The notes beneath the pieces were generated by a model, which ran no database searches, had not been told where the DNA came from, and was given only the letters and a program-made list of their open reading frames with translations. Shown here one piece after another: positions 1 through 64,000 of a stretch of DNA of 64,000 nt. The stretch comes from a virus (lineage: Duplodnaviria > Heunggongvirae > Uroviricota > Caudoviricetes), in the IMG/VR virus record IMGVR_UViG_3300010373_001364, positions 112,116 through 176,115 of that record. One strand, given 5' to 3'. The first letter of the stretch is position 1, and every line of letters starts with the position of its first letter. The translations under genes were made by a program, and so were the position numbers.

Positions 1-235
1 CGACACCTGCTTGCCGGGCTGCTACTTCTTGGAATTCAAGCTATTGCAAATGGCATCCACACCCGCGCCCCCGGTTCCGCCCTCTCCAACCCCTAGCCAA
101 ACGGGTTCCTATACAGATTTCCAGATGGGTTGTACAGCCGGTGCTGGTGTGAATTGGGTTCGTAGATATCCCAATAATGCCGAAGGCTATCTCATCCATA
201 TTGTTGACTCCCCGACATCTGAAAATGTCTTTTAA
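1..235 (+). CDS. C-terminal fragment of a gene starting upstream of the window (partial)
   Basis: Frame 2 is open from position 2 to the stop at 233-235. There is no in-window ATG (first candidate start is TTG at 11). Pro/Thr-rich, no recognisable domain. Confidence 0.25.
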   Translation, partial: DTCLPGCYFLEFKLLQMASTPAPPVPPSPTPSQTGSYTDFQMGCTAGAGVNWVRRYPNNAEGYLIHIVDSPTSENVF

Positions 236-247
236 TTTGGGGGTATT

Positions 248-1897
248 ATGACCGTATGGGACTTCATCATTGAGAGACTCCGTAAAGCCGGCGTTAGAGA
301 CGCTTTCGGACTCCCAGGAGACTATATTCTTGACTTCTACGACAAGACGCAGAACTCCAAGATCAAACTCATCACCTGTACTTCAGAATTAAATGCTTGT
401 TATGCTGCTGACGCCTACGCCAGGATCAACGGCATCGGTGTGGTGATGGCTACCTACTGTGTTGGTGGTTTTAGTCTCCTTAATGGTTTCGCCTGTGCCC
501 GCGCTGAAGAATCGCCACTTATCTTCATTTCCGGTTCTCCCGGTGTAAGGGAACGGCGGCAGGATCTTTGGCTACATCACACGGTAGCGGACACTTTTGA
601 TTCCCAGCACTATGTCTTCAAGAAGATGTCCTGCGCTCATACAATCCTCGACAACCCATCTCTGGCGGGATATGAGATTGACCGGGTGATTGATACCGTG
701 AAGGCGAAGAAGATGCCGGGGTACATCGAACTGCCCCGCGATCTGGTCAACTCTGTTATCACCTACGACTCTTGGTCTTTAGGCACACCTCCAGACCCAA
801 TGGTGAGCGATGAGGTCAATCTCCAAGAGGCGCTGACTGAAACTGTAGATTGGATCAATTCTTCTACCAGACCAGTGATCTTGGCTGGTGTTGAGATCGC
901 CCGTTACGGCTTCGGTAAGCAGTTGATTAAGTTTGCTGAGCAGAAGAACATTCCTGTTGCCACAACGCTTTTAGGAAAGAGTGTCGTTAACGAGAAACAC
1001 CCATTGTCCCTTGGCGTGTTCTGTGGTGGTTTATCAAATGATGTGGCAGAAGAAGCCATCAATAATTCCGACTGTATTATTGCTCTTGGTGTGCTGATGA
1101 CGGACGTACATTTCGGATTCACGCCTAGCAGATTGTTAAGAAGGAATATGATTCTGTCTACCTGTCATGAGATGCGTATTCGGAATCACTCTTTCAATAA
1201 AGTGACTTTTGTTGATTTCTTCAAGAATTTGATCAAGTCAGATGTCTTCGAGAGAGAAGAACACCCCCCCAGGAAGATTGATGATTCCCCCTTCCGCCCG
1301 GTGGAAGATAGGAAGTTGACGACAGCCCGTCTTTTTGAGAAAATCAGAACAACCGTCACCGATAACATGGCTATCGTTTCAGACGTGGGTGATAGTATGT
1401 TTGGGGCTGCGGATTTAGATACTGCTGCTAATCACTTTTTCTGCCCGGCTTTCTATACTACAATGGGCACCTCGATCCCAGGAGCCTTGGGCATTCAGAT
1501 TGCCGACAAGAACATTAGACCATTGGTTATAGTGGGCGATGGTGCTTTTCAGATGAATGCTCCAGAACTCAGTACCATTGGTCGTTTGGACCTGAACCCG
1601 ATTGTGGTGGTCTTAAACAACCAGGGCTACCTTACGGAGAGAATGTTCAAAGATGGTCCTTATAACGACATTGCAGATTGGAACTACCATAAGTACCCTG
1701 ATATGATGGGTCTAGGTGCTGGTGCGAAAGTGACAACAGAGGGTGAGCTTGAGGCGGCGATGAATGTTGCTTTGGCAAGCAAGACGCTTTTCGTCATCAA
1801 CGCCGTGGTAGATAAGCACGATGCTACCAACGCCGTGAAGCGGGTTATGGGCGGCTTGGCGAGGAAGGGTGGTTTCAGTAATGAAAAGAATGCATAA
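248..1897 (+). CDS. Thiamine-diphosphate-dependent enzyme of the acetolactate synthase / pyruvate decarboxylase / YerE family
   Basis: 549 aa. ATG at 248 follows GGGGG. C-terminal ThDP-binding signature IVGDGAFQMN...VVLNNQGY (GDG-x24-NN). N-terminal Pyr-domain motifs (GLPGDYIL, ELNACYAADAYAR). Length and three-domain layout typical of ALS-like enzymes. Confidence 0.8.
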   Translation: MTVWDFIIERLRKAGVRDAFGLPGDYILDFYDKTQNSKIKLITCTSELNACYAADAYARINGIGVVMATYCVGGFSLLNGFACARAEESPLIFISGSPGVRERRQDLWLHHTVADTFDSQHYVFKKMSCAHTILDNPSLAGYEIDRVIDTVKAKKMPGYIELPRDLVNSVITYDSWSLGTPPDPMVSDEVNLQEALTETVDWINSSTRPVILAGVEIARYGFGKQLIKFAEQKNIPVATTLLGKSVVNEKHPLSLGVFCGGLSNDVAEEAINNSDCIIALGVLMTDVHFGFTPSRLLRRNMILSTCHEMRIRNHSFNKVTFVDFFKNLIKSDVFEREEHPPRKIDDSPFRPVEDRKLTTARLFEKIRTTVTDNMAIVSDVGDSMFGAADLDTAANHFFCPAFYTTMGTSIPGALGIQIADKNIRPLVIVGDGAFQMNAPELSTIGRLDLNPIVVVLNNQGYLTERMFKDGPYNDIADWNYHKYPDMMGLGAGAKVTTEGELEAAMNVALASKTLFVINAVVDKHDATNAVKRVMGGLARKGGFSNEKNA

Positions 1898-2177
1898 GAC
1901 GAATGGCAACATGAGCGGTCAACACCGCCGTACCAAATGGACGAACCGGCACTTCAAAGGTCGTCCCGATGTTAGCGAACACTTCAGGAAGCTGTGGTGG
2001 GCAGACCCTGCCAGGCTCACAAACGAACAACTGTTGATCTGTCTCAAGGACTTTAAGGCTTGCGAAGCGTACTACAACGACCAAGAGAACCGTGACCGGA
2101 AAGAACGGGGCTACTGGAGAGAAAGTAGGCGTGAAGTGGAAGCCGAGATAAAGAGACGAGGGGCGACAGTTGAGTGA
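1881..2177 (+). CDS. hypothetical basic protein (98 aa)
   Basis: ATG at 1881 overlaps the end of the upstream gene. Lys/Arg-rich. No motif recognised. Confidence 0.4.
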   Translation: MKRMHKTNGNMSGQHRRTKWTNRHFKGRPDVSEHFRKLWWADPARLTNEQLLICLKDFKACEAYYNDQENRDRKERGYWRESRREVEAEIKRRGATVE

Positions 2178-2187
2178 GGAGTTTGCT

Positions 2188-2835
2188 ATGGATTTCGTTG
2201 GTCCGTACCCTTCACAGGGTTATTCAGATAGCCTGTTGACACTTACTCGGTTAGTTCAACAAGTGGCTAAGCCGGGTATGTTGTGTTTAGAAGTTGGTTC
2301 TTGGGTTGGATACAGTTCCTACCACATTGGGAAGATCGTACAGAAAAACAATGGGCTATTGTTCTGCGTGGATTGGTGGCGGGGTTCCGAAGGTGTTCCA
2401 GAACTACTGAAAGCTGCGGAAGCCAATGATATCTTTTCTTATTTTCAAACCAACATAAGGAATGCCGGTTTGGTTGATGTCGTTTTACCCCTGAAGATGC
2501 GTTCGGAACAGGCGGCTCTTATTCTGAAGGATGGCATTTTCGATTTGATCTACATTGACGGCTGTCATTTGTATCAAGAAGTAAAGAAGGACATCGCCCT
2601 TTATCAAGGTAAAGTCAAATCTCCTGGCATTCTGTGTGGACATGACTGCTTGGGTAAGTATGAAAATTTGAATGCGGATTTGATTGAGGGGAACTTGGAT
2701 AAAAACCATGTGCTATATTCAGAAGGCAGAGGATGCCATCCGGGTGTCGTAAAGGCAGTGCATGAGGCGTTTCAAAATTACGAAGTGGAAAATGAGGTTT
2801 GGTGGATCAAGAAGGATGGGGTGATAAGTGAGTGA
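2188..2835 (+). CDS. Class I SAM-dependent methyltransferase (sugar O-/C-methyltransferase-like)
   Basis: Motif I LEVGSWVGYSS, acidic end of beta-2 (CVDWW) and motif IYIDGCH. ATG 2188 lies in frame inside the longer alt-start ORF 2170-2835. Confidence 0.6.
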   Translation: MDFVGPYPSQGYSDSLLTLTRLVQQVAKPGMLCLEVGSWVGYSSYHIGKIVQKNNGLLFCVDWWRGSEGVPELLKAAEANDIFSYFQTNIRNAGLVDVVLPLKMRSEQAALILKDGIFDLIYIDGCHLYQEVKKDIALYQGKVKSPGILCGHDCLGKYENLNADLIEGNLDKNHVLYSEGRGCHPGVVKAVHEAFQNYEVENEVWWIKKDGVISE

Positions 2836-3238
2836 AGAATTGCCGATCTCTTACGAAGAGATCGTTGAAAAAGCCAACGCCTGCTTCCACAAAACTATGG
2901 CGGATGTTGAGGAGTACGATAGAAGGCGTAAGCGTGTGGTGTCTGAGGCGTGGTTTGATAAGGATGGTAGAACCCTTGGGGTTTTGACGCACTCTGATCG
3001 CTGTTTTGTGATGTACATGGACAAGGCGCGTTGTGAGGAAAGTTGGATCATAACCGACCCCATTACCAGTGAACCAGACGTGGAAATATGGTTTGACCTA
3101 GATAATGGACAGATGGACATGCACAAGAGATTCTACACCACTTCGGCAGCTATTGCTTTTAAGGTGGTGGAGCATTTTGTAAAGACGGGGGAAATGTTGT
3201 CCTCTGTTAACTGGCTAGAAGGTAACAAGGTTTCCTGA
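2828..3238 (+). CDS. hypothetical protein (136 aa, GTG start)
   Basis: ORF fills the gap between the methyltransferase and infC. GTG start overlaps the upstream stop. No motif. Confidence 0.4.
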   Translation: MSEELPISYEEIVEKANACFHKTMADVEEYDRRRKRVVSEAWFDKDGRTLGVLTHSDRCFVMYMDKARCEESWIITDPITSEPDVEIWFDLDNGQMDMHKRFYTTSAAIAFKVVEHFVKTGEMLSSVNWLEGNKVS

Positions 3239-3250
3239 AAGAAGGAGAAA

Positions 3251-3766
3251 ATGACTGCTAACCCGCAGAAGAGGTATTTGAGAGTCAATCACCAGATCAA
3301 CGTCCCACAGGTTCGTCTCTTCGTTGAAGATCAGCCTGTGGGCGTTGTCAGTATTGAAGAAGCTCGACGTAGAGCTTATGATCTGGGACTGGATCTTGTA
3401 GAAACAGTGCCTCATGCGAAACCTCCGGTATGCAAGATCCTCGACTTTGGCAAGTACAAGTACGAAGAGAAGATACGCAAGAAGGAGGAAACAAGGAAGC
3501 AGAAGACTGTTACTTCTAAGGAAATCCAATTGCGCTACTGCATTGGCGATCATGACCTTGAAACCAAAGTCAACGCCATGAAGAAGTTCCTTGAGGAGAA
3601 GCGTCAGGTTCGCATCGTTATGAAGTTCAAGAACCGCGAGATGATGTTCAAAAAGCAAGGCGAGGAGTTACTCAAGAAGGTTGCCACCATGATCGAGGAC
3701 GTTGGCACCCTTGTGCCGCCGAAGTTGGAAGGCAAGAACCTCGTCGCACAGGTGAACCCCAAATGA
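3251..3766 (+). CDS. infC: Translation initiation factor IF-3
   Basis: 171 aa. AAGGAG RBS 5 nt before ATG 3251. Sequence matches bacterial IF-3 N and C domains (INHQINVPQVRLF..., GLDLVE..., KILDFGKYKYEEKIRKKE..., KEIQLRYCIGDHDLETK..., VRIVMKFKNREM). Confidence 0.85.
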   Translation: MTANPQKRYLRVNHQINVPQVRLFVEDQPVGVVSIEEARRRAYDLGLDLVETVPHAKPPVCKILDFGKYKYEEKIRKKEETRKQKTVTSKEIQLRYCIGDHDLETKVNAMKKFLEEKRQVRIVMKFKNREMMFKKQGEELLKKVATMIEDVGTLVPPKLEGKNLVAQVNPK

Positions 3767-4110
3767 TAGACAAGAAGGTGTCTGGATTCGGCTACTGCTC
3801 ATCTTTGGGACATAAGTACGTTGGTATTTACAAAAATGCCGATGATAGGTATTATGTTAAGATCGATTACTTCCGTAGCAGTAAGACCTTCGGTAGTCTG
3901 GAGGATCAAAAAGGGCTATGGGCTTGTGTAGCAGAAGTCGAGCGGGATCTGGTCGAAATGCAGGGATTCAATGATCGACGCAAAAGTGAATCTGAAGGAG
4001 GAGGTTCTATCTGTCCAGAGCCTCCTCTACGAAAATCTATTGAAGAAGACGGGAATCAACAAGGTTCAACCGCGACAGCGCCCTCCGGGTATACTTGCGA
4101 AGATTGCTGA
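3763..4110 (+). CDS. hypothetical protein (115 aa)
   Basis: ATG 3763 overlaps the infC stop (ATGA). C-terminal third is low-complexity and overlaps the next ORF in another frame. Confidence 0.4.
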   Translation: MIDKKVSGFGYCSSLGHKYVGIYKNADDRYYVKIDYFRSSKTFGSLEDQKGLWACVAEVERDLVEMQGFNDRRKSESEGGGSICPEPPLRKSIEEDGNQQGSTATAPSGYTCEDC

Positions 4111-5314
4111 TCTTCCGCTTCACAAAATAGAAAGTTGTTTTGGTAACTTCGGCATTCAACTCAGAAAGTTGGTTGAATACTTCAACCTAGACCATCCTTG
4201 CTTACAGCCTGTCGTTGGTCTGTTCGAGCATACTACCGTCTCAGACAAGATGGAAGATATTCTGTCTTTATATGAATTAGCAAATATCTTCAATGCCCCT
4301 AACATCATTTCTTTGGTTAACAGGTCGGTCAATGAGACTCGCGTAGCCGTAGAAGTCGATAGTCTCTTGGATGAACATTTCCCCGTCCGTGCCATCGTGG
4401 ACCCAAAGGTGCGTAACGAGTTTCGTAAAGGAAGTAAGCTGGCAAGAAACGCCGGCAGCGTCTATTTCTCCGAGTTTGAAACGGATGCTGAGGGCTGGTC
4501 GAAACATCCCTCATCACTGAGATATTACATCCGGCTAAACGATGAGCCTACCGGCGATACTGAGAGGTATAAACGCATTGTCCATAGGTTTCATGAGCTT
4601 GGTATGGAAAATCAAGCCAATACTCTCCTTGCGCATCTGAATTTAGCTCTTAAAAAAAGGGAGACGTACTGTGGATTTCAGTGCGTAGACGTGGATGCTT
4701 TAATTGCTGTGATGGGGAAGGTCCACGGTTTCACCAATCACGGCAAGTCCGTTTCATTGTCGGTGGACAACAATCCGGTAATGGTGAAGTTCTTATTGCA
4801 ATCCCTTTGTCTATCGCCGAAAATACTCAAAGAGATCATGGAGTGGGTAGACGAGAAGTGGATTGTTGATGACCCCACTACGCTCCTAGAGGCTCTAGAC
4901 TGTACCGGCAACTACGGGGATTGGGAAGATGTGGTAAGGTTCATCTCTAGGAAGGGACCGTTTTTTACCTATCGGGCTAGAGCTTACATGGCATCTAACC
5001 CCATTGTTAGTAGACTTCTGTCGGTAGACACCACGGGTATTCTCGATCAGTTGGACAGATTCCATGATTACGGATATCTTCCTATCTTCGATCATTTCTT
5101 GCTACTGGTTCCCTCAGTGGGTGTAACCGATTACTTCTACAACGAAAGGCACATGGGTTTTTTCATTTTCGACGGTAAGACGATAAGAAGTTTTGATAGG
5201 AGGGAAGATGCTTCTGTCTTTTTGGACTTCTTGATGATAAAGCATCGGATGGTTTTCCCTGTTCTCATTGGTCAAAAAGATGACCAGCAGTATCCGATTG
5301 GGTATTGCATATAA
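3971..5314 (+). CDS. hypothetical protein (447 aa; start uncertain)
   Basis: Long ORF with globular-looking composition. Start could be 3971 or a downstream ATG. Overlaps the preceding ORF by up to 140 nt. Confidence 0.5.
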   Translation: MIDAKVNLKEEVLSVQSLLYENLLKKTGINKVQPRQRPPGILAKIADLPLHKIESCFGNFGIQLRKLVEYFNLDHPCLQPVVGLFEHTTVSDKMEDILSLYELANIFNAPNIISLVNRSVNETRVAVEVDSLLDEHFPVRAIVDPKVRNEFRKGSKLARNAGSVYFSEFETDAEGWSKHPSSLRYYIRLNDEPTGDTERYKRIVHRFHELGMENQANTLLAHLNLALKKRETYCGFQCVDVDALIAVMGKVHGFTNHGKSVSLSVDNNPVMVKFLLQSLCLSPKILKEIMEWVDEKWIVDDPTTLLEALDCTGNYGDWEDVVRFISRKGPFFTYRARAYMASNPIVSRLLSVDTTGILDQLDRFHDYGYLPIFDHFLLLVPSVGVTDYFYNERHMGFFIFDGKTIRSFDRREDASVFLDFLMIKHRMVFPVLIGQKDDQQYPIGYCI

Positions 5315-5327
5315 CATTTGGAGGCAA

Positions 5328-6311
5328 ATGAACATTCTGATTACAGGTGGCGCAGGCTACATCGGCAGTGTTTTGGTCGATTATATTCTTTCGCAGCCTT
5401 GGAAGGTTGCTCAGACGGGTTTTAAGGTTCCTCAAGTCAACATCAGAATCATTGACAACTTGATGTACAAACAAGACGGTTTGATTTATTTCTGTAGCCT
5501 GAAGCACAAGGACTGTTTTGACTTCATCTATGGCGATGTCCGAGACACGGATTTCCTACTCAAGCAAGCTGATTGGGCGGATGTGGTGATCCCCCTTGCC
5601 GCCATCGTGGGTATGCCAGCCTGCGAACGTGATAAGTGTGGTGCGGGTCAAATCAACCAGATGCAAGTTTTTGAACTTGCACACGCTTGTTACAAGACGA
5701 ACAAGAAGATTTTGTATCCAAATACCAACAGCGGTTATGGTCTAGGTCTTGGCACCACATACTGTACCGAAGATACACCACTGACGCCAATTAGCACCTA
5801 CGGCAAGACCAAGTGCGAAGCTGAAAAGGCGGTTCTGGATTGCGGAGGCATTGCTTTCCGCCTTGCTACAGTTTTTGGGGTATCTCCCAGGATGCGATTG
5901 GATTTATTGGTAAATGACTTCACTTACAAGGCGGTCACGGACGGTTATGTTGTGCTTTTTGAGAAGGACTTCAAGAGGAACTACATCCATGTTCGCGACG
6001 TAGCAAAGGCGTTTTGCCACATGATTACGGATTATGACCAGCACAGGGGGCAGGTGTTCAACATGGGTCTTTCAGATGCCAATTTGAGTAAATTGGAGTT
6101 GTGTCAAAAGATCAAGGAACAGGTTCCGGGTTTCTCAATCCAAGTAGATGAGATTCGTAAAGACCCGGACCAAAGGAACTACATCGTTTCCAACGAGAAG
6201 ATTGAGAAGACAGGCTGGATTCCAGAAGTCAGTTTAGAAGCAGGGATCGCAGAACTCATCAAGGCTTACAAGATCATCCCCAATGTGTCAAAGAAGTACG
6301 CCAATGTGTGA
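5328..6311 (+). CDS. NAD-dependent nucleotide-sugar epimerase/dehydratase (extended SDR)
   Basis: GGAGG RBS then ATG 5328. N-terminal Rossmann motif MNILITGGAGYIGS. Catalytic YxxxK (STYGKTK). 328 aa. Confidence 0.8.
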   Translation: MNILITGGAGYIGSVLVDYILSQPWKVAQTGFKVPQVNIRIIDNLMYKQDGLIYFCSLKHKDCFDFIYGDVRDTDFLLKQADWADVVIPLAAIVGMPACERDKCGAGQINQMQVFELAHACYKTNKKILYPNTNSGYGLGLGTTYCTEDTPLTPISTYGKTKCEAEKAVLDCGGIAFRLATVFGVSPRMRLDLLVNDFTYKAVTDGYVVLFEKDFKRNYIHVRDVAKAFCHMITDYDQHRGQVFNMGLSDANLSKLELCQKIKEQVPGFSIQVDEIRKDPDQRNYIVSNEKIEKTGWIPEVSLEAGIAELIKAYKIIPNVSKKYANV

Positions 6312-6322
6312 TTGGAGATAAC

Positions 6323-6943
6323 ATGAAGACGACAAAATATCCCCCGTCTTTCTTCTCACAGTACCGGAAGTATCTGGAAAGTCCAGAAGTCAAAAGGCAA
6401 CACCGTCGAGTCTTTGAGGCATTCCGCGCGATGGCTGAGTTGGAATTGTCTCGTTGGAGTGTTGTTGATCTAGGTTGTGGCACTTGTGAGTTTGGAAGAT
6501 ACGTTATGGATCAGGGATTGGGCAGTTATGTTGGCGTTGACTTAGATTTGTCTAATGCTGATCATTCAGTGGCGATTGCCTTGATAGAGGGCGACTACAA
6601 CAACCTGTCTGCACAAGACAATGCTTTTGTTAGCACATCCAATGTCTTTGTTAGCCTATTTTCTACCGAGGTGCATTGCTCTTTCAAGGAGAGATATGCT
6701 TTGTATGAAAGACTTTTCCAGAACGGCATGGAAGCCGCTTTGGTTGCTGGATTTGTCTACAACGCCCATCCCAACGAAGCTGAAGTGATGGAGAACTTCG
6801 GTGAGTCACACTACCAAAGTGTCGAGCCTCTCAGGTTAATTACTTCCTCTTTTGAAGAGATACGCCTTGAGTGTAAGGTGCCTGCTGGTATGTTTGAGTC
6901 GGAATTTGTAGAGGTTTGGAAAATTCTTTTGAGGCGCAAATGA
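6323..6943 (+). CDS. Class I SAM-dependent methyltransferase
   Basis: GGAG RBS then ATG 6323. Motif I VVDLGCGTCEF. Acidic beta-2 end (YVGVDLD). Confidence 0.65.
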   Translation: MKTTKYPPSFFSQYRKYLESPEVKRQHRRVFEAFRAMAELELSRWSVVDLGCGTCEFGRYVMDQGLGSYVGVDLDLSNADHSVAIALIEGDYNNLSAQDNAFVSTSNVFVSLFSTEVHCSFKERYALYERLFQNGMEAALVAGFVYNAHPNEAEVMENFGESHYQSVEPLRLITSSFEEIRLECKVPAGMFESEFVEVWKILLRRK

Positions 6944-7416
6944 AGAAGGTTAAAATCTATACCGATGGGTCTTGCTCCCAGCGTGCCTCCTCGACAGGGA
7001 AAGGTGGGTATGGCATACTCTTATTATTTGAAGATGGGGCAGAGATTGAACTCTCTGGTAATGATGCAGAAACCACCAACAACCGCATGGAGATGATGGC
7101 GGCGATTGTCGGCTTGGAGTACCTTAAAGAGACTTGCGATGTCGAGCTTTACTCTGACAGTGCTTATCTAGTTGAGTGCTTCTTGCAGAAGTGGTTTGAG
7201 AAGTGGTTTAGGAACGGTTGGATCAATAGTTCCGGCAAGCCGGTTGCCAATAAAGACCTGTGGATCAGACTGATGAAGAGTTTCAGTGGTCATAAGGTCA
7301 AATTCATCAAGGTGAAGGGTCACTCTGATGATGAGTTGAATAACAGGTGCGATGAGATCGCCAGAAAAGCAATGGAGAGGTTAGATGTTGGTGTCGTGCA
7401 TCTTAGTGAGTCATAA
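6940..7416 (+). CDS. rnhA: Ribonuclease HI
   Basis: ATG 6940 overlaps the upstream stop (ATGA). KVKIYTDGSC...GGYG start, acidic catalytic residues (DG, E in ETTNNRMEMMAAI, D in YSDS, KVKGHSDDELN...CDEIARKA) as in RNase HI. Confidence 0.85.
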   Translation: MKKVKIYTDGSCSQRASSTGKGGYGILLLFEDGAEIELSGNDAETTNNRMEMMAAIVGLEYLKETCDVELYSDSAYLVECFLQKWFEKWFRNGWINSSGKPVANKDLWIRLMKSFSGHKVKFIKVKGHSDDELNNRCDEIARKAMERLDVGVVHLSES

Positions 7417-8083
7417 TAAACCCGACCTCTGTAGTGAGGCTGTTCAGAGCGTCGTCAATCAGACCCATCAAGAATGGGAGTGTTTTGTAGTAGATAGTGG
7501 CGTTCTTTATGACCTTGGGTATTATGATTCTTTCCCTTGGTCTGCTGATGAGAGATTTAGGTTCATCCGCTCCTCCGAGACAGAAGAGACAAGGAAGACA
7601 AAGGCGATGGCACCCTGGTGCTTTAACGAGTGTTTCAGGAATGGTTTGGTGAGCGGTGAACTCGTCATGTATCTTTGTGATGATGACATCCTCTATCCTA
7701 ATGCTTTTCAGACTTTTGTCTCCTATGCGGAAAGTCGCCCCGAAGTGCTTGCAATGTACGCTTCGCAAGACATAGGGGTAATTTATCCTAACGGTTGGCG
7801 TGCAATCGTTGGGGAGAGGCGTGCAATCGGCGTTGCTGGCAAGTGTTGCAATGGAAGACCCCTGGACTGTCAGGTGGACTACTTGCAATTCTGCCACCGC
7901 CGTCGTCTATTGGACAGGATGCCCGGCAATGAGTGGTGGAGAGAAGCTAAAGACCAGCATGAAAACCATGCAGACGGCATCTTCATGGAGAGGTGTGGAG
8001 AAATCGCCCCAATCCATGCGATAGACATCAAGGTTAGTCAAAATCGTAGGACTCCTCAGAGTACCTATGTTCCAGTAAAATGA
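7385..8083 (+). CDS. Family 2 glycosyltransferase (GT-A fold)
   Basis: N-terminal ILVSHNKPD...SV.NQT region resembles GT2 starts. DxD-like YLCDDDILYPN. 232 aa. Confidence 0.65.
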   Translation: MLVSCILVSHNKPDLCSEAVQSVVNQTHQEWECFVVDSGVLYDLGYYDSFPWSADERFRFIRSSETEETRKTKAMAPWCFNECFRNGLVSGELVMYLCDDDILYPNAFQTFVSYAESRPEVLAMYASQDIGVIYPNGWRAIVGERRAIGVAGKCCNGRPLDCQVDYLQFCHRRRLLDRMPGNEWWREAKDQHENHADGIFMERCGEIAPIHAIDIKVSQNRRTPQSTYVPVK

Positions 8084-8089
8084 GGTAAA

Positions 8090-9037
8090 ATGGGTTGCGA
8101 GAAACTGAATGAAAACGAAGTTGCTGAAGTAATTACCAAAAATGTAGCACTCGAAGAAGCAAAAAAAGTCGATGAGAGGTGGTCGAAAGCCATTGAGTCT
8201 ATCGGCAAAATTAAAGATAAGTTCAAGCGTTCTTGTATTTGTCTCCTGTTGGAAAACCAGCGGTTAATGAACGAGGCTTCCACTTCTACGGAGATGAACT
8301 CTCCAGAGACTAAGAAGAAGCTCATCGATCTGGCTGCGGCGGTGTACCCTAATCTACTTGCCTGGAATCTTGTTTCTGTCCAACCCCTTGTTGGTCCTAC
8401 CGGATTGATCTATCATCTGAGTCGTAGAATTAGCCCGGTCAACAATGAACCGATGTTGACCATTGATTCTCAAGATATTGTTGCCAGGACGAGAAGGCTG
8501 AAGAGGCAGGTTTGTGACGATTTCGGTCCCAAGGATGTAGCACAGGCGGTAATCGATGACTTGGATACCGAGGTCTTGAAAGACCTGTCCAACAACTGCG
8601 CAACGGTTGGCTGCGTCAACCTGAAGGCTTACAAATCAGACAAGGCTGTTCGTTTGGCAGAGGCTTTGGAAAGTGTGATTAAAGACGCCAAGGAGAAGTT
8701 TAACGAGAAGATGTTTGAAGGATGCGAGCCGAACTGGATGGTCGTGAATGATAAACTTCACAGGCGTTTGAAGCCTGCCTTTGATTCTCTTGATCTTTGC
8801 AAAAACCTCTCTATATACCCTCACAAGGGTGTTGAGGGCGTTTTGATCGGGCGCAAGGGGGAATCTTACATGGACAGCGGTTATGTACTTTCGCCCTATG
8901 TTCCGTTCACCTTGACGCCAGCCATCAATTTTGGTATTTTCGGGTTGCTCACCCGTTACGGCAAGAAGCTGCTCCCGAATGGGGCATCTTATTACAGTCG
9001 GGTGACAGTCTTCGATGACGTTCCCGAAGAGGAGTGA
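8090..9037 (+). CDS. T4 gp23/gp24-family (major-capsid-type) protein, unusually short (315 aa)
   Basis: Strong local resemblance to the T4 gp23 N-terminal region: ENQ...NSPE and AAAVYPNLLAWNLVSVQPLVGPTGLIYHL versus T4 IPNLIAFDICGVQPMNSPTGQVFAL. Much shorter than gp23 (521 aa). Confidence 0.4.
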   Translation: MGCEKLNENEVAEVITKNVALEEAKKVDERWSKAIESIGKIKDKFKRSCICLLLENQRLMNEASTSTEMNSPETKKKLIDLAAAVYPNLLAWNLVSVQPLVGPTGLIYHLSRRISPVNNEPMLTIDSQDIVARTRRLKRQVCDDFGPKDVAQAVIDDLDTEVLKDLSNNCATVGCVNLKAYKSDKAVRLAEALESVIKDAKEKFNEKMFEGCEPNWMVVNDKLHRRLKPAFDSLDLCKNLSIYPHKGVEGVLIGRKGESYMDSGYVLSPYVPFTLTPAINFGIFGLLTRYGKKLLPNGASYYSRVTVFDDVPEEE

Positions 9038-9038
9038 A

Positions 9039-10616
9039 ATGGATAGAAGGCTTGATGTACTTTTTGTTCACCCAGGAGATGCACATCTGCTGTATCAGGG
9101 TTTGAGCAACAAGTTTAGCGCCATAGAGACACCTACTTGGTGTCTCTTGCTGGCACAGTCTTGTCGCTCTAAAGGCTTTGGCGTAGCCATCTTGGACTGC
9201 GACGCTGAACGCCTGAATTACGAGCAGGCGGTGACTCGCATTAAGGAAGCCAATCCGCGATTGGTGTGCTTTGTCGTTTATGGACAAAACCCGAATGCTG
9301 GCACCACAAAGATGACTGGTGCTATTGGAGTTGCGGCTAAATTGAAGACGGAATACCCAGAGTATCCCGTCTGCTTTGTCGGTTCGCACACCAGTGCCCT
9401 CCCCAGAGAGGTGCTTGCCTACCCGTTCGTAGACTTTGTTCTGCTGAACGAGGGCGTCTATGCCTTGAGGAACCTTCTGGCGACCGATCTGAAGACCGAT
9501 CTTCAGAGTATTAAGGGCATTGGTTGGAAGGAAAGCGCTCCACTTAAGATGCACGCTGATCAGTGGTGCTGCGAGTCGAATAAGTGTCTCTGTGTTTTGA
9601 ATGCACCAGAGCGTGTGGTTCCAAATGAGTTGATGGATGTGGACTTGCCGGGTTCTGCCTGGGATTTGTTGCCCTACAACAAGCAGCCCTTTGATCTTTA
9701 TCGCTCCTGTAACTGGCACGCGGACTTCCATGAAGACAAGAGGCGTCCTTATGCTGCCATCTACTCTTCCTTGGGGTGCCGCTTCAAATGCGACTTCTGC
9801 ATGATCAATATCTTGAATCGTGTAGATAACAGCGACGGCGTGAACGCTGCTCACTCTCCGAACATGAGATTTTGGTCGCCTAATTTCATGTTGAAGGAGT
9901 TTGACAAGTTAGTCAATGCCGGGGTTACGACCATCCGCATCAGCGACGAGATGTTCTTTCTTGACAAGAGATACTTTGAGCCATTGCTACAAGGATTGGT
10001 AGATCGTGGTTATGGTAAGGAACTGCTGATGTGGGCGTATGCTCGCGTGGATACGGTGCGAGCCAAATACCTTGACTTATTCAACAAGGCTGGTGTGAAG
10101 TGGCTGGCGCTGGGCATTGAGGCTGCCGACCAGAAGATCCGCAAAGAGATTACCAAGGGCACCTATGAAGAAGTAGACATCCGAGAGATCGTCAAGCAAA
10201 TCGCAGATTCTGGAATCAGTACGATCTCCAACTACATCTTCGGTCTGCCGGATGACGACTACAACTCCATGAATGCCACCCTTGACCTGGCGTCGGAGTT
10301 GAATACAGAGATGGCGAATATGTACCCTTGCTTTGCTCTGCCGGGTTCGCCTCTCTATTATCAAGCAGGGCAAAAAGGATGGGCGTTGCCTCAAACATTC
10401 GAGGCTTGGTCCTTCCACTCTTACGAATGTTTGCCTCTTCCTACTAAGCACTTGAGTGCTGCGGAGGTATTACGCTTCCGTGATCGTGCTTGGGATATGT
10501 ACTTCAATCGTCCTGAGTACCATAAGGTAGTTGAGGACAAGTTCGGTAAGGTGGCAGTAGATCACATCAAAGAAATGGCGTCCATCAAACTCAAAAGAAG
10601 GCTGTTAGGAGATTGA
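9039..10616 (+). CDS. Cobalamin-binding radical SAM enzyme (class B radical SAM, methyltransferase-like)
   Basis: GAGGAG RBS then ATG 9039. N-terminal B12-binding-like Rossmann region (VLFVHPGD, AILDCDAE). Radical SAM cluster motif CRFKCDFC (Cx3Cx2C). 525 aa, typical of B12-rSAM. Confidence 0.8.
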   Translation: MDRRLDVLFVHPGDAHLLYQGLSNKFSAIETPTWCLLLAQSCRSKGFGVAILDCDAERLNYEQAVTRIKEANPRLVCFVVYGQNPNAGTTKMTGAIGVAAKLKTEYPEYPVCFVGSHTSALPREVLAYPFVDFVLLNEGVYALRNLLATDLKTDLQSIKGIGWKESAPLKMHADQWCCESNKCLCVLNAPERVVPNELMDVDLPGSAWDLLPYNKQPFDLYRSCNWHADFHEDKRRPYAAIYSSLGCRFKCDFCMINILNRVDNSDGVNAAHSPNMRFWSPNFMLKEFDKLVNAGVTTIRISDEMFFLDKRYFEPLLQGLVDRGYGKELLMWAYARVDTVRAKYLDLFNKAGVKWLALGIEAADQKIRKEITKGTYEEVDIREIVKQIADSGISTISNYIFGLPDDDYNSMNATLDLASELNTEMANMYPCFALPGSPLYYQAGQKGWALPQTFEAWSFHSYECLPLPTKHLSAAEVLRFRDRAWDMYFNRPEYHKVVEDKFGKVAVDHIKEMASIKLKRRLLGD

Positions 10617-10617
10617 T

Positions 10618-10986
10618 ATGCACGCAACTTTGCCCAAGGTACTACTCGCCCAGGAGATAAAGAAACGTATCGAGGATATGGAGGAGGGTGAGGAAGGCTC
10701 AGCCATGCCCTATGCTATGGCGGCTGATAATGAGGACCACTTATGGCTGGACCCCGGTGCCCTTGTAACCCTCAATGGTGATGGTACATTCCGTGTCCGT
10801 AGGTCCAGGGACGGCTATGAGGTGGCTGTCGATGTTGATTGCGCCTATCGCTGGGAGCGCGGCGAAGTCAATCACAATGGTGACTTGAATCAGTACACCG
10901 AGCCAGTTGTAAGGATCAAGGTACTTGAACATACTGAGTTTGACGTGCATAAGAACGGCTGCGTGGCGGGAAGGGTTCATGGATAA
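10618..10986 (+). CDS. hypothetical protein (122 aa)
   Basis: ATG overlaps the upstream stop (ATATG after TGA). Acidic. No motif. Confidence 0.5.
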   Translation: MHATLPKVLLAQEIKKRIEDMEEGEEGSAMPYAMAADNEDHLWLDPGALVTLNGDGTFRVRRSRDGYEVAVDVDCAYRWERGEVNHNGDLNQYTEPVVRIKVLEHTEFDVHKNGCVAGRVHG

Positions 10987-11254
10987 GTTCAAAGGGAAGT
11001 TCCAAGAAGCTTGTTGCACTAACCGCAGCATTGGCTATGGAAGGCTATGGGAGGAATATGAAGCTGGGTGGGAATACTATCACCACTGCTCCTGCCATAT
11101 CTGTGAGTTGCGTCGTCAAGAGAACGGTGTGACAAGATGTGTTGACAAATCTTGCGAGGGATGCAAGAATTTGAAGGAAGGCAAGAAGATCCGCAATTGG
11201 ATTGAGATGATCGAAGATACGATGCGCGGTGCCGATAAGGTGGAGAAAGAATGA
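10979..11254 (+). CDS. hypothetical Cys/His-rich protein (putative metal-binding)
   Basis: ATG 10979 overlaps the upstream stop. Clusters CCTNR, HHCSCHIC, CVDKSCEGC. Confidence 0.45.
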   Translation: MDKFKGKFQEACCTNRSIGYGRLWEEYEAGWEYYHHCSCHICELRRQENGVTRCVDKSCEGCKNLKEGKKIRNWIEMIEDTMRGADKVEKE

Positions 11255-11937
11255 AGGTAGATTTGACAGCAGCAGACCTCATTGCCTTTGAGGATGAGGT
11301 TTGTAAGCACTTTGCAGACAAGAAGATCCGCGCCCCTGTCCATCTGGATAATGGGAATGAGGAGCAATTGTCTCTTATTTTCCAACATCGTGTGGACGAA
11401 GATGACTGGATTTGTGGCTCTTGGCGTCAACACTACAAGTGCTTGCTCAAAGGTGTGCCCAAGGAAGAACTGATGCAGGCTATCTTAGAGGGCAAATCCA
11501 TCTCCTTATGTTTCCCTAAGTACAAGATCATATCTTCGGCGATTGTCGGCGGCATCTTGCCTGTGGCTGTGGGGATTGCCCTTGGCATTAAGAGGAAGGG
11601 CGGAACAAACAAGGTTGTGTGTTTTATGGGTGAAATGACTTCTGAGACAGGAGCCGCCCATGAGTGCATTAAATACAGTCAGAACCACGATCTTCCAATC
11701 TTGTTTGTCGTGGAAGATAACGGCAAAAGCGTTTGTACCCCCACCCTGCCTGTCTGGAACATGCAAAAACTAACCTATGGGAATGATTGCCAACACCCTA
11801 TAGTGAGTGCCTTGATCAAAGAAAAGGAAGGTATGTTGAAGGGTAGCGGTATTTATTGGGTCAGCCCAAAGGTACTTTATTACAAGTACAAGAGCAAGTA
11901 CCCACATGCGGGCGGTGGACAAAGAATAAATTTCTGA
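11251..11937 (+). CDS. ThDP-dependent dehydrogenase/transketolase E1-alpha-like subunit (truncated, 228 aa)
   Basis: ThDP-binding motif CFMGEMTSETGAAHE...DLPILFVVEDNG (GDG...NN-type). ATGA overlap with upstream gene. Confidence 0.65.
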   Translation: MKVDLTAADLIAFEDEVCKHFADKKIRAPVHLDNGNEEQLSLIFQHRVDEDDWICGSWRQHYKCLLKGVPKEELMQAILEGKSISLCFPKYKIISSAIVGGILPVAVGIALGIKRKGGTNKVVCFMGEMTSETGAAHECIKYSQNHDLPILFVVEDNGKSVCTPTLPVWNMQKLTYGNDCQHPIVSALIKEKEGMLKGSGIYWVSPKVLYYKYKSKYPHAGGGQRINF

Positions 11938-11944
11938 GGCTGTC

Positions 11945-12157
11945 GTGAAAAAACCCATTGCGGTAGTGTGCGGCGACGGATGGGAAGGCTTGTATGTCAA
12001 TGGCAAGCTGGTAGAGGAGAACCACCATCTGACCCTGTTCGATTTCGTGAAGTTAACTGGCATTAAATGTGAGTTCATAGAACCGGACATGGAGTGGCTA
12101 GACGAGCGTGGTCGTCTACCAGAGAAACTTGAAGATGTGAAAGTGTCAAAAGAATAA
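11945..12157 (+). CDS. hypothetical protein (70 aa, GTG start)
   Basis: Small ORF filling the gap. No motif. Confidence 0.35.
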   Translation: MKKPIAVVCGDGWEGLYVNGKLVEENHHLTLFDFVKLTGIKCEFIEPDMEWLDERGRLPEKLEDVKVSKE

Positions 12158-12165
12158 GAGGCAAC

Positions 12166-12531
12166 ATGGCGAAAGCAAAGACAACGAAAACGACCAAGAC
12201 CAAGGCAAAGACGAAGAAGGTCAATGTCGCACCACCAGCACCAGAACCAGCAAAGAAGCCTGGTATGGATGGTTTCTGGGGTTCCAAGGCGGTTGAAGAT
12301 TTCATCAAGAACCGGATCGGCTTCCTGGCAGAAGGCTGTACCTTCGACTACATGCCTTACCATGAAGATATTCGTGCGGGGCGTAGTCAATTCGCCCGCT
12401 ACGACATCTTGTGTCATCATAAGGATGGCGAGTTGATTCTGCACTATAAGGTCAACTTCGATTCCTCTGGTAGGTTCGTGCCCGATCCAGTCGTTGACAA
12501 CACCGTGGCTCTTAGAATGATGAAGGGATAA
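12166..12531 (+). CDS. Lysine-rich histone H1-like / nucleoid-associated-like protein
   Basis: N-terminus MAKAKTTKTTKTKAKTKKVNVAPPAPEPAKKPG (KT/AK repeats, PAPEP) followed by a globular C-terminal half. Confidence 0.5.
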   Translation: MAKAKTTKTTKTKAKTKKVNVAPPAPEPAKKPGMDGFWGSKAVEDFIKNRIGFLAEGCTFDYMPYHEDIRAGRSQFARYDILCHHKDGELILHYKVNFDSSGRFVPDPVVDNTVALRMMKG

Positions 12532-12532
12532 C

Positions 12533-12709
12533 ATGGGACACAATCGAGCAGGGGCAAACCGCAAGAAGCGGCTGAAGCGGCGCAAGAGGATGGAGCAACA
12601 GTTGGAGAGAAAGCTCCGCAGGGAGATTCTTACCCTGACACATTTCTTGAAACACCGCTATGGCTTGGATCAACATCACCACCATCGCGATCACCGGGAG
12701 GAAAAGTGA
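12533..12709 (+). CDS. small arginine-rich basic protein (58 aa)
   Basis: ATG 12533 lies 1 nt after the upstream stop. NRKKRLKRRKRMEQQLERKLRRE then HHHHRDH. Its stop overlaps the next GTG start (GTGA). Below the 60-aa cutoff of the ORF track. Confidence 0.3.
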   Translation: MGHNRAGANRKKRLKRRKRMEQQLERKLRREILTLTHFLKHRYGLDQHHHHRDHREEK

Positions 12710-12966
12710 AGTTCAAAGTATGGGGAACCAATACTCATCCCTCAGATGAGTTAGATGACATTGAAGGTCTTCATGCTCAACTCCTTGGCTATTCTTTTTT
12801 GAGGGAGTTTGAAGCAGATAACATGGTTGAGGCGTGTCGTGCGGCAAGAGAATGCGAGAGATCCGAATATCGTTATCTTCGTGTAACAGGTGGTGGTTTT
12901 GCAGTGGAGTTTGACTCAAGGGTTGAGTTCCCAGAGGGTGAATTAACTACTGCATTGAGGGGGTGA
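12706..12966 (+). CDS. hypothetical protein (86 aa)
   Basis: GTG start overlapping the upstream stop. Acidic. Confidence 0.45.
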   Translation: MKFKVWGTNTHPSDELDDIEGLHAQLLGYSFLREFEADNMVEACRAARECERSEYRYLRVTGGGFAVEFDSRVEFPEGELTTALRG

Positions 12967-12967
12967 A

Positions 12968-13291
12968 ATGGGTGTATTGATTTCAATCAACAATAAGTGT
13001 GTTGCGGATTGTGCAGAACCTACAGATGCTTGGGACTGGCTGATCTCTGAACATGCTCTACCAGAGGGTTTATTCCAGAAGGTTGATGATGAACATGAGT
13101 TGATCAGACCAACTTGGTCGGATCTTCCGCTGAAGTTCTTTTGGAAGGGTCACAGATATATGGTGTCGAAAGTAGACAACTTGAGGAGACAACATGAACA
13201 TGAATGCCCGGTTCTTGAAAGAAGCCCAGGAACTCGGAAAGAGATGGGCAAATTCTTCCCTTTTGCAGGGAATGACGGCAACAATGAGTAA
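12968..13291 (+). CDS. hypothetical protein (107 aa)
   Basis: ATG 1 nt after the upstream stop. C-terminal part overlaps the next ORF and may be read-through. Confidence 0.35.
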   Translation: MGVLISINNKCVADCAEPTDAWDWLISEHALPEGLFQKVDDEHELIRPTWSDLPLKFFWKGHRYMVSKVDNLRRQHEHECPVLERSPGTRKEMGKFFPFAGNDGNNE

Positions 13292-13421
13292 ATCTGAGAT
13301 GGCTGCGATGCTTGAGTGTGAGCGTCTGCACAATGAAACAGGCATTTGGGATTGTTGTGATCACTGTCGAGAACGAGAAAAACAAGAAAAAGGCGAATCA
13401 AATGAAAACTCTGGCTCTTAG
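13194..13421 (+). CDS. hypothetical protein (75 aa)
   Basis: GAGGAG RBS then ATG 13194. Cys/His pairs (CCDHC). Confidence 0.4.
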   Translation: MNMNARFLKEAQELGKRWANSSLLQGMTATMSKSEMAAMLECERLHNETGIWDCCDHCREREKQEKGESNENSGS

Positions 13422-14070
13422 TCTGTTGTTTTGTTTGGCTGGTTTTGCTTCTGCTCAAGACTTCACCACAAATCACGGTCCCAGCGTGGGCTATGAGAAC
13501 ATTCACAATCACAAGGAACCCAACAAAGAGCGTCGTCATGACAGGGACCATAGTCATCCACCGGCTCTCCCATTGAAGAAGACTTATCCTCCTCTATTTA
13601 GCCACATCAAGAGGGGCAGTAAGAAAGGCTTTGAAGGTATGGAGCTTGTTTCTTCCGTCAAGAAGGTTGGTGATAAGTGGGAGTACACTTATGTCCTCAA
13701 GAACATAGGCAAGAGAAAGACTTGGATGGTTGGTAGTTCTTTGCCTGATCGCGCCATTGGTTTAAGCAGCGGTATTAGAGATGTCGCCCATTTTTATCGC
13801 TTAAAGCCTGGAAAGTCTATCACCATCACCGTAACCCATAAAGACCCTCCGGTTGAATATCAGGCTGTCATCCAGTGTTTCGACAAAGATCGCCATAGTG
13901 GTTTCAAGGATTGGTATAAGGAAAATGGTGTTAAGATAACTGGCGTTCAACCTACCTACTACTTCCAGATGGCAGGCGGCGTGAACGGTTGGCTCCCCAA
14001 GGGACTCCAGCCAAGACAGCTTCCTAAGAAACTAACTCCGCTTGGACCTCTCCCTGGTGGCAAGAAATGA
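13402..14070 (+). CDS. secreted protein with N-terminal signal peptide
   Basis: MKTLALSLLFCLAGFASAQ is a classic Sec signal with an AxA cleavage site. 222 aa. Confidence 0.55.
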   Translation: MKTLALSLLFCLAGFASAQDFTTNHGPSVGYENIHNHKEPNKERRHDRDHSHPPALPLKKTYPPLFSHIKRGSKKGFEGMELVSSVKKVGDKWEYTYVLKNIGKRKTWMVGSSLPDRAIGLSSGIRDVAHFYRLKPGKSITITVTHKDPPVEYQAVIQCFDKDRHSGFKDWYKENGVKITGVQPTYYFQMAGGVNGWLPKGLQPRQLPKKLTPLGPLPGGKK

Positions 14071-14285
14071 ACAGCATTTCTGGTGAATGTGTTTGGTGCA
14101 ATGGGACTCATAGGATTCTGTGGTGTTACAGGTGTTGCGGTTGGTTTTGCCACAGATGTCTTGAGTCCCATTGCCATGAGGTGTATAAAGAAAGAAGGAA
14201 GCAAATAGACTTATTCTTTGCTTCCTCTGAATTCCAAGAATGGTTGAATGAATACAAAGAGGGGAAGTGTGAAGACGTTCTATAA
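14067..14285 (+). CDS. Cys-rich zinc-finger-like small protein
   Basis: ATGA overlap. CVWCNG...CYRCCGWFCHRCLESHCH. Confidence 0.5.
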   Translation: MNSISGECVWCNGTHRILWCYRCCGWFCHRCLESHCHEVYKERRKQIDLFFASSEFQEWLNEYKEGKCEDVL

Positions 14286-14898
14286 CCCGGATAGCCGCAA
14301 CAGTCTCTACGGGCACTCGCGAGAAGTTGAGTCCTACTTCGATGAGTTGTCCAGGGCGATGACTTGGCTAGGCAAGAAAGATAAAACCATCTTCATCGGT
14401 CAGGCGGTTGGTTATCCCGGCACTGCCATGTACAACACCCTCAAAGAAGTTCCTGAAGAAAAGCGGTTAGAACTTCCAGTAGCCGAAGAGATGCAGATGG
14501 GCATGTCTTTGGGTCTTTCCCTTTCCGGCTATGTTCCCATCAGCATCTTCCCCAGGTGGAATTTCTTGCTCTGCGCTATGAGCAGTCTCATCAACCATCT
14601 GGACAAGTACCCCCTCATCTCCGACTACAAGCCCCACGTTATCATTCGCACCGGCATTGGCAGTGTGGTGCCTCTGGACCCACAGTTCCAGCACAAAGGT
14701 GACTTCACAGAAGCTATTAAAAGCATGTGCAGGACCGTGAAGGTACAGAGGATTGAACACCCACATGAGGTGGTGAAGGCTTATGCGGAAGCCTATCACA
14801 TGCCGGGTGTTTACATCATGTGCGAGGTTTCTGACTTCTTGAACGAAGACTTCAGGAAGGACTATGAAAGGTTCAGGCTGACTTATGGAGGTGAGTAG
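14248..14898 (+). CDS. ThDP-dependent E1-beta / transketolase pyrimidine-binding-domain-like subunit (216 aa)
   Basis: KTIFIGQAVGYPGTAMY...LELPVAEEMQMGMSLGLSLSGYVP matches the E1-beta Pyr-domain pattern (R..DTPI.E.G..G...G.A..G.RP). Lacks the C-terminal transketolase_C domain. Start may be GTG 14269. Confidence 0.6.
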   Translation: MNTKRGSVKTFYNPDSRNSLYGHSREVESYFDELSRAMTWLGKKDKTIFIGQAVGYPGTAMYNTLKEVPEEKRLELPVAEEMQMGMSLGLSLSGYVPISIFPRWNFLLCAMSSLINHLDKYPLISDYKPHVIIRTGIGSVVPLDPQFQHKGDFTEAIKSMCRTVKVQRIEHPHEVVKAYAEAYHMPGVYIMCEVSDFLNEDFRKDYERFRLTYGGE

Positions 14899-15233
14899 TG
14901 GAGTTGAACATTTCTGAAGTGAAGTTTGATCATGACACCTTATGTCCCTATGTGGAAATCGAAGTTAAGACCCGGCTAATGTTGGATCGCGAAGGGTGGG
15001 CGATTTTGAAGCATCATGGCGAAACTGTGTTCAATGTGATGGCTTGTCATTATCGTGACACTCTAGAAGCTTCCGAGAAATTACAGGAGTTGGTTAATGA
15101 AAAACAACGCCCTCCCCTGAAGGAATACTGGTGTCAGGAAAAACTGGAATTCTGCCGTGGCACCAACGAAGCTCACCAAGAGGTTGCAAAGATTTTGGAG
15201 GATGAAATCCAATGGAAAAACAAGTCTGGCTAA
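14898..15233 (+). CDS. hypothetical protein (111 aa)
   Basis: GTG start overlapping the upstream stop (TAGTG). Confidence 0.45.
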   Translation: MELNISEVKFDHDTLCPYVEIEVKTRLMLDREGWAILKHHGETVFNVMACHYRDTLEASEKLQELVNEKQRPPLKEYWCQEKLEFCRGTNEAHQEVAKILEDEIQWKNKSG

Positions 15234-15415
15234 TATACGAGGATGATTACGGCGGCTTGTTTTCCCCCTATATTCTCACCAAGGTGTGTGAGAGCGAAAA
15301 GGAGGCTTGGGACTACGCCAAGGAAAAACTCGCAAGTGTTGTGCAGTCCGGCTACGCAGGATCACTAGATACTTCAGCTTACCCTTATTATCATGGAGGG
15401 AAGTACAGTGATTAG
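15212..15415 (+). CDS. hypothetical protein (67 aa)
   Basis: ATG start with 22-nt overlap. Acidic. Confidence 0.4.
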   Translation: MEKQVWLIYEDDYGGLFSPYILTKVCESEKEAWDYAKEKLASVVQSGYAGSLDTSAYPYYHGGKYSD

Positions 15416-15423
15416 GAGGAGTG

Positions 15424-15672
15424 ATGAGTAAAGATGTGAATTACACGCAATGTAAGCTCAAGAAGAAAACTCAAGATGGTGAAACGCATCAGATGAGTTG
15501 GATTCCCAGCGAGTTTGCCAAGGTAGGGAAGGTATTGAAGCTGCGTGATGAAGGCACCGATAATTGGGACAATGGTTGGGTGGTGGAGGCAGCTTATTCA
15601 ACCCGCACCTGGGAGGAAGTCAATAGGGCTTCTCAGCTTCATAAACATCAAAGAAAAGCATCAGACATTTGA
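15424..15672 (+). CDS. hypothetical protein (82 aa)
   Basis: AGGAGGAG RBS then GTG ATG. ATG 15424 chosen. Confidence 0.45.
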   Translation: MSKDVNYTQCKLKKKTQDGETHQMSWIPSEFAKVGKVLKLRDEGTDNWDNGWVVEAAYSTRTWEEVNRASQLHKHQRKASDI

Positions 15673-15831
15673 TGGAGGGATATGCTGACCTTAGATGAGC
15701 TTTGGCTGGTGTGGCGGTGGATGTACAGTTATCCTGCGGTACATGAGTGGGGCTGGAAAGACGGTCCCTTATCTCAGCAACAAGCTCTCGCCAGCCCTGG
15801 CTTTGGTTGACCGGCTGTTTCTCTTGCGCAG

Positions 15832-16152
15832 TTGCGTAACCAGCTAGATGAACAAGGTTTGATGGATTCTCTACGAGACATTTACAACTACTACTTTGAT
15901 GTGACTGGTGAAAGTTATATCAAAACTACTTGTTTAGAGAAGCCAAAGGCTTTTAACCCCATGAGGAAATATGAAAGACGAAGTGAAAATTGGTATGACA
16001 AGTGTTTGCACAATGTCCCAGGAAGAATCTCTTCAGCTTGCTGCTGCTGCGTGGTGCGGCGAGAAGACCAAGCACAAGGTCATGGACCCGGAATTGGCGA
16101 AGGAGTTTGCCAGAATTCTTCAAAGAGAAGTAAATGGCAGATTGCTGCGTGA
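15832..16152 (+). CDS. hypothetical protein (doubtful)
   Basis: TTG-start ORF. Its C-terminal half overlaps the next ORF and is Cys-run low complexity. Confidence 0.25.
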   Translation: MRNQLDEQGLMDSLRDIYNYYFDVTGESYIKTTCLEKPKAFNPMRKYERRSENWYDKCLHNVPGRISSACCCCVVRREDQAQGHGPGIGEGVCQNSSKRSKWQIAA

Positions 16153-16438
16153 GCGAATCATCAAGAAGGGCTTGCTGTCCACTCAAGGTGTCAGAGCGGC
16201 GAGGGAGTACGAGAAGTTGACTGGAGAGTCGTTGTGCCAGTGGGTCGAGGTTTTGGCGAAGGAGAAGGCTAACAGCAAGCAACTCAAGCTCATGGAAGAT
16301 GCGACGAAGGTTTACAACATTACCAAGGGCACGCCACTCCGTTTTCCGCCAGAAGCAATCATTCACATGGAGATTGGGGAGGACCGTAAGACTTTTAACC
16401 CAGGAGATGCTGATGGCAATGAAGCAACTGATCGTTGA
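15971..16438 (+). CDS. hypothetical protein (155 aa)
   Basis: Plausible composition. Alternative starts at 15995 and 16013. Confidence 0.45.
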   Translation: MKDEVKIGMTSVCTMSQEESLQLAAAAWCGEKTKHKVMDPELAKEFARILQREVNGRLLRERIIKKGLLSTQGVRAAREYEKLTGESLCQWVEVLAKEKANSKQLKLMEDATKVYNITKGTPLRFPPEAIIHMEIGEDRKTFNPGDADGNEATDR

Positions 16439-16577
16439 AATATACAACACCAAAGAAGGTGCCGTGAAAGCCGGTGAAGACTACAAGGAGTGGTTCGGTT
16501 ATGAATACACTGTTGAACCGGAAGGCGACAAGTGGAAACTAACCGCAAACTTGAATGGTCAAAATCTGATGGGGTGA
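16407..16577 (+). CDS. hypothetical small protein (56 aa)
   Basis: GGAG then ATG 16407. Overlaps the upstream stop. Confidence 0.3.
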   Translation: MLMAMKQLIVEIYNTKEGAVKAGEDYKEWFGYEYTVEPEGDKWKLTANLNGQNLMG

Positions 16578-16581
16578 TAAG

Positions 16582-16932
16582 ATGTCAAAAATCAGAAAAG
16601 TGTTTGTGATTGTTGCAATCCTTTTGGCACTCATTGGAGCAGCATTCTTTCTTTCTCCGTATGAGACGTACTACACCATCGAGCGCTCAAAAAGTAACAT
16701 GCTCGGTGTTACAGTGGCTCCCGTGACCCTTCCGGTGTGGTTGGGTTGGGTGATGGAGAAGTGTGACCTGGCGGTTAGCAAAGAACGTGCCGATCAGATG
16801 GCGTGGGAGCGAGCCAAACAACAACTAGAATGGATCAAGCAACACCCAACGATGACAGAGAAGGAGAAACAGGAAGCGAAGGATTGGGTGCTGAAAGGCT
16901 TAGGTAACAACAAATATATACCAAAGGACTGA
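16582..16932 (+). CDS. membrane protein (one N-terminal TM helix)
   Basis: MSKIRKVFVIVAILLALIGAAFFL TM segment followed by a soluble domain. Confidence 0.5.
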   Translation: MSKIRKVFVIVAILLALIGAAFFLSPYETYYTIERSKSNMLGVTVAPVTLPVWLGWVMEKCDLAVSKERADQMAWERAKQQLEWIKQHPTMTEKEKQEAKDWVLKGLGNNKYIPKD

Positions 16933-16939
16933 GGTAATC

Positions 16940-17146
16940 ATGAAGCTAGACGAGCATATGGTTGACCTTCTGCAAGCCTTAGCTCTGCTGGTCAGAGATG
17001 GCTGGATGGTAAAATCATTCAAGGAAGAACATCATCTAGGGATAGTGCCTTGTATTGAAGTGTCTAGGACTTTCGGATCAAGAGCCGAGTTTCACACTTT
17101 CTATGATACCGTAGAACTATGGAACTGGATTCTGGAATTGAAATAA
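16940..17146 (+). CDS. hypothetical protein (68 aa)
   Basis: GAGG then ATG. Confidence 0.4.
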   Translation: MKLDEHMVDLLQALALLVRDGWMVKSFKEEHHLGIVPCIEVSRTFGSRAEFHTFYDTVELWNWILELK

Positions 17147-17745
17147 GGGGGTGCATCATTAGACTGGATCACATCGCTTACCGAGTTGCAGACCGTCAGA
17201 AGACAGCCGAGTTCTTCATGAGGGCTTTTGGCTATAGACTACAAAAGGAATTTGAGTTGGACTTCGGAGAGGGCGAGAAGAAGGTGAAGTGTCTTGCCTT
17301 GGAACCGCCTGAGAAAAAGAACTTACCTGCCAGCATCCTCCCCTGGACGTGTCATAACGTCGCCTACGAGGAAAAGGATACCTACATCCAAGAACATCTT
17401 CAGGAGTACCACATGCCTCCTGAAATTTTCGTAAGCGATGGCGATCCTGAGACTATTGTCGGCAAGTGGGTGGCGTCTCGCGGCGGCATTGGCGGTATTC
17501 ATCATCTAGCATATCAGGTTGAGTCCGTGCAAGACAAAATGGATGAATGGAAGGAGAAGGGTTATGCTGAATTCACCTCCGACAGTCCCTTCCAGTGCCC
17601 AGGACTAACTCAAGTATTTACCAAGCCAAGTTGTTTGACCGGCGTGATCTACGAGTTCATCACACGCGAGGACTTCGGCTTCTGTGCTGGCAATGTAAAA
17701 CAACTGATGCTTAGTACGGCTGAAGCAGACATCAAAATGGGGTGA
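17119..17745 (+). CDS. VOC (glyoxalase / bleomycin-resistance / dioxygenase) superfamily protein
   Basis: N-terminus IIRLDHIAYRVADRQKTAEFFMRAFGY matches the VOC beta-alpha-beta-beta-beta module start. Second module HHLAYQVESVQDKMDEW. Confidence 0.5.
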   Translation: MELDSGIEIRGCIIRLDHIAYRVADRQKTAEFFMRAFGYRLQKEFELDFGEGEKKVKCLALEPPEKKNLPASILPWTCHNVAYEEKDTYIQEHLQEYHMPPEIFVSDGDPETIVGKWVASRGGIGGIHHLAYQVESVQDKMDEWKEKGYAEFTSDSPFQCPGLTQVFTKPSCLTGVIYEFITREDFGFCAGNVKQLMLSTAEADIKMG

Positions 17746-17746
17746 C

Positions 17747-18004
17747 ATGGATCATAACTACAGATTGACGATCAGCGACTATGATGATCAGATTTATCTT
17801 GATGCTGATACCTGTCAACCATACCATCAACTAGACATCAAACTCAAAGTGTTGTTTGATGCCCAACACGACGGTCATCCTTGGACTGAAAGAGATATCA
17901 GGATGGCTGAACATGAGTTGATTGAGCGGGTTATGAATAAGCTTCGGCTCGCAGTCACAGGATTGGTGAATAAAACCAATCCTTTTGGATGTCATGGCTA
18001 TTAA
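17747..18004 (+). CDS. hypothetical protein (85 aa)
   Basis: ATG 1 nt after the upstream TGA. Confidence 0.45.
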   Translation: MDHNYRLTISDYDDQIYLDADTCQPYHQLDIKLKVLFDAQHDGHPWTERDIRMAEHELIERVMNKLRLAVTGLVNKTNPFGCHGY

Positions 18005-18013
18005 GAGGTGAAT

Positions 18014-18703
18014 ATGCCTCACCAAAAGGTGTTTGTTTACGCCCAGCCCCACGATGACCGAGGCTGGGATAAGGTATTGGTAATCAAGGAACCGAACAGA
18101 GATACCTTTACTTTGCCGCAAGGTGAGGTTCCAGAAGGTGAGTACCCTGAGTGGTTTGCTTATAAGGTGCTGGCGCAGACCGGCTTGGGACTTTACCCGG
18201 ACGACAGGATCGAAGGGATCGTGTTCAGGGAGCCTATGGAGTTCATTCGCCATCCACACCTCGAAGGCAAGGTGTTTGCCGGTGACATGGAGGTTTTCTG
18301 TTACAGCATGGAGGTGAATGAGCGCCGACCTCTTAACGGCAATGCCGTTTGGCTTCCGTGGTGGTCACTTCGCTGGGATGAGCGTGGGAGTACCATGATG
18401 AGGTTTATCATGGCTCTCCTTCATTCTGGTATATGCGGCTGGGAATTGAAGTTGAACGATCAGGGCAACTGGACACTACCTTACCTTTGCACCGAGGGCA
18501 GGAGAAACCACACCGTTGATGAGATTCTCTTAGGAGAAGTCAAGATGGAGGTGCATGATTCTCTCCAAGACATCATCAACAAGAGTACAGAGAGATGGTT
18601 GTCCCGTTTCAGAAAAGAAGAACCCAAGAAAGAGCCACCCCCGCCAAAGAACGAAAACTGGTTGACTCGTTTACTGCGGTGTTGGGGTATGTTAGGTTAC
18701 TAG
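18014..18703 (+). CDS. hypothetical protein with degenerate Nudix-box-like segment
   Basis: PQGEVPEGEYPEWFAYKVLAQTGL resembles Gx5Ex7REUxEExGU but lacks the REx2EE glutamates. C-terminal KKEPPPPK linker. Confidence 0.4.
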   Translation: MPHQKVFVYAQPHDDRGWDKVLVIKEPNRDTFTLPQGEVPEGEYPEWFAYKVLAQTGLGLYPDDRIEGIVFREPMEFIRHPHLEGKVFAGDMEVFCYSMEVNERRPLNGNAVWLPWWSLRWDERGSTMMRFIMALLHSGICGWELKLNDQGNWTLPYLCTEGRRNHTVDEILLGEVKMEVHDSLQDIINKSTERWLSRFRKEEPKKEPPPPKNENWLTRLLRCWGMLGY

Positions 18704-18710
18704 GAGGAAC

Positions 18711-19109
18711 ATGAATAGCATTAGGGTTAAAGACAAACTGTTGCGTGCCTGGTTGAAGGTGACGAAGATGGGATCGCCCAAGCCGGGCTATGTCACTATG
18801 CGTGCAGAGTTGTTTGATGGCACTCCATTCGAGTTCACGATCCCCGATCACGAATACGAAGATCAGGGTCCAGATTGCCCGCCTTTGGTTGAGGTTGGTT
18901 TGGTAGGGAACGTCGGCAACATCCCCACTTCTGGGATTGTGGAAATCATCCTGCCTGCTCCAGTCCTCGCCCAAGGTCACAATGTTCGTGTGAGCGACCA
19001 GTCTGTTTTGAAGTGGGAAGCATATTACAAACTTAAGGAAAGAGATGCTGCCACAAAGAAGGCTGAAGCCTTGATGAAGGAAGAGGCTCAAAAGAAGAAG
19101 AAAGGGTAA
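18711..19109 (+). CDS. hypothetical protein (132 aa)
   Basis: GGAGG RBS then ATG. Lys-rich C-terminal tail. Confidence 0.5.
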   Translation: MNSIRVKDKLLRAWLKVTKMGSPKPGYVTMRAELFDGTPFEFTIPDHEYEDQGPDCPPLVEVGLVGNVGNIPTSGIVEIILPAPVLAQGHNVRVSDQSVLKWEAYYKLKERDAATKKAEALMKEEAQKKKKG

Positions 19110-19111
19110 AA

Positions 19112-19450
19112 ATGATAGCAATCAGTGAACGTGCAGTTCAAGAGTTGCAAAGAGCTATTGCCGACCACAAGCAACAAGAGCCTGAAGTTGGTGAGGTCTA
19201 TGTCCGCATCGGCGTAAAGGGCGGTGGCTGTTCTGGCTATCAATACACCCTTTCCCTTGATGAAGGTGTCACCGAGAAAGATGAGATATTTGAAGTTAGT
19301 GGGCTAAAGGTTGCTGTGGACAATCGTTCTGCCCTTTACCTAGAGGGCACTGCGCTTCATTTTTTGGACGAACTCAACCGCCGTGGTTTCAAGTTTTCAA
19401 ACCCAAATGCAAAGAACACCTGCGGCTGCGGCTCCTCTTTTAGCATGTGA
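19112..19450 (+). CDS. Fe-S cluster A-type carrier (IscA/HesB/ErpA family)
   Basis: 112 aa. Characteristic GGGCSGYQY ... NPNA..TCGCGSSF with the three conserved Cys. Confidence 0.8.
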   Translation: MIAISERAVQELQRAIADHKQQEPEVGEVYVRIGVKGGGCSGYQYTLSLDEGVTEKDEIFEVSGLKVAVDNRSALYLEGTALHFLDELNRRGFKFSNPNAKNTCGCGSSFSM

Positions 19451-19451
19451 T

Positions 19452-19685
19452 ATGAAATACCCTACCTCGTTAGACATCCGTGCTGAAGATGGTCGGCTTT
19501 ACGGCACAGACGAATACGATCAGGACTGGTTAATTCGTTGGTGCGGTAATGGTCAATACTCCCATTGGGTATTATCGCCGCCAGGCGACCCGGATGGTAG
19601 AGGCTTTTATGTCTATGCTTATGACAAAAGGGGAATAGTAGAGCAAATCAGGGCAGCAGAACACCGCCACAAGATTTACTCCTGA
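19452..19685 (+). CDS. hypothetical protein (77 aa)
   Basis: ATG 1 nt after the upstream TGA. Confidence 0.45.
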   Translation: MKYPTSLDIRAEDGRLYGTDEYDQDWLIRWCGNGQYSHWVLSPPGDPDGRGFYVYAYDKRGIVEQIRAAEHRHKIYS

Positions 19686-19739
19686 CCTTTTGGCAGTAAA
19701 TGCTTGATTTCACCGGGAGTGCCGGGGTATCATGGGACT

Positions 19740-19934
19740 ATGAAGAACAGAATCCCGCAGCCCAGCATGAACGGACATCACGACCCCGCCGAACTGGAGA
19801 GAAAGAGGCATATTCGTCAACTCAGAGAGCGGGCGCGCAAGTCACTTTATCTCTGGTTCGGTTGTCTTTTAGGCATGGGAACTCTGGTCGTCTTGATCAC
19901 CCTCATCCTTTCTTTAATAGCAATTTCCAAATGA
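19740..19934 (+). CDS. small tail-anchored membrane protein (64 aa)
   Basis: Basic N-terminus then C-terminal TM LYLWFGCLLGMGTLVVLITLILSLIAI. Stop overlaps the next ATG (ATGA). Confidence 0.45.
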   Translation: MKNRIPQPSMNGHHDPAELERKRHIRQLRERARKSLYLWFGCLLGMGTLVVLITLILSLIAISK

Positions 19935-20410
19935 ACGATACCATTGAAGTCTGGCATCCCAAGATCGTCATTCCCTCCTCCCTCAAAGCTCCGATTGCCG
20001 ACTTTACCTTTGACTGGTCGCCCGGTAGATTCCGCGATGACTATGGGGTGGAACCCGTTAAACTTAATGGCGTGGAAGCTCTGTATGCTGACGGCATCTG
20101 TAGTTGGCATGATGATGAACATTTTCCCAACCAGTATAGTTTGCTTCTGGTGGTGAGAAATGATTTTGGTTCCTATGTAGAAGCGAGGGGTGAAACTCCT
20201 ATCAAGGAACAGCCTGTGGGTACGATGATTCTTCTCAACATTTGGAAGAAGCATCGCCTCTGGCACCCCAAGGGTAAAAGATCACCCGTTGGCGTTTATC
20301 TCGCCATGTGCATTGACACTGGTAAAAAGCCGAAATCCCGGCGTGAGTGTGAAGCCATGATGCGAGGGCACATGAAAGGTGTATATCTTCGTGAAGCTGC
20401 TCTTTTGTGA
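19931..20410 (+). CDS. hypothetical protein (159 aa)
   Basis: ATGA-coupled to the upstream gene. The longer 19700 alt-start ORF is probably spurious upstream of this ATG. Confidence 0.5.
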   Translation: MNDTIEVWHPKIVIPSSLKAPIADFTFDWSPGRFRDDYGVEPVKLNGVEALYADGICSWHDDEHFPNQYSLLLVVRNDFGSYVEARGETPIKEQPVGTMILLNIWKKHRLWHPKGKRSPVGVYLAMCIDTGKKPKSRRECEAMMRGHMKGVYLREAALL

Positions 20411-20792
20411 AAATTGTGCGGATTTGGTAGTACCTGACCAGAAGCCCAACAAGCCGACGTGGTGCAGGTGTCAGTCGGCTTGTTGTTGGTGGATTGACCC
20501 TCACGCTGGTCGTTTTGGTTGCTGGTCCGGTGCAGGTAAAGAAAATGTTTCGATCATTGGCATCAACAATGCCCTCTTGACCGAGCCTTTTTCCACCCAC
20601 TACAGTGAATCTACGGGCAAGACGCACGAATACGGTTGTATCCAAAAGGACAAGATGGAGCGGATGATCGATGAAACACCTGCTACCTACCTGTTTAGAC
20701 AAATTAGGTCATTGATTATCCGCATCCGCCCAGGTTTCAGCAACGATACGATCTTCACCACCCCCCCTTCTAACGCTGGCGTTGGAGGTTAA
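20379..20792 (+). CDS. hypothetical Cys-rich protein (GTG start, doubtful)
   Basis: No ATG near the 5' end. CENC...CRCQSACCW cluster. Converges on the minus-strand gene. Confidence 0.3.
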   Translation: MYIFVKLLFCENCADLVVPDQKPNKPTWCRCQSACCWWIDPHAGRFGCWSGAGKENVSIIGINNALLTEPFSTHYSESTGKTHEYGCIQKDKMERMIDETPATYLFRQIRSLIIRIRPGFSNDTIFTTPPSNAGVGG

Positions 20793-21748
20793 TCCTGATT
20801 ACCGTAAGGCTCACCACGCACATGCCAATGGTGAGCCTTACGATCACAATACCATTTGATCGTTTTCAACAGACCCTCTCGGTACGGGGTGAAGGGGTAA
20901 TTCCCCATCACTTGTTTGAACCGGGTAGGGTCTGTTGGCTTTCTATGCTGTCCATTGGGCTTATCCCTTTCCCAAACTATCTTGCCGTGAAACTCCATTA
21001 GGTCGGCGATAGTCCTCGCCACATCAGCTACGCTCACTTCTTCACCGGGAATCAACAGCTTGTCCGGCGTATCTTTTAAGAGAAGTTTAACAAGAATTTT
21101 GGCTAAGTCTTCCGAAAAGAGTAGTTCTCTTCTTGGCGATCCATCTCCCCAGATTCTCAAGGGAGTGCTAGTATATTTTGCCCTGTGGGTTTTGGCAATC
21201 AGTCCCGCAACAAAGTGTCCGTTGTCCAGATCGAAGTTGTCTTCCGGTCCATAGATGCTGACGGGTATGACAGTCAGGTCTTTGCGCCCATACAGTTTAT
21301 TATAGATGCCAATCTGAATATCTACCATGCGTTTCGCGTAGCCGTAGGCGAGGTTGCCTTCATAGGGTTGTCCGTCTTGGAGGTCATCCTCTTTGAAGGG
21401 GTAAACGCCGTCTTGGAAAGCACAGGCAGAGGAGAAGGCAATGATTTTTTTGACGCCGTAGTGGTGGGCGTAGTGGATCATGTGGTTGTTCATGAGAATG
21501 TTGTCCCTAAAGAGGACATCTGGGTGTTCCTTGTTGAACTTGACACCCCCAACCTTGGCAGCACAATGGATTACATAGTCAGGGCGCATCAGTTCATAAA
21601 GCGCCCTGACACTTTGCTCCCTGCGGAGATCGAAATCCGTTCGGTCGGACACACGGAGTTGCAATTCCTTGTATTCGTCTGTGCGAAGAAGATTATTTAC
21701 GGCGTGACCCACCATGCCGAGAGATCCGGTCACAAGAACTATTGCCAT
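20789..21748 (-). CDS. fcl: GDP-L-fucose synthase-like NDP-4-keto-6-deoxyhexose 3,5-epimerase/4-reductase (SDR)
   Basis: 319 aa. Collinear with E. coli Fcl: LVTGSLGMVGHAV, AAKVGG, YGYAKRM (YxxxK), SIYGPEDNF, PNGQHRK. Minus strand. Confidence 0.8.
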   Translation of the reverse strand: MAIVLVTGSLGMVGHAVNNLLRTDEYKELQLRVSDRTDFDLRREQSVRALYELMRPDYVIHCAAKVGGVKFNKEHPDVLFRDNILMNNHMIHYAHHYGVKKIIAFSSACAFQDGVYPFKEDDLQDGQPYEGNLAYGYAKRMVDIQIGIYNKLYGRKDLTVIPVSIYGPEDNFDLDNGHFVAGLIAKTHRAKYTSTPLRIWGDGSPRRELLFSEDLAKILVKLLLKDTPDKLLIPGEEVSVADVARTIADLMEFHGKIVWERDKPNGQHRKPTDPTRFKQVMGNYPFTPYREGLLKTIKWYCDRKAHHWHVRGEPYGNQD

Positions 21749-21770
21749 GTAGCCTCACTATTTTACTACC

Positions 21771-22706
21771 ATGAATTTCTCAATCATCCTAGCATCAAGA
21801 GAGCGTGTACATCTTCTTGATTCCTTGCTTAACAGCATTGTAAACACTACCGGCGATAGAAGCAACTGTGAAGTCATCTGTGTGGTAGACACTGATGATA
21901 GAGTTACCAAACGCTTCCTTGATAGGTTTAAGGTTACTTGTTCGTTTGCCAGGTTCATTGTCAGAGATCGCGCTCCTAACCTCAACGATGATTATCTGAA
22001 TTGGGCATGGCGCAACTTCTCGACAGGTAAGTACATCATCATTGTCAACGATGACGTGGTGTTCAAGACCCAAAATTGGGATCAGATCATCATGGCTCAA
22101 ATGAGCATGTACCTCGCTAACAAACCGGACGGAGTTGCTTACGGATGGATCGAGGAAGGCTTGAAAGATAGAGTGGCGGGAATGAAGTATTGCTGCTTCC
22201 CGCTAGTAACACGGAAAGCTGCGGATGTCCTGGGCTTTGTGATGCCGCCTGAATTTCCAGGCTGGGGCGCTGATATCGCCCTCTACCGTATTTACTCTGC
22301 CACTGGTCGTATCTTTGAGATCCCCGGAGTTAGCCTAGACCACATCTCTTACCATAATGGTTCAAGGAATCGGGATCACATTAGCCATAGTGTTGAGCAG
22401 AAAAGCGTGGGAACCATAAATCCCCTCACCACTTTCAATCCAGCGCCTTACATTGATAAGCTTCTCAAGTACATGGGCGGTGACAATTCACTGAGTAAAT
22501 CTGGGACTTTAACTGGAGTCACCATTACGGGAGCTACTCTGACCGATGTTACTTTGGTAGGGGGAAGGATAGTTGATGGAAGGATCGAGGGTGGCAGGAT
22601 AGAAGGAGGTAGAATTGAGGGCGGTGTTATCAAGGGTGGCAATGTTGATGGAGAAGTCAAGACCGGGTACATCAGTGGACCCGGTGATGTGAAGTTTGGT
22701 TTATGA
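21771..22706 (+). CDS. Glycosyltransferase-like N-terminal domain fused to C-terminal beta-helix (tandem G-G-R-I-E/V) repeats
   Basis: FSIILASRER...VICVVDTDD GT-A-like start. C-terminus TGVTITGATLTDVTLVGGRIVDGRIEGGRIEGGRIEGGVIKGGNVDGEV is encoded by near-identical 15-nt tandem units. Confidence 0.55.
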   Translation: MNFSIILASRERVHLLDSLLNSIVNTTGDRSNCEVICVVDTDDRVTKRFLDRFKVTCSFARFIVRDRAPNLNDDYLNWAWRNFSTGKYIIIVNDDVVFKTQNWDQIIMAQMSMYLANKPDGVAYGWIEEGLKDRVAGMKYCCFPLVTRKAADVLGFVMPPEFPGWGADIALYRIYSATGRIFEIPGVSLDHISYHNGSRNRDHISHSVEQKSVGTINPLTTFNPAPYIDKLLKYMGGDNSLSKSGTLTGVTITGATLTDVTLVGGRIVDGRIEGGRIEGGRIEGGVIKGGNVDGEVKTGYISGPGDVKFGL

Positions 22707-22790
22707 TAAAAACGGTAGGTATTGCAAAAAACTACCTGTGGGAGTCAAATCAAGGGGGATATTAGTAATTCCAACAACCACAGGTGATAC

Positions 22791-23318
22791 ATGAATGAAA
22801 CTGATCATGATCGCGCTTTATTTTACCTCAAGTTGGCTTATCAGGTTGCAGCAAAAGAAAGTACCGATCCCAGCACCCAAAATGGTGCTGTTTTGGTAAG
22901 CGCGTCTCGACCCGTGGAGGGCGATAAGACCGTTCGGGAGTTTGTTGCATCAGCCAATTTCTTCCCGCGTGGCGTTCAAGAGTCCCAGGAACGCTGGACC
23001 CGTCCTCTGAAGTACAAGTTTGTGGAACACGCTGAACGGAATGTCATCTACTTAGCGGCGATGCGTGGCTTCAAAACTGAGGGAGCGACCATGTATGTCC
23101 CTTGGTTTGCCTGTGCGGACTGTGCCAGGGCGATCATCCAAGCGGGGATTACAGAGGTGGTGGGACACGACTATCCACCCCACCGCGAGCAAACCAGTTG
23201 GAAAGAGTCCATTGAAGTCGCCGACAAGATGCTTGAGGAAGCTGGGGTGAAGTTCATCCGCATCCCCGGTCATTTTGGTGTAAAGATTCGCTTCAATGGT
23301 CAAGTGGTTGAGGTCTGA
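22791..23318 (+). CDS. dCMP deaminase (T4 cd-like, zinc-dependent)
   Basis: HAERNVIYLA (HAE) and PWFACADCARAI (CxxC) zinc and catalytic motifs. 175 aa. Confidence 0.85.
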   Translation: MNETDHDRALFYLKLAYQVAAKESTDPSTQNGAVLVSASRPVEGDKTVREFVASANFFPRGVQESQERWTRPLKYKFVEHAERNVIYLAAMRGFKTEGATMYVPWFACADCARAIIQAGITEVVGHDYPPHREQTSWKESIEVADKMLEEAGVKFIRIPGHFGVKIRFNGQVVEV

Positions 23319-24247
23319 ATACCACACCTGCTCAGTATGGTGAACCACCAGTTCTTCGGGCTGTAGTACATCTCTGATTTTCTCTTCCCGTTGGCAGCTA
23401 TCTCAGCTAGTTTCCCAGGCTGGCTGAGATAGTAGTTTACCTTGTCTACCAAATCTTCCTTGGAGACGAAAGGAACGTAGTCTTTGAACGGTTCAAACCA
23501 TTGACCCGTTCCCTGGTTAATGTCTTCCATCAACATCGCGCCGGAAAGAGTAACTTCCCAAATCCTGCCTTTCGTCTGATGTTTTCCGTCTCTGGTCTTG
23601 GAAAAGCTTAAGGATATCTTGGACTTCTGCATGACTTGTGCATAGTCTTGCGGCTTTAGGTTTTTCTCTCTTTGCCCGCCGTCTCTACAAATGCAAGCGT
23701 TCACGTTTGCCATGAGATGACTAATGCCCTCCTCTCGATCAGGATAGCCAGCCATTGACCCCGCGAAGGAGACATCTATGTTGCGTGGCATATTGTCGTC
23801 CTTGTAGATGCGCGTGTCCTGGGGTGTCCAGAGAGAAAGATATTTGTCATTTGGTATAAAAAATGGGGTATCCAGTATCAAGTTGAGAGCAGCATAACGC
23901 TCCATATGGCGTGCCCTGTCCATTATCTCCTTGTGAACAGCGTCAAACCAGATGAATGCAATGGGAGTTTTGCCACGGATGGTAGAGAGCGCTTTGTCTG
24001 TGGGATTGCTGTTAAAGCCCTTGGTAGGTAAAATGGTTACAACTACCAAATCTGGTGCCAACCTTCGATGATAGGTGATCAACTTGTCGTCTAGGTATTG
24101 CAGATTTTCTTCCAAGAAGAAATTCGAGTAGGTCGCTAGGCTAGAGCATTCCAGTGAACCGAACAGATTATGGTGACTGTTGCTTAACCAAGCTGGGTTG
24201 GCATCGGCATATTTCTCAGTGACAAACAAAACATGCGGCTTCTTCAT
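23300..24247 (-). CDS. CgeB-like glycosyltransferase (Glyco_trans_1_2-type C-terminal domain)
   Basis: C-terminal region VSFAGSMAGYPDR...ISLSFSK...RIWEVTLSGAML...YYLSQPGKLAEIAANGK resembles the CgeB/GT1-like family. Minus strand. Confidence 0.5.
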   Translation of the reverse strand: MKKPHVLFVTEKYADANPAWLSNSHHNLFGSLECSSLATYSNFFLEENLQYLDDKLITYHRRLAPDLVVVTILPTKGFNSNPTDKALSTIRGKTPIAFIWFDAVHKEIMDRARHMERYAALNLILDTPFFIPNDKYLSLWTPQDTRIYKDDNMPRNIDVSFAGSMAGYPDREEGISHLMANVNACICRDGGQREKNLKPQDYAQVMQKSKISLSFSKTRDGKHQTKGRIWEVTLSGAMLMEDINQGTGQWFEPFKDYVPFVSKEDLVDKVNYYLSQPGKLAEIAANGKRKSEMYYSPKNWWFTILSRCGIQTSTT

Positions 24248-24269
24248 ACTCTAATGTAGAAAGGCACAA

Positions 24270-24710
24270 GTGGAAAGCAGAGGTAAGACTCTTTTCATCG
24301 ACATTGATGGCACGCTCCTCAAGCACCAGAAAAACGCTTCTGGTGTTGTGCTTAATCGCTTCAATCCAGAAATCCTTGAAGGCGTCAGGGAAGCCTTCGA
24401 CAGGTGGTCTGGCAAGGGCTATCGCTTGATTCTGACCACCGGCAGAGGCGAGAGTATGCGAACCATCACCGAACAGCAACTCACTGAAGTGGGTTTGTTC
24501 TGGGATGTTTTACTTATGGGGATCGGTGGCGGGGAGCGAATCCTGATCAATGACATGGCTTATCCACAGCAACCCAAGGCGGTAGCGATCAATGTGGAGC
24601 GCGACGCAGGGTTTGTGAACATCGATGAACTCTATCACGAAGCCAAGCTTGCTGCGGGTGCCCAACCGAAGCACATAAATAAGAACATCATTGAGAAGTA
24701 CGAGATATGA
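24270..24710 (+). CDS. HAD-superfamily phosphatase
   Basis: Motif I FIDIDGTL. Motif II ILTTGRG. 146 aa. GTG start. Confidence 0.6.
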   Translation: MESRGKTLFIDIDGTLLKHQKNASGVVLNRFNPEILEGVREAFDRWSGKGYRLILTTGRGESMRTITEQQLTEVGLFWDVLLMGIGGGERILINDMAYPQQPKAVAINVERDAGFVNIDELYHEAKLAAGAQPKHINKNIIEKYEI

Positions 24711-24871
24711 AAAAAGAAGAATATGAGGAGTGCAAGGCTTTACTGGATGCTTGGTTCGAGGACGAAAAGTACGCCGAGCAAGGTCACTTCGGCAGGGCAC
24801 TCTGGGCTGTAAGGAAGCTTGCTGCATCTTTGGGTTACAAAGTTGTTTCAGAGGTGAATTATGAGGGTTGA
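24707..24871 (+). CDS. hypothetical small protein (54 aa)
   Basis: ATGA-coupled at both ends between the HAD and DegT genes. Below the ORF-track length cutoff. Confidence 0.3.
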   Translation: MKKEEYEECKALLDAWFEDEKYAEQGHFGRALWAVRKLAASLGYKVVSEVNYEG

Positions 24872-25997
24872 ATTCGGGGAATTGAGAATCGGTGAGAGGG
24901 CAAAGCAAAACCTTCTCCACTGTATTGAAACCCATTGGGCATCAGGCGGACCCAAGGTGAAGGAGTTTGAGGAGAGGTGGAGCAAGCTCTTTGACTACGG
25001 CTACAGCAAGGCGATGTCTTCTGGGACGGATGCTTGCATCAATGCTTGCATGGCTCTCTATGACTTCGGTGCCCAACGCGGTGACGAGATCATCGTCCCA
25101 GCCCTCTCCTTCATTGCTACCTCCAATGCTGTTCTTGCAGCGGGCTTCAAGCCGGTGTTTGTGGATATTGAACGGGAAACCCTGAACATCGATCCCAAGA
25201 AGATCGAGGCGAAGATCACACCGAAGACTCGCGCCATCATGTGTGTTCACACGATGGGCAAACCCTGCGAGATGGACGCCATCATGAACATCGCCTGGAG
25301 ATACAAACTCTTGGTGATCGAGGATTCCTGTGAGGCTCATGGTGCTAAGTACAAGGGTGAATACATCGGCAAGCACGGTGATATGGCTTGTTTCTCCTTC
25401 TATGTTGCTCACCTGATTTGTTGTGGCGAGGGCGGCATGGTCAGCACCGACCACAAGGAGTTCGCAGATGTCCTGAACAGTACCCGCACTCATGGTCGCA
25501 AGAATGGCGATCTTTATTTTAACCATGTTCGCTTCGGGTTAAACTCCAAGATGAATGATCTGGAGGCTTCCTTGGGGTTGGAGGCGGTTGAACCACAGAC
25601 CTTCTGGTGGGTCTTCAACACCCGCAAAGACAATTTGGTCTATCTACTTGAGGGTATGCGTGACCTTGAGGAACATTGCTTTTTTAACAAGGAAGAGAAG
25701 TATGAAGTCAACTGCCCCCACGCTTTCAGCATCGTGCTGAAAGATCCGGTACGCCATCCAATGAAAGAGCTTTACGCCTTCTTAGAGCAAAACTCGATCA
25801 AGGCGAAGAGGAACTTTGGTTGCATTCCTACCCAGCAGGGGAGTTTCGCCTGGATGGGACATAAGCTGGGCGAGTTTCCAGAGGCAGAATATGTTGGTGA
25901 TAATGGTTTGCACTTCGGCTGTCACCAATTCCTGAAAAAAGATGACTTGGACTACATAATCTCGATAGTTCATGATTGGTTCAAGTTGAAGGGATGA
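24861..25997 (+). CDS. DegT/DnrJ/EryC1/StrS-family PLP-dependent nucleotide-sugar aminotransferase
   Basis: 378 aa. Family hallmarks ASGGPKVKEFEERW, IIVPALSFIATSNAV, MGKPCEMDAIMNIA, DSCEAHGAKY and lysine-containing FSFYVAHL region. Confidence 0.85.
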   Translation: MRVEFGELRIGERAKQNLLHCIETHWASGGPKVKEFEERWSKLFDYGYSKAMSSGTDACINACMALYDFGAQRGDEIIVPALSFIATSNAVLAAGFKPVFVDIERETLNIDPKKIEAKITPKTRAIMCVHTMGKPCEMDAIMNIAWRYKLLVIEDSCEAHGAKYKGEYIGKHGDMACFSFYVAHLICCGEGGMVSTDHKEFADVLNSTRTHGRKNGDLYFNHVRFGLNSKMNDLEASLGLEAVEPQTFWWVFNTRKDNLVYLLEGMRDLEEHCFFNKEEKYEVNCPHAFSIVLKDPVRHPMKELYAFLEQNSIKAKRNFGCIPTQQGSFAWMGHKLGEFPEAEYVGDNGLHFGCHQFLKKDDLDYIISIVHDWFKLKG

Positions 25998-25998
25998 A

Positions 25999-26532
25999 AT
26001 GAGCTTCGATGACGATTTGCACTGTGGTACAGAACAATACCCAGCCTATCAACCAAGTATTTCCTCATTACAAGAAGAGAACAGGCTCCTCCGCGAGCAG
26101 TTGGAAGGGCTGAAGAAGGAGAGGATTGATGTTGCTAGAAAATATCTCCCCACTCTAGGGGAACTTCTGGACCGGCTTACAATCACCCAGATCAAGGAAG
26201 TGAAGATCCCTGAGTATAAGGATAAATATGCCCAGGAGATCGATGAGATACTTCATGATATTGACTTAATCTTAAGGACTCAGGAGATTTGGTTTGATGC
26301 TAGGATGCTTCGTGCCTTGGTTGTGCTGTCTCAAATGAACTTACACATCTGGCACAACGAGAGTAACTTCAGGAGGGGCATTAAGGACGGCAATAATCTA
26401 GAACTCACTCACGGATTGAATGGAATCAGGAACACAGCAAAGAACATCATCCAAGATATCGTCGGCGGACGCAAGGATTACAAAGTCGATTGTACTGCCG
26501 CTGAGTTTAAGGATTGGGAGGTAAGCTGGTGA
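25999..26532 (+). CDS. hypothetical protein (177 aa)
   Basis: ATG 1 nt after the DegT stop. Coiled-coil-like N-terminus. Confidence 0.5.
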   Translation: MSFDDDLHCGTEQYPAYQPSISSLQEENRLLREQLEGLKKERIDVARKYLPTLGELLDRLTITQIKEVKIPEYKDKYAQEIDEILHDIDLILRTQEIWFDARMLRALVVLSQMNLHIWHNESNFRRGIKDGNNLELTHGLNGIRNTAKNIIQDIVGGRKDYKVDCTAAEFKDWEVSW

Positions 26533-27014
26533 AAAACCTAGACGGCTACATGGAGCAGAAGCGCAGGCTCAAGGACCATGACTACATGCAGATAGCCTTG
26601 GAGGTCGCCGCAGAAGCAAAATCCAGGGGTGATCTCCCCATCGCCGCCGTCTTGGTCTGGGCTGGAGGGAAACAACTTGTCGAGCATGATACGAGGTACT
26701 CCGAGCATAATCCCCTTTGTTATGCGGTCATCAACCTGATCAACAAAGCTGCGGGCACTTTAGGTAGGAAGAAGCTGAGTGAAGCGGTGTTGTATAGCAA
26801 TCTGGAACCTAACCTACTTTGTGCTTTGGCGATTGAATCTGCTGGTGTTAAAGAAGTTGTGTTCGGAGCTTATGATGACAGAGATGGTTTCGTTAGTGCT
26901 AATTTGCTGAAGGAGAACACTCAGTTAGACATAACAGCAATCGGTGGCGTACTTGGGCAGAGGTGTTGCGAGTCGTTGCCACAAAGTATGCAAGAGCATG
27001 TTCGTTATGAATGA
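26529..27014 (+). CDS. TadA/CDA-fold deaminase homologue with substituted zinc ligands and catalytic Glu (predicted inactive)
   Basis: Collinear with TadA: AAVLVWAGGKQLV, then HNPLCYAVINL where TadA has HDPTAHAEIMAL (His to Tyr, Glu to Val), and LEPNLLCALA where TadA has LEPCVMCAGA (first Cys to Asn), then EVVFGAYD. GGGAGG RBS then GTG. Confidence 0.55.
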   Translation: MKNLDGYMEQKRRLKDHDYMQIALEVAAEAKSRGDLPIAAVLVWAGGKQLVEHDTRYSEHNPLCYAVINLINKAAGTLGRKKLSEAVLYSNLEPNLLCALAIESAGVKEVVFGAYDDRDGFVSANLLKENTQLDITAIGGVLGQRCCESLPQSMQEHVRYE

Positions 27015-27627
27015 TCAATTGGTTTTTTGTACTTCTTTAGTAGACTACGATAAACAACGATACCAGAACTGGATCAACTACTATACCAAGTTCTTTGAAG
27101 GTTGCGGTGTTGATCTCTGGATGATTAACGATGGACCTGTCACCCTCCATCTAGATTTGAAGGCTGTCGAACTTAAAACCTTTGACAAGAAGTTGGGCAG
27201 GGATTCAATCTGGATCTTCCCAGGTTGGAAGAGGTCTTTCTATCATGCTTTGCTTTGGTCGCGTGATAAATACAAGCACATTGCCCACATCGAGTCCGAC
27301 TGCTGGATAACAAGTGCGGGCAGGGAAGACTTCTTGTATTACTTGAAACAGGAAGGCTATTTCGCGGGTTATACACCTACCTACAATTTCCCCGAAGCAT
27401 CTCTTCAAATCATTAACAGTCAGACAGTAAAGCAATACATCATCGACAAGTATTCTTGTGTTGAGAACTGGTACGAGGACATTGATTTCGAGCTAGACCT
27501 CTCTAGACTTAAACCTACCTACGTCCTTGATGGAGATCGAATCGAAGGGGTGCCGGCAAGGATGAATAATCGCTTCACGTTTGTGTCCGGTACAAAGTAT
27601 GAAGACTTTGAAAGGCACTATGGATGA
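27007..27627 (+). CDS. hypothetical protein (206 aa)
   Basis: ATG overlaps the upstream stop. No motif recognised. Confidence 0.5.
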   Translation: MNDQLVFCTSLVDYDKQRYQNWINYYTKFFEGCGVDLWMINDGPVTLHLDLKAVELKTFDKKLGRDSIWIFPGWKRSFYHALLWSRDKYKHIAHIESDCWITSAGREDFLYYLKQEGYFAGYTPTYNFPEASLQIINSQTVKQYIIDKYSCVENWYEDIDFELDLSRLKPTYVLDGDRIEGVPARMNNRFTFVSGTKYEDFERHYG

Positions 27628-28717
27628 TTTCTACAAGATAATGGGCATCGAACAGGATGCCGACCAGGAAACCATTAAAAAGACCTATCGTAGGCTTGCG
27701 CTTCAGTACCATCCAGATCGAAATCCAGGTGACAAGGAAGCCGAGAAGATGTTTAAGCGGGTGCAGACTGCTTATGAGACATTGAATGACCCACAGAAGA
27801 GGGCTGTTTATGACCGGCAACTCTTTACGCCACCATCGCCACCGCCCCCATTCATGAATGACATAGGCGGCAGTACCACTATTCAAGACATTTTCGACAC
27901 CTTCTTCACCCAGCGACCCAGACAACAGGGATGGGGTCAGCACATCGAGTTAGAAATTGTTATCGACTTCCTAGAGTCGGCGCGCGGTTGCAGTAAGACG
28001 GTGAATATAGACAAACGAGAGATATGCAAGGAATGCAAAGGCACTACAGCACGCGATGGGACTGAGTTCAAGGATTGTGTACTTTGCGATGGTAAGGGGG
28101 AAACTTATCTTCATCAAAGTACCTCCTCCTCGTATGCAAGATGGAAGACTACTTGTCAATCCTGTCGCGGAACTGGCAAAGTTGTGTCCTCGTTCTGTGC
28201 TTATTGTACTGGCAAGGGTTATCATGATCGCCCTTGCACTCTGGAGTTAAAGATACCAGCCGGTATCAATGACGGCATGAAGATTTGCGCCCGTGGCGAG
28301 GGCGACATTGGACTGTCTGGCTGTGGTAATCTTTACTGTGTAGTGAGGGTAAAAGCCCACCCGGTCTTCCAGAGAGAGGGCATTAACCTATGCGTTAAGC
28401 TACCAATTACTTACACTCAAGCCGTGTTTGGCGGCGACATTGATGTTCCTTGCCTTGATGGTCAGTGTAAGTTTAAGCTGCTGCCTGGTACACGGTCTGG
28501 GGCTATCTTCAGGATGCCTGGTTTGGGTTTCGCCTTGCCAGATGACGATGAATCTGCTAGAGGAGATTTACTGGTGAAGGTGGTTATTGATGTCCCAGAT
28601 GGAGATGGTTTACCAGAAGAGTACAAGGAGGTTCTAAAGAAAACGGCTGACTTTGAGAAAGACCACCTGGGCGATTCACGAAGAAACTTCAAAAGAAACC
28701 TTGAGGAGAGCAAATGA
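27620..28717 (+). CDS. dnaJ: Molecular chaperone DnaJ (type I Hsp40)
   Basis: J-domain DFYKIMGI...YHPDRNP (HPD). Four CxxCxGxG zinc-finger repeats (CKECKGTT, CVLCDGKG, CQSCRGTG, CAYCTGKG). C-terminal substrate-binding domains. Confidence 0.85.
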   Translation: MDDFYKIMGIEQDADQETIKKTYRRLALQYHPDRNPGDKEAEKMFKRVQTAYETLNDPQKRAVYDRQLFTPPSPPPPFMNDIGGSTTIQDIFDTFFTQRPRQQGWGQHIELEIVIDFLESARGCSKTVNIDKREICKECKGTTARDGTEFKDCVLCDGKGETYLHQSTSSSYARWKTTCQSCRGTGKVVSSFCAYCTGKGYHDRPCTLELKIPAGINDGMKICARGEGDIGLSGCGNLYCVVRVKAHPVFQREGINLCVKLPITYTQAVFGGDIDVPCLDGQCKFKLLPGTRSGAIFRMPGLGFALPDDDESARGDLLVKVVIDVPDGDGLPEEYKEVLKKTADFEKDHLGDSRRNFKRNLEESK

Positions 28718-28887
28718 ACTTTAAGAGACTTTTCCTGCTCTGTGCTGTTATTTTCTTTTTGGTCATTGCATTCATGATCTGGAGGTCAGACAGGCTGGGT
28801 CCGCATGACATGAGAGATCCATCCACATTGCCACCTCCGAGCAGACAGTTTAATGAGTGGCGCAAGCAATGGGAAAAACAGAGGTAA
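28714..28887 (+). CDS. small membrane protein (57 aa)
   Basis: ATGA overlap with the dnaJ stop. TM LFLLCAVIFFLVIAFMIW. Confidence 0.4.
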   Translation: MNFKRLFLLCAVIFFLVIAFMIWRSDRLGPHDMRDPSTLPPPSRQFNEWRKQWEKQR

Positions 28888-28898
28888 CTGGCTAAATA

Positions 28899-29300
28899 TC
28901 AGCGGACGTGGTGTATTTGGAAGGACTTCAGTCTGTGGTCCTTCTCATGGTCTGGCTTGTACTTGTAGAACACCGCAGTCACCATATCACCTGGGCGATC
29001 CTTTGTTTTGTGGCGCGGGAGTCGGTTGTATTTTTTGTGATAAATCTTCCTTGGGATGCACACAGTTGTGCCGCCGTTGATGTGGAAGCAGTAGTTCGCC
29101 CCTTGTACCCGCACACCAATCACCTCTCCATGTTTTTCCTCAGTAGGAAACTCCAGTGAAATTTGTGGATGGAGCCTGCCGTCATAGGAACTGGTCGTCT
29201 GCTGGTCGGAAACGAACGCTCCCGACGATTCCACAAACTCACGAAAGTTAATCATCTTCTTACTGTAATATGGCATCAAGGTATTTAGCAGGAGTCTCAT
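28899..29300 (-). CDS. hypothetical protein (133 aa)
   Basis: Only ORF that fills this interval coherently. Minus strand. Its start codon overlaps the start codon of the next + gene (CATGAG). Confidence 0.45.
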   Translation of the reverse strand: MRLLLNTLMPYYSKKMINFREFVESSGAFVSDQQTTSSYDGRLHPQISLEFPTEEKHGEVIGVRVQGANYCFHINGGTTVCIPRKIYHKKYNRLPRHKTKDRPGDMVTAVFYKYKPDHEKDHRLKSFQIHHVR

Positions 29301-29751
29301 GAGTCTTACGAAGATCGATCTTGGTATTTCTATTGGCGGTCACGGTCCCAACAAAAAGGATCAAAAATACATTCACATCACACGCAGCGATGTTATCCAG
29401 AGGATCAATAAACACCCCGCCATCGATCCTTGGACGAGGGAGTATTTGACTAAAAGGGTCAACGAGTACCCTGATTCCGCTTTGACGTTCTTCGTGCAGA
29501 ACATCAATCAGATTGTGGTAACTGCCATCAATGAGCGAAACCGAGTATTAAAGGAGCAGCATGAAGAGAACAGAAAAAAGCTTGCAGAGAGCCAAGCTCA
29601 TCAGCCCAGCAAGCAACAGCCTAGTAGTGGAGAACGCAGAGAAGGAGTTGGCGAAGCTGGAAGCAAAGAAAATGTTAGCAAAACAGAGAAAAAAGCGCCA
29701 GTTGAAAGCGAAAAAGAAAGGGAAAATCTCTTCTCGCGTTCCACCCGTTGA
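29299..29751 (+). CDS. hypothetical protein (150 aa)
   Basis: ATG 29299. Low-complexity C-terminus overlaps the next ORF. Confidence 0.4.
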   Translation: MSLTKIDLGISIGGHGPNKKDQKYIHITRSDVIQRINKHPAIDPWTREYLTKRVNEYPDSALTFFVQNINQIVVTAINERNRVLKEQHEENRKKLAESQAHQPSKQQPSSGERREGVGEAGSKENVSKTEKKAPVESEKERENLFSRSTR

Positions 29752-30115
29752 AGTCTCCCTGGACGGTCCTGAATTCACCCCCCAGGCAGAGGACGGATTC
29801 ACTTGGTTGATAGCCAATGTGCCTGTTGCCATCGATGGCAATCGTAGGGTGGCTTTGGGTCACAGGGGTATGGCTACTGTGGACTGTGGTTTTAGTGCGA
29901 AAGTGCCAGAAGGCTACAAACTTGTTATCGAACTATCGCCGGATCTCAGGGAACACGGGCTTGAGGTTTACAAAAACACCATTACAAGCGAGAGTAGGGT
30001 AAACCTCAGTGTGCGTAACGTCGGTCGCGAGGTTGCTGTTGTCAACCACCGTGATCGTGTTGCCTTGCTGAGGATTGAACCAATTTACCCACTTACTTTC
30101 AAGGTGATGGAATGA
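29561..30115 (+). CDS. hypothetical protein: Lys-rich coiled-coil N-terminus plus beta-rich C-terminal domain with weak dUTPase-like motifs
   Basis: KELAKLEAKKMLAKQRKKRQLKAKKKGK. C-terminal segments SAKVPEGYKLVIELSPDL and VAVVNHRDRVALLRIE loosely resemble dUTPase motifs 2-4. No motif 5. Confidence 0.4.
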   Translation: MKRTEKSLQRAKLISPASNSLVVENAEKELAKLEAKKMLAKQRKKRQLKAKKKGKISSRVPPVEVSLDGPEFTPQAEDGFTWLIANVPVAIDGNRRVALGHRGMATVDCGFSAKVPEGYKLVIELSPDLREHGLEVYKNTITSESRVNLSVRNVGREVAVVNHRDRVALLRIEPIYPLTFKVME

Positions 30116-30621
30116 GCTTTTGGAATGATTTCTTCAAGTTGTTCACTTACGGACCTCGGCAGCCTTTGACGAAGAGAAAGAAGCCCGAACCCCCGAAGGC
30201 TGTTGCTTTCGAGAAGGGTGGTGATCCACAACAAGCTGAGCTACGTTGGATTGAAGCACCCAAGGCGAAGTTGCAAGATCCTATGTCTCTTAATGAGTAC
30301 CAGAGACAGGCTTTCACGGTGGCGAAGTACCCGGAGCATGGCACTGGTAGTGTCTGGGCGGTTGTTTATTGCGGTCTGGGTCTTGGTGAGGCTGGTGAAG
30401 TTCAGGGCAAGATTAAGAAGGTTTTGCGCGATTCTAATGGTCAGATTACTCCTGAAATGAAAGAGGCGATACTCGCCGAAGCTGGTGATACACTTTGGTA
30501 CATTGCTGCCCTTGCTACTGAGCTTGGTGTTACTTTGGAAGAGGTTTGTAAGAAGAACCTCGATAAGTTGTTCGACAGACGGGATCGTGGTGTAATTGGC
30601 GGATCAGGAGATAACCGATGA
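30112..30621 (+). CDS. mazG: MazG-like nucleoside triphosphate pyrophosphohydrolase
   Basis: LNEYQRQAFTVAKYP...GLGLGEAGEVQ...EAGDTLWYIAALATELGVTLEEV is the MazG EExxE/D signature region. ATGA overlap. Confidence 0.8.
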   Translation: MSFWNDFFKLFTYGPRQPLTKRKKPEPPKAVAFEKGGDPQQAELRWIEAPKAKLQDPMSLNEYQRQAFTVAKYPEHGTGSVWAVVYCGLGLGEAGEVQGKIKKVLRDSNGQITPEMKEAILAEAGDTLWYIAALATELGVTLEEVCKKNLDKLFDRRDRGVIGGSGDNR

Positions 30622-30860
30622 GAATGACAGGAAGATTCAGGTTCCAAAAGTTTGAGTTTGAGGTTGGTCAACTTGTTGAAGTAGTTAACAGCTTTGATCA
30701 TGAGAATGGACTCGTTGGTAAGGTGGTAAACCGCCGTAACGATTCTTACGAACTTGAGGACGGTTCGTGGTATCAGGTAGACAATTGGTATAATGTCTCC
30801 ATCAAAGAATTGTCACCAGAAGTACAGGGATTCCCAGAAGGGATGTTGCGAGGTAGATAA
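30618..30860 (+). CDS. hypothetical protein (80 aa)
   Basis: ATGA-coupled. Confidence 0.45.
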   Translation: MRMTGRFRFQKFEFEVGQLVEVVNSFDHENGLVGKVVNRRNDSYELEDGSWYQVDNWYNVSIKELSPEVQGFPEGMLRGR

Positions 30861-31063
30861 TGGCAAGAACAATCTATGTAGTGTTTAAGACTGGTAGACA
30901 GGTGGACGGTGAATACATCTTCATCTCAGCAGAGAAGGCTTACATCGATCCTACCAGGGCTGAAGAATACTGGCGAAAGCAAGTAAACTACTGGCGTGAA
31001 ACCATTGAAGGTGTACAGTGCGATTGTGAGCGTGCCATTCATCCAGTTGAACTGGAGGAGTGA
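30860..31063 (+). CDS. hypothetical protein (67 aa)
   Basis: TAATG-coupled. Confidence 0.45.
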   Translation: MARTIYVVFKTGRQVDGEYIFISAEKAYIDPTRAEEYWRKQVNYWRETIEGVQCDCERAIHPVELEE

Positions 31064-31596
31064 TGCTCTTTAAGAGTTTTGACGATCCCGAATTTGACAA
31101 TGCTTGGGAGAAAAAGATTCGGGAGAACACATGGGAGGACAGCATGGGACTTGCACAGGAAGAAGCCGGTTTCTTTGATCCACAAGTTAATACAGTAGCC
31201 ATCTGTGATTGGACAACTTTTGAAGGAGACACCATCAAGGAGAAGTATGAGGGCGTCTACGTCAAGTTAGTTGAACTGAAAAACATCCTCAAAGCCAAGG
31301 CTAAAGCCGCTGGCTTGGAGACAGGCGATTTCATCATCACGGCAGGTGAGTTCTTTGCCGATCTGATGGAATGCTCCAGAACCTACTGCTTTGGTGGTCA
31401 TCCCGATAGAAGTGTTGAAGTGCCGCTTATCGGCGAGTTCATTATTAGCGATGATCATGTGAAAGTGTATTGGGGCAAAACCATGTCTCGCAATAAAGTC
31501 CTCTTGCACTGCGACAATGGCAAGGGACTTTTGATTATTAACAACATTCCGCAACCGGAGGACAATGCCATCGATAAGCCCGCACAATCCTCTTGA
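31060..31596 (+). CDS. hypothetical protein (178 aa)
   Basis: GTGATG start overlapping the upstream stop. Confidence 0.5.
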   Translation: MMLFKSFDDPEFDNAWEKKIRENTWEDSMGLAQEEAGFFDPQVNTVAICDWTTFEGDTIKEKYEGVYVKLVELKNILKAKAKAAGLETGDFIITAGEFFADLMECSRTYCFGGHPDRSVEVPLIGEFIISDDHVKVYWGKTMSRNKVLLHCDNGKGLLIINNIPQPEDNAIDKPAQSS

Positions 31597-32314
31597 GGGC
31601 GACCGTCCAGAACTGACGATCAACCTCAATGATGGGACAGATGAACGAGTTTCTATTGTTGTCGTTCATCGCGACCGCCCCGAACTGCTCAATATGTGCT
31701 TGCAGTCCATCGCTATTACATCTGTCAACAACAACATCGAAGTCATTGTGGTGGATAACGCTTCTACTACCAGAGATGCTCTGGACTACCTAGAGGTTCT
31801 GGAAAAAGAACCAGACATCAAACTAATTCGCAATGAGACGAATAGGTGGTGGGCTGCTGCTTGCAATCAAGGTGCCAGAGCAGCAGATCGCAAATCCAAG
31901 TACATAGTCTTCATGCACCAAGACTGCACGGTGCTTAACCCCGCCTGGATCGATCTGATGATCTCCATTGGCGAGGCTCAGGGATCTGGTTTTATTGGTC
32001 TTGAGGAAGGTCATTTCACCTACGACCGCAAGAAGATTCCCTACGTCAGGGAGTGGTGCTTGATGGTCAGCAGGGATTGCTGGCGCGATTGCGGTCCATT
32101 TGCGGAAGAACTCAAACAGGTCGGCTCCTCATTCGTAATGACCATTGCCGCTCAGCGTTTCGGCTACAAGCCAACCATCGTTGGTAAGCTATCTTTGGTT
32201 CATCACTATCTTGCTTTCAGCATGGATAACAGCGAATTTGAAAAGATGGGTGAGCAATCTGCGGCGATGATCCCGAAGTTGATTAACGCCATTCAACAAA
32301 AACCGGAAAAGTAA
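31565..32314 (+). CDS. Family 2 glycosyltransferase
   Basis: VSIVVVHRDRPELLNMCLQSI...VIVVDNAST (GT2 N-terminal signature). Acidic motif FMHQDC. Confidence 0.7.
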   Translation: MPSISPHNPLEGDRPELTINLNDGTDERVSIVVVHRDRPELLNMCLQSIAITSVNNNIEVIVVDNASTTRDALDYLEVLEKEPDIKLIRNETNRWWAAACNQGARAADRKSKYIVFMHQDCTVLNPAWIDLMISIGEAQGSGFIGLEEGHFTYDRKKIPYVREWCLMVSRDCWRDCGPFAEELKQVGSSFVMTIAAQRFGYKPTIVGKLSLVHHYLAFSMDNSEFEKMGEQSAAMIPKLINAIQQKPEK

Positions 32315-32454
32315 TGGAATGTGTTGGTGTCACCTGGATAGATACCAGCATGGAGATGGATGGTGGAAATACTGACAACATCTTTTGGATGTCAATCCTT
32401 GGTGCATGGGTGGTAGTGTCCCTGGTGTTCATGTACCTGTACTTTTTGGTATAA
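32314..32454 (+). CDS. small membrane protein (46 aa)
   Basis: TAATG-coupled. TM ILGAWVVVSLVFMYLYFLV. Confidence 0.35.
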   Translation: MECVGVTWIDTSMEMDGGNTDNIFWMSILGAWVVVSLVFMYLYFLV

Positions 32455-32604
32455 ATGTATCACAACTACAACAAGAACAGCGGCTTTGATTGGATTCTTC
32501 TGATCATGATGATTGTGCTGATGTTGGCGATAGGCATCATGCAGTTTCTGCTGTTTATGGCATTAGTGCGTTGTCCTATCTTTATCCGGGGATATCCTTT
32601 ATGA
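32455..32604 (+). CDS. small membrane protein (49 aa)
   Basis: ATG directly after the upstream TAA. TM ILLIMMIVLMLAIGIMQFLLFMAL. Confidence 0.35.
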   Translation: MYHNYNKNSGFDWILLIMMIVLMLAIGIMQFLLFMALVRCPIFIRGYPL

Positions 32605-33043
32605 ACTTCTCCCACTCCGGGTGGTTGTGTACCTCAATTTTGTTCTTCGCATAGGTATTGGCATAAGCGTGGCAGAAGAGTTCTTCTGCGTTTTGATGTA
32701 GCTTGTGCTTGGTCTTGTTGACGATCCTTTGCCATTCCTTTTTCAACTTACTATTGTGAGACATCCACCTTTCGTAAACGAGGTGCCCAATCTCATGTAG
32801 CATGGCAAACTGTCTACCGTAATTCCACGGTGCAGCAACATGAATCTCTTTCTTCTTTTCGTTGTTAAGGTGAATCATGCCGATGTTATCGTCGCTCCCC
32901 TTGAGGGTACAGCCGCCCTCAAACTTGAATTTGTACCCCTTTACAAGTGCTTGGTGAGCCTTGGGTAGCCCCTTAATAGTGTCCCTGACTTCTTGGTGGG
33001 CTTCTGTTTCAATTAGGAATTCTCGGAACCCGGTCATAATCAT
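32582..33043 (-). CDS. ImmA/IrrE (M78)-like zinc metallopeptidase
   Basis: MLHEIGHLVYERW (HEIGH zincin motif) in an alpha-helical ~150-aa protein. Minus strand, convergent with the small TM genes. Confidence 0.5.
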   Translation of the reverse strand: MIMTGFREFLIETEAHQEVRDTIKGLPKAHQALVKGYKFKFEGGCTLKGSDDNIGMIHLNNEKKKEIHVAAPWNYGRQFAMLHEIGHLVYERWMSHNSKLKKEWQRIVNKTKHKLHQNAEELFCHAYANTYAKNKIEVHNHPEWEKFIKDIPG

Positions 33044-33108
33044 GTTGGTATCTAGGTCTGCCCATCGTTGTTTTTCAGGGTATACCAGTCTACTATTGAA
33101 CTAAGAAC

Positions 33109-33117
33109 TGCTATAAT
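33109..33117 (+). promoter_or_regulatory. extended -10 promoter element (TGcTATAAT)
   Basis: TG at 33109-10 and TATAAT at 33112-17. Only a weak -35 (TCTACT) 17 nt upstream. Confidence 0.3.
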
Positions 33118-33119
33118 AA

Positions 33120-33427
33120 AGAGTCAGTAGGATTCAGCGAAGCTCTGGGGGCGAGATAAGAAGTTGCGGAGTTTCATGGAGCAGTCTATGAAGTCGAAGC
33201 GTCCCTTCGACACACTGACAGGGGTGCCGTGTGGCGATTAAGCTACAGAACCGACAACCAGTTGATGACCAAAGCAACTCTGCTGACCGCAGCAGGCGAG
33301 CGGCAAGGTGCGCGTGCCTTGCGGGGCATAGGACGGGTTGTTGGGGGCGGTCACGGTGCCAGGCTCTAGTCGTGTGGGGAACACGGTCCTTTGGGTGAAC
33401 CAAAGCACAATCTTCGCTGTACGCACA
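33120..33427 (+). ncRNA. candidate structured non-coding RNA (unidentified class)
   Basis: ~340-nt interval with no ORF of 60 aa or more on the + strand. GC markedly higher than surroundings. Several stem-loops readable by eye (GTCGAAGcgtccCTTCGAC, GCAAGGtgcgcgtgCCTTGC, CTTTGGgtgaaCCAAAG). Promoter-like element upstream, intrinsic terminator at the 3' end. Confidence 0.3.
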
Positions 33428-33462
33428 GTCCTGCCGCATATCTTTGCGGCAGGACTTTTTTA
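33428..33462 (+). terminator. rho-independent terminator
   Basis: Perfect 11-bp stem GTCCTGCCGCA/TGCGGCAGGAC, loop TATCTT, then TTTTTTAT. Confidence 0.65.
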
Positions 33463-33488
33463 TGCCATGTACGCTAGATAAAGGTATC

Positions 33489-34232
33489 ATGGCGAAAAGA
33501 AACAACAAACTCAAACGTAACGAAGAGAGAGAAGCCAGGGAATTTGGGGAGGGCGTCTTCGATTCATTGCGAGAAATCATTCCTGTCAAAACAACGCCGT
33601 CTTTTGATATCTCGGATCAATTCAAAAACGTGGCTCAACGACTGGCTTATTCAGTCTATGAGCAAAACGATGTTGTGTTTCTTCTAGGTCCGGCTGGTAC
33701 AGGCAAGAGTCATCTAGCCTGTATGTTTGCCATCAATGAGTTGATTAGAGAAACCAAAAGTCGTATCGTTTTAACACGACCTATTGTCGAAGCCGGTGAA
33801 AGTCTAGGATATCTTCCTGGCACCTTTTCCGAGAAGACCGACCCTTACATGCTGCCGCTTTATGATTGCATTCGCAAGATGATCCCGACAAAGGATCAGA
33901 ATGCCGAGTATGTGCAAAACAACACAGAGGTGGCACCCCTGGCGTACATGAGGGGTCGGACGTTTGATAACAGCGTTTGCATCCTTGATGAGGCGCAAAA
34001 CTGCACTTGGGAACAACTGGTGTTGTTCTTGACCCGCCTCGGCGAGGGTAGCAAGATGATTATTACAGGCGATCCTCATCAATCTGACATTGGGAGAGAT
34101 TCTGCTCTGATGGACGTAGCACGTCGCCTGGATGGTCTTGAGGGCGTAGGTACAGTGAAGTTCACTGAGGAACACATTGTCCGCCACAAGCTAGTTTCAC
34201 AGATCCTCAAGAGGTTGCAGAGGAATTCCTAA
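33489..34232 (+). CDS. phoH: PhoH-like ATPase
   Basis: Walker A GPAGTGKSHLA. PhoH motifs RPIVEAGESLGYLPG, ILDEAQNCT and IITGDPHQSD. An alternative ATG at 33462 lies directly after the terminator T-tract. Confidence 0.85.
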   Translation: MAKRNNKLKRNEEREAREFGEGVFDSLREIIPVKTTPSFDISDQFKNVAQRLAYSVYEQNDVVFLLGPAGTGKSHLACMFAINELIRETKSRIVLTRPIVEAGESLGYLPGTFSEKTDPYMLPLYDCIRKMIPTKDQNAEYVQNNTEVAPLAYMRGRTFDNSVCILDEAQNCTWEQLVLFLTRLGEGSKMIITGDPHQSDIGRDSALMDVARRLDGLEGVGTVKFTEEHIVRHKLVSQILKRLQRNS

Positions 34233-34251
34233 TGGATTAGAATAGAGGTGT

Positions 34252-34851
34252 ATGAAAACACCTCATTTTCCATCATGGCAAGATGTAGGGCTGCCAAATA
34301 CCGTACCTGATTCTCTACGCAAAATCAGGTACGGTGGACTATTGAATTTCCTGCTGAGCTACAGGGTATTCCTGCAAGAGAGCGAGGTGAAGTACATTTA
34401 CCTTTGCGGGGTTTGCAGCTACCAGAAAACTAACGTCACGCCTTTTGAGAGTTACTCTGAGTGTAAAAGATGCGCTTCCAATGACGTACACGCCATCCCC
34501 TATTTGACTCTCAATCGGGGCAATAGCAAACCATTTAACAAAAATCTGGTGTCACTTGTATGTTCGCACATGGCTCGATACCATGAAGCTTACTGTGGCG
34601 CTCCCTGTCCTGATGTTATGAGTATGTTCTGGGACGAGGCTAAGGGAGGTTTCGCTGCCAAATTTCTCGGCGGTGACAAAGTGTACGCCACAGAATCGAA
34701 CCTCGTCATTATTAGGGCTGCTCTTTGCTGCCCCTTTCTATGGGATGGAAAGTTTGATTTTGCAGGCGGGAAACGGAGAGAGCAATCTGATTCCTTGAGC
34801 TTCAGTCACCTTATTTACCAGTGGTGCATCGATGGGAAACTTGTTGAGTGA
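34252..34851 (+). CDS. hypothetical Cys-rich protein (199 aa)
   Basis: Several CxxC pairs (CGVCSY, CKRC, CGAPCP). Confidence 0.5.
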   Translation: MKTPHFPSWQDVGLPNTVPDSLRKIRYGGLLNFLLSYRVFLQESEVKYIYLCGVCSYQKTNVTPFESYSECKRCASNDVHAIPYLTLNRGNSKPFNKNLVSLVCSHMARYHEAYCGAPCPDVMSMFWDEAKGGFAAKFLGGDKVYATESNLVIIRAALCCPFLWDGKFDFAGGKRREQSDSLSFSHLIYQWCIDGKLVE

Positions 34852-35368
34852 GTATCGGAAGCGTCATAAACTGGATTTTATCTGGAGTGGCTGCGCTAAT
34901 GGGACATGCTTCTTTTCCAAGGATGGTAGACCAAATCTCATTTGCCTCACCAGTGAACCAACGCGATCACTCGCTTCCTGTCCTCGGTGTCCGCCTAAAA
35001 GAGGGGAGATTACGGTTGAGTTCATTACCTTCTCAGACAACAAAGCCTCTTTGATTCACGACCACATTCACCCTGACACTGATTTGAACGCCTTCATAAG
35101 GAAGAATTTGGATGACAAGCTGGTTCCATTTCAAGCCAGGTCTTTCAAGGATCTAGAAGTGTGGCTCTGGTCGTTGTTCCTTCAACTGAAACCTATTCAG
35201 GGTACACGCTGGCAAAGGTTCAGAAAGTCTCAAAAGGGTAACAAGTCCTCCCAAGTCATTGAGCAGATGCTTTGGATCTGCACCAACACTCCGTCCATTT
35301 ACCGACTCTACTATCACAACTTTTTCACCACCTACCTGCTTGGTAGAAACTACCTCATGTACAGGTAA
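34832..35368 (+). CDS. hypothetical protein (178 aa)
   Basis: ATG 34832 overlaps the upstream gene by 20 nt. CPRCPP motif. Confidence 0.45.
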   Translation: MGNLLSEYRKRHKLDFIWSGCANGTCFFSKDGRPNLICLTSEPTRSLASCPRCPPKRGEITVEFITFSDNKASLIHDHIHPDTDLNAFIRKNLDDKLVPFQARSFKDLEVWLWSLFLQLKPIQGTRWQRFRKSQKGNKSSQVIEQMLWICTNTPSIYRLYYHNFFTTYLLGRNYLMYR

Positions 35369-35369
35369 A

Positions 35370-35399
35370 GTCATCGGTATCATAATAGATACCGATGAC
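35370..35399 (+). promoter_or_regulatory. perfect 12-bp inverted repeat / hairpin abutting the tail-fibre start codon
   Basis: GTCATCGGTATC-ATAATA-GATACCGATGAC occupies almost the whole 33-nt intergenic space. No U-tract follows. Confidence 0.4.
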
Positions 35400-35401
35400 T
35401 A

Positions 35402-38275
35402 ATGGCGACAGTTATCATCCTCACGTCTGGAACCAGTTGGACAGTACCGTCTGACTTTAATCCCAACAACAACACCATCGAGGCTATCGGCGCTGGTGGT
35501 GGTGGCGGACAAGGTGCGTTTGGCACCAATCAAGCGGGCGGTGGCGCAGGTGGCGGTGCTGAATACAGGAAATTTACAAACTTCGATCCTCAAGGTGCCA
35601 CATTTATACCATACCAAATTGGTAGCGCCGGTATTGGTGATACGACAGGGACTGGCGGCGGTAGTGGCGGGGCTACCATATTTAACACCACGACTTTGAA
35701 GTCTGCGGGCGGCTTAGGTGGCGGTGCTGGCTCTGGTGTTACACAGGGTAATGGCGGTCAGCCCGCTTTTGGAGGTTCGGGCGGTATCAGAATTGGCGGC
35801 GGTGCTGGTGGTTCTGGTAATCCAGGCGGCGGCGGCAATGGTGCTGGTGGCGGCGGTGGTGGAGGTGCGGGAGGACCAAACGGTGCCGGTGTTAATGGCA
35901 CTGGCTGGAGCGGCACAGGAACCACGCCAATCGGCAATGCCGGCGGTGCTGGCGATAATGGTAATGTCGCTGGTGGTTCAGGTGGATTGGCAGGTAATCA
36001 GAATGCTGGAGGCACGGGTGGTAATGGCACAAGTTGGACTGCTACTATTGGTGGTGCCACAGCGGGCGCTGGTGGCGGTGGTGGTGGAGGCTATGGTGGC
36101 GTAAATGATACGGCTGCTTTTGCCGGCGGAAGAGGCGGTAGCTATGGTGCCGGCGGCGGCGGTGGTGGCGGTGGTGGTACTTTTAGTTCTACACCGGGCA
36201 ATGGAGGCAACGGCGGTCAGGGCGTTATTGTAATTACCTACACGCCGTTAACTAGCTACAGCGTTACGAGTTCTGGTGGTGCAAATCTAAAGGGTAGCGC
36301 GGGCGTATCCGTAAAATATAAATACACAGGTGCCGGCAATGGTAGTCTGGGAGGAACCAGTCCATTTAAGGAGCTAGTTAATGCTCCCATGTCTGGGAAG
36401 GCGGGATTTGGCAGTAGTGCAGGAGCATCGGTGATATTCAATTATGTTGCTAGTGGTGGCTTGAATTCTGGCAGTAGCGCTCGCGGTGCTGACAGTTATT
36501 CAGAATATGCCGCTTCAGGCGACATGAAGTTGAGTGGCAGTGCTGGCGTTATCTCTCCTTCCTTCCGTTATGCCGCCAGTGGTGGTTTGAACTCTGGTGG
36601 TTCCAGTGATAGAACCATTGATCTAAAGTACGCAGCAAGTGGCGGCTTAGGTTCCAACATCTCTTCCAATGCTGCCATCGGAGGTTATGAGCCTATTGGT
36701 GGCTTAAATATCGGCAATAGTGCCAGAGCTACTGTCACCTATCGTTACACTGCCAGCGGTGGTCTGGGTTCGGGTGGATCTTCTAAAGATAATGCATACG
36801 ACTCCGCTGAAGGCTCAGGAGGTGTCATCCTTGATGGGCGCGCGGACGCTGCTCTTGTATTCAACTACGAAGCCTCTGGAGGCTTGGGCTGCGGTGGTAA
36901 AGCCCCTACTCAGATCAGTGGAAACATCATTACAACCTTTACTTGGAATGTGAGTGAAGGTGTTTTAAGGAACTGGCGCGTAGAGGGTAAATGTGTATCA
37001 GTTAATCACCCTTGCCCGCCGACAAGTAATCAAGACTCAGGTTGTGCCAGTGGCAACACCATGCAGTTCATGATGACGGTCGCGGCGCACAGTCTTACTG
37101 ACCTTTGCCAGAAGTTACAAGCACGCGGTTGGACCGGACCAATCAAGAAGATTCAGGTATGGTCGCAACCAACTAACAGATCAGACTGGTCGTCAACCAC
37201 CGATCCTTCTTGTAATACTCTCAGTACGGTTGATTTCAGTAAAGTACCAGCGTGTATCGGCGGGTCCACTGGTTCTGGCAGTTCTAGTGGATATGATTTT
37301 ACTGTAGATCAAAATTTGGCTGTGACCGGCAAAGTCACTGCCAGTTTGATCTTCGATGTCAACTATTCATACACAATGTCGGGTGGTTTGGGTGCTGGTG
37401 GTTCAGCCGTTAAGCCGCCAACCGTCTCCAGCCACTTCTCTTATACTGCATCGGGTGGTCTTGGTGCGGGCGGTGGTGCGCGGGCTGCTTCTCCTCAATT
37501 CTTCTACTATGTCGCCTCTGGTGGTCTGGGTAGTGGTGGAAGTAGCATTGTGTTTCCGAGTGACTATGGTCTTATTTCGGCTTCTGGTAAAACCTCCATG
37601 TTGGTGTCCGACGTGGGGATCACCTTTGGCTATCAAGCTGCCGCCACTTTAATTCCAAGCACGGGTCAAGTGGCGGCTTCCTGCTGTAGTGCCCTGAACC
37701 TGCCACAGGTCATCTTTGCTAGGCACGATCTGAATCGTTCCTATACACTAACGAACTTCTTGAATGTTAATGGTTTCACCTTGCCACAAGTGTTAAATCT
37801 AATGTATAGTAGACAGAGGAATGCTTGGTACTCTAATTCACAGTTCCGAGGCACTTCAGTTGACCAAACTGAACAACAGGTGTGGAACGTCATCTTCGAG
37901 TTCGGATGCTTGACGGAGAATGGATTGCTGGATGTGCCATCGGATGTGTGGGGTTTCTCCACTATGGTCCGTAGGAGAAGCTTAACTAATTCAAGAGTCG
38001 AGGTTACTAGATTGGTTTTGGAGTTTGATCCTACACAGATTTGTACCGCCCCCGGCTTGTTGAAGTTTGATTTCTCTTTTGATGTCAATTTGCTGATAAC
38101 TTCACCAGCCGTTGTGAGGGCTGTGGTGTTCTTAGACGAGTTGGGTGCTTTTGGCGGACCAAACTTCATAAGTAACCCAACTGCTTCCTTCGAGGTGAGT
38201 GCTTCGTTCCCCGATGTTGGTGTCGGGATGTTTGATCAATCCGCCCCTCTACAAAAAATACTGTTGGGTGTCTGA
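35402..38275 (+). CDS. Glycine-rich tail fibre / receptor-binding structural protein (957 aa)
   Basis: N-terminal 300 aa is poly-Gly/Ala/Asn low complexity (GAGGGGGQGAFGTNQAGGGAGGG...). It is followed by 8 or more copies of a (Y)xASGGLGxGGS repeat and a Cys-containing C-terminal globular region. Composition typical of phage fibres. Confidence 0.7.
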   Translation: MATVIILTSGTSWTVPSDFNPNNNTIEAIGAGGGGGQGAFGTNQAGGGAGGGAEYRKFTNFDPQGATFIPYQIGSAGIGDTTGTGGGSGGATIFNTTTLKSAGGLGGGAGSGVTQGNGGQPAFGGSGGIRIGGGAGGSGNPGGGGNGAGGGGGGGAGGPNGAGVNGTGWSGTGTTPIGNAGGAGDNGNVAGGSGGLAGNQNAGGTGGNGTSWTATIGGATAGAGGGGGGGYGGVNDTAAFAGGRGGSYGAGGGGGGGGGTFSSTPGNGGNGGQGVIVITYTPLTSYSVTSSGGANLKGSAGVSVKYKYTGAGNGSLGGTSPFKELVNAPMSGKAGFGSSAGASVIFNYVASGGLNSGSSARGADSYSEYAASGDMKLSGSAGVISPSFRYAASGGLNSGGSSDRTIDLKYAASGGLGSNISSNAAIGGYEPIGGLNIGNSARATVTYRYTASGGLGSGGSSKDNAYDSAEGSGGVILDGRADAALVFNYEASGGLGCGGKAPTQISGNIITTFTWNVSEGVLRNWRVEGKCVSVNHPCPPTSNQDSGCASGNTMQFMMTVAAHSLTDLCQKLQARGWTGPIKKIQVWSQPTNRSDWSSTTDPSCNTLSTVDFSKVPACIGGSTGSGSSSGYDFTVDQNLAVTGKVTASLIFDVNYSYTMSGGLGAGGSAVKPPTVSSHFSYTASGGLGAGGGARAASPQFFYYVASGGLGSGGSSIVFPSDYGLISASGKTSMLVSDVGITFGYQAAATLIPSTGQVAASCCSALNLPQVIFARHDLNRSYTLTNFLNVNGFTLPQVLNLMYSRQRNAWYSNSQFRGTSVDQTEQQVWNVIFEFGCLTENGLLDVPSDVWGFSTMVRRRSLTNSRVEVTRLVLEFDPTQICTAPGLLKFDFSFDVNLLITSPAVVRAVVFLDELGAFGGPNFISNPTASFEVSASFPDVGVGMFDQSAPLQKILLGV
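36430..37545 (+). repeat. intragenic tandem-like repeats encoding the ASGGLG(S/A)GGS motif
   Basis: Motif recurs at ~36440, 36570, 36630, 36750, 36870, 37375, 37445 and 37510. Confidence 0.5.
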
Positions 38276-38276
38276 T

Positions 38277-38594
38277 ATGAGTAGAAAGAAAGTATATGGT
38301 ATGTTGGGTCTGGCGACGTTCGCCATGATGCAGATTTCCGCTTGCTTTGTCGCTGGCGTGAAGACCGAAGGCATTCTTAGCGTCTTCTTCTTTGCGCTGG
38401 GCGGCATCAGTTGTCTTTTCGGATTAGCTTTGGATTTCCTTCTTCTAATCATTGCGGTAGATGTCTTTGGAGGCGTCTTTGGGGTGATGGCTGAAAGTTT
38501 GGCTAAGAAGCAGGCTGGTCAAGACGACGAGGATGAGGACGAAGAGGCTGACGAGATAGAGGTAGTTGAAACCGCAGAGGATACACCAGAGTAG
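38277..38594 (+). CDS. small membrane protein with two TM helices and a poly-acidic C-terminal tail
   Basis: ATG 1 nt after the tail-fibre stop. TMs LGLATFAMMQISACFVAGV and ILSVFFFALGGISCLFGLALDFLLLIIAV. Tail QDDEDEDEEADEIEVVE. Confidence 0.5.
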   Translation: MSRKKVYGMLGLATFAMMQISACFVAGVKTEGILSVFFFALGGISCLFGLALDFLLLIIAVDVFGGVFGVMAESLAKKQAGQDDEDEDEEADEIEVVETAEDTPE

Positions 38595-38626
38595 ACTTTG
38601 GAATGACGTTGGTGTAGCATCTCTTT

Positions 38627-39592
38627 ATGAGGGTTCAATACCGCAGCTTTTCTACCACCAGATCATTCGGGGTAGAGGGAGAATACACCGATTTCGGGAT
38701 TGACCAAGAAGAGATCGCCTGGATCTTGGAGGTCAATGATCCCAATCACGTCGTCTCTGTAACTCCTTACAACTTGAGCGACGGTTCCTGCTGGCACGTC
38801 AAGAGCGACTCCAGTTGCGGCTGGGAAGTAGCCAGCTATAAGGGCAGCGGCGTTGCCGACCTCAACAACATCGCCGGATGCCTGGAGACAGTTGCCTCTC
38901 AGGGTGGTTTAATCAATTCTGACTGTGGCTTACACGTTCACGTTGATGTCTCCGATTTCACAGAGGGAGACATCGCCAGAATAGCTGCTCACTGGATGCG
39001 CATCGAGCCTGTCGTCTTTACTGCCGTTCCGAAACACAGAGTCAGTAACGTCTACTGCAAGATGCTTCGTCGTAGGTACATCTGCAAGATCGGCAAAAGT
39101 CCCGCCGTGTGGAAGGATACAGATTTCTACCAAAAAGTGAAACCCCATGACTACAACTGCAAAAGAGATCGCAGGGTTTCACTAAATATCTGCAACTTTG
39201 TAAAAAGTGTAGTGGAACCTGAGTTCAATCGTAAAACAGTTGAACTCAGGTTGCCAGAAATGTCACCCAAGGCTGAAGATGTCAAAAATTGGGTGAAGTT
39301 CTTTGTCACCTTTGTAGAAAACGCGGTGAAGATACCAATACCGGGTGACATGAGTTCGGTCGGTCTGCCCAAAGCTCTGTGTATTATGGGGTTACGGGCT
39401 GTGGAAGGGGAGGGATTGATACTCAGCGAAGGTCTTTTCAGGACGAAAGAATGGTTCCTTTATCGCATTTTGAAGCACGCCAAGAACAAGAAACTATGTG
39501 GCGATGCCATAACTATGTTGAATAATATGTGGTGCCCTCTGCGTAAATACTGCCTTGACAAGAGATCAGGGGTGTTTACTGAAACGATTTAG
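38627..39592 (+). CDS. Glutamine-synthetase-like amidoligase (Amidoligase_2-type)
   Basis: GS/GCS2-fold signatures: FGVEGEY (GxExE metal-binding strand), CGLHVHVDVS (GxHxHxS as in the GS motif GSGMHCHMS), TVELRLPE (E.R). ~320 aa as in the phage amidoligase family. Confidence 0.55.
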   Translation: MRVQYRSFSTTRSFGVEGEYTDFGIDQEEIAWILEVNDPNHVVSVTPYNLSDGSCWHVKSDSSCGWEVASYKGSGVADLNNIAGCLETVASQGGLINSDCGLHVHVDVSDFTEGDIARIAAHWMRIEPVVFTAVPKHRVSNVYCKMLRRRYICKIGKSPAVWKDTDFYQKVKPHDYNCKRDRRVSLNICNFVKSVVEPEFNRKTVELRLPEMSPKAEDVKNWVKFFVTFVENAVKIPIPGDMSSVGLPKALCIMGLRAVEGEGLILSEGLFRTKEWFLYRILKHAKNKKLCGDAITMLNNMWCPLRKYCLDKRSGVFTETI

Positions 39593-39605
39593 GGATGGAG
39601 TAGTC

Positions 39606-40583
39606 ATGCGAGCTTACCGTGTCTTTATAGCTGTTATCCAGTGTGCCTTTTTTTTCCAGGCGTGCCTTTTTACCGCTAAGCTGCCCGCCGATGGAGTCAA
39701 TCGTCCTGTCGTCTGTAGGACTGCTGATGTTGGAGAAAAACTTCAAACCGCGAAGTCTCGGATAGGCGAAATTCGTGGCTTGGTTCTTAACCTACAACAA
39801 AACCAACCTCAGCCGCAACAACCCGCCCAACCTCAGCTTCAGTGGAATAGATACACTACCGACAACTTTGAAGTTTTGAGTCTCGATGATGCACAGGGTA
39901 AGTACCTTTGCAGCAATATCGAATACATCAAGACGTGGACTCTTTGGCGCTGGGGCATAAAGGATTTCGACTTCCCTTCTGTTAAGAACTCGAAGGGTGA
40001 CACCGTGAAGGTGAAGTGCAAATTGATCTGCGTTCCTAGTGCCGATCTCTACGAGAAACTCTTTAACAGGAAGACTCCTAGTTGGCGGGTCGAGGTTAAA
40101 GATGGAGTTCCAGAGTACACTGTCTGGTTCATCACAGAGGGCACCAAATGGAACACCAATCTGCCCGTCCTTCTGACCGAAGTTGTCATTGCCAACTTTG
40201 AAGCTAGTACCGGCAGCAAATTCCCCGTATGGTGCCATAGAGGAATGAGTGTCCTCAATGGCAGAATAGAAGACATCAGAGCTAGGCTTTCTTTGGTGGG
40301 CGGCTTTGATTCCAAGTCACTTTTCGCCATGACACCCGAAGCTTACACCAAGCTAGATGATACCAAAAAGGCTACTTTCGATGCTCAAGCGGCTTTCTTT
40401 TGTTTGTGGGCTAGACAAGAGTTCAATGGCAAGGTGTTCCTTGACTTCCTTGGGGGTGCTATGATCAACCCTGAATACTCCCTGCGGCTTTTCAATATCG
40501 CAACCTGTGCAGACTGTGACTCTAGGGTGAAACTCTATGCGTCCAAGCTGGCTACGGGTTCTGATTATTACTTTTCTTGGTGA
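39606..40583 (+). CDS. hypothetical protein with N-terminal hydrophobic anchor and Gln/Pro-rich linker
   Basis: VFIAVIQCAFFFQACLF, then QQNQPQPQQPAQPQLQ, then a ~250-aa domain. No motif recognised. Confidence 0.5.
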   Translation: MRAYRVFIAVIQCAFFFQACLFTAKLPADGVNRPVVCRTADVGEKLQTAKSRIGEIRGLVLNLQQNQPQPQQPAQPQLQWNRYTTDNFEVLSLDDAQGKYLCSNIEYIKTWTLWRWGIKDFDFPSVKNSKGDTVKVKCKLICVPSADLYEKLFNRKTPSWRVEVKDGVPEYTVWFITEGTKWNTNLPVLLTEVVIANFEASTGSKFPVWCHRGMSVLNGRIEDIRARLSLVGGFDSKSLFAMTPEAYTKLDDTKKATFDAQAAFFCLWARQEFNGKVFLDFLGGAMINPEYSLRLFNIATCADCDSRVKLYASKLATGSDYYFSW

Positions 40584-40620
40584 TCTTCCACATTTGTTGA
40601 AAGATTGCTAGGATAAGTGC

Positions 40621-40833
40621 ATGGTAGATGAAATTGCCGCGCAAAAACTGAGAACGAGATACGCACACGTTCATCCCTGGATCTTCAATAGGTCTTGTAT
40701 CTATGCGAAGAGTTTAGGGGATCTTTTCGACATTCTGGAAAGTTTGCCACAGGTTTATCCGATCATCTGGGACGAACAGAAGAGGCAGTGGACAACCGTG
40801 GAGAACCTCTGTTTGCTGAATCTAAAGGAATAG
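40621..40833 (+). CDS. hypothetical protein (70 aa)
   Basis: ATG 40621. Confidence 0.4.
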   Translation: MVDEIAAQKLRTRYAHVHPWIFNRSCIYAKSLGDLFDILESLPQVYPIIWDEQKRQWTTVENLCLLNLKE

Positions 40834-40835
40834 TC

Positions 40836-41453
40836 GTGAACCCACTGCAAGAATACTATTTGCGCAACAATGTTCGCGCACCATATGTGTTTTTCGGCAG
40901 TAGCCAAGTGATCCTCCACAATCCTCAAAGGATAAGGTCTAGCGATAGGTACAGACTTTTTGACATCAGAGCCGTCAATAAGGAGGGTAACGATGGTGTC
41001 AACATAGGCAAGTTTGATATGAGCTTTGCCACACCGGACAAGACAGGCGGGTCTTACTTTACGAAAGACGATGAATGGTTTGTTTATTGGCATGAGTATG
41101 AACAGCACATCCTTGACAAGATAAAGGAGTGGCGTAATTCTGATTGGTATCCCCTTGGAGACTCCGATGAGTTAAAGATGGCTTGTTGGGAGTTACTCTC
41201 CTATACGCGGGATTCGCGATTTGCTGAACTACCTCTTTCTCTGCTGGACTTGAATTACAAGATATTAGACTGTAACCTCTCATTTGGAACGAGAGTGGGA
41301 TTGCTTAACAGCATTGTCGAGTGGCTTACATCTTGTGCCGACGTGTCGTGTAATTCTGTTTACAAAAGTATTGTGTCAACTTGGTGTGAATTGGTCAACA
41401 TGATCAATTCTCCAAGATACGCACACTGGCTGGTGAGGTTGTCAAAGGGGTGA
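40836..41453 (+). CDS. hypothetical protein (205 aa, GTG start)
   Basis: AAGGAA then GTG 40836, 2 nt after the upstream stop. An alternative longer ORF starts at 40695. Confidence 0.45.
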   Translation: MNPLQEYYLRNNVRAPYVFFGSSQVILHNPQRIRSSDRYRLFDIRAVNKEGNDGVNIGKFDMSFATPDKTGGSYFTKDDEWFVYWHEYEQHILDKIKEWRNSDWYPLGDSDELKMACWELLSYTRDSRFAELPLSLLDLNYKILDCNLSFGTRVGLLNSIVEWLTSCADVSCNSVYKSIVSTWCELVNMINSPRYAHWLVRLSKG

Positions 41454-41456
41454 ACC

Positions 41457-42455
41457 TTGGTGGATTTAGTGCTTGTTGACTGCTCTGACCTTGCCGAGGG
41501 CGCTGATGTTACGCTGTTAGAGGATATCAAAGAAAAACCCTCGATTGGTCTTACTTGTGACGTTCTAGAGGAGCGTGCCTTCTTCATGGAGGAAGAATTC
41601 GCCACTTTTAACTGTCTAGAATCCTTTTACCAAAACTGCTGTGAGTTTAGGCTAATCTCCCAGATCCCCTGGATGGATCACTACGCTTGGGCAATCTTCA
41701 ATACCCACAACTTAAAGATGGAGCGAGGAGATGTTGCCAGGAAGACACATGGCAAGTATGCCTTCATCTCTCAGAATTTTGCTTTCGAGCTTTCTGAAGG
41801 CGAGAATTTTGGTTACTTCCAGTTAATCTGCATACCAGAACAGGTCTTTCACGATAGTGCTGTTTATCACAAGTTTGACTTATTGACCTTTATGGTTTAT
41901 CGCAATTGCAAGACGGCAAGGTTTATGGCGATTCCCCACCTTGTCACGCTCCACCCGAAGGCAGAACATACCTATGTCCCGATGGTCCCTGGTCAGAGTT
42001 TGCAACTCATCGTCTCCGATTCTGAAGATATTGAGGTTGCCGAGGACCACTTTGAGCTTGTGAGCGGTTCTCAAAAACTATTTACTTTGGGTAGGGACGG
42101 TAAACCTGACCGACTAAAAGCTGCTACCTACGCTTGCCGCGATCAGGAGTGTTCACTCTTCATTGAGAACAAGTCCATTATTGTGCCTAAGATGTGTGTA
42201 CAAGACGACGGCGTGTATGTTAGTATATTGAAGCCGGTCAGCGATGCGGTCATCTACACGGAAGGCGTGGACCGTATCCAGATCACCTGTCCCGGCGCAG
42301 AGAAGTGGGCATGGGATGAGGAGGCGGTTGATATAACCGGAGCTTCTGACGAGATTGAGATTCGTCTCTTAAAGAAGATAAACAGTCTCTGTCTACAATA
42401 CGATAACGACATCTGGTGGGTGTTCGCAAGCAAGAATATGGTAGGAAAGATATGA
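41457..42455 (+). CDS. hypothetical protein (332 aa)
   Basis: TTG/GTG start directly after the upstream stop. Acidic. Confidence 0.5.
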   Translation: MVDLVLVDCSDLAEGADVTLLEDIKEKPSIGLTCDVLEERAFFMEEEFATFNCLESFYQNCCEFRLISQIPWMDHYAWAIFNTHNLKMERGDVARKTHGKYAFISQNFAFELSEGENFGYFQLICIPEQVFHDSAVYHKFDLLTFMVYRNCKTARFMAIPHLVTLHPKAEHTYVPMVPGQSLQLIVSDSEDIEVAEDHFELVSGSQKLFTLGRDGKPDRLKAATYACRDQECSLFIENKSIIVPKMCVQDDGVYVSILKPVSDAVIYTEGVDRIQITCPGAEKWAWDEEAVDITGASDEIEIRLLKKINSLCLQYDNDIWWVFASKNMVGKI

Positions 42456-43966
42456 AGAGATATGGGGCGGTGAAGGTAAAAAACCCTTCCACCAATGGAC
42501 ATACAGTCCGACTACTCCCACTCCAATCGTTTGAGATAGTCTGTACAAGGTGTGACCCTGCCGACCGCTTCAATGCCCTGGTCGTCGGTGATTCCTTGCT
42601 TATGACGGAAACTCTTGAACAAGACCACAACATCACCTTCAGGTTCCAGCAGAAATACGATACTACAGAGTGGGTAAAGATTTCAGACCTCTTCATGGGC
42701 AACGTCTTGCTCACCAAGAGCATTGGTGGTGTTAAGGAGAAGCTGCGGCTCTGTGTCTACTGTACTGATGCCAAATCCCCCAAGGATAACGTACTGACTG
42801 TCATCAACCCTGATGATGTTCTGGTGAAGATGGAACCTTATCAGATACTCCATATCGTCAGCTACGATGAGCAGATGAGGTGGAGTCTTGACAACTGCGA
42901 AGGATTGAAGTGTGTTCGTTGCGAGACGGTAATTAACGACTTTCAGAAGATTTATGATCAAGACGCTCTGTTTTGCCCAGAACCAAGGAGTCATGGTTTT
43001 TCCATGAATAAGAACTTGGGTGAACACCCCGACCAGTTCTTTACGAATGAGGTCATGGGTGCCAGAGGTTTGACAACCGAATACCATTTCTGGTCCTGCC
43101 TTACAGCCGCTCAAATCAATCGGATGTACTCCGCCTCCAATGGCACTTATTCGCTGGGTACGATTGAGTTAAAGGGTGAATCTGAGAAGTGCGGGGCGAT
43201 TCGCAAGATGGAGTTGATGCTCGGTGTTCGGGGCAAGAAAAAGATCAACTTGGAACACTTTAAGGCGATTTACTCCCTGGCTAAGTGCTGGAATGAGAGG
43301 TCTTTGAGTTATTTGCGGCATAGTCTTTTTAACCCAAGGGTGAATGAGAACCTTGATGTGTCAGACGCCGATGGTTGGTTCTACGTTGAAATACCAAATC
43401 CGTCCGTATATTTCAACGACTTCAGCGATGATGGTTCGTGGAAGTTTCAAGAGGCGGACGATACCGTTATATGTCATGAACTCAGGGAGAGGTACATTAA
43501 CGGCAATAAGGTGCAGAGGTTTTTGATTACTGGCATCACCAATCAGCGAGAAGCCGAACTAATGAGTCTTGGCTCTGTTCTCTTTAGTTGTTCGGAAGGT
43601 GATGCTGACAAGCAGATGCGGTTAAGCTTCTGGAAGATACCAAATGACCAAACTCGACCTCTCTCACAGGAAATGCTTCCGCGTCGAAGCGGCAGGTCTA
43701 GGCTTATCGAGAAGGTGGAGATCGAATTGGAGATAGTAAGTGATGGTGTCTTGGCGAGCGAGGATACCATTACTCCCCTTTGTTGCATAGACGAGAATGA
43801 TATTGACTACACCGAGTTCGGAGAAGAATATGTCTCACACCTCATCTCAAAAAAAAAGATACCTCTCCTACTAGGGGTGTCAAGCAGTACGACAAGTGCA
43901 AACAACAACGCCGCTCTTGTGCAAGTAGGGACCGAGATGTTCAGCGTCAGGAATATCGCCTCATGA
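42452..43966 (+). CDS. hypothetical protein (504 aa)
   Basis: ATGA-coupled. Last gene before a strong terminator. Confidence 0.55.
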   Translation: MKRYGAVKVKNPSTNGHTVRLLPLQSFEIVCTRCDPADRFNALVVGDSLLMTETLEQDHNITFRFQQKYDTTEWVKISDLFMGNVLLTKSIGGVKEKLRLCVYCTDAKSPKDNVLTVINPDDVLVKMEPYQILHIVSYDEQMRWSLDNCEGLKCVRCETVINDFQKIYDQDALFCPEPRSHGFSMNKNLGEHPDQFFTNEVMGARGLTTEYHFWSCLTAAQINRMYSASNGTYSLGTIELKGESEKCGAIRKMELMLGVRGKKKINLEHFKAIYSLAKCWNERSLSYLRHSLFNPRVNENLDVSDADGWFYVEIPNPSVYFNDFSDDGSWKFQEADDTVICHELRERYINGNKVQRFLITGITNQREAELMSLGSVLFSCSEGDADKQMRLSFWKIPNDQTRPLSQEMLPRRSGRSRLIEKVEIELEIVSDGVLASEDTITPLCCIDENDIDYTEFGEEYVSHLISKKKIPLLLGVSSSTTSANNNAALVQVGTEMFSVRNIAS

Positions 43967-44028
43967 AGGAGGCAAAGCGACGGGCGAAGCTAGAACGCAA
44001 ACACCGTCGCAAGGCGAAGCACTAGCGA

Positions 44029-52010: not shown

Positions 52011-53081
52011 GTGCCAGTCAGCTTAGAATCGGCAGGCGATCACTGTTTTGACATGCCCCACCTGCGGCGGTCAGGCGCAGAAGATTTAATCCAACTTATG
52101 TTGGAGAAAGCTGGATTCTACGAGCAGGTTCCCTGGAGGGTTAGGGTCAACGAGAAACAGCAGTGTTCGGGTATGACACCGCCTATCTCTGTAATTCGAT
52201 ACAAGGAGTGGGGCGTATTTATCAGGATTAAACCCGGAGACAACAACACCTGCCACAATGTTACACTCATCATTCCAGTCGGACTCAAAGCCAATGAAGT
52301 ATACCAAAAGCTGAAAACCATCGAGAAATCTTTCAACCGCAACTGGAGAAAGGTGGAGAACACCGTGCCAGTACCTACCCTCAACGGCTTCAATGGCGTG
52401 AGTGAGATTGGTGACGACACTTCACTAGACGCTGCCGAAGCAGTTTTACAGGAGGAACTGCTCAATGAAGAGGCGGTCGAAAACAAGAGACTTGATGTCC
52501 AGTCTTTCTTGTCGAACAACGACAACATCAAAGCCATCTGTCTCAGCATTCATGCGATGGAGACGACAGACTACGCCAGTAGAAAAGATACCTCGCAGTT
52601 CATGTCCTCCATCTGCCAAAATCTAAGCATCTCCCTAACTGGTCGCCAGGGAGGTTCGATGATGCGGAGCATCATGAATCGTGGACTTGCCAGAAAGGTC
52701 CATGAAGGCAAGTATCATGTTGGTTATCTCCTTACCCGTAAAGGAAAGGACTTGATCAAGGATGACCTTCTTCCTTCTCAGCCCCCGATTGCGAGTGTTG
52801 CGAAGGAAGAAGAGGTTGTAGCTGTGGTCGAGGCTGGGAAGAAGCAGCCCGAACCCCTGAAGACGAATCGTGCTGATCTTATTCTTAAGATCGGTCCCAT
52901 CGCTCAGGACATTTCCCACGCCTCTGCGAGGCTCAAGGAGATTGGCGTCGAGCGTGGTGAACATCAGAAGAAGATCGAAGCGCTCGACAAGGAGGAACAG
53001 GAGATTTGTGAACTTTTGGAAAGCGAGGAGATCGAAAGGTTTCTCGCGGATCTGGTTGACATCAAACTGAAACCCAAGTGA
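52011..53081 (+). CDS. hypothetical protein with C-terminal coiled coil (356 aa)
   Basis: GGAG RBS 6 nt before GTG 52011. C-terminal charged heptad-like region (KEIGVERGEHQKKIEALDKEEQEICELLESEEIERF). Confidence 0.5.
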   Translation: MPVSLESAGDHCFDMPHLRRSGAEDLIQLMLEKAGFYEQVPWRVRVNEKQQCSGMTPPISVIRYKEWGVFIRIKPGDNNTCHNVTLIIPVGLKANEVYQKLKTIEKSFNRNWRKVENTVPVPTLNGFNGVSEIGDDTSLDAAEAVLQEELLNEEAVENKRLDVQSFLSNNDNIKAICLSIHAMETTDYASRKDTSQFMSSICQNLSISLTGRQGGSMMRSIMNRGLARKVHEGKYHVGYLLTRKGKDLIKDDLLPSQPPIASVAKEEEVVAVVEAGKKQPEPLKTNRADLILKIGPIAQDISHASARLKEIGVERGEHQKKIEALDKEEQEICELLESEEIERFLADLVDIKLKPK

Positions 53082-53087
53082 GGTACA

Positions 53088-53420
53088 ATGTCCGCAACAG
53101 TTGATAAAATCATGGCGAAAAGAGAAGAGAAGCTCAAGGCGGCAATCAAGGCACTTGGCGGCGGCAAGAACAAGATCGCTGAGTCCTTGAAGGCTAAGAA
53201 GATCAAGGGCGTCCGTGGCTCTACAGAGGATTGTCCCTTCGCCCACTACGCCGGCAAGGTTTTTCCCAAAGCTTCTTGTGTTGAGGTGGACGTTGACACC
53301 ATCTCTGTCGGTTTCGACAATGGTGAGTTCATTGACTTGAATCTTCCGAAGGCTGTCACCGCCTTTATCGAGGCTTTCGATGATGGTGAGTACGACTTCC
53401 TCGCCAAAGAAGAGGAGTAA
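53088..53420 (+). CDS. hypothetical protein (110 aa)
   Basis: Lys-rich N-terminus, acidic C-terminus. Confidence 0.5.
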   Translation: MSATVDKIMAKREEKLKAAIKALGGGKNKIAESLKAKKIKGVRGSTEDCPFAHYAGKVFPKASCVEVDVDTISVGFDNGEFIDLNLPKAVTAFIEAFDDGEYDFLAKEEE

Positions 53421-53421
53421 G

Positions 53422-54942
53422 ATGTACGACTTGTCAATCAAGATGGCAGGGGAGTGGGAAGGGCACCATCTCATCAATGGTAAGTTTCCCAAGACGAAGT
53501 GTGAAGTTTCTAAGGTCAACCCGGCTAATGGGAAGCATCTGGGTTTCTTCCCCTACGCCACTCCCCAGCAAGTTGCTGATGCCGTTTGCGTTGCGCATAA
53601 CGCTTGGCATCAGTGGAAAAAAATGAGTCGAGTCAAAAGGTCTGATCTCTTCTTTGAACTCGCCAAGCTCGTCCAGCGTGACCAAAAGATCCTTGCTGAG
53701 ATTATCTCTCTGGAAACGGGTAAGAACCTCAACGAGGCGCACGCTGAGGTTGTGGAGTCTCTTCATATGTGCCAGTGGGTTGCCGCCCAAGGACGACAAC
53801 CCTGCGGTGACTGGATGGCTTCTGAAATTGCCGCTAAGGATGCTTATGTCATTCGTAAACCGCGTGGTGTGGTAGCGGTCATTAGTCCTTGGAACTTCCC
53901 TCTCGCCATTGGAAGTTTCTGGACAACTGGTCCGGCGCTTCTTGAGGGCAATGTGGTCGTCCACAAGCCCTCTGAGTTGACGCCTTTCACTGCCGAGTAT
54001 GCAGCCCGGCTCTATGTGGAGGCGGGTTTTCCGGCTGGGGTGTATAACCTCATTCATGGTGATGGCTCTGTAGGTGCTACCCTTGCCAGTATGGAGTTCG
54101 TCAGATCCATATTGTTTACGGGTAGCGCAAAGGTGGGACAACTGATTCGTGGTGTTTGCGCCAGTAGATTCGACCGCAATTGCAGCACCGAGACGGGCAG
54201 CAAGTCTGCCACCATCCTTTTCGCTGATGGCAATAAGGAGTTGGCACTTGAGGCAATGCTCGCCAGCGCATTCAAGTTGTCTGGTCAAAGATGTGTTTCT
54301 TCTGGTCGTCTGTTGATTCAAGAAGGTATCTACGACGACTTCTGTGAGAGATTTGTGTCACTTGTCAGGGAAGTTGCCACCTGTGGTGATCCATTTGAGT
54401 CACCAGTTCCCTATTATGGACCTTTGATTAACGAGAAGCAGCGACATCGTGTTGAGGAATACAACAACCTCGCAACCGGACTCGATGGCATCAAGGTGTT
54501 ACTCCAGGGTGCCCGGCTGGACCGCCCCGGTTACTACCTGACTCCGCACGTCTACCAAGCCGCGTGGGAGAGTGAGTGGACAGGGGCTATCCGTCGCAAG
54601 ATACTCACCGAGGAGGTGTTTGGACCCCATGTGGCGCTGATCCCCTTCCGCGATGTTTACGATGCTGTGAACATCTATAACGACACCGAGTATGGTTTAG
54701 CAGTTGGTGTCATCACCAGCGATTTCCGCAAGATGCGGATCATGCGGGAGGAGTGTAACGCTGGTATGATCTACATGAATGGTGGCTCAATTGCTGCGGA
54801 ATCACACCTTCCATTTGGGGGAGTCAATAAATCCGGCAATGGAATGAAGACGGCAGCAGGCACCTACAGGACAGTCACCGATGAGGTAGCCGTTACCGTG
54901 AATTACGAACATGGCATAACTTGGGCACAAGGTATGCACTGA
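53422..54942 (+). CDS. NAD(P)-dependent aldehyde dehydrogenase family protein
   Basis: 506 aa. ALDH hallmarks VISPWNFP, GSAKVG, FKLSGQRCVSSGRLL (catalytic Cys), ESHLPFGGVNKSGNG (glutamate/EL(P)FGG motif). Confidence 0.85.
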   Translation: MYDLSIKMAGEWEGHHLINGKFPKTKCEVSKVNPANGKHLGFFPYATPQQVADAVCVAHNAWHQWKKMSRVKRSDLFFELAKLVQRDQKILAEIISLETGKNLNEAHAEVVESLHMCQWVAAQGRQPCGDWMASEIAAKDAYVIRKPRGVVAVISPWNFPLAIGSFWTTGPALLEGNVVVHKPSELTPFTAEYAARLYVEAGFPAGVYNLIHGDGSVGATLASMEFVRSILFTGSAKVGQLIRGVCASRFDRNCSTETGSKSATILFADGNKELALEAMLASAFKLSGQRCVSSGRLLIQEGIYDDFCERFVSLVREVATCGDPFESPVPYYGPLINEKQRHRVEEYNNLATGLDGIKVLLQGARLDRPGYYLTPHVYQAAWESEWTGAIRRKILTEEVFGPHVALIPFRDVYDAVNIYNDTEYGLAVGVITSDFRKMRIMREECNAGMIYMNGGSIAAESHLPFGGVNKSGNGMKTAAGTYRTVTDEVAVTVNYEHGITWAQGMH

Positions 54943-54984
54943 GAAAACTTAAGATTGATTTCATTCACGAAATAAGGAGTTCCA

Positions 54985-55107
54985 ATGCCGGATGATATGG
55001 GCTGGGGCATGGCGCGGGCTGTTTTTGGTGGTATCGGTTGCTTAATACTCTTTTTTGTGCTGTTCCTTATCGCCATTGCTTTCATGATAGGGACACATTA
55101 CCAATGA
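54985..55107 (+). CDS. small membrane protein (40 aa)
   Basis: AAGGAG RBS. TM GGIGCLILFFVLFLIAIAFMI. ATGA-coupled to the next gene. Confidence 0.35.
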   Translation: MPDDMGWGMARAVFGGIGCLILFFVLFLIAIAFMIGTHYQ

Positions 55108-55433
55108 ACGATCCCGTTTGCGGTGTCTGCGGAGACACTGGCTATGTCTGGGGTGATCCAAAGAACGGCGAGTGCGGTTGTGTGGATCATAGTGTCGATG
55201 ATCGTTACGTCAAGTGGACTGATGATGGACCTGATGGAGAGTTCATTACTCTGGAAGTGACCTGTCGAGGCTGCGGCAAGAGAGAGATCGCCAAGGATGA
55301 AACGGTAGCTGATTGCTGGTGGCAAATAGATCAACTTTGTAGGTGGGACACCAATGAAATCCGTTGTGAAAAGTGCAGAGATTATTGCGGTGAAGACGGA
55401 GAAGAAGCCGGACGAGGTGACTACTTTAATTGA
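55104..55433 (+). CDS. Cys-rich (zinc-ribbon-like) protein (109 aa)
   Basis: CGVCGDTGY, CGCVDH, CRGCGK, CEKCRDYCGEDGEE. Confidence 0.5.
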   Translation: MNDPVCGVCGDTGYVWGDPKNGECGCVDHSVDDRYVKWTDDGPDGEFITLEVTCRGCGKREIAKDETVADCWWQIDQLCRWDTNEIRCEKCRDYCGEDGEEAGRGDYFN

Positions 55434-55623
55434 GATTACCCCGCAGGTCGAGATGGCTATCGAGGACGGTTTTATCCGTGTCTGGTGCCCCGGCAGGGAG
55501 ATCCGCATTGGTCCTCTAACGGAACACCAAGTCTCTGTCCTTGAGGACGATATAGGTTACGCATTATCTCAGGCATTATCTCAGGAGGAAAACTGTGACG
55601 AACGGGACGAACGGAGAGCTTGA
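55417..55623 (+). CDS. hypothetical small protein (start uncertain)
   Basis: GTG 55417 or ATG 55453. Contains a tandem 12-nt repeat encoding ALSQALSQ. Confidence 0.3.
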   Translation: MTTLIEITPQVEMAIEDGFIRVWCPGREIRIGPLTEHQVSVLEDDIGYALSQALSQEENCDERDERRA

Positions 55624-55858
55624 GGAGAACTGGAGAAAATACGGTGTTGAGATTGGAGGTAAAGTCCATCCCCTTAAAGACAAGTTTGTTATGTGTTGGG
55701 GGTGGCATGACGGCTGGGGAGGTTTACTCTTTGACGTAGGTGACTGGAGTGGCGAGTCTTACTCCTTCATTGCCAAAGACGACAATCTCATTGCCGTGAA
55801 TCCAGAGAACCACACGGAAACCCGCCTCATGGGGAAGCTGGTGTTACTGGAAGGTTGA
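55595..55858 (+). CDS. hypothetical protein (87 aa)
   Basis: AGGAGG RBS then GTG. Trp/Gly-rich. Confidence 0.45.
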   Translation: MTNGTNGELEENWRKYGVEIGGKVHPLKDKFVMCWGWHDGWGGLLFDVGDWSGESYSFIAKDDNLIAVNPENHTETRLMGKLVLLEG

Positions 55859-55860
55859 TC

Positions 55861-55890
55861 AAAACCCCCGCACCAGCGGGGGTTTTTGTT
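55861..55890. terminator. bidirectional rho-independent terminator
   Basis: AAAACCCCCGC-ACCA-GCGGGGGTTTT: 7-bp GC core stem with A-tract upstream and T-tract downstream. Confidence 0.65.
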
Positions 55891-55917
55891 GCGCTTGAAC
55901 TAGGTACAACTTTAAGA

Positions 55918-56682
55918 ATGACAAGAGCAAGAGGAACGCCCCTGTATGGCAACTGTGTTATCACAGCGCCTGATGGTCAGCCATTATGTAGGACCAGCGA
56001 ATCCAAGGTCCAGTGGTATGTTGAGCGTAACCTGGGCGAAGTTGTTTCACGTCATCCCACTACCTTAAGGTTGTTCTTTGAACCGAAGGGCAGGGATGGT
56101 GCGGATCATCCATACACCACAGCAGAGAAGGAGAACATCTGCGTGGTGTGCGGGTCAAAAGAAGACATCACCCGTCACCATGTAGTTCCCAGGTGTTTTC
56201 GTAAGCATTTCCCCATTGAAAGAAAAGAACACGCCATCCACGACGTACTTATTTTGTGTATAAAGTGTCACAATGAGTACGAAGACCATGCCTTCAAGCT
56301 GAAGCAGAGGATTTCTGACGAGACAGGTATCCCTATTGGTGGATGTGGATACCGTGTCAACAAGGAATACTATGGTGTGAGAACGGCGGCTCACGCCCTG
56401 TACGGTAGCTATGATAAGATTCCCGAACCAAGGCGAACAGAGTTGCTGAATAGGCTTCGTGATTTCTTCGGCAAGCAAGAGATTACGAAAGAAGACATGA
56501 TCTACGCCGGCAAGATAGACTTGGTAGTTGCTGACCCAGACTTCAAGCCTTTCGGTCAGGTGGTGGTGGAGCAGCTTGAAAGCATCGATGAGTTTATACT
56601 TCAATGGAGAAGGCACTTCATTGAGGTCATGAAGCCAAAACACCTACCGGCTTTTTGGAGCGTTGATAACGCACTGAGATAA
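55918..56682 (+). CDS. HNH-family endonuclease (free-standing, homing-endonuclease-like)
   Basis: CVVCGSKEDITRHHVVPRCFRKHF...ILCIKCHNEYEDH: HNH motif with zinc-binding Cys pairs. ATG 55918 downstream of the terminator. Confidence 0.75.
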   Translation: MTRARGTPLYGNCVITAPDGQPLCRTSESKVQWYVERNLGEVVSRHPTTLRLFFEPKGRDGADHPYTTAEKENICVVCGSKEDITRHHVVPRCFRKHFPIERKEHAIHDVLILCIKCHNEYEDHAFKLKQRISDETGIPIGGCGYRVNKEYYGVRTAAHALYGSYDKIPEPRRTELLNRLRDFFGKQEITKEDMIYAGKIDLVVADPDFKPFGQVVVEQLESIDEFILQWRRHFIEVMKPKHLPAFWSVDNALR

Positions 56683-56779
56683 CAACAACTCGACTTGAAG
56701 AATGAGATATGGACAGGTATTTTATACTTTCCCGGCTCATGATCGATCAGGCAGTTTCATAAAGAAAGGGGCAACGAGC

Positions 56780-57052
56780 ATGTACCGATGTGATAGTTGC
56801 GGCAAGTGTGTGCCACCCAAGACGCCCTGTAAAAGGGTGGTGGTCAAGAAGATGAGGTTCCTACACCCGGAGCGACCGCGTGCCAAGAAGGGGGTGGCGA
56901 TCCTTAAGAACGGCAAGAAGAAGATGGTATGGATACCGGACCCTGGCGGCTGGGGCGACCAGATCGCACAGGAGTCGAGGATGTGCCCTCGCTGTGCTTC
57001 GACCTGGGAGAAGGAACAGAGGGAAATGATGAAGCAACCTATGTCTGCGTGA
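56780..57052 (+). CDS. zinc-ribbon protein (90 aa)
   Basis: AAAGGGG RBS. CDSCGKC ... CPRCAS. Confidence 0.5.
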   Translation: MYRCDSCGKCVPPKTPCKRVVVKKMRFLHPERPRAKKGVAILKNGKKKMVWIPDPGGWGDQIAQESRMCPRCASTWEKEQREMMKQPMSA

Positions 57053-57078
57053 GACATAGGCTCCTTTGTTGAGTGGAG

Positions 57079-57118
57079 AACGCAATCAGGGTAAAAACCT
57101 GATTGCGTTTTCTTTTTG
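57079..57118 (+). terminator. rho-independent terminator
   Basis: 12-bp stem AACGCAATCAGG/CCTGATTGCGTT, loop GTAAAAA, then TTCTTTTTG. Confidence 0.7.
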
Positions 57119-57137
57119 ATAGAGGTAGCATCAGGAC

Positions 57138-58025
57138 ATGAGTTGGATCAGGAACGAAGCCACCGTCAGGGTCGCAAAGCTTTTTGAGGAGATCCTTGGT
57201 CCTCATGCGAGGTGTCCCTTTAACTTGAGTGGCGGTGAGCAGAAACTTCGTAACTACATGATTGATTATGTTGTATCAATCGTGAAGAAAAAGATACGCC
57301 GCCTATCTGTTGGTGAGAGCATGTCCGATCTTGACGCCATTAACGAGGCGTGGGCAATGAGTGAGCCTCAGTTCCGCGACTCCATTAAGAAGCCACCCCA
57401 GAACGGCTGTGTCATTGATCCAACAGACTTTACTCCAATGAGGAATGATGTCTTGAGTACCCCCTTTGTCAATCTCGACATCCTTGATGATCAACTCAAG
57501 GAGATGATCTCTTATGCCGCCATGAAAACCAGAGAGATCGTAGGTAAACATGACTGGTTAAATGGCGCGCACTCTATGACACTTAACTCCCGTATCGGGC
57601 ACTTTGTCACCAACCTACGCCGCGATCTAACTGTTTTCATCTCTAAGCTCCCTGACGACATCAAAGATACAGCCAGTCACAATATGACGCTGAGGCGTTT
57701 TCTGGCAAAATTCTTTGAGCCTGGGATGTGGCTTGATGTCGCCGAGCCAAGGATCTATGGTTCCTATGGCAGTGACGGTTGGAGATTTTCCTGCGTTTAC
57801 AACAATCGACTCTGGAGAATGGATGGTGCGCGCATGGCAGAACTTTGCAACAGGGCAGTTACTCTGTCTCCTGACCAACAAACGAGCAGGGACATCGAAG
57901 ATTCTCTTGCTGCTTTGCAGAGAGAGATGTATCCTTTGAGAAGTAGTGTCGAGAAGATGGATCAGATCAATCGTGAATCTGATCAGATCATCGGAAATCT
58001 TTGTGCTATCGCGGAGGGAAGATAA
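57138..58025 (+). CDS. hypothetical protein (295 aa)
   Basis: No motif recognised. Confidence 0.55.
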   Translation: MSWIRNEATVRVAKLFEEILGPHARCPFNLSGGEQKLRNYMIDYVVSIVKKKIRRLSVGESMSDLDAINEAWAMSEPQFRDSIKKPPQNGCVIDPTDFTPMRNDVLSTPFVNLDILDDQLKEMISYAAMKTREIVGKHDWLNGAHSMTLNSRIGHFVTNLRRDLTVFISKLPDDIKDTASHNMTLRRFLAKFFEPGMWLDVAEPRIYGSYGSDGWRFSCVYNNRLWRMDGARMAELCNRAVTLSPDQQTSRDIEDSLAALQREMYPLRSSVEKMDQINRESDQIIGNLCAIAEGR

Positions 58026-58357
58026 TGGCAGAGCATGTGAATGCCCATATCAGCAGACTGACCGAGCTTCTGGGTTTTGATCCAGGCAAGAAAGACCACA
58101 TCACCGCCGACGCCTTCAAGGAGGTGGTCGAGGAGATCAAAGCTGAACGCCAAAAGTCGATCAAGGAGAAGGCAAAGACCCAGCTTGTCCGTCTGATGGA
58201 GATGCGCGATCAGAAGGAGAAGGTGGACCGTGAGTATGCTTCTGCATCGAAGAAGTGGGACAAGGAAGCGGGCAAGATGCTGCGAGGCATCGAGGCGATG
58301 CTGACCGGCAAGCCCGTCGAGGATGAGAACGAGAAGAAGGAAGAGGCTTCGATGTGA
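58025..58357 (+). CDS. hypothetical coiled-coil protein (110 aa)
   Basis: TAATG-coupled. Lys/Glu-rich heptad character. Confidence 0.5.
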   Translation: MAEHVNAHISRLTELLGFDPGKKDHITADAFKEVVEEIKAERQKSIKEKAKTQLVRLMEMRDQKEKVDREYASASKKWDKEAGKMLRGIEAMLTGKPVEDENEKKEEASM

Positions 58358-58363
58358 AAGGGA

Positions 58364-58406
58364 CATAAGGGCAGTAGGGGTTGTAGGTGACTCTACTGCC
58401 CTTATG
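58364..58406 (+). promoter_or_regulatory. 14-bp perfect stem hairpin without U-tract
   Basis: CATAAGGGCAGTAG-(15 nt)-CTACTGCCCTTATG between the coiled-coil gene and the GGCT gene. Confidence 0.3.
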
Positions 58407-58489
58407 GATTGCGGAACTTGTTGTCAGACAACGACTTCCATCCCAGGTTTTGCGATGGATCTGGTTTTCTGAGTTTTCGTGCAGGTGTT

Positions 58490-58867
58490 ATGGAGAAGGA
58501 TCATTTCGTCTTTGTGTATGGCACGCTTAAGCGTGGTCAGAGTAACCACGGCTGGCTGTGCAAGTCCTACTTCGTTAAAGAAGCCAGGACCGCCAAGAAG
58601 TACCTTCTGTACGACCTTGGACCTTATCCCTGCCTGGTGGCTGCACCACACGGCAAGGGCAAACACATCAACGGCGAACTGTATCAGGTTACAGAGAGTG
58701 TTCTCCGGGGTCTTGACACCCTTGAGGGCGTAGGGTACGGACTTTACGAGCGCGTAAGGATAAAGCTGCTCGACACAAAAGAACCAGTCTGGGGATATCT
58801 CTATCTCCGAGACGTATCTCGACTACAAGAGGCAGGAGACTCTTGGAGCGAAAGTGAGGATAAATGA
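58490..58867 (+). CDS. Gamma-glutamyl cyclotransferase-like (AIG2/GGCT fold) protein
   Basis: FVYGTLKRGQSNH (YGSL/TLxxG GGCT signature). Conserved Glu-containing C-terminal half (GELYQV). Confidence 0.75.
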   Translation: MEKDHFVFVYGTLKRGQSNHGWLCKSYFVKEARTAKKYLLYDLGPYPCLVAAPHGKGKHINGELYQVTESVLRGLDTLEGVGYGLYERVRIKLLDTKEPVWGYLYLRDVSRLQEAGDSWSESEDK

Positions 58868-60819
58868 TAGGTTTGGCGATTACGGCTGGTGTGATTCTTT
58901 TTGTGGTCTTGTTTGTCGCGTGGCTGTTTATCCGCGTGATCGGCAACGACGAGGTTGGAGTCGTGGAGCGCTGCTGGTCTGCTGTTGGCTCCTTAAAGGA
59001 GGGCGACATCATTGCCCTCAAGGGTGAAGCTGGCTATGAGGGCGATGTTCTGCGTGGTGGTCTTCATTTCGGTTTGTGGCGCTGGCAGTTCAGCGTCCAC
59101 AAGACCAAGCTGATTACCATTCGCCAGGGGAAGATTGGTTACATCTTTTCCCGCGTTGGTAAGCCTCTTGAGCCGGGTCAAACACTTGCCAAGGTAGTCT
59201 CTTGTAATGACTACCAGAACGTCAAGTCGTTCCTTGAGGCGGATGGTCAAAAAGGTCGTCAGCGTGCCATCCTTCGTGAAGGTGTGTATGCTATTAACCT
59301 CGCCGCTTTCAGTGTGATCACTGAGGATAGTGTCTACTCTATCATCAGAGATAAGAACCTTGACGAGTGGAAGAACGCTCTATCCTCCATTCACGGATTC
59401 GATCCGGTAGTGGTCGGTGGTGGTCACGATAACATTGCCATTGTCACCGTCCACGATGGTCCTTCTTTGCCTCCTGGCGAGATCATTGCCCCGGCAGTTG
59501 GCACCAATCGTGAGGATGTGGGCTATCACAACAACTACCAAGACATTGAGAAGTTCTTGTCTGCTGGTGGTATGCGTGGTCTTCAGTACGCAACCCTCAT
59601 CGACGGCACCTACTTCATCAACCGCTGGTTCGCTACGGTCGAGTACATTAACAAGGAAGTGGTCGAGATCGGCAACGTCGGCGTTGTCGTTAGCTACTAC
59701 GGCAAGGCTGGCAAGGACACCAGCGGTACGACCTTCCGCCACGGCGAGCGTGTCCATGAGGGCGAGCGTGGTGTATGGGAGACGACTCTGGGACCGGGCA
59801 AGTATCCGTTCAACACCTATGCCGGCAAGATCATTCGCGTACCTACGACGAACTTCGTGCTGCACTGGATCACTGGCAAGAGCGAAGGTCACAGATACGA
59901 TGAGAGCCTGAAGTCTATCGAGTTGATCACCAAGGACGCTTACGAGCCGTCTCTTCCACTGTCCGTGGTGGTTCACATCGACTACCAAAAGGCTCCGAAC
60001 GTCATCCAACGCTTCGGCGATGTCAAGCAGCTTATCACCCAGACGCTTGACCCGCTACTGTCTGCTTACTTCCGTGATGTGGCTCACCAGAAGACCATGC
60101 TGGAACTGGTTCATAGCCGTGATGAAATTCAGAAGCAGGCGCGTGACGAGTTGCGTACCAAGTTCCGCGACTTTGATATTGAGTGCGTTGATGTTTTGAT
60201 CGGCAAACCAGATTCCACCGGGGATGACGGTAAGATCGAGAGCTTGCTTGAGCAGCTTCGTTTGCGTAACTTGTCGATTGAACAGATCAAGACCTTCAAT
60301 CAACAAGAAGAGGCTGCTAAGAAGCAGCAGTCTTTGAACGAAGCTATCGCCAAGGCTGAGATGCAGACATCTCTGTCTGAGTCGAAGGTGAAGATCGAAA
60401 TCGCCGCGAATGAGGCTGATGCTGAACTTCAGCGTGCCCACAAGGACGCCGAGAAGACTGTTGTCCTTGCCAAGGCGCGTTCTGAGCAGTCCATCCTTGA
60501 AGGTCAAGGCGATGCCAAGAAGATCAACAGCGTTGGTCTTGCCGAGGCTGATGTCCTTCGCCAGAAGATCGCCTCCTTCGGTGACAGTCAGTTGTATGCC
60601 CTGAGCGTGATTGCTTCCAGTCTTTCCCAGAGCAAGCAACCGTTGGTGCCGAGCATCATGAGTGGCGACGGCAAGCACAATAACATGCTTGACGTGTTGA
60701 TGACCTTGCTTGTCAGTGAGAAGTCGGGCATCCGCTCCTTGGGGAACAACGATCCCAGGATCGTTGAGACTGCTCATTCCCCCAAGGTCGCTGATGCAGT
60801 TTCTGTCAGCAAGAATTGA
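58864..60819 (+). CDS. SPFH/band-7 domain protein (flotillin/YqiK-like) with N-terminal TM helix
   Basis: ATGA-coupled. TM LAITAGVILFVVLFVAWLFI. SPFH core. Long Ala/Glu/Lys coiled-coil (EAAKKQQSLNEAIAKAEMQ...AEADVLRQKIASFG). Confidence 0.7.
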   Translation: MIGLAITAGVILFVVLFVAWLFIRVIGNDEVGVVERCWSAVGSLKEGDIIALKGEAGYEGDVLRGGLHFGLWRWQFSVHKTKLITIRQGKIGYIFSRVGKPLEPGQTLAKVVSCNDYQNVKSFLEADGQKGRQRAILREGVYAINLAAFSVITEDSVYSIIRDKNLDEWKNALSSIHGFDPVVVGGGHDNIAIVTVHDGPSLPPGEIIAPAVGTNREDVGYHNNYQDIEKFLSAGGMRGLQYATLIDGTYFINRWFATVEYINKEVVEIGNVGVVVSYYGKAGKDTSGTTFRHGERVHEGERGVWETTLGPGKYPFNTYAGKIIRVPTTNFVLHWITGKSEGHRYDESLKSIELITKDAYEPSLPLSVVVHIDYQKAPNVIQRFGDVKQLITQTLDPLLSAYFRDVAHQKTMLELVHSRDEIQKQARDELRTKFRDFDIECVDVLIGKPDSTGDDGKIESLLEQLRLRNLSIEQIKTFNQQEEAAKKQQSLNEAIAKAEMQTSLSESKVKIEIAANEADAELQRAHKDAEKTVVLAKARSEQSILEGQGDAKKINSVGLAEADVLRQKIASFGDSQLYALSVIASSLSQSKQPLVPSIMSGDGKHNNMLDVLMTLLVSEKSGIRSLGNNDPRIVETAHSPKVADAVSVSKN

Positions 60820-60837
60820 TAGCTGATGGTTCAGCAG

Positions 60838-60878
60838 AGGGGGAGGAGGCGATAGTAACCTCCTCCCCCTTTCTTTTT
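60838..60878 (+). terminator. rho-independent terminator
   Basis: 12-bp stem AGGGGGAGGAGG/CCTCCTCCCCCT, loop CGATAGTAA, then TTCTTTTT. Confidence 0.7.
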
Positions 60879-60888
60879 GGAGAAGACC

Positions 60889-61140
60889 ATGAGAAAGATG
60901 TGTCATGATTGCCCGCACAAGAGAGAGCATGAGGCGGGCGATTCAATTGTTTATGTCGTCTCGGAAGATAGGAAGCCGCACCCTTGTCACAACGCCCCGC
61001 AGCTTTCCTGTATCGGACATCAAAAGCAGCTTGACAACATTCGGAACAATGTCTATCAGCCGGAAGATTTCCAAGAGGCAGTGATGTTCAAGGGCAAGTT
61101 CGTGTCGAGATTGAGGAGCGTTATCAATGACGGCAATTGA
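60889..61140 (+). CDS. hypothetical His/Cys-containing protein (83 aa)
   Basis: ATG 60889 after the terminator. CHDCPHKREHE...HPCHNAPQLSCIGH. Confidence 0.45.
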   Translation: MRKMCHDCPHKREHEAGDSIVYVVSEDRKPHPCHNAPQLSCIGHQKQLDNIRNNVYQPEDFQEAVMFKGKFVSRLRSVINDGN

Positions 61141-61258
61141 AAGCGGTTTCCGCTGCCTACCCCTGGAAAAACTATCTAATCTCCTCCGTCAAGTTGACGC
61201 AGGTGCAGTGGTTGATAGAGGACCAGAGAGTGTGCTGGCTACAGGCTATGGCTGAATT

Positions 61259-64000: not shown

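Follow-up and report, generated by a model that had tools for sequence, protein, structure and literature searches.

The window (the whole stretch of 64,000 nucleotides analysed here) is part of a huge-phage genome. Its open reading frames (ORFs) agree with the gene calls on a public contig (L030, 99-100% identical), and those named in a preliminary description of this DNA were all recovered, in place or shifted by a few codons. Most of the domain assignments made there were also borne out by Pfam; those of a methyltransferase at 6323 (ORF 6308/6323-6943), a HAD protein at 24270 and a GT2 glycosyltransferase at 21771 yielded sub-threshold matches only. The features discussed below are listed in Table 1.

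Table 1. Features of the window.
Feature	Position	Strand	Basis
Large ThDP enzyme	248..1897		Pfam TPP_enzyme_N/M/C
Methyltransf_24 class I methyltransferase, peripheral, outside island	2188..2835 (also 2170 start)	+	Pfam, 65.8 bits
IF3 (non-sugar gene, interspersed)	3251..3766		
Inserted island relative to related huge-phage backbone, holding the core sugar module	5315..19111	.	Backbone synteny
SDR, predicted Cj1427-like nucleotide-heptose C4-dehydrogenase making a 4-keto sugar	5328..6311 (also 5268 start)	+	Pfam Epimerase
RNase H (non-sugar gene, interspersed)	6916..7416		
GT2 glycosyltransferase	7385..8083	+	Pfam Glycos_transf_2, 31.6 bits (cutoff 23.3)
gp23-N-terminus-like protein (non-sugar gene, interspersed)	8090..9037		
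B12-binding-domain radical SAM enzyme	9039..10616 (also 9015 start)	+	Pfam B12-binding and Radical_SAM
Short E1-alpha-like ThDP subunit (PP domain)	11251..11937	+	Pfam E1_dh, 54 bits
Short E1-beta-like ThDP subunit (Pyr domain)	14248..14898	+	Weak Transket_pyr, PHROG 34187, orthologues
VOC/glyoxalase-family protein in island, tentative sugar epimerase	17119..17745	+	Pfam Glyoxalase_4
Fcl-like SDR, candidate C4 or branch ketoreductase	20789..21748	-	NCBIfam GDP-L-fucose synthase
Possible GT2 glycosyltransferase, second block	21771..22706	+	Glycos_transf_2, 22.7 bits (just under Pfam cutoff)
Glyco_trans_1_2 glycosyltransferase-like protein	23300..24247	-	Pfam, 68.6 bits
DegT-family protein, putative PMP-dependent sugar 3-dehydratase (ColD/RfbH type)	24861..25997	+	Pfam DegT_DnrJ_EryC1, 295 bits

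In the 633-kb contig L115 and in LR756511, a homologue of window positions 3971-5314 is followed directly by a homologue of the Fe-S_biosyn gene at 19112-19450; in the window, L116 and L031, sugar genes lie between these two. The boundaries of the island, which spans approximately 14 kb (5.3-19.1 kb) within a conserved backbone, were drawn from this synteny with related huge phages. The sugar pathway does not include IF3, RNase H or the small ORFs that separate the E1 halves. Nor is the Methyltransf_24 gene a member of the conserved core; it is located elsewhere on the related contig L031, and few bacterial loci have one. The VOC/glyoxalase-family gene is kept in L031, and its product is tentatively inferred to be a sugar epimerase, for which the VOC-family heptose epimerase SepA offers a precedent (PMC9978623). 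The window ORFs scanned included no gene for sugar activation (kinase, nucleotidyltransferase, GmhA).

The SDR, GT2, radical SAM, E1-alpha-like and E1-beta-like genes of the island form a core module, matched at 47-61% identity by one compact cluster; identities to individual bacterial loci span 45-66%. At least 440 bacterial genomes contain the homologous cluster, as do at least 310 IMG/VR contigs, so that the composition is not particular to this phage. Some of the viral carriers are clearly T4-like phages, and on one contig (L151) the module adjoins T4-like portal and capsid genes. The genes run in the canonical order SDR, NTP-transferase, NUDIX, GHMP kinase, E1-alpha, E1-beta, ColD-like, radical SAM and GT2, and around the bacterial clusters lie GT2/GT4 and methyltransferase genes, as is usual for glycan synthesis. 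Of 85 loci (80 bacterial, 3 contigs of related phages and 2 bacterial duplicates), 64 had an E1-alpha match at any identity within 10 kb of the radical SAM gene, 59 an E1-beta match, 71 a DegT-like gene and 48 the SDR; the same counts for the 80 viral loci inspected, out of 310 matches, were 61, 51, 62 and 61, and the module was compact in all 80. A further 25 viral loci display the order SDR, RmlC-like, E1-alpha, SDRs, E1-beta, and the cyanophages P-TIM68 and S-SM2 encode fused E1-like proteins within heptose/nucleotide-sugar clusters. For this sub-set of the genes the clustering is far beyond chance. The earlier proposal that the split E1 pair, the B12-domain radical SAM enzyme, the SDR and the GT2 constitute one nucleotide-sugar tailoring module is upheld by these conserved clusters, the sugar context of the homologues being overwhelmingly present in bacteria, T4-like viral contigs and cyanophages. 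The cluster is widespread in bacteria and T4-like aquatic phages, yet uncharacterised.

The SDR matched PDB 6VO6/6VO8 with 49% identity over 316 amino acids (phmmer, E 3e-92). The source organism of 6VO6 is Campylobacter jejuni, and we take this entry to be Cj1427, the GDP-heptose C4-dehydrogenase, an identification that fits the organism, length and deposited name only. Orthologues of the SDR are 46-58% identical in bacterial clusters and 42-61% in viral ones. Cj1427 oxidises C4 of GDP-heptose, and combining it in vitro with a PLP-dependent C3-dehydratase gives GDP-3-deoxy-4-keto-heptose (PMC10680097). Neighbours in the homologous clusters include an HddA-like kinase, an HddC/ManC-like guanylyltransferase and a SIS (GmhA-like) protein; the HddA, HddC and Fcl matches all fall under the NCBIfam cutoffs. 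For the Fcl-like SDR of the window the best match, GDP-L-fucose synthase, scored 195 bits against a cutoff of 500, and 29 of the 80 bacterial loci have homologues 23-34% identical to it.

The two E1-like proteins of the window match different stretches of one PHROG. The alpha-like protein covers positions 4-181 of PHROG 34187 and aligns with residues 2-171 of the fused cyanophage protein P-TIM68 gp190; its ThDP/Mg motif (G-E-M-x26-D-N) is conserved among orthologues, which are present at 45-56% identity in 57 of the 80 bacterial loci. The beta-like protein is sub-threshold for Transket_pyr (19.7, Pfam cutoff 27); it covers positions 237-389 of PHROG 34187, aligns with residues 214-342 of gp190 and conserves the cofactor-activating glutamate of the PVAEE motif, the median identity of its orthologues being 55%. 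Its predicted identity as the Pyr-domain half is confirmed by PHROG 34187, the fused cyanophage proteins and the bacterial orthologues. With 228 and 216 amino acids, the subunits are short compared to real E1 subunits (318 and 348 in L033), and the pair is without the C-terminal domain of a true E1-beta and differs in size from AviB1/B2. Across genomes, the same slot of the cluster is filled by three split ThDP enzymes: the short E1, a full-length E1 and a split transketolase. YerE transfers a C2 unit from pyruvate onto CDP-4-keto-3,6-dideoxyglucose (PMC9306805), and pairs of the AviB1/B2 type have been linked to C2 branches (PMC4425429). The simplest interpretation is ThDP-dependent attachment of a two-carbon branch to a keto-sugar.

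The DegT-family gene lies about 10 kb outside the island. Its product displays a histidine in the column of the Schiff-base lysine (FSFYVAHLI, compared to FSFNGNKII in the aminotransferase 7b0m), as does ColD with His188, and its best NCBIfam match is RfbH. The equivalent gene in the bacterial clusters is ColD-like (E 6e-50), with the histidine in 61 of 63 members. The protein is only approximately 30% identical to this cluster protein and its best PDB matches are aminotransferases, so that the 3-dehydratase role depends mainly on the histidine substitution. This substitution argues for a ColD/RfbH-type 3-dehydratase rather than the aminotransferase proposed earlier, which was rejected, and thus for a deoxy sugar instead of an amino sugar as the predicted product.

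The radical SAM enzyme carries a CX3CX2C motif at residues 247-254 and belongs to a family with 58-66% identity across bacterial phyla. In 19 of the 80 bacterial loci the radical SAM gene is followed directly by an orthologue of the GT2 (45-51% identical). No membrane segment was predicted in the GT2, and all glycosyltransferases of the window are predicted to be soluble; in the second block, both the possible GT2 (60% identity) and the Glyco_trans_1_2 protein have homologues on L031.

Judging by homology and gene context, from which the chemistry is inferred, we consider it fairly probable that the island and two genes of the neighbouring block encode a nucleotide-sugar tailoring pathway orthologous to the bacterial and phage cluster; its most likely outcome is an unusual deoxy sugar with a carbon branch, made from an activated seven-carbon sugar. 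GDP-heptose would be oxidised to its 4-keto form by the SDR, and the ColD/RfbH-type PMP enzyme would remove the 3-hydroxyl to give a 3-deoxy-4-keto sugar. The short E1-alpha/E1-beta heteromer may then add a two-carbon unit to the C4 ketone, with pyruvate the most likely donor, as in the YerE and AviB1/AviB2 reactions. A radical step on the branched intermediate would follow, by default C-methylation and alternatively dehydration or C-C cyclisation; the Fcl-like SDR could reduce the remaining ketone, and the soluble GT2 and the other glycosyltransferases would attach the sugar to an acceptor on the virion or host envelope. Such a pathway would represent a variant of branched-sugar pathways already known.

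The preliminary description had combined every ThDP enzyme, a DegT aminotransferase and a GenK/Fom3-type C-methylase into the synthesis of a branched, C-methylated amino sugar. The domains named do all fall within 26 kb, and a homologue of the large ThDP enzyme, then regarded as an ALS/YerE-like branching enzyme, shares contigs with the sugar genes in L030 and L116, which are the closest relatives. However, that protein is by sequence a pyruvate/indolepyruvate-decarboxylase-type (PDC/IPDC) enzyme: its nearest matches are 2-keto-acid, phenylpyruvate, indolepyruvate and pyruvate decarboxylases, with E-values of 1e-80 to 1e-55 where ALS-type enzymes give 1e-29 or weaker, and it has the decarboxylase hallmark residues Asp24, Glu47, His110-His111 and Glu464. 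Its homologue stays next to IF3 in LR756511 and L115, where the sugar genes are absent, is missing beside the sugar genes of L031, and is absent from all bacterial clusters. The enzyme thus occurs independently of the sugar genes and is outside the pathway, and the view of the 15-kb set as one sugar pathway holds for the five core genes only. With the histidine of the DegT-like protein and a radical SAM enzyme that matched no characterised NCBIfam family above threshold, methylases included, the amino-sugar scheme appears quite improbable, and is largely refuted for the large ThDP enzyme and the aminotransferase. The B12-binding and Radical_SAM domains themselves stand; C-methylation is just one reading among several. 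Methyltransferases account for most B12-domain radical SAM enzymes that have been characterised. A possible, though less likely, alternative retains the same skeleton with a non-methylating enzyme, either an AprD4-like diol dehydratase acting on the heptose C6-C7 diol or an HpnJ/BchE-like enzyme forming or rearranging C-C bonds. HpnJ was the best family match (104 bits), followed by PhpK and BchE (about 63 bits) and AprD4 (36 bits), but all are far under their cutoffs (578 for HpnJ). The nearest solved fold to the predicted model was AprD4 (E 6e-19, TM 0.60-0.70), ahead of TsrM, CysS, TokK and OxsB, although the AprD4 and TsrM scores are nearly equal (TM about 0.6) and confidence in the model is no more than moderate (pLDDT 75.5). 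Carbocycle formation in calditol and BHT cyclitol ether has also been proposed to involve radical SAM enzymes (PMC9092360).

A real pathway whose sugar is placed on phage DNA (base hypermodification) instead of a protein or envelope glycan is improbable. Two dCMP-deaminase-like genes, MazG and PhoH are nearby, soluble glycosyltransferases would suit such a role, and DNA is a known target of glycosyltransferases from phages (discussed in PMC7029224); against this, the GT2 is orthologous to that of glycan-type bacterial clusters, and the island yielded no hydroxymethylase or base-modifying gene. It is very doubtful that the genes are unrelated auxiliary functions brought close by chance in a gene-dense phage genome, with the E1-like pair serving 2-oxo-acid or acetoin metabolism. 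IF3, RNase H, the gp23-like protein and many small ORFs are indeed interspersed, the E1 halves are 2.3 kb apart, and NCBIfam labels both as PDH E1 subunits, with low scores; yet the same set of five or six families recurs side by side in hundreds of loci from bacteria and viruses, both E1-like subunits are truncated, and E2 or E3 partners were seen in no annotated locus.

Genes of the window were called from Pfam, NCBIfam and PHROG domain scans (table below), and the coordinates of the preliminary description were reproduced both by the ORF list and by the gene calls of L030, a 99-100% identical public contig. The scans confirmed the SDR and GT2 calls upstream of the radical SAM gene. Only one of the two class I methyltransferases described there stood as a clear call (Methyltransf_24), the other (6323-6943) being a weak one; likewise, in the second sugar block the Fcl-like SDR was upheld, and the HAD phosphatase at 24270 and the GT2 at 21771 gave weak calls only. 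No membrane segments are predicted in any of the glycosyltransferases. Non-sugar genes are interspersed among the sugar genes, encoding IF3 (3251-3766), RNase H (6916-7416) and a protein with a gp23-like N-terminus (8090-9037). A megablast search of window positions 1-15000 against 50,697 phage records returned no match.

Genes of the window and the evidence behind each call
Feature	Position	Strand	Evidence
Three-domain ThDP enzyme	248-1897		Domain scan
Methyltransf_24 protein	2188-2835		Domain scan
SDR	5328-6311		Domain scan
GT2	7385-8083		Domain scan
B12-binding and radical SAM protein	9039-10616		Domain scan, CX3CX2C
E1_dh PP-domain protein (E1-alpha)	11251-11937		Domain scan
Pyr-domain protein (E1-beta)	14248-14898		Transket_pyr, sub-threshold in Pfam
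Fcl-like SDR	20789-21748	minus	Domain scan
DegT-family protein	24861-25997		Domain scan

Besides IF3, the window encodes a full DnaJ (27581-28717), MazG (30112-30621) and PhoH (33444-34232), and related contigs also carry genes for ribosomal protein S21 and peptide deformylase. The IF3, DnaJ, MazG and PhoH set is typical of huge phages and supports a viral origin. Two paralogous dCMP/cytidine-deaminase-like genes (22791-23318 and 26514-27014), 3 kb apart, flank the second sugar block; deaminase-like homologues are also kept upstream of the decarboxylase in the related huge-phage contigs L115, L116 and L031. An Amidoligase_2-domain protein (38627-39592) and a 651-aa SPFH/Band 7 protein (58864-60819) are encoded further on. 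Several large ORFs (957, 744 and 516 aa) had no Pfam or PHROG match, and a PHROGs scan of the large ORFs at 35-60 kb showed no structural hallmark.

The core sugar genes are situated in an island within a huge-phage backbone. In L115 and in LR756511, another related huge-phage contig, the homologue of window 3971-5314 directly precedes that of the Fe-S_biosyn gene at 19112-19450. In the window these two genes are 13.8 kb apart, and the intervening segment contains the SDR, the GT2, the gp23-like gene, the radical SAM gene, both E1 halves and a VOC-family gene; the same island is found in L031 and L116. The gp23-like gene, located between the GT2 and radical SAM genes (a position kept in L031 and L116), encodes a 315-aa protein; over its first ~110 residues it is similar to the N-terminal part of gp23, the major capsid protein of T4 (Pfam Gp23, PHROG 138), and the remainder has no match. 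The genuine capsid gene of T4-like viral contigs is found ~4 kb upstream of the same module. The gp23-like protein may have been left behind by transfer between phages, or may be a target of glycosylation.

The same module recurs widely. An alignment-based scan of bacterial species genomes gave at least 440 hits, of which 80 loci were read; together with three related-phage contigs and two duplicate bacterial loci, these made up 85 loci that were searched with all window genes. Many of these loci are cut short at contig ends. Homologues of E1-alpha were present in 64 of them (median identity 52%), of E1-beta in 59 (median 55%), of the SDR in 48 (49%), of the DegT-like gene in 71 and of the GT2 in 22 (48%). 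Clustering all ORFs of 81 loci yielded the same conserved families. The carriers, in at least 440 bacterial species genomes, include Verrucomicrobiota, Planctomycetota, Nitrospira, Kuenenia, methanotrophs and cyanobacteria, with Methylomonas rivi WSC-6, Piscinibacter sp. MQ-18 and Spirulina sp. CCY15215 among the culturable ones. The gene orders are: NTP-transferase, radical SAM, short E1_dh, short Transket_pyr and SDR in Spirulina; E1_dh, Transket_pyr, DegT and radical SAM in a Verrucomicrobiia genome; and, as the canonical order, annotated on a Limisphaerales contig, FAD oxidoreductase, SDR, NTP-transferase, NUDIX, GHMP kinase, E1-alpha, E1-beta, DegT-like, radical SAM and GT2, followed by further glycosyltransferases and a methyltransferase.

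Viral carriers are common too. When IMG/VR was scanned with an alignment of the radical SAM protein, at least 310 contigs were recovered, and in the 80 loci read the module families all lie within a few kb of the radical SAM gene: ColD-like genes in 62, the SDR and E1-alpha in 61 each (11 of the latter of the transketolase type), E1-beta in 51, the RmlC-like epimerase in 45 and the GHMP kinase in 36. Single-sequence pattern scans of IMG/VR for the radical SAM protein and the three-domain ThDP enzyme returned no match, and the only tblastn match of the radical SAM protein among 50,697 deposited phage records was in Streptomyces phage SF3, at 24% identity. In the viral contig L151 (158 kb), T4-like portal, protease and major capsid genes are found immediately upstream of the module, and these genes share ~70% DNA identity with Pelagibacter phage Mosig and cyanophage S-RIM12. 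A separate set of 25 viral loci displays the order SDR, RmlC-like, E1-alpha, unknown, SDR, SDR, E1-beta. In cyanophages P-TIM68 and S-SM2 a fused E1-like enzyme is encoded among genes for phosphoheptose isomerase, heptose kinase/adenylyltransferase, an epimerase and a glycosyltransferase. The module, which had been presented as a composition without a described phage counterpart, is a member of a large, uncharacterised cluster family common to bacteria and phages.

The three-domain ThDP enzyme does not share this conservation. It had been described as ALS/YerE-like; its best PDB matches, at E 7e-80 to 3e-55, are decarboxylases acting on branched-chain keto acids (KdcA, KivD), phenylpyruvate, indolepyruvate and pyruvate, whereas in the same sequence search ALS-type enzymes scored E 4e-29 or weaker, and its best NCBIfam model is indolepyruvate/phenylpyruvate decarboxylase (321 bits). 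It carries the decarboxylase hallmarks GLPGDY (Asp24), TSELNA (Glu47), His110-His111 and YLTERM (Glu464), to which we assign catalytic roles presumed from those in Zymomonas PDC, and a ThDP motif with GDG at residue 430 followed by x26-NN. Homologues 45-49% identical to it adjoin an IF3 homologue in the 595-kb LR756511 and the 633-kb L115. By homology to window genes, no sugar genes were found in 42 kb around the LR756511 copy, nor in 17.6 kb of L115 except for a UDP-glucose/GDP-mannose dehydrogenase-like gene. In L031, a relative with the sugar genes, no homologue lies beside them, and only one of the 85 radical SAM-anchored loci, the near-identical L030, contained a match. All three patterns therefore occur: both elements (the window, L030, L116), the decarboxylase only (LR756511, L115) and the sugar genes only (L031). 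This enzyme is of the PDC/IPDC type by sequence, and it is not counted in the sugar set. In L115 the decarboxylase is located 2.3 kb from an aldehyde dehydrogenase gene to which a window gene (53380-54942) is 59% identical at the protein level; this proximity and the window homologue point to a separate gene pair of their own, that would turn a 2-oxo acid into an aldehyde and the aldehyde into an acid. Near this pair, L115 (region 3965-13384) also encodes a protein with an indoleamine-dioxygenase (IDO) domain, a hint of aromatic amino-acid metabolism.

The first step of the pathway is suggested by the SDR, which matched PDB entries 6VO6/6VO8 with a phmmer E of 3e-92 (49% identity over 316 aa), the next PDB match being at 6e-15. 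The 6VO6 chain is a 313-aa C. jejuni protein, which we take to be Cj1427, and from this close sequence relationship the SDR is predicted to be a Cj1427-type GDP-heptose C4-dehydrogenase. In the bacterial clusters, the kinase and nucleotidyltransferase score best against HddA and HddC/mannose-1-phosphate guanylyltransferase, respectively, both below the NCBIfam cutoff; the scanned window ORFs included no HddA-like, HddC/ManC-like or SIS gene. Of 81 bacterial loci, 21 have a DAO-family FAD oxidoreductase next to the Cj1427-like SDR (as in the bacterial clusters L094, 3210-4256, and L091, 3022-4230), and some viral loci have one as well. One speculation is that it re-oxidises 2-hydroxyglutarate to 2-oxoglutarate, as co-substrate for the Cj1427-type dehydrogenase. 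A VOC/glyoxalase-family protein (17119-17745) is encoded inside the island and kept in L031; the septacidin pathway has a heptose C3-epimerase of the VOC family, SepA (PMC9978623), and by analogy the window protein may be a pathway epimerase.

The second step involves the DegT-family protein, previously taken for an aminotransferase. This assignment was rejected because of a His in the column of the Schiff-base Lys, which the window protein shares with 61 of 63 proteins of the bacterial clusters; the aminotransferases 7b0m and QdtB have Lys there. At the sequence level such a His marks PMP-dependent 3-dehydratases of the ColD/RfbH type, and the window protein would be one of these. The bacterial-cluster protein matches ColD at E 6e-50; for the window protein, NCBIfam scores were 207 bits for RfbH vs 198 for PseC, and its best PDB matches are aminotransferases (7b0m, E 3e-56) vs E 5e-34 for ColD. 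Cj1427 together with a C3-dehydratase yields GDP-3-deoxy-4-keto-heptose in vitro (PMC10680097). The acceptor of YerE is CDP-4-keto-3,6-dideoxyglucose (PMC9306805), of which GDP-3-deoxy-4-keto-heptose is the heptose analogue. A 177-aa protein (25999-26532) is encoded directly after the ColD-like gene in the window. It has no Pfam, NCBIfam or PDB match, and its residues 47-177 are 63-78% identical to proteins in 23 of the 80 viral radical SAM-module loci and 45-46% identical in three more.

As the preliminary description held, the window encodes split E1-alpha/E1-beta ThDP subunits (E1_dh and Transket_pyr), with the ThDP motif and the activating Glu intact. Both match a single fused PHROG, 34187, and map in colinear order onto a fused cyanophage protein, E1-alpha at its residues 2-171 and E1-beta at 214-342; orthologues retain the GEM-x26-DN motif and PVAEE. 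The phage subunits have 228 and 216 aa and are without Transketolase_C. In some bacterial clusters full-length E1 pairs (318 and 348 aa) fill the same slot, and in Methylomonas rivi and others a split transketolase does so, with a SIS (GmhA-like) gene also there. That three ThDP architectures interchange at one position argues for one shared carboligation on a keto-sugar, and by analogy with what has been proposed for AviB1/B2 and Pau11/12 the E1 halves would transfer a C2 unit onto it. Most of the bacterial and viral loci also encode the predicted makers of a 4-keto sugar, the Cj1427-like SDR and the ColD-like dehydratase. In bacteria the E1 halves are neighbours; in other phages, sugar genes or small ORFs come between them. 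In the window, six or seven small plus-strand ORFs (58-252 aa) lie between them (11945-14247), none with a family match and only one (12166-12531) with an L031 homologue.

The third chemistry had been described as a C-methylation by a B12-dependent radical SAM enzyme. The domains stood: B12-binding (50 bits) and Radical_SAM (54 bits) were found by Pfam, with the motif CRFKCDFC at residues 247-254, and the public gene call also starts at 9039. As to the methylase part, the sequence reached no characterised methylase family. No NCBIfam model met its cutoff (the best, HpnJ, scored 104 vs 578, and the methylase models at most 63 bits), and a PDB sequence search returned only AprD4 and MgmA (E 5e-5 to 2e-6); identity to any solved member is at most 17%. 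The structure model (pLDDT 75.5) has AprD4, TsrM, CysS, TokK and OxsB as neighbours at much the same distance (TM ~0.5-0.7). AprD4 has a B12-like domain and is not known to use cobalamin; since it is the nearest fold, similarity of this kind does not indicate cofactor use. With thousands of members of about 507 aa and 58-66% identity (~60% across phyla), the proteins form a very conserved family of their own. Some close homologues (P0011, P0014, P0019 and P0022; 811-817 aa) carry Hint/intein domains, and one such homologue shares a 37,691-bp contig with a decarboxylase homologue. The closest "bacterial" homologue (66%) is on L035 (CAYUMU010000001.1), a 318,631-bp contig binned as Pirellulales, with no other module gene within 10 kb of it; the bin may be wrong and this contig one more huge phage.

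Other explanations for these genes were considered. A radical SAM enzyme beside ThDP subunits could belong to a phosphonate pathway, with Fom3 and phosphonopyruvate decarboxylase; no PEP mutase was found, and the ThDP subunits are of the E1/transketolase type and located in sugar clusters. A GDP-colitose pathway for the second block was rejected, as there is no GMD and the sole dehydrogenase is Cj1427-like. As to the E1 gene, a split by an intron, intein or mobile element is contradicted by the bacterial orthologues, which are two separate adjacent genes, and by the alpha ORF, which ends exactly at the domain linker.

Taken together, the sugar-tailoring set proposed earlier stands in part, as a phage-borne multi-enzyme module, with the three-domain ThDP enzyme excluded and the aminotransferase replaced by a dehydratase. 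Judged from its enzyme families, its product would most plausibly be a 3-deoxy, C4-branched heptose derivative. A more specific scenario, which we consider improbable, is that C4 of 3-deoxy-4-keto-heptose takes an acetyl (C2) branch, after which ring closure by the radical SAM enzyme at C7-C8 gives the carbocyclic C9 skeleton of caryose (4,8-cyclo-3,9-dideoxy-nonose), or else a related nonose, bicyclic or branched, for capsid decoration or host-surface remodelling. The biosynthesis of caryose has been stated as unknown (PMC9092360); its producer is Trinickia (Burkholderia) caryophylli. This scenario, if true, would give a role to a radical SAM family that occurs across hundreds of genomes of bacteria and viruses. 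Should the general reconstruction be right, no fewer than 440 genomes of bacterial species and 310 viral contigs hold an uncharacterised sugar pathway, one that joins the C4 oxidation and 3-deoxygenation of a heptose to ThDP carboligation and to a radical SAM step of the B12-domain type. This would constitute a new route to branched higher-carbon sugars and provide a first function for the very conserved radical SAM family and for a minimal two-subunit ThDP enzyme. It would also mean that large aquatic phages carry complete multi-step glycan-tailoring modules, with consequences for the glycosylation of virions, the remodelling of host surfaces and the exclusion of superinfecting phages. For the first two steps of the pathway, Campylobacter has counterparts that can be assayed.

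Among known systems, the biosynthesis of yersiniose A, in which a PMP-dependent 3-dehydratase yields a 3-deoxy-4-keto nucleotide sugar to which a ThDP enzyme attaches a C2 branch at C4 before reduction (PMC9306805), follows the same logic as the proposed phage pathway. YerE, however, is an ALS-like flavoprotein of one chain whose substrate is a CDP-hexose, whereas the phage and bacterial loci encode a split enzyme of the E1 or transketolase type, activating genes that resemble those for GDP-heptose and, in addition, a radical SAM enzyme. AviB1/AviB2 and Pau11/Pau12, the pyruvate-dehydrogenase-E1-like pairs of avilamycin and paulomycin biosynthesis, for which carboligation on a keto-sugar has been proposed (PMC4425429), are likewise separate alpha (PP) and beta (Pyr) ThDP subunits in a deoxysugar cluster. 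With 325 and 345 aa they are much longer than the phage pair, which has no Transketolase_C; the phage pair also has GEM...DN in place of GDG...NN as its ThDP motif, and its setting is of the GDP-heptose type, not that of TDP-hexose antibiotic clusters.

The C. jejuni capsular set comprises the Cj1427 C4-dehydrogenase, the HS:5 C3-dehydratase, the Cj1430 epimerase and the Cj1428 reductase. Similarly, homologues of a ColD-like dehydratase, an RmlC-like epimerase and an Fcl-like reductase co-occur in the module loci, with HddA-, HddC- and GmhA-like genes in the bacterial clusters; the Campylobacter pathways (PMC10680097) stop at epimerisation and reduction and include no ThDP or radical SAM enzyme. 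ColD and the RfbH/E1 dehydrase share with the window protein a DegT fold with His in place of the Schiff-base Lys; ColD acts on GDP-4-keto-6-deoxymannose, whereas the probable substrate of the window protein is a heptose. The class B radical SAM enzymes (TsrM, TokK, CysS, GenK and Fom3), AprD4 and HpnJ have in common with the window protein a Rossmann B12-like N-domain, a radical SAM core and CX3CX2C. A search of the literature on B12, ThDP and branched sugars found nothing specific. In the literature searched, radical SAM cassettes and LPS-type genes are reported from pelagimyophage hypervariable regions, without a pathway interpretation (PMC7029224). The same E1-like enzyme is phage-borne in cyanophages P-TIM68 (gp190) and S-SM2 (gp198), where it is annotated as "transketolase central region-containing protein"; in these its halves are fused (381-402 aa), whereas in the window they are separate.

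Follow-up and report, generated by a model that had tools for sequence, protein, structure and literature searches.

What does the long gap directly upstream of phoH encode? In the window, by which we mean the whole 64,000-nt stretch of phage DNA that was analysed, this non-coding gap spans positions 33044-33488 (445 nt) between a divergent 153-aa open reading frame (ORF) on the minus strand (32582-33043), which encodes an HExxH protein, and the ATG of phoH at 33489 on the plus strand. A preliminary description of the window had named the interval a candidate structured non-coding RNA, and this proposal is strongly supported by five related contigs, compensatory base changes, a covarying loop-loop contact and the lack of a conserved ORF. 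We see about an even chance that the interval is a stand-alone accessory gene, which runs from promoter to terminator and encodes a large structured non-coding RNA that acts in trans. A novel phage sRNA, one of the readings offered in the preliminary description, is thus retained in substance, but "large structured ncRNA" describes the molecule better than "sRNA".

Results

Coding content of the gap

Between the 153-aa ORF and the phoH ATG, the plus strand holds no ORF of at least 60 aa, as stated previously, and the largest one comprises 55 aa. A 151-aa ORF on the minus strand (33134-33589), absent from the preliminary description, overlaps the gap. It has no match in Pfam and is broken in relatives, where the longest open stretches are 56 aa (contig L050) and 45 aa (L051). 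Gene callers left the gap upstream of phoH empty. A conserved ORF in homologues had been suggested as a check on the RNA proposal; no open frame is conserved among the five full-length RNA copies, and the indels in the RNA alignment are out of frame.

The claim that this is the largest non-coding interval of the window is plausible, as a crude greedy tiling of ORFs left no larger gap and the only comparable one (26533-26943) is covered by listed ORFs. GC content is indeed raised locally, with 0.566 for the RNA compared to 0.487 for the rest of the window and a peak of 0.615 at 33200-33399. The minimum free energy of the RNA is -141.9 kcal/mol (z = -3.2 against dinucleotide shuffles). Since the minus strand gives a similar value (z = -3.7), folding energy alone decides neither structure nor strand.

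Distribution of the RNA among related phages

Homologues of the RNA occupy the same slot upstream of phoH, on the plus strand, in L050, L051/L052, L063, L065 and L093, so that the region is conserved in five related phage contigs, another check that had been proposed. The L093 copy is 5'-truncated by the contig end, and the whole family consists of six sequences from one phage lineage whose members are uncultured. Covariance model R1 matches the window at 33122-33469 with 321 bits, the only copy in the 64 kb, and scores 275-321 bits for the full-length copies. RNA identity among the relatives is 50-63%.

Identity of phoH to the window copy is 71-100% in the RNA carriers (six sequences) and 61-75% in five relatives that lack the RNA (L053/54, L055-57, L058, L059-62, and L064). 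The slot in the latter is either empty or filled with unrelated ORFs of 76 or 303 aa; no homology was detected between the slot ORFs of L051 (78 aa) and L055 (76 aa). As these five relatives have no copy in the slot, the RNA behaves as accessory cargo. Its GC content tracks that of each genome (0.40-0.57 for the RNA, 0.37-0.50 for the genomes), which indicates long residence in the lineage.

A blastn search of INPHARED phages with the element and its 7-kb neighbourhood returned no relative, and tblastn of PhoH against the same collection gave identities of at most 50%; the lineage therefore has no cultured relative there. The exact pattern GAAGCTCTGN4CGAGNTAAGAAG was found in neither viral contigs nor JGI metagenome contigs, and a looser pattern centred on hairpin P10 had no match in viral contigs. 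The core pattern CCGC-N46-66-GGCGG-N14-19-ARTNRTGTGRGRAACA produced 1 viral, 9 genome and 17 metagenome matches, approximately the number estimated for chance, and none was confirmed by nhmmer or R1. The RNA was not found at 46 PhoH loci from IMG/VR (at most 48% identity), and our literature search returned nothing relevant on phoH-associated or similar phage RNA motifs.

Covariation and RNA strand

Despite the 50-63% RNA identity, 88.8% of the 375 pair cells in the alignment are standard pairs. Covariation across related phages, a further suggested check, is evident from double compensatory changes in 35 of 77 pairs, compared to 15.3±2.8 in shuffles (0/500) and 8-11 in slid controls, with the reservation that the shuffle controls may overstate significance for six related sequences of one lineage. 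G·U pairs fill 58 cells on the plus strand versus 10 in the mirrored reading, and the paired fraction is 88.8% versus 76.0%. The excess of G·U pairs fixes the plus strand as the RNA strand.

Secondary structure

The whole fold is closed by P1 (helix 1, 89% paired), in which 33135-33142 (CAGCGAAG) pairs with 33412-33419 (CUUCGCUG); alifold pair counts give two pairs with double changes from GC to AU. Hairpin P2 (33143-33171, CUCUG/CGGAG; helix 2, 93% paired) has a conserved 19-nt loop, L2, composed of GGGGCG (33148-33153), the 5' partner in a kissing contact, followed by RUAAGAAG. P3 (helix 3) is a long-range pairing of 33177-33182 (UGGAGC) with 33363-33368 (GCUCUA) that shows double-sided changes in five of its six pairs, as in UAGGAU/AUCCUA (L051) and UGGAGU/ACUCCA (L063). 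Hairpin P4 (33193-33211, GUCGAAG-CGUCC-CUUCGAC) presents loop L4, CGUCCC at 33200-33205, which is the 3' partner in the kissing contact. Its stem varies and stays paired, with GUCGG/CCGGC in L050, GCCGA/UCGGC in L065 and GUCG/CGAC in L063.

P5a (33223-33230 with 33353-33360) was obtained from a constrained fold and has moderate support: the corresponding duplexes, of -9 to -15 kcal/mol, recur at an equivalent location in each of the five full-length copies and differ in sequence. It was preferred to a local hairpin GGCG...UGCC placed by RNAalifold at 33346-33360, which shows no double changes and is disrupted in L063 as well as in L065. P5 (33231-33246) is a variable hairpin with the loops GAAA in L050 and GGAA in L051. 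The P6 domain (33250-33345) is formed by a long helix of 33250-33259 with 33336-33345 and encloses P7, P8, and P9; helix 5 of this domain has double changes in 10 of 14 pairs. P8 (33280-33295) is 94% paired, with the loop ACCG and, in this loop, an invariant CCGC, and P9 (33303-33322) is 91% paired. The junction segment GGCGGUC (33346-33352) is invariant in all six sequences.

Towards the 3' end, hairpin P10 (33369-33387; helix 11) has a 7-bp stem that is 100% paired, with double changes in three pairs, and a conserved pentaloop GRGRA, which reads GGGGA in the window and GAGGA or GAGAA in relatives. The CTTTGG-GTGAA-CCAAAG stem-loop noticed earlier is present as hairpin P11 (33389-33405, CUUUGG-GUGAA-CCAAAG); by-eye comparison with the relatives shows a variable stem and a loop with a conserved GUGAR. 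A role as CsrA/RsmA sponge, with GGA in hairpin loops, was considered and rejected, as L063 and L093 have GAGAA in the P10 loop and conservation is lacking at the other GGA sites. We also dropped the direct repeat of GGGGGCG. The motif does occur twice (about 33147 and 33344), as the preliminary description had it, but relatives do not conserve the repetition, which is attributed to chance. Its two copies belong to different conserved features, the kissing segment of L2 and the invariant UGGCGGU.

Loop-loop contacts

A kissing interaction of 5-6 bp between L2 and L4 covaries in all five full-length copies. Of its 30 cells, 29 are paired, and compensatory changes affect four of the six pairs. 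The L2/L4 segments read GGGGCG/CGUCCC in the window, AGGACG/CGUCCU in L050, GGAACG/CGUUCU in L051, AGGAC/GUCCU in L065 and GAGGCG/UGCCUC in L063. As judged from these sequences, the complementarity would fit an intramolecular or an intermolecular contact alike. The P8 loop segment GACCGC (33285-33290) is in turn complementary to GGCGGUC (33346-33352), and the two may pair as a second pseudoknot. Neither segment varies among the six sequences, and the pairing is therefore proposed from complementarity and not from covariation.

Putative promoter and terminator

The extended -10 element TGcTATAAT reported at the left edge of the interval is present without mismatch at 33109-33117 on the plus strand and is a candidate promoter. 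TGnTATAAT occurs three times in the window versus 1.17 expected, always on the plus strand and between listed ORFs. No -35 element was found upstream of the site at 33109-33117, and a hexamer promoter scan does not list it. Transcription from this element is predicted to start at ~33124, roughly 10 nt before P1. L051 has TGcTATTTT in the aligned position, at the same distance from P1, and this sequence stays with the RNA despite the unrelated 78-aa ORF upstream. By eye, AT-rich -10-like hexamers can be seen in the alignment 7-17 nt before P1 in L063 and L065. L050 has no good -10 element near P1, an observation at odds with a stand-alone gene.

An intrinsic terminator follows at 33427-33461 on the plus strand (helix 12, 93% paired). 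The perfect stem and T6 tract described earlier are both there; the stem, however, has 12 perfect pairs instead of the reported 11, enclosing a 6-nt loop. It has an energy of -22.7 kcal/mol, shows compensatory changes in relatives and is located 7-9 nt downstream of P1 across a linker of variable sequence. The candidate promoter and the terminator together predict a primary plus-strand transcript of ~335-340 nt (33124-33461). The tight bracketing of P1 by the two elements speaks for a stand-alone gene.

Only 27 nt separate the terminator end from the phoH ATG. They contain no convincing promoter, and for a stand-alone gene they leave little room for a separate sigma-70 promoter of phoH. In RNA-less relatives (e.g., L059), the corresponding divergent intergenic region has a TATAAT before phoH, which is why RNA and terminator may sit in what is otherwise the phoH 5' UTR and share its promoter. 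The RNA would then formally be a leader.

Comparison with known RNA families

The window was compared with the 4227 models of Rfam 15, which include RNase P, 6S, group I and II introns, riboswitches, T-box, GOLLD, ROOL, HEARO, OLE, raiA, and pRNA. This Infernal/Rfam scan, proposed in the preliminary description, gave no match in the window at gathering threshold, and no family is common to the five relatives. A 651-nt slice searched at E up to 10 yielded four weak matches, all well below gathering scores; the two over the terminator hairpin are Hrs13 (19.8 bits versus 52) and AaHKsRNA41 (13.7 bits versus 97). With 0 of 4227 Rfam models matching and all membership tests for known families negative, the RNA family is new by sequence and structure comparison. 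Orphan structured phage ncRNAs are known as a broad kind.

The phage encodes SmpB, as noted earlier (46267-46710; PF01668, E = 2e-56), and a degenerate or permuted tmRNA that works with this protein had been among the proposals. A tmRNA would agree with the size of the RNA and with its paired 5' and 3' ends, and no tmRNA or tRNA was detected anywhere in the 64-kb window. Nevertheless, this proposal is refuted at the level of sequence and structure, and we regard it as extremely improbable. ARAGORN, including its search for permuted forms, gave no hit for the window or for any of six related loci. The Rfam models for tmRNA, alpha, beta, cyano, and mt-tmRNA gave no match, whether at gathering threshold or with E up to 10, and tmRNA models are equally silent in the five relatives. 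The canonical features that the preliminary description had not found are indeed lacking: the closing helix CAGCGAAG/CUUCGCUG has no G3:U70 pair, its 3' strand is preceded by a 7-nt spacer and the variable P11 hairpin with no T-arm or T-loop, and the sequence behind the helix, where the terminator comes after 7-9 nt, provides no CCA or discriminator context. The five full-length copies share no conserved tag reading frame. In addition, smpB lies 13 kb away from the RNA, and SmpB-encoding huge phages have been described before (PMC7162821).

Discussion

A proposed stand-alone RNA gene and its rivals

In a stand-alone gene, host sigma-70 RNA polymerase would start at the extended -10 element, at ~33124, and the intrinsic terminator would stop it and release an RNA of ~335 nt. 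P1 brings the two termini of the folded portion together and encloses the nested long-range helices P3, P5a, and P6 along with six hairpins. The L2-L4 contact would lock this fold, probably along with the second pseudoknot between the P8 loop and the invariant GGCGGU, and the 3' hairpin and U-tail would protect the RNA end. The folded RNA would act in trans, most likely by binding protein or as the scaffold of an RNP, rather than as a base-pairing sRNA. phoH would be reached by partial read-through or through its own signals. In favour of a stand-alone gene, the motif immediately before the phoH ATG is retained whether or not the RNA is present.

The live rival, which we rate as possible but less probable than a stand-alone gene, is a cis-acting 5' leader of phoH, i.e., a riboswitch-like sensor, an attenuator or a put/EAR-type antitermination element. 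RNA and phoH would then share the promoter at 33109, and the fold would set how far polymerase passes beyond the terminator into phoH and the downstream plus-strand genes. In every carrier, the RNA immediately precedes phoH and shares its orientation, also where an ORF is inserted upstream of the RNA (L051), and the layout of the RNA is aptamer-like, with P1 closing a multi-helix fold with a kissing loop and the terminator 7-9 nt later. The short stretch before the phoH ATG, with no convincing promoter, also speaks for a leader, and the TATAAT in RNA-less relatives suggests that the RNA lies inside the phoH transcription unit. However, when the terminator 5' arm was scanned for duplexes with the RNA preceding it, no antiterminator partner was present in all five sequences. 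The best candidate, the P9 5' strand ~125 nt upstream, is found in three of five and fails in L051 and L065; this lack of a conserved antiterminator pairing favours a stand-alone gene. Further points against a leader are the length and perfection of the terminator stem, the sequence variation of the linker behind P1, a fold of ~290 nt, which is large for an aptamer, and the lack of a match to any known riboswitch, T-box or leader model. Since close phoH relatives do without the element, it is dispensable for phoH expression. Moreover, a single gene in a single syntenic lineage makes the association with phoH devoid of regulatory information.

T4-like phages are rich in group I-like introns and other self-inserting elements. 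A remnant of such an element, or an ORF-less mobile RNA that landed upstream of phoH, would explain presence and absence at one site among close relatives and agree with a complex fold that has long-range helices and loop-loop contacts, yet we consider this origin very unlikely. There is no Rfam group I or II match, even at E up to 10 in the 651-nt slice, nor in the relatives; the RNA has its own promoter-like element and terminator, lies outside any gene, in a single copy in the 64 kb, and has a GC content adapted to each genome. As the slot also takes unrelated protein ORFs, the polymorphism marks a cargo hotspot and not a homing site. Hardly any weight is left for a protein-coding gene, be it the 151-aa minus-strand ORF or a small plus-strand ORF, or for a spacer with chance hairpins. 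The 151-aa frame does exist in the window, but it is broken in L050 and L051, and the substitution pattern is that of a base-paired RNA on the plus strand. Retention of the structure at 50-63% identity is incompatible with a neutral spacer.

Likeness to known systems

With GOLLD and ROOL, the RNA has in common that it is a phage-borne, large and intricately folded ncRNA, apparently stand-alone, with a kissing loop supported by covariation. It differs in that it does not match their Rfam models, is roughly half their size at ~335 nt and does not adjoin tRNA genes. Some kissing loops of GOLLD and ROOL that were first taken as tertiary contacts are intermolecular bridges in RNA-only cages (PMC12286853). 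It is conceivable, albeit unlikely, that the RNA described here is the founding member of a new class of phage RNAs that are large, have tertiary structure and serve their own function. In one version, L2-L4 would be an intermolecular bridge and the RNA would form an RNA-only oligomer as in ROOL/GOLLD, or else a ribozyme or RNP core. In a second version, it would be a sensor RNA of a new kind, through which transcription into phoH is gated.

The pRNA of the phi29 family is likewise a structured RNA encoded by phages, with strong conservation of structure and weak conservation of sequence, and covarying complementary sequences are found in two of its loops. It measures ~120-174 nt and is located at the genome end of small phi29-like podoviruses, whereas the RNA of the phoH slot lies in a jumbo T4-like genome (longest contig >200 kb), has no Rfam Phage_pRNA match and is dispensable in close relatives. 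Terminating riboswitches of the purine and lysine type resemble it in their P1-closed junction with a kissing loop, the nearby terminator and the gene downstream in the same orientation; the differences are the missing conserved antiterminator, the ~290-nt fold, the lack of a class match and the absence from close relatives. The likeness to tmRNA (ssrA, including two-piece permuted forms) consists of length, paired ends, possible pseudoknots, and SmpB in the genome, as opposed to the missing tRNA-like domain, CCA context, and tag ORF and to negative results with all detectors. Phage morons are also similar in that a promoter-like element and a strong terminator delimit a variably present element between two conserved genes, in a slot that holds unrelated cargo. 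The cargo here, however, is RNA and not protein. Furthermore, its GC content is only slightly above that of each genome and tracks it, which argues against a recent foreign acquisition.

Bacterial and phage RNAs of >300 nt with an intricate tertiary structure supported by covariation are rare, and most of those characterised are ribozymes, RNP cores or, more recently, self-assembling cages. The RNA described here combines a clean gene-like anatomy with a compact fold and a kissing loop, in a jumbo T4-like lineage with no cultured relative, and its significance is tempered by a family of six sequences from one lineage. phoH is among the most widespread phage auxiliary genes and a widely used phage marker, and to our knowledge the function of PhoH is still unknown. 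A functional tie between the two, with the RNA as regulator, substrate or cofactor of PhoH, would offer an experimental route into this function, and if the RNA were a sensor gating phoH transcription, it would provide a first handle on the signal that controls PhoH.

Motifs flanking the RNA

Outside the RNA, CTAGATA at 33474-33480 on the plus strand lies 8 nt before the phoH ATG, and its inverted form TATCTAG (33049-33055) precedes the divergent 153-aa gene by 5 nt. A general phage promoter of the form CTAGATAAA was rejected, as its 14 one-mismatch matches are not enriched over the 9.6 expected. Exact CTAGATA occurs only five times in the 64 kb. The flank motif is conserved also in relatives that lack the RNA, and the sequence immediately upstream of phoH, CTAGATAAAGGT-ATG, is kept with or without it.

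Locus and coding potential

A gap of 445 nt, left empty by the gene callers, separates a minus-strand 153-aa ORF (32582-33043), which carries a HEIGH motif (HExxH) and has no Pfam match, from phoH on the + strand (ATG 33489, stop 34232; Pfam PhoH, E = 2.5e-68). All features that the preliminary description had listed at 33109-33462 are present, and its statement that this interval holds no + strand ORF of 60 aa or more agrees with a maximum of 55 aa in the gap. On the minus strand, a 151-aa ORF (33134-33589) overlaps the RNA interval; it has no Pfam family match and is broken in related phages, and no conserved reading frame was found across the homologous RNA copies.

The interval had also been called GC-rich, and the GC content of the RNA is indeed 0.566 (peak 0.615) compared with 0.487 in the rest of the window. 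The GC content of the RNA tracks that of each genome (0.40-0.57 in the RNA, 0.37-0.50 in the genomes). In the window, whose genome is richer in GC, the high value reflects a mild bias of structured RNA and does not point to a recent foreign source. A GC peak above that of the RNA region (0.60-0.65 at 35700-36200) is due to a 957-aa ORF (35402-38275), the long N-terminal half of which is rich in glycine and of low complexity; a fibre protein or a collagen-like structural protein is a possible product.

A conserved + strand fold

Folding energies are similar on the two strands (z = -3.2 on the + strand, -3.7 on the minus strand) and thus do not by themselves decide strand or structure. The element is present in five relatives, and its five full-length copies, including that of the window, keep a common structure at a pairwise identity of 50-63%, for which RNAalifold gives 77 pairs in 12 helices. 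Standard pairs make up 88.8% of 375 cells (79.3±1.1 in shuffles), 35 pairs show double-sided changes (15.3±2.8 in shuffles, reached in 0/500; 8-11 in slid controls) and the covariation score is 0.460 (0.276 in shuffles, 0.12-0.17 in slid controls), figures that come from a structure derived from the same sequences and from shuffle statistics inflated by the kinship of the five. Nevertheless, the case for a conserved structure is strong, given the results of the slid controls and the distribution of double changes over individual helices, for example 10/14 pairs in P6 and 5/6 pairs in P3.

G·U pairs fill 58 cells on the + strand compared with 10 in the mirrored minus-strand structure, where pairing drops from 88.8% to 76.0%. 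This asymmetry shows that the functional molecule is a + strand transcript and neither a DNA cruciform nor a minus-strand RNA. Compensatory changes and G·U bias together support the structured RNA proposed in the preliminary description. A protein-coding gene and a neutral spacer are both ruled out by the absence of a conserved frame, the pair count and the G·U strand bias.

The predicted fold is closed by P1 (33135-33142 with 33412-33419). It is followed by hairpin P2 (33143-33171) with a conserved 19-nt loop (GRGRNCGAGRUAAGAAG), helix P3 (33177-33182 with 33363-33368) and hairpin P4 (33193-33211). P5a (33223-33230 with 33353-33360) has moderate support, its sequences differing with complementarity kept in the window and in the relatives L050 and L051; it leads to the variable hairpin P5 (33231-33246; loop GAAA in L050, GGAA in L051). 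P6 (33250-33259 with 33336-33345) encloses P7, P8 (33280-33295, loop ACCG) and P9 (33303-33322), and an invariant junction, UGGCGGU, lies at about 33345-33351. P10 (33369-33387) bears a GRGRA pentaloop, and P11 (33389-33405) is the CTTTGG-GTGAA-CCAAAG hairpin noted earlier, with GUGAR in its loop; the two copies of GGGGGCG were likewise found. After a 7-nt linker comes the intrinsic terminator (33427-33461), with the perfect stem and T6 that had been described, a 6-nt loop and a stem of 12 bp instead of the reported 11 bp. Constrained to the consensus, the window sequence folds at -132.2 kcal/mol, compared with -141.7 unconstrained.

Comparison of the loops by eye revealed that the 5' part of L2, the loop of P2, is complementary to L4, the loop of P4, in every full-length copy with differing sequences: GGGGCG/CGUCCC in the window, AGGACG/CGUCCU in L050, GGAACG/CGUUCU in L051, AGGAC/GUCCU in L065 and GAGGCG/UGCCUC in L063. 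In the loop excerpts, with the register chosen by hand and L063 displaced by one nucleotide from its place in the MAFFT alignment, 29/30 cells are paired and 4/6 pairs show double-sided changes; 1/500 shuffles reach the same percentage paired and 8/500 the same number of covarying pairs, and slid controls are 30-68% paired. These covarying sequences identify a kissing loop. A second pseudoknot is likely between the P8 loop, (G)ACCGC, and GCGGU(C), both segments being invariant and covariation therefore uninformative.

Distribution among related phages

The window is part of a 185-kb ENA contig, and an identical PhoH is encoded on a 214-kb JGI contig. Its gene content (an N-terminal Gp23 match, MazG, DnaJ, Amidoligase_2, an SPFH/Band 7 protein, SmpB, a B12-binding radical SAM protein, a TPP-dependent enzyme, an aldehyde dehydrogenase and sugar-modifying enzymes) indicates an AMG-rich, T4-like jumbo phage. 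Further auxiliary genes encode a DegT aminotransferase, two NAD epimerases/dehydratases and several glycosyltransferases, and the auxiliary metabolic set (248-1897, 9015-10616, 24861-25997, 53380-54942, 58864-60819 and others) is unusually rich for a phage. INPHARED holds nothing similar at the DNA level, and PhoH identity reaches at most 50% there and 48% in IMG/VR.

Relatives were contigs taken from a graded series of PhoH matches in a protein database. They keep the order glycosyltransferase, divergent ~153-aa gene, slot and phoH. Besides the window, a homologous element of ~335 nt fills the slot in L093 (PhoH identity to the window 87%; 5'-truncated by the contig end), L063 (79%), L050 (78%), L051/52 (76%; with an additional 78-aa ORF ahead of it, L051 2427-2663) and L065 (71%). 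The slot holds a 303-aa ORF (1764-2675) in L064 (75%) and a 76-aa ORF (L055 2748-2978) in L055-57 (69%), and is essentially empty in L053/54, L058 and L059-62 (61-63%). The 78-aa and 76-aa ORFs are not related. Slot content thus varies among syntenic relatives, which makes the slot a hotspot for variable cargo and the RNA element an accessory one. In one RNA-less relative (L059 3871-4441 and L060 2293-4443), gene calling left long stretches downstream of phoH with few genes or none; the covariance model R1 found no copy of the RNA in them.

Sequence patterns searched for in IMG/VR, GTDB genomes and JGI metagenomes matched at chance level only, and 0 of the matches were confirmed by nhmmer or R1. 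The known family comprises six sequences of one uncultured phage lineage, from ENA, JGI and Logan assemblies, and this narrow distribution tempers its significance.

Relation to known RNA families

The Infernal/Rfam scan that had been proposed matched no family: Rfam 15 gave 0 matches at the gathering threshold in the whole window, and permissive scans of a 651-nt slice and of the whole window gave sub-threshold noise only, partly overlapping the terminator hairpin. The preliminary description had considered a tmRNA, possibly degenerate or permuted, on account of SmpB. The SmpB gene is genuine (46267-46710; Pfam E = 2e-56), and SmpB and tmRNAs are documented in huge phages (PMC7162821). A tmRNA is nevertheless rejected: the tRNA-like domain, CCA context, conserved tag ORF and covariance models all failed, and ARAGORN detected no tRNA or tmRNA in the 64 kb. 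SmpB may have its partner tmRNA outside the window, in the rest of the 185-214 kb genome, or may use that of the host. A mobile intron, group I-like or of another kind, was also discarded, with no model support and a single copy only.

Since no membership test gave a match, we rate the RNA as new at the family level. In kind, it comes closest to phi29 pRNA and to GOLLD and ROOL, ornate phage RNAs that are likewise orphans. The covarying loop-loop contacts of GOLLD and ROOL proved intermolecular (PMC12286853); by analogy, the L2-L4 contact could be so too.

Stand-alone gene or phoH leader

The extended -10 element TGcTATAAT was found where described (33109-33117, + strand), and the terminator begins 7-9 nt after P1. 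In L051, TGcTATTTT is retained beside the RNA with unchanged spacing to P1 and overlaps the end of an unrelated upstream ORF; by eye, the alignment shows AT-rich -10-like hexamers 7-17 nt before P1 in L063 and L065, and no -10-like element close to P1 in L050. The phoH motif CTAGATAAAGGT-ATG is kept with or without the RNA. This gene-like anatomy, the independence of the phoH motif and the lack of a conserved alternative partner for the terminator 5' arm lead us to favour, at roughly even chances, a stand-alone RNA gene. Transcription would start at the extended -10 element ~10 nt before P1, and the RNA would be released at the terminator, fold compactly, locked by the kissing loop, and act in trans with a presumed partner. 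Its size and tertiary structure make a protein- or RNP-associated, catalytic or self-assembling RNA more likely than a base-pairing sRNA.

In the main rival reading, RNA and terminator could belong to the transcription unit of phoH, be driven by the phoH promoter and serve as an attenuator, a riboswitch or an antitermination element. In RNA-less relatives such as L059, the corresponding divergent region has a TATAAT ahead of phoH, and in the window the terminator and the phoH ATG are only 27 nt apart, with no convincing promoter between them; both observations point this way. We consider such a leader less likely, given a very strong terminator (-22.7 kcal/mol), no conserved antiterminator, no match to a known leader class and an element dispensable in close relatives. 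The two readings are not exclusive, since a leader released at the terminator can have a function of its own.

In the window, L050 and L063, the 5' arm of the terminator (33427-33438 in the window; CCUGCCGC or CCUUGCC) looks like the 3' strand of P9 and can pair with the conserved 5' strand of P9, CGGCAAGG (33301-33309 in the window), the segments lying at the same places in all three. The predicted duplex has -10.6 to -15.4 kcal/mol in these sequences, whereas L065 has only a weak one (-6.5) and L051 none. It could be due to chance or be left over from a switching mechanism.

The window has three copies of TGnTATAAT (1.17 expected), at 30786-30794, 33109-33117 and 51969-51977, always on the + strand between listed ORFs; the three are candidate early promoters for host RNA polymerase. 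An inverted CTAGATA pair, at 33049-33055 (minus-strand sense) and 33474-33480 (+), brackets the RNA cassette. The copies lie 5-8 nt before both divergent start codons, in CTAGATAccaacATG for the 153-aa HExxH ORF and CTAGATAaaggtatcATG for phoH, and are kept in relatives, RNA-less ones included. With only 5 occurrences in 64 kb, CTAGATA is not a general promoter; it may act as an operator or translation-initiation signal common to the two genes.

Follow-up and report, generated by a model that had tools for sequence, protein, structure and literature searches.

In the 64,000-nucleotide stretch of viral DNA analyzed here (the window), a gene for a glutamine-synthetase-like (GS-like) amidoligase, named ORF 38627 after its start coordinate, is followed by five further ORFs, and the locus raises the question of whether these six genes work together. 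Amidoligase_2 proteins of phages and bacteria were reportedly predicted by Iyer, Abhiman, Burroughs and Aravind in 2009 to be GS-like or GCS2-type carboxylate-amine ligases, and multi-gene amidoligase systems with GAT-II, peptidase, GGCT and similar partners are likewise said to have been described by Iyer et al. in 2009. From a limited literature search, we know of no PF12224 (Amidoligase_2) member with a demonstrated substrate. A first-pass annotation of the window had suggested that the six genes, taken to be co-transcribed with a tail fiber, could be one peptide-tagging or small-molecule-synthesis system.

An amidoligase with intact predicted catalytic residues

Judged from its sequence, ORF 38627 is a genuine Amidoligase_2 whose predicted catalytic residues are intact, as the first-pass annotation had proposed, and the predicted enzyme looks active. 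The protein matched Pfam PF12224 at 54.5 bits (gathering cut-off 22, E 2.1e-14, profile positions 75-243 of 245) and PHROG 2443 'amidoligase enzyme' with E 1e-17. A total of 144 homologues were found, and PF12224 was present in 120/120 among the matches listed.

The motifs of the protein read G15-x-E17-x-E19, G101-x-H103-x-H105-x-x-x-S109 and E206-x-R208. Two of the signatures named earlier, GxExE and E.R, are present as written, but 'GxHxHxS' is not, the serine (S109) lying two residues further on. In a 32-sequence alignment with identity down to 26%, E17, E19, H103, H105, E206 and R208 are invariant, the full invariant set being R12, G15, E17, E19, W56, K59, D61, C64, G65, E67, C100, H103, H105, E127, R138, N187, E206, R208 and W276. 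The ExE, HxH and ExR residues presumably bind metal and ATP, a role that we take from general knowledge of the GS/GCS2 fold and not from a structure; a profile search of PDB sequences with the amidoligase family found no solved relative. Residues ~236-321 form a clade-specific C-terminal extension of about 85 aa that holds the invariant W276, and matches from outside the clade end near residue 231-240.

Gene layout

Across 35402-43966, all on the plus strand, neighboring genes are separated by -4 to +37 nt (Table 1). The terminator scan placed no strong terminator inside this interval, and its top site, at 44028-44052, closes the unit. The operon-like layout ending in a strong terminator was thereby confirmed, as were ORFs 39606, 40621, 40836, 41457 and 42452 in the form first described, including the anchor and Q/P linker of 39606. 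The same ORF set (38627 to 43966) was called independently on three public contigs with identical proteins. The 20-aa ORF ahead of the terminator was present on near-identical contigs only. Downstream of the terminator, a promoter-like TTGGAT-17-TATACT can be read by eye.

Table 1. Coordinates of the array genes and of the terminator in the window
Feature	Coordinates	Strand	Remarks
957-aa glycine-rich giant protein	35402..38275	+	ORF call; C-terminal ~200 aa are the first array element
105-aa small membrane protein	38277..38594	+	Residues 8-76 hydrophobic (2-3 helices); acidic C-terminal tail
321-aa predicted Amidoligase_2 (GS-like carboxylate-amine ligase)	38627..39592	+	PF12224 and PHROG 2443
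325-aa putative exported pseudo-gluzincin	39606..40583	+	N-terminal signal/anchor, Q/P linker, ~250-aa zincin-fold domain (modelled)
70-aa conserved small protein	40621..40833	+	Motif HPLIF.RS.ERA...G.LFDIL...P..YP..W.
205-aa conserved protein	40836..41453	+	In 35/40 arrays
331-332-aa lineage-specific protein	41457/41460..42455	+	In 4/40 arrays
504-aa protein	42452..43966	+	Probable Ig-like beta-sandwich domains, CxxC...CxxC, disordered C-terminal third
20-aa basic ORF	43963..44025	+	Overlaps 42452 stop codon; doubtful gene
Intrinsic terminator	44028..44058	+	11-bp stem with 6 G-C pairs, 3-nt loop, T run

A megablast search of 38000-44200 against GenBank phages gave no match, nor did IMG/VR scans for close relatives of 38627 and of 42452. 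The identifiable neighbors of the array encode PhoH, DnaJ, a glycosyltransferase, an AAA ATPase and SmpB; these are non-structural, and no tail or other structural gene was recognized among the flanking genes. Neither tmRNA nor tRNA was found in the window. Comparison of all array families by hhalign revealed no internal paralogy.

Two general roles for the array were considered and rejected. A PADLOC search gave no defense match for any array gene, and a defense or anti-defense role was set aside on this result. A lysis cassette (a holin-like small protein with an exported enzyme) was discarded since no muralytic domain was found and the catalytic residues are absent.

Proteins encoded downstream of the amidoligase

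The five downstream ORFs together with 82 homologues (87 sequences) had no Pfam or PHROG match, and the five ORFs themselves had no NCBIfam or PADLOC match. Profile searches of PDB sequences with the 39606, 40621, 40836 and 41460 families returned nothing significant. Two of the five ORFs, 39606 and 42452, were modelled, and a working enzymatic fold was absent in both, an outcome that the first-pass annotation had itself named as counting against its proposal; 40621, 40836 and 41460 might yet be enzymes of an unrecognized fold.

ORF 39606 carries an N-terminal hydrophobic segment followed by the Q/P linker, and because an export signal is predicted in 108/114 members of its family, the protein should work outside the cytoplasm, in a compartment where an ATP-dependent ligase could not function. 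Its modelled domain has a zincin fold without zinc ligands: the active-site helix reads T-E-V-V-I where HExxH would be expected, with the family consensus T-[E]-V-C-L (T-x-x-x-L), and HExxH was found in 1/120 family members. At the putative third-ligand site ('W..EGxA' type), 39606 has R-G-M-S, with R in the ligand place, if the two motifs are equivalent as we infer. Because the metal ligands are lost, we propose that 39606 is a binding or structural pseudo-peptidase. No Pfam peptidase model was matched by 39606 or its relatives.

The 39606 family comprises 191 representatives at 50% clustering and had no match in 50,697 GenBank phage records. No relative turned up when 185,579 GTDB species genomes were scanned with a single pattern, and a cellular origin of the family was set aside on this result. 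We also rejected a disulfide between C138 and C266, for which co-variation was poor (both Cys in 79 members, one only in 34).

The model of ORF 42452 matched Ig-like folds only, and the cysteines of its CxxC...CxxC pattern are invariant. With moderate confidence in this model, we regard the protein as an Ig-like beta-sandwich protein. Its N-terminal domain was also considered as a chagasin-type (I42) cysteine-peptidase inhibitor, a candidate dropped because the resemblance is one of fold only, with no family profile match having NPTTG / GxGG / RPW in register.

Partner genes of amidoligases

Class-II glutamine amidotransferases (GATases) were searched with an iterated profile built from Salgado gp99. 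Such a gene adjoins the amidoligase in 14/55 unrelated (non-clade) phage loci; it was found in 0/34 clade loci and nowhere in the 64-kb window.

Two other amidoligase-associated genes had been placed elsewhere in the window by the first-pass annotation, and one of them was upheld. ORF 58409-58867 matched PF06094 (GGACT) with E 2e-24, supporting the GGCT call; it lies 19 kb from the amidoligase, behind the terminator, in another unit. The transglutaminase-like peptidase seen in ORF 45674-46270 was not confirmed, as this ORF had no Pfam, PHROG, NCBIfam or PADLOC match. Its sole weak match is Rieske-like (E 0.007), and a C...H...D pattern can be discerned by eye. It lies past the terminator, 6 kb from the amidoligase, and was not found in more distant relatives.

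Related arrays and their variable slot

Forty distinct related arrays were compared, taken from large or huge phages that are uncultured and lying on contigs of up to 572 kb. Their backbone begins with a giant adhesin-like protein whose C-terminal domain is conserved; next come a small membrane protein, a variable slot, the exported zincin-fold protein, the 70-aa protein and the ~205-aa protein. Collinearity extends upstream of the block, where the glycosyltransferase, PhoH and DnaJ genes are also shared with relatives. Per-array presence, biased by the fact that half of the loci were fetched via an amidoligase anchor, was 39/40 for the large-protein C-domain, 37/40 for 40621, 35/40 for 40836, 4/40 for 41460 and 17/40 for 42452. 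When the amidoligase subfamily was defined by a full-length identity of at least 29%, 34-35/34-35 of its loci showed the same order, with the large-protein C-domain, the amidoligase and the 39606, 40621 and 40836 homologues.

The slot sits between the small membrane protein and the exported 39606 homologue, and 37 arrays could be scored for it after duplicate removal. It holds an amidoligase and a sigma-70-like gene in 21 arrays, the amidoligase only in nine, the sigma gene only in two and neither in five; that is, the amidoligase in 30/37 and the sigma-70-like gene in 23/37, with 7/37 lacking the amidoligase. Where present in relatives, the sigma-factor gene often lies between the amidoligase and the genes on the 39606 side; the window has the amidoligase only. 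An ECF sigma/anti-sigma pair made up of the sigma gene and 39606 was rejected, as no cytoplasmic domain precedes the hydrophobic segment of 39606.

A reverse test, anchored on the 39606 family, yielded 9/36 loci without an amidoligase in the slot. Eight of these nine keep the large-protein C-domain together with 39606 and 40621 homologues, and in the amidoligase-less locus L106 no upstream large-protein domain was detectable. In six of the nine, the gaps leave no room for another gene; one locus has a TnpB-like ORF instead. No clade-type amidoligase from the amidoligase-less contigs appeared among the 80 best IMG/VR matches; these contigs may be incomplete genomes with the gene elsewhere. No amidoligase of this subfamily was found outside the array, and its position is always exactly the same; a functional link with the neighboring large or membrane protein would be compatible with this as well.

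The giant protein and its small membrane neighbor

The upstream ORF 35402 had been called a tail fiber, an identification that our searches did not sustain. The protein had no Pfam, PHROG or NCBIfam match and no tblastn match in 50,697 phage records, no tail gene was recognized around it, and its C-domain family gave nothing significant in a profile search of PDB sequences. Its C-terminal ~200 aa are conserved and its N-terminal part is variable. Homologues range from 406 to 3240 aa and show an adhesin-type modular architecture, with Laminin_G_3 (three members), TIG, RCC1 and FG-GAP in their N-terminal parts. An aspartate near the C-terminus (D945 in the window) is present in 82% of amidoligase-positive arrays and replaced in 5/7 amidoligase-negative ones, a pattern that stems from about three independent lineages.

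At the 38277 position, a small membrane ORF with one or two helices is found in relatives, amidoligase-less arrays included, with sequence conservation in the closest relatives only. Homologues from six lineages end in E, E, L, I, E or L. A Pup/PafA-like role as modifier was rejected for 38277, which is a membrane protein whose C-terminal Glu/Gln is not conserved.

Function of the array and of its ligase

We lean towards reading the region as part of a co-directional gene backbone that is conserved in a clade of uncultured large or huge phages, and not as a dedicated biosynthetic operon. The slot between the membrane and exported proteins may accommodate Amidoligase_2, the sigma-70-like gene, both or neither, and the array would add the 331-aa protein and the Ig-like beta-sandwich protein in some lineages. 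Using ATP, the amidoligase would activate a carboxylate as an acyl-phosphate and then join it to an amine or amino acid. The reaction would take place in the cytoplasm, with the enzyme working alone, without the usual glutamine amidotransferase partner, and probably independently of the downstream genes. Our verdict is that 38627 is a further member of a known enzyme family, within a conserved array of genes without assigned function.

That the six genes make up one peptide-tagging or small-molecule pathway, with the amidoligase at its head and virion proteins or DNA as its target, is disfavored, and we hold it to be very improbable. Tight co-directional packing before a single terminator and the conservation of the string in the closest relatives speak for such a pathway, and three ORFs (40621, 40836 and 41460) may yet prove enzymatic, but the modelled folds of 39606 and 42452 are non-catalytic and 39606 is predicted to be exported. 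Moreover, no partner family was found in the 87 sequences, no GATase is present, and the two supposedly associated genes, one of them unconfirmed, lie 6 and 19 kb away behind a terminator. Phyletic patterns also differ (41460 in 4/40 arrays, 42452 in 17/40, the amidoligase missing from 7/37), most relatives have a sigma-factor gene inserted behind the ligase, and the unit has no DNA-modification genes (hydroxymethylase, kinase, aGPT-Pplase). We advise against annotating the genes around 38627 as a pathway for biosynthesis or tagging. The amidoligase might instead covalently modify an array protein, most plausibly the C-terminal domain of the giant protein, as an accessory and dispensable tuning of a virion or adhesin, which we think rather unlikely. 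The giant protein would then receive an amine or amino acid in amide linkage, on an acidic side chain or at its C-terminus. In 34-35/34-35 clade loci the ligase is one small ORF downstream of the large-protein C-domain, its clade-specific extension with W276 could be a recognition module, D945 follows the presence of the ligase as described, and a Porphyromonas phage has its amidoligase inside a portal-neck morphogenesis module. Yet the adjacency is equally accounted for by backbone collinearity, arrays persist without the ligase, and the D945 signal comes from about three independent lineages; family searches and tblastn gave no sign of 35402 in the virion, and a Pup-like version fails on the C-terminal residue of 38277.

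If the ligase acts on array proteins, the locus would open a practical way into the biochemistry of such enzymes. In a stronger form, which we judge unlikely, the amidoligase would be a dedicated optional modifier of array products (with D945, for example, amidated or amino-acylated) and the array an apparatus of huge phages, not described before, that is directed at the surface or envelope; were this true, it would be the first demonstration that a GS-like ligase encoded by a phage tags a structural or adhesin protein of a phage. We find it quite improbable that the array is a cell-envelope module (e.g. for superinfection exclusion or surface remodelling). In such a module, the cytoplasmic ligase would modify a precursor of the cell wall or envelope, with the small membrane protein and the exported pseudo-zincin at work in the membrane and the periplasm. 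The membrane protein 38277 and the export signal predicted for almost the whole 39606 family are consistent with this reading, and a passage of PMC10580990, crediting Iyer et al. 2009, suggests that a phage amidoligase with a GATase modifies the cell wall, blocking superinfection. However, the clade loci and the window hold no GATase, export signals are lacking in the giant protein, 40621, 40836, 41460 and 42452, Pfam and NCBIfam searches detected no peptidoglycan-related domain, and here too arrays persist without the ligase.

Comparison with known systems

The giant protein resembles phage tail fibers and adhesins with Ig-like or lectin modules in being giant and glycine-rich, with length-variable, modular homologues. 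Unlike in tail fibers, its conserved part is the C-terminus and not the N-terminus, its neighbors are PhoH, DnaJ, glycosyltransferase, AAA ATPase and SmpB genes with no tail genes among them, and it lacks homology to annotated fibers. The predicted Ig-like domains of 42452 weakly resemble the phage GP4 fiber-tail adaptor and an SU10 tail protein. With the clan MA gluzincins (M9 collagenase, M30 lugdulysin/hyicolysin, M1 aminopeptidases) 39606 shares the modelled zincin fold, but not the HExxH...E ligands or any Pfam peptidase match, and its relatives would constitute a new and well-populated family of zincin-fold proteins that are exported and catalytically dead. As a whole, the locus represents an array that is deeply conserved in uncultured large or huge phages and combines a giant adhesin-like protein and a small membrane protein with an optional ligase and/or sigma factor, a putative exported pseudo-zincin and two small proteins.

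Arthrobacter phage Salgado (gp98/gp99) and OM43 phages encode enzymes of the same family, with 23-27% identity to 38627; there the amidoligase and GATase are adjacent, whereas the partner is absent near 38627. Within PF12224, ORF 38627 is a typical member by its profile match, its size class and its ExE, HxH and ExR residues, and differs in the missing adjacent class-II glutamine amidotransferase, in its clade-specific C-terminal extension and in its fixed place within a conserved array of uncultured large phages. PF12224 amidoligases are widespread in phages, and 38627 adds one more uncharacterized member to them.

Amidoligase gene and its surroundings

In the first-pass annotation, ORF 38627 was read as an amidoligase of the glutamine synthetase (GS) type heading a possible six-gene pathway for peptide tagging or small-molecule synthesis. 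The ORFs it listed are present in the window, and three public contigs with identical proteins carry the same gene calls (among those examined, a 185-kb contig from an ENA metagenome is the longest); another record with these proteins reaches 214 kb. From ORF 35402 onwards the genes are spaced at -4 to +37 nt and are, as proposed, closed by a strong terminator hairpin, the only one of the string. Beyond it, upstream of the next gene, we recognized by eye the promoter-like sequence TTGGAT-17-TATACT.

The identification of the enzyme itself held. The ORF 38627 product scored 54.5 bits against Pfam PF12224 (Amidoligase_2; cut-off 22) and also matched PHROG 2443 ("amidoligase enzyme"). A collection of 5.8 billion proteins yielded 144 homologues, with PF12224 found in 120 of 120 among the matches listed. 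In an alignment of 32 sequences, with identity down to 26%, residues R12, G15, E17, E19, K59, D61, E67, H103, H105, E127, R138, N187, E206, R208, and W276 were invariant; the GxExE and ExR motifs are therefore right, whereas the reported GxHxHxS is in fact GxHxHxxxS. Judged by its profile score and conserved residues, the protein is a PF12224 member and a predicted intact enzyme. The acyl-phosphate route of ligation is established for the GS/GCS2 fold, and by analogy with this superfamily the enzyme would join an amine to a carboxylate in an ATP-dependent manner through such an intermediate.

Coordinates of features in the window
Feature	Position	Strand	Remarks
Metabolic and auxiliary genes	248-1897, 5268-6311, 53380-54942, 58864-60819		
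Gp23-like ORF and radical SAM gene	8090-10616	+	
Folded non-coding stretch	33140-33462	+	~320 nt, between a minus-strand ORF and PhoH
Tight gene string	35402-43966		
D945 of ORF 35402	38225-38239	+	near the C-terminus
Amidoligase (ORF 38627)	38627-39592		
20-aa highly basic ORF	43963-44025	+	MKEAKRRAKLERKHRRKAKH; overlaps the ORF 42452 stop (ATGA), stops 2 nt short of the terminator hairpin
Strong terminator	44028-44052		
AAA ATPase	44182-45507	+	directly after the terminator, with its own promoter-like sequence
198-aa ORF (ORF 45674)	45674-46270	+	
SmpB (PF01668), tmRNA partner	46267-46710	+	
GGACT gene	58409-58867		
Sigma-like ORF	62057-62677		weak match, the only one in the window

Conservation of the array and occupancy of the slot

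The gene order is shared by contigs whose amidoligases are 34-57% identical to that of the window. The best 80 loci from an IMG/VR scan with an alignment, together with nine fetched earlier (89 in total), were searched with an iterated profile for every protein of the window. Wherever the amidoligase was full-length and at least 29% identical (34-35 loci, on contigs of up to 527 kb), the locus carried the same array: the C-terminal domain of ORF 35402, the amidoligase, homologues of 39606, 40621, and 40836, and sometimes those of 41460 and 42452. At the 55 loci with more distant amidoligases, no array neighbour was present. Since the DnaJ, glycosyltransferase, and PhoH genes upstream are likewise syntenic in the relatives, conservation of the array reflects a collinear backbone across the phage clade and has nothing specific to do with the amidoligase. 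A limited literature search met no earlier description of the array itself.

In most relatives (among loci L007-L044 and L092-L127), although not in the window, a sigma-70-like gene of the ECF type (r2 + r4) lies directly downstream of the amidoligase. Both genes belong to a variable slot between the small membrane ORF and the 39606 homologue. For a reverse test, we used 36 IMG/VR loci anchored on the 39606 family and found the amidoligase missing from the slot in nine. Eight of them retain a C-domain of the 35402 type followed by 39606 and 40621 homologues, most also the small membrane ORF; the ninth (L106) has no detectable upstream large-protein domain. Six of the nine have gaps of 0-290 nt, which leave no room for another gene. 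On a 572-kb IMG/VR contig (L104), a 387-aa TnpB/OrfB-like ORF at 4407-5570 sits exactly in the amidoligase slot. Removal of duplicates left 40 distinct arrays, with the slot scorable in 37.

Occurrence of array genes and contents of the slot
Gene or slot content	Arrays
35402 C-domain	39/40
40621 homologue	37/40
40836 homologue	35/40
39606 homologue	33/40
Amidoligase	32/40
Sigma-70-like gene	26/40
42452 homologue	17/40
41460 homologue	4/40
Slot: amidoligase + sigma	21/37
Slot: amidoligase only	9/37
Slot: sigma only	2/37
Slot: neither	5/37

In the set anchored on the 39606 family, which is not biased towards the ligase, 19 of the 27 distinct arrays contained the amidoligase. The conserved array thus has a fixed slot that the amidoligase occupies optionally, and the gene does not head a set of co-travelling genes.

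Predicted products of the array

The five ORFs downstream of the amidoligase gave no NCBIfam or PADLOC match and, searched together with 82 homologues, no match in Pfam or PHROG. The 39606 family comprises 191 representatives at 50% clustering, all of about 280-310 aa. Of 114 members, 108 have a hydrophobic N-terminal segment, and AQE- or AQD-type sequences, which are typical of signal-peptidase sites, often come after it. The AlphaFold2 model of ORF 39606, built from 120 sequences, reached a mean pLDDT of 88. HExxH occurs in just one of 120 family members; the active-site helix reads T-E-V-V-I in ORF 39606 and T-x-x-x-L in the family, and the conserved W..RGMS.LN would place an Arg at the position of the third-ligand Glu of MA-clan enzymes, if the motifs are equivalent. 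Based on the hydrophobic segment, the model, and the missing ligands, ORF 39606 is predicted to be an exported zincin-fold pseudo-peptidase. It shares the fold of the gluzincins but fails their defining ligand motif, and so should not be filed as a peptidase. No relatives were found in GenBank phages or in 185,579 species genomes scanned with a single pattern.

ORF 42452 has only nine close homologues, with invariant cysteines at positions 101, 104, 154, 157, and 175; its model averages 59.7 in pLDDT, and the block means within residues 1-130 are 70-93. The ORF 38277 product is a small, acidic-tailed membrane protein, and a small membrane ORF holds this position even in arrays without the amidoligase. 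ORFs 40621, 40836, and 41460 obtained no assignment in the searches made. The 957-aa ORF 35402 had been taken for a tail fibre, an assignment not borne out by family searches or by tblastn against 50,697 phage records, neither of which gave a match. The homologues vary in length between 406 and 3240 aa, conservation is limited to the last ~200 residues, and the variable N-terminal parts contain Laminin_G_3, TIG, RCC1, and FG-GAP domains. At the sequence level, the architecture is adhesin-like.

Other features of the window

The 20-aa ORF before the terminator is present on near-identical contigs only. For the AAA ATPase, the NCBIfam model "MadB family AAA-type ATPase" gave E 2.5e-32 and 112 bits, far under its cut-off of 475; the protein also matches Pfam AAA_5 and shows 84% identity in the nearest relative phage (L004). 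The fold of the non-coding stretch is far more stable than those of shuffled controls (z -3.5; equal stability in 0 of 100 shuffles), and the stretch ends in a terminator with a 12-bp hairpin and a T-run. It gave no convincing Rfam match, and the stretch was not found at the equivalent place in locus L008; it may be a phage non-coding RNA.

SmpB is encoded in the 64-kb window, in which ARAGORN and Rfam found no tmRNA or any tRNA. The match of a 315-aa ORF to the T4 Gp23 major capsid protein is confined to the first ~40 positions of the profile; this ORF is directly followed, with an overlap, by a gene for a B12-binding radical SAM enzyme. Metabolic and auxiliary genes are unusually many for a phage (TPP-dependent enzyme, NAD-dependent sugar epimerase, aldehyde dehydrogenase with E 1e-117, SPFH/Band-7 protein), and DnaJ, MazG, PhoH, and YbjQ genes lie on the same contig.

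Discussion

In the best-supported reading, the amidoligase is carried optionally in a conserved backbone array, most of whose other products have no enzymatic role and some of which are envelope-directed. Four points count against the proposed six-gene pathway: fold, cellular compartment, differences in phyletic pattern, and the lack of canonical partners. Two genes elsewhere in the window had been named as associated with it. The GGCT-type one is real, being a GGACT gene; the supposed transglutaminase-like peptidase at 45674 had no match in four family libraries. This 198-aa ORF has a C...H...D pattern and no family match; its best hit (E 0.007) is weak and falls on the Rieske domain of ring-hydroxylating dioxygenases, and it lacks the metal-binding His that follows the first Cys there.

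That the amidoligase modifies an array protein, namely the adjacent giant protein 35402, we regard as unlikely, even though the adjacency is invariant and the ligase carries a clade-specific C-terminal extension. A weak signal at D945 of ORF 35402 points the same way: this residue is kept in 82% of amidoligase-positive arrays and replaced (T or R) in five of seven amidoligase-negative ones, but these represent only about three independent lineages, so the pattern is a lead only. Still less probable is a role of the array in envelope modification or superinfection exclusion, which echoes what has been suggested in print for amidoligase-GATase pairs (PMC10580990).

The amidoligase probably acts on its own. 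In the commonly described phage arrangement, as in Arthrobacter phage Salgado, the amidoligase is accompanied by a class-II glutamine amidotransferase; that of the window is not, and none was found in the window or the clade loci. Among the 55 more distant phage amidoligase loci, the amidotransferase was present in 14, whereas 41 were likewise without one within 10 kb, and a solo ligase is therefore not unusual.
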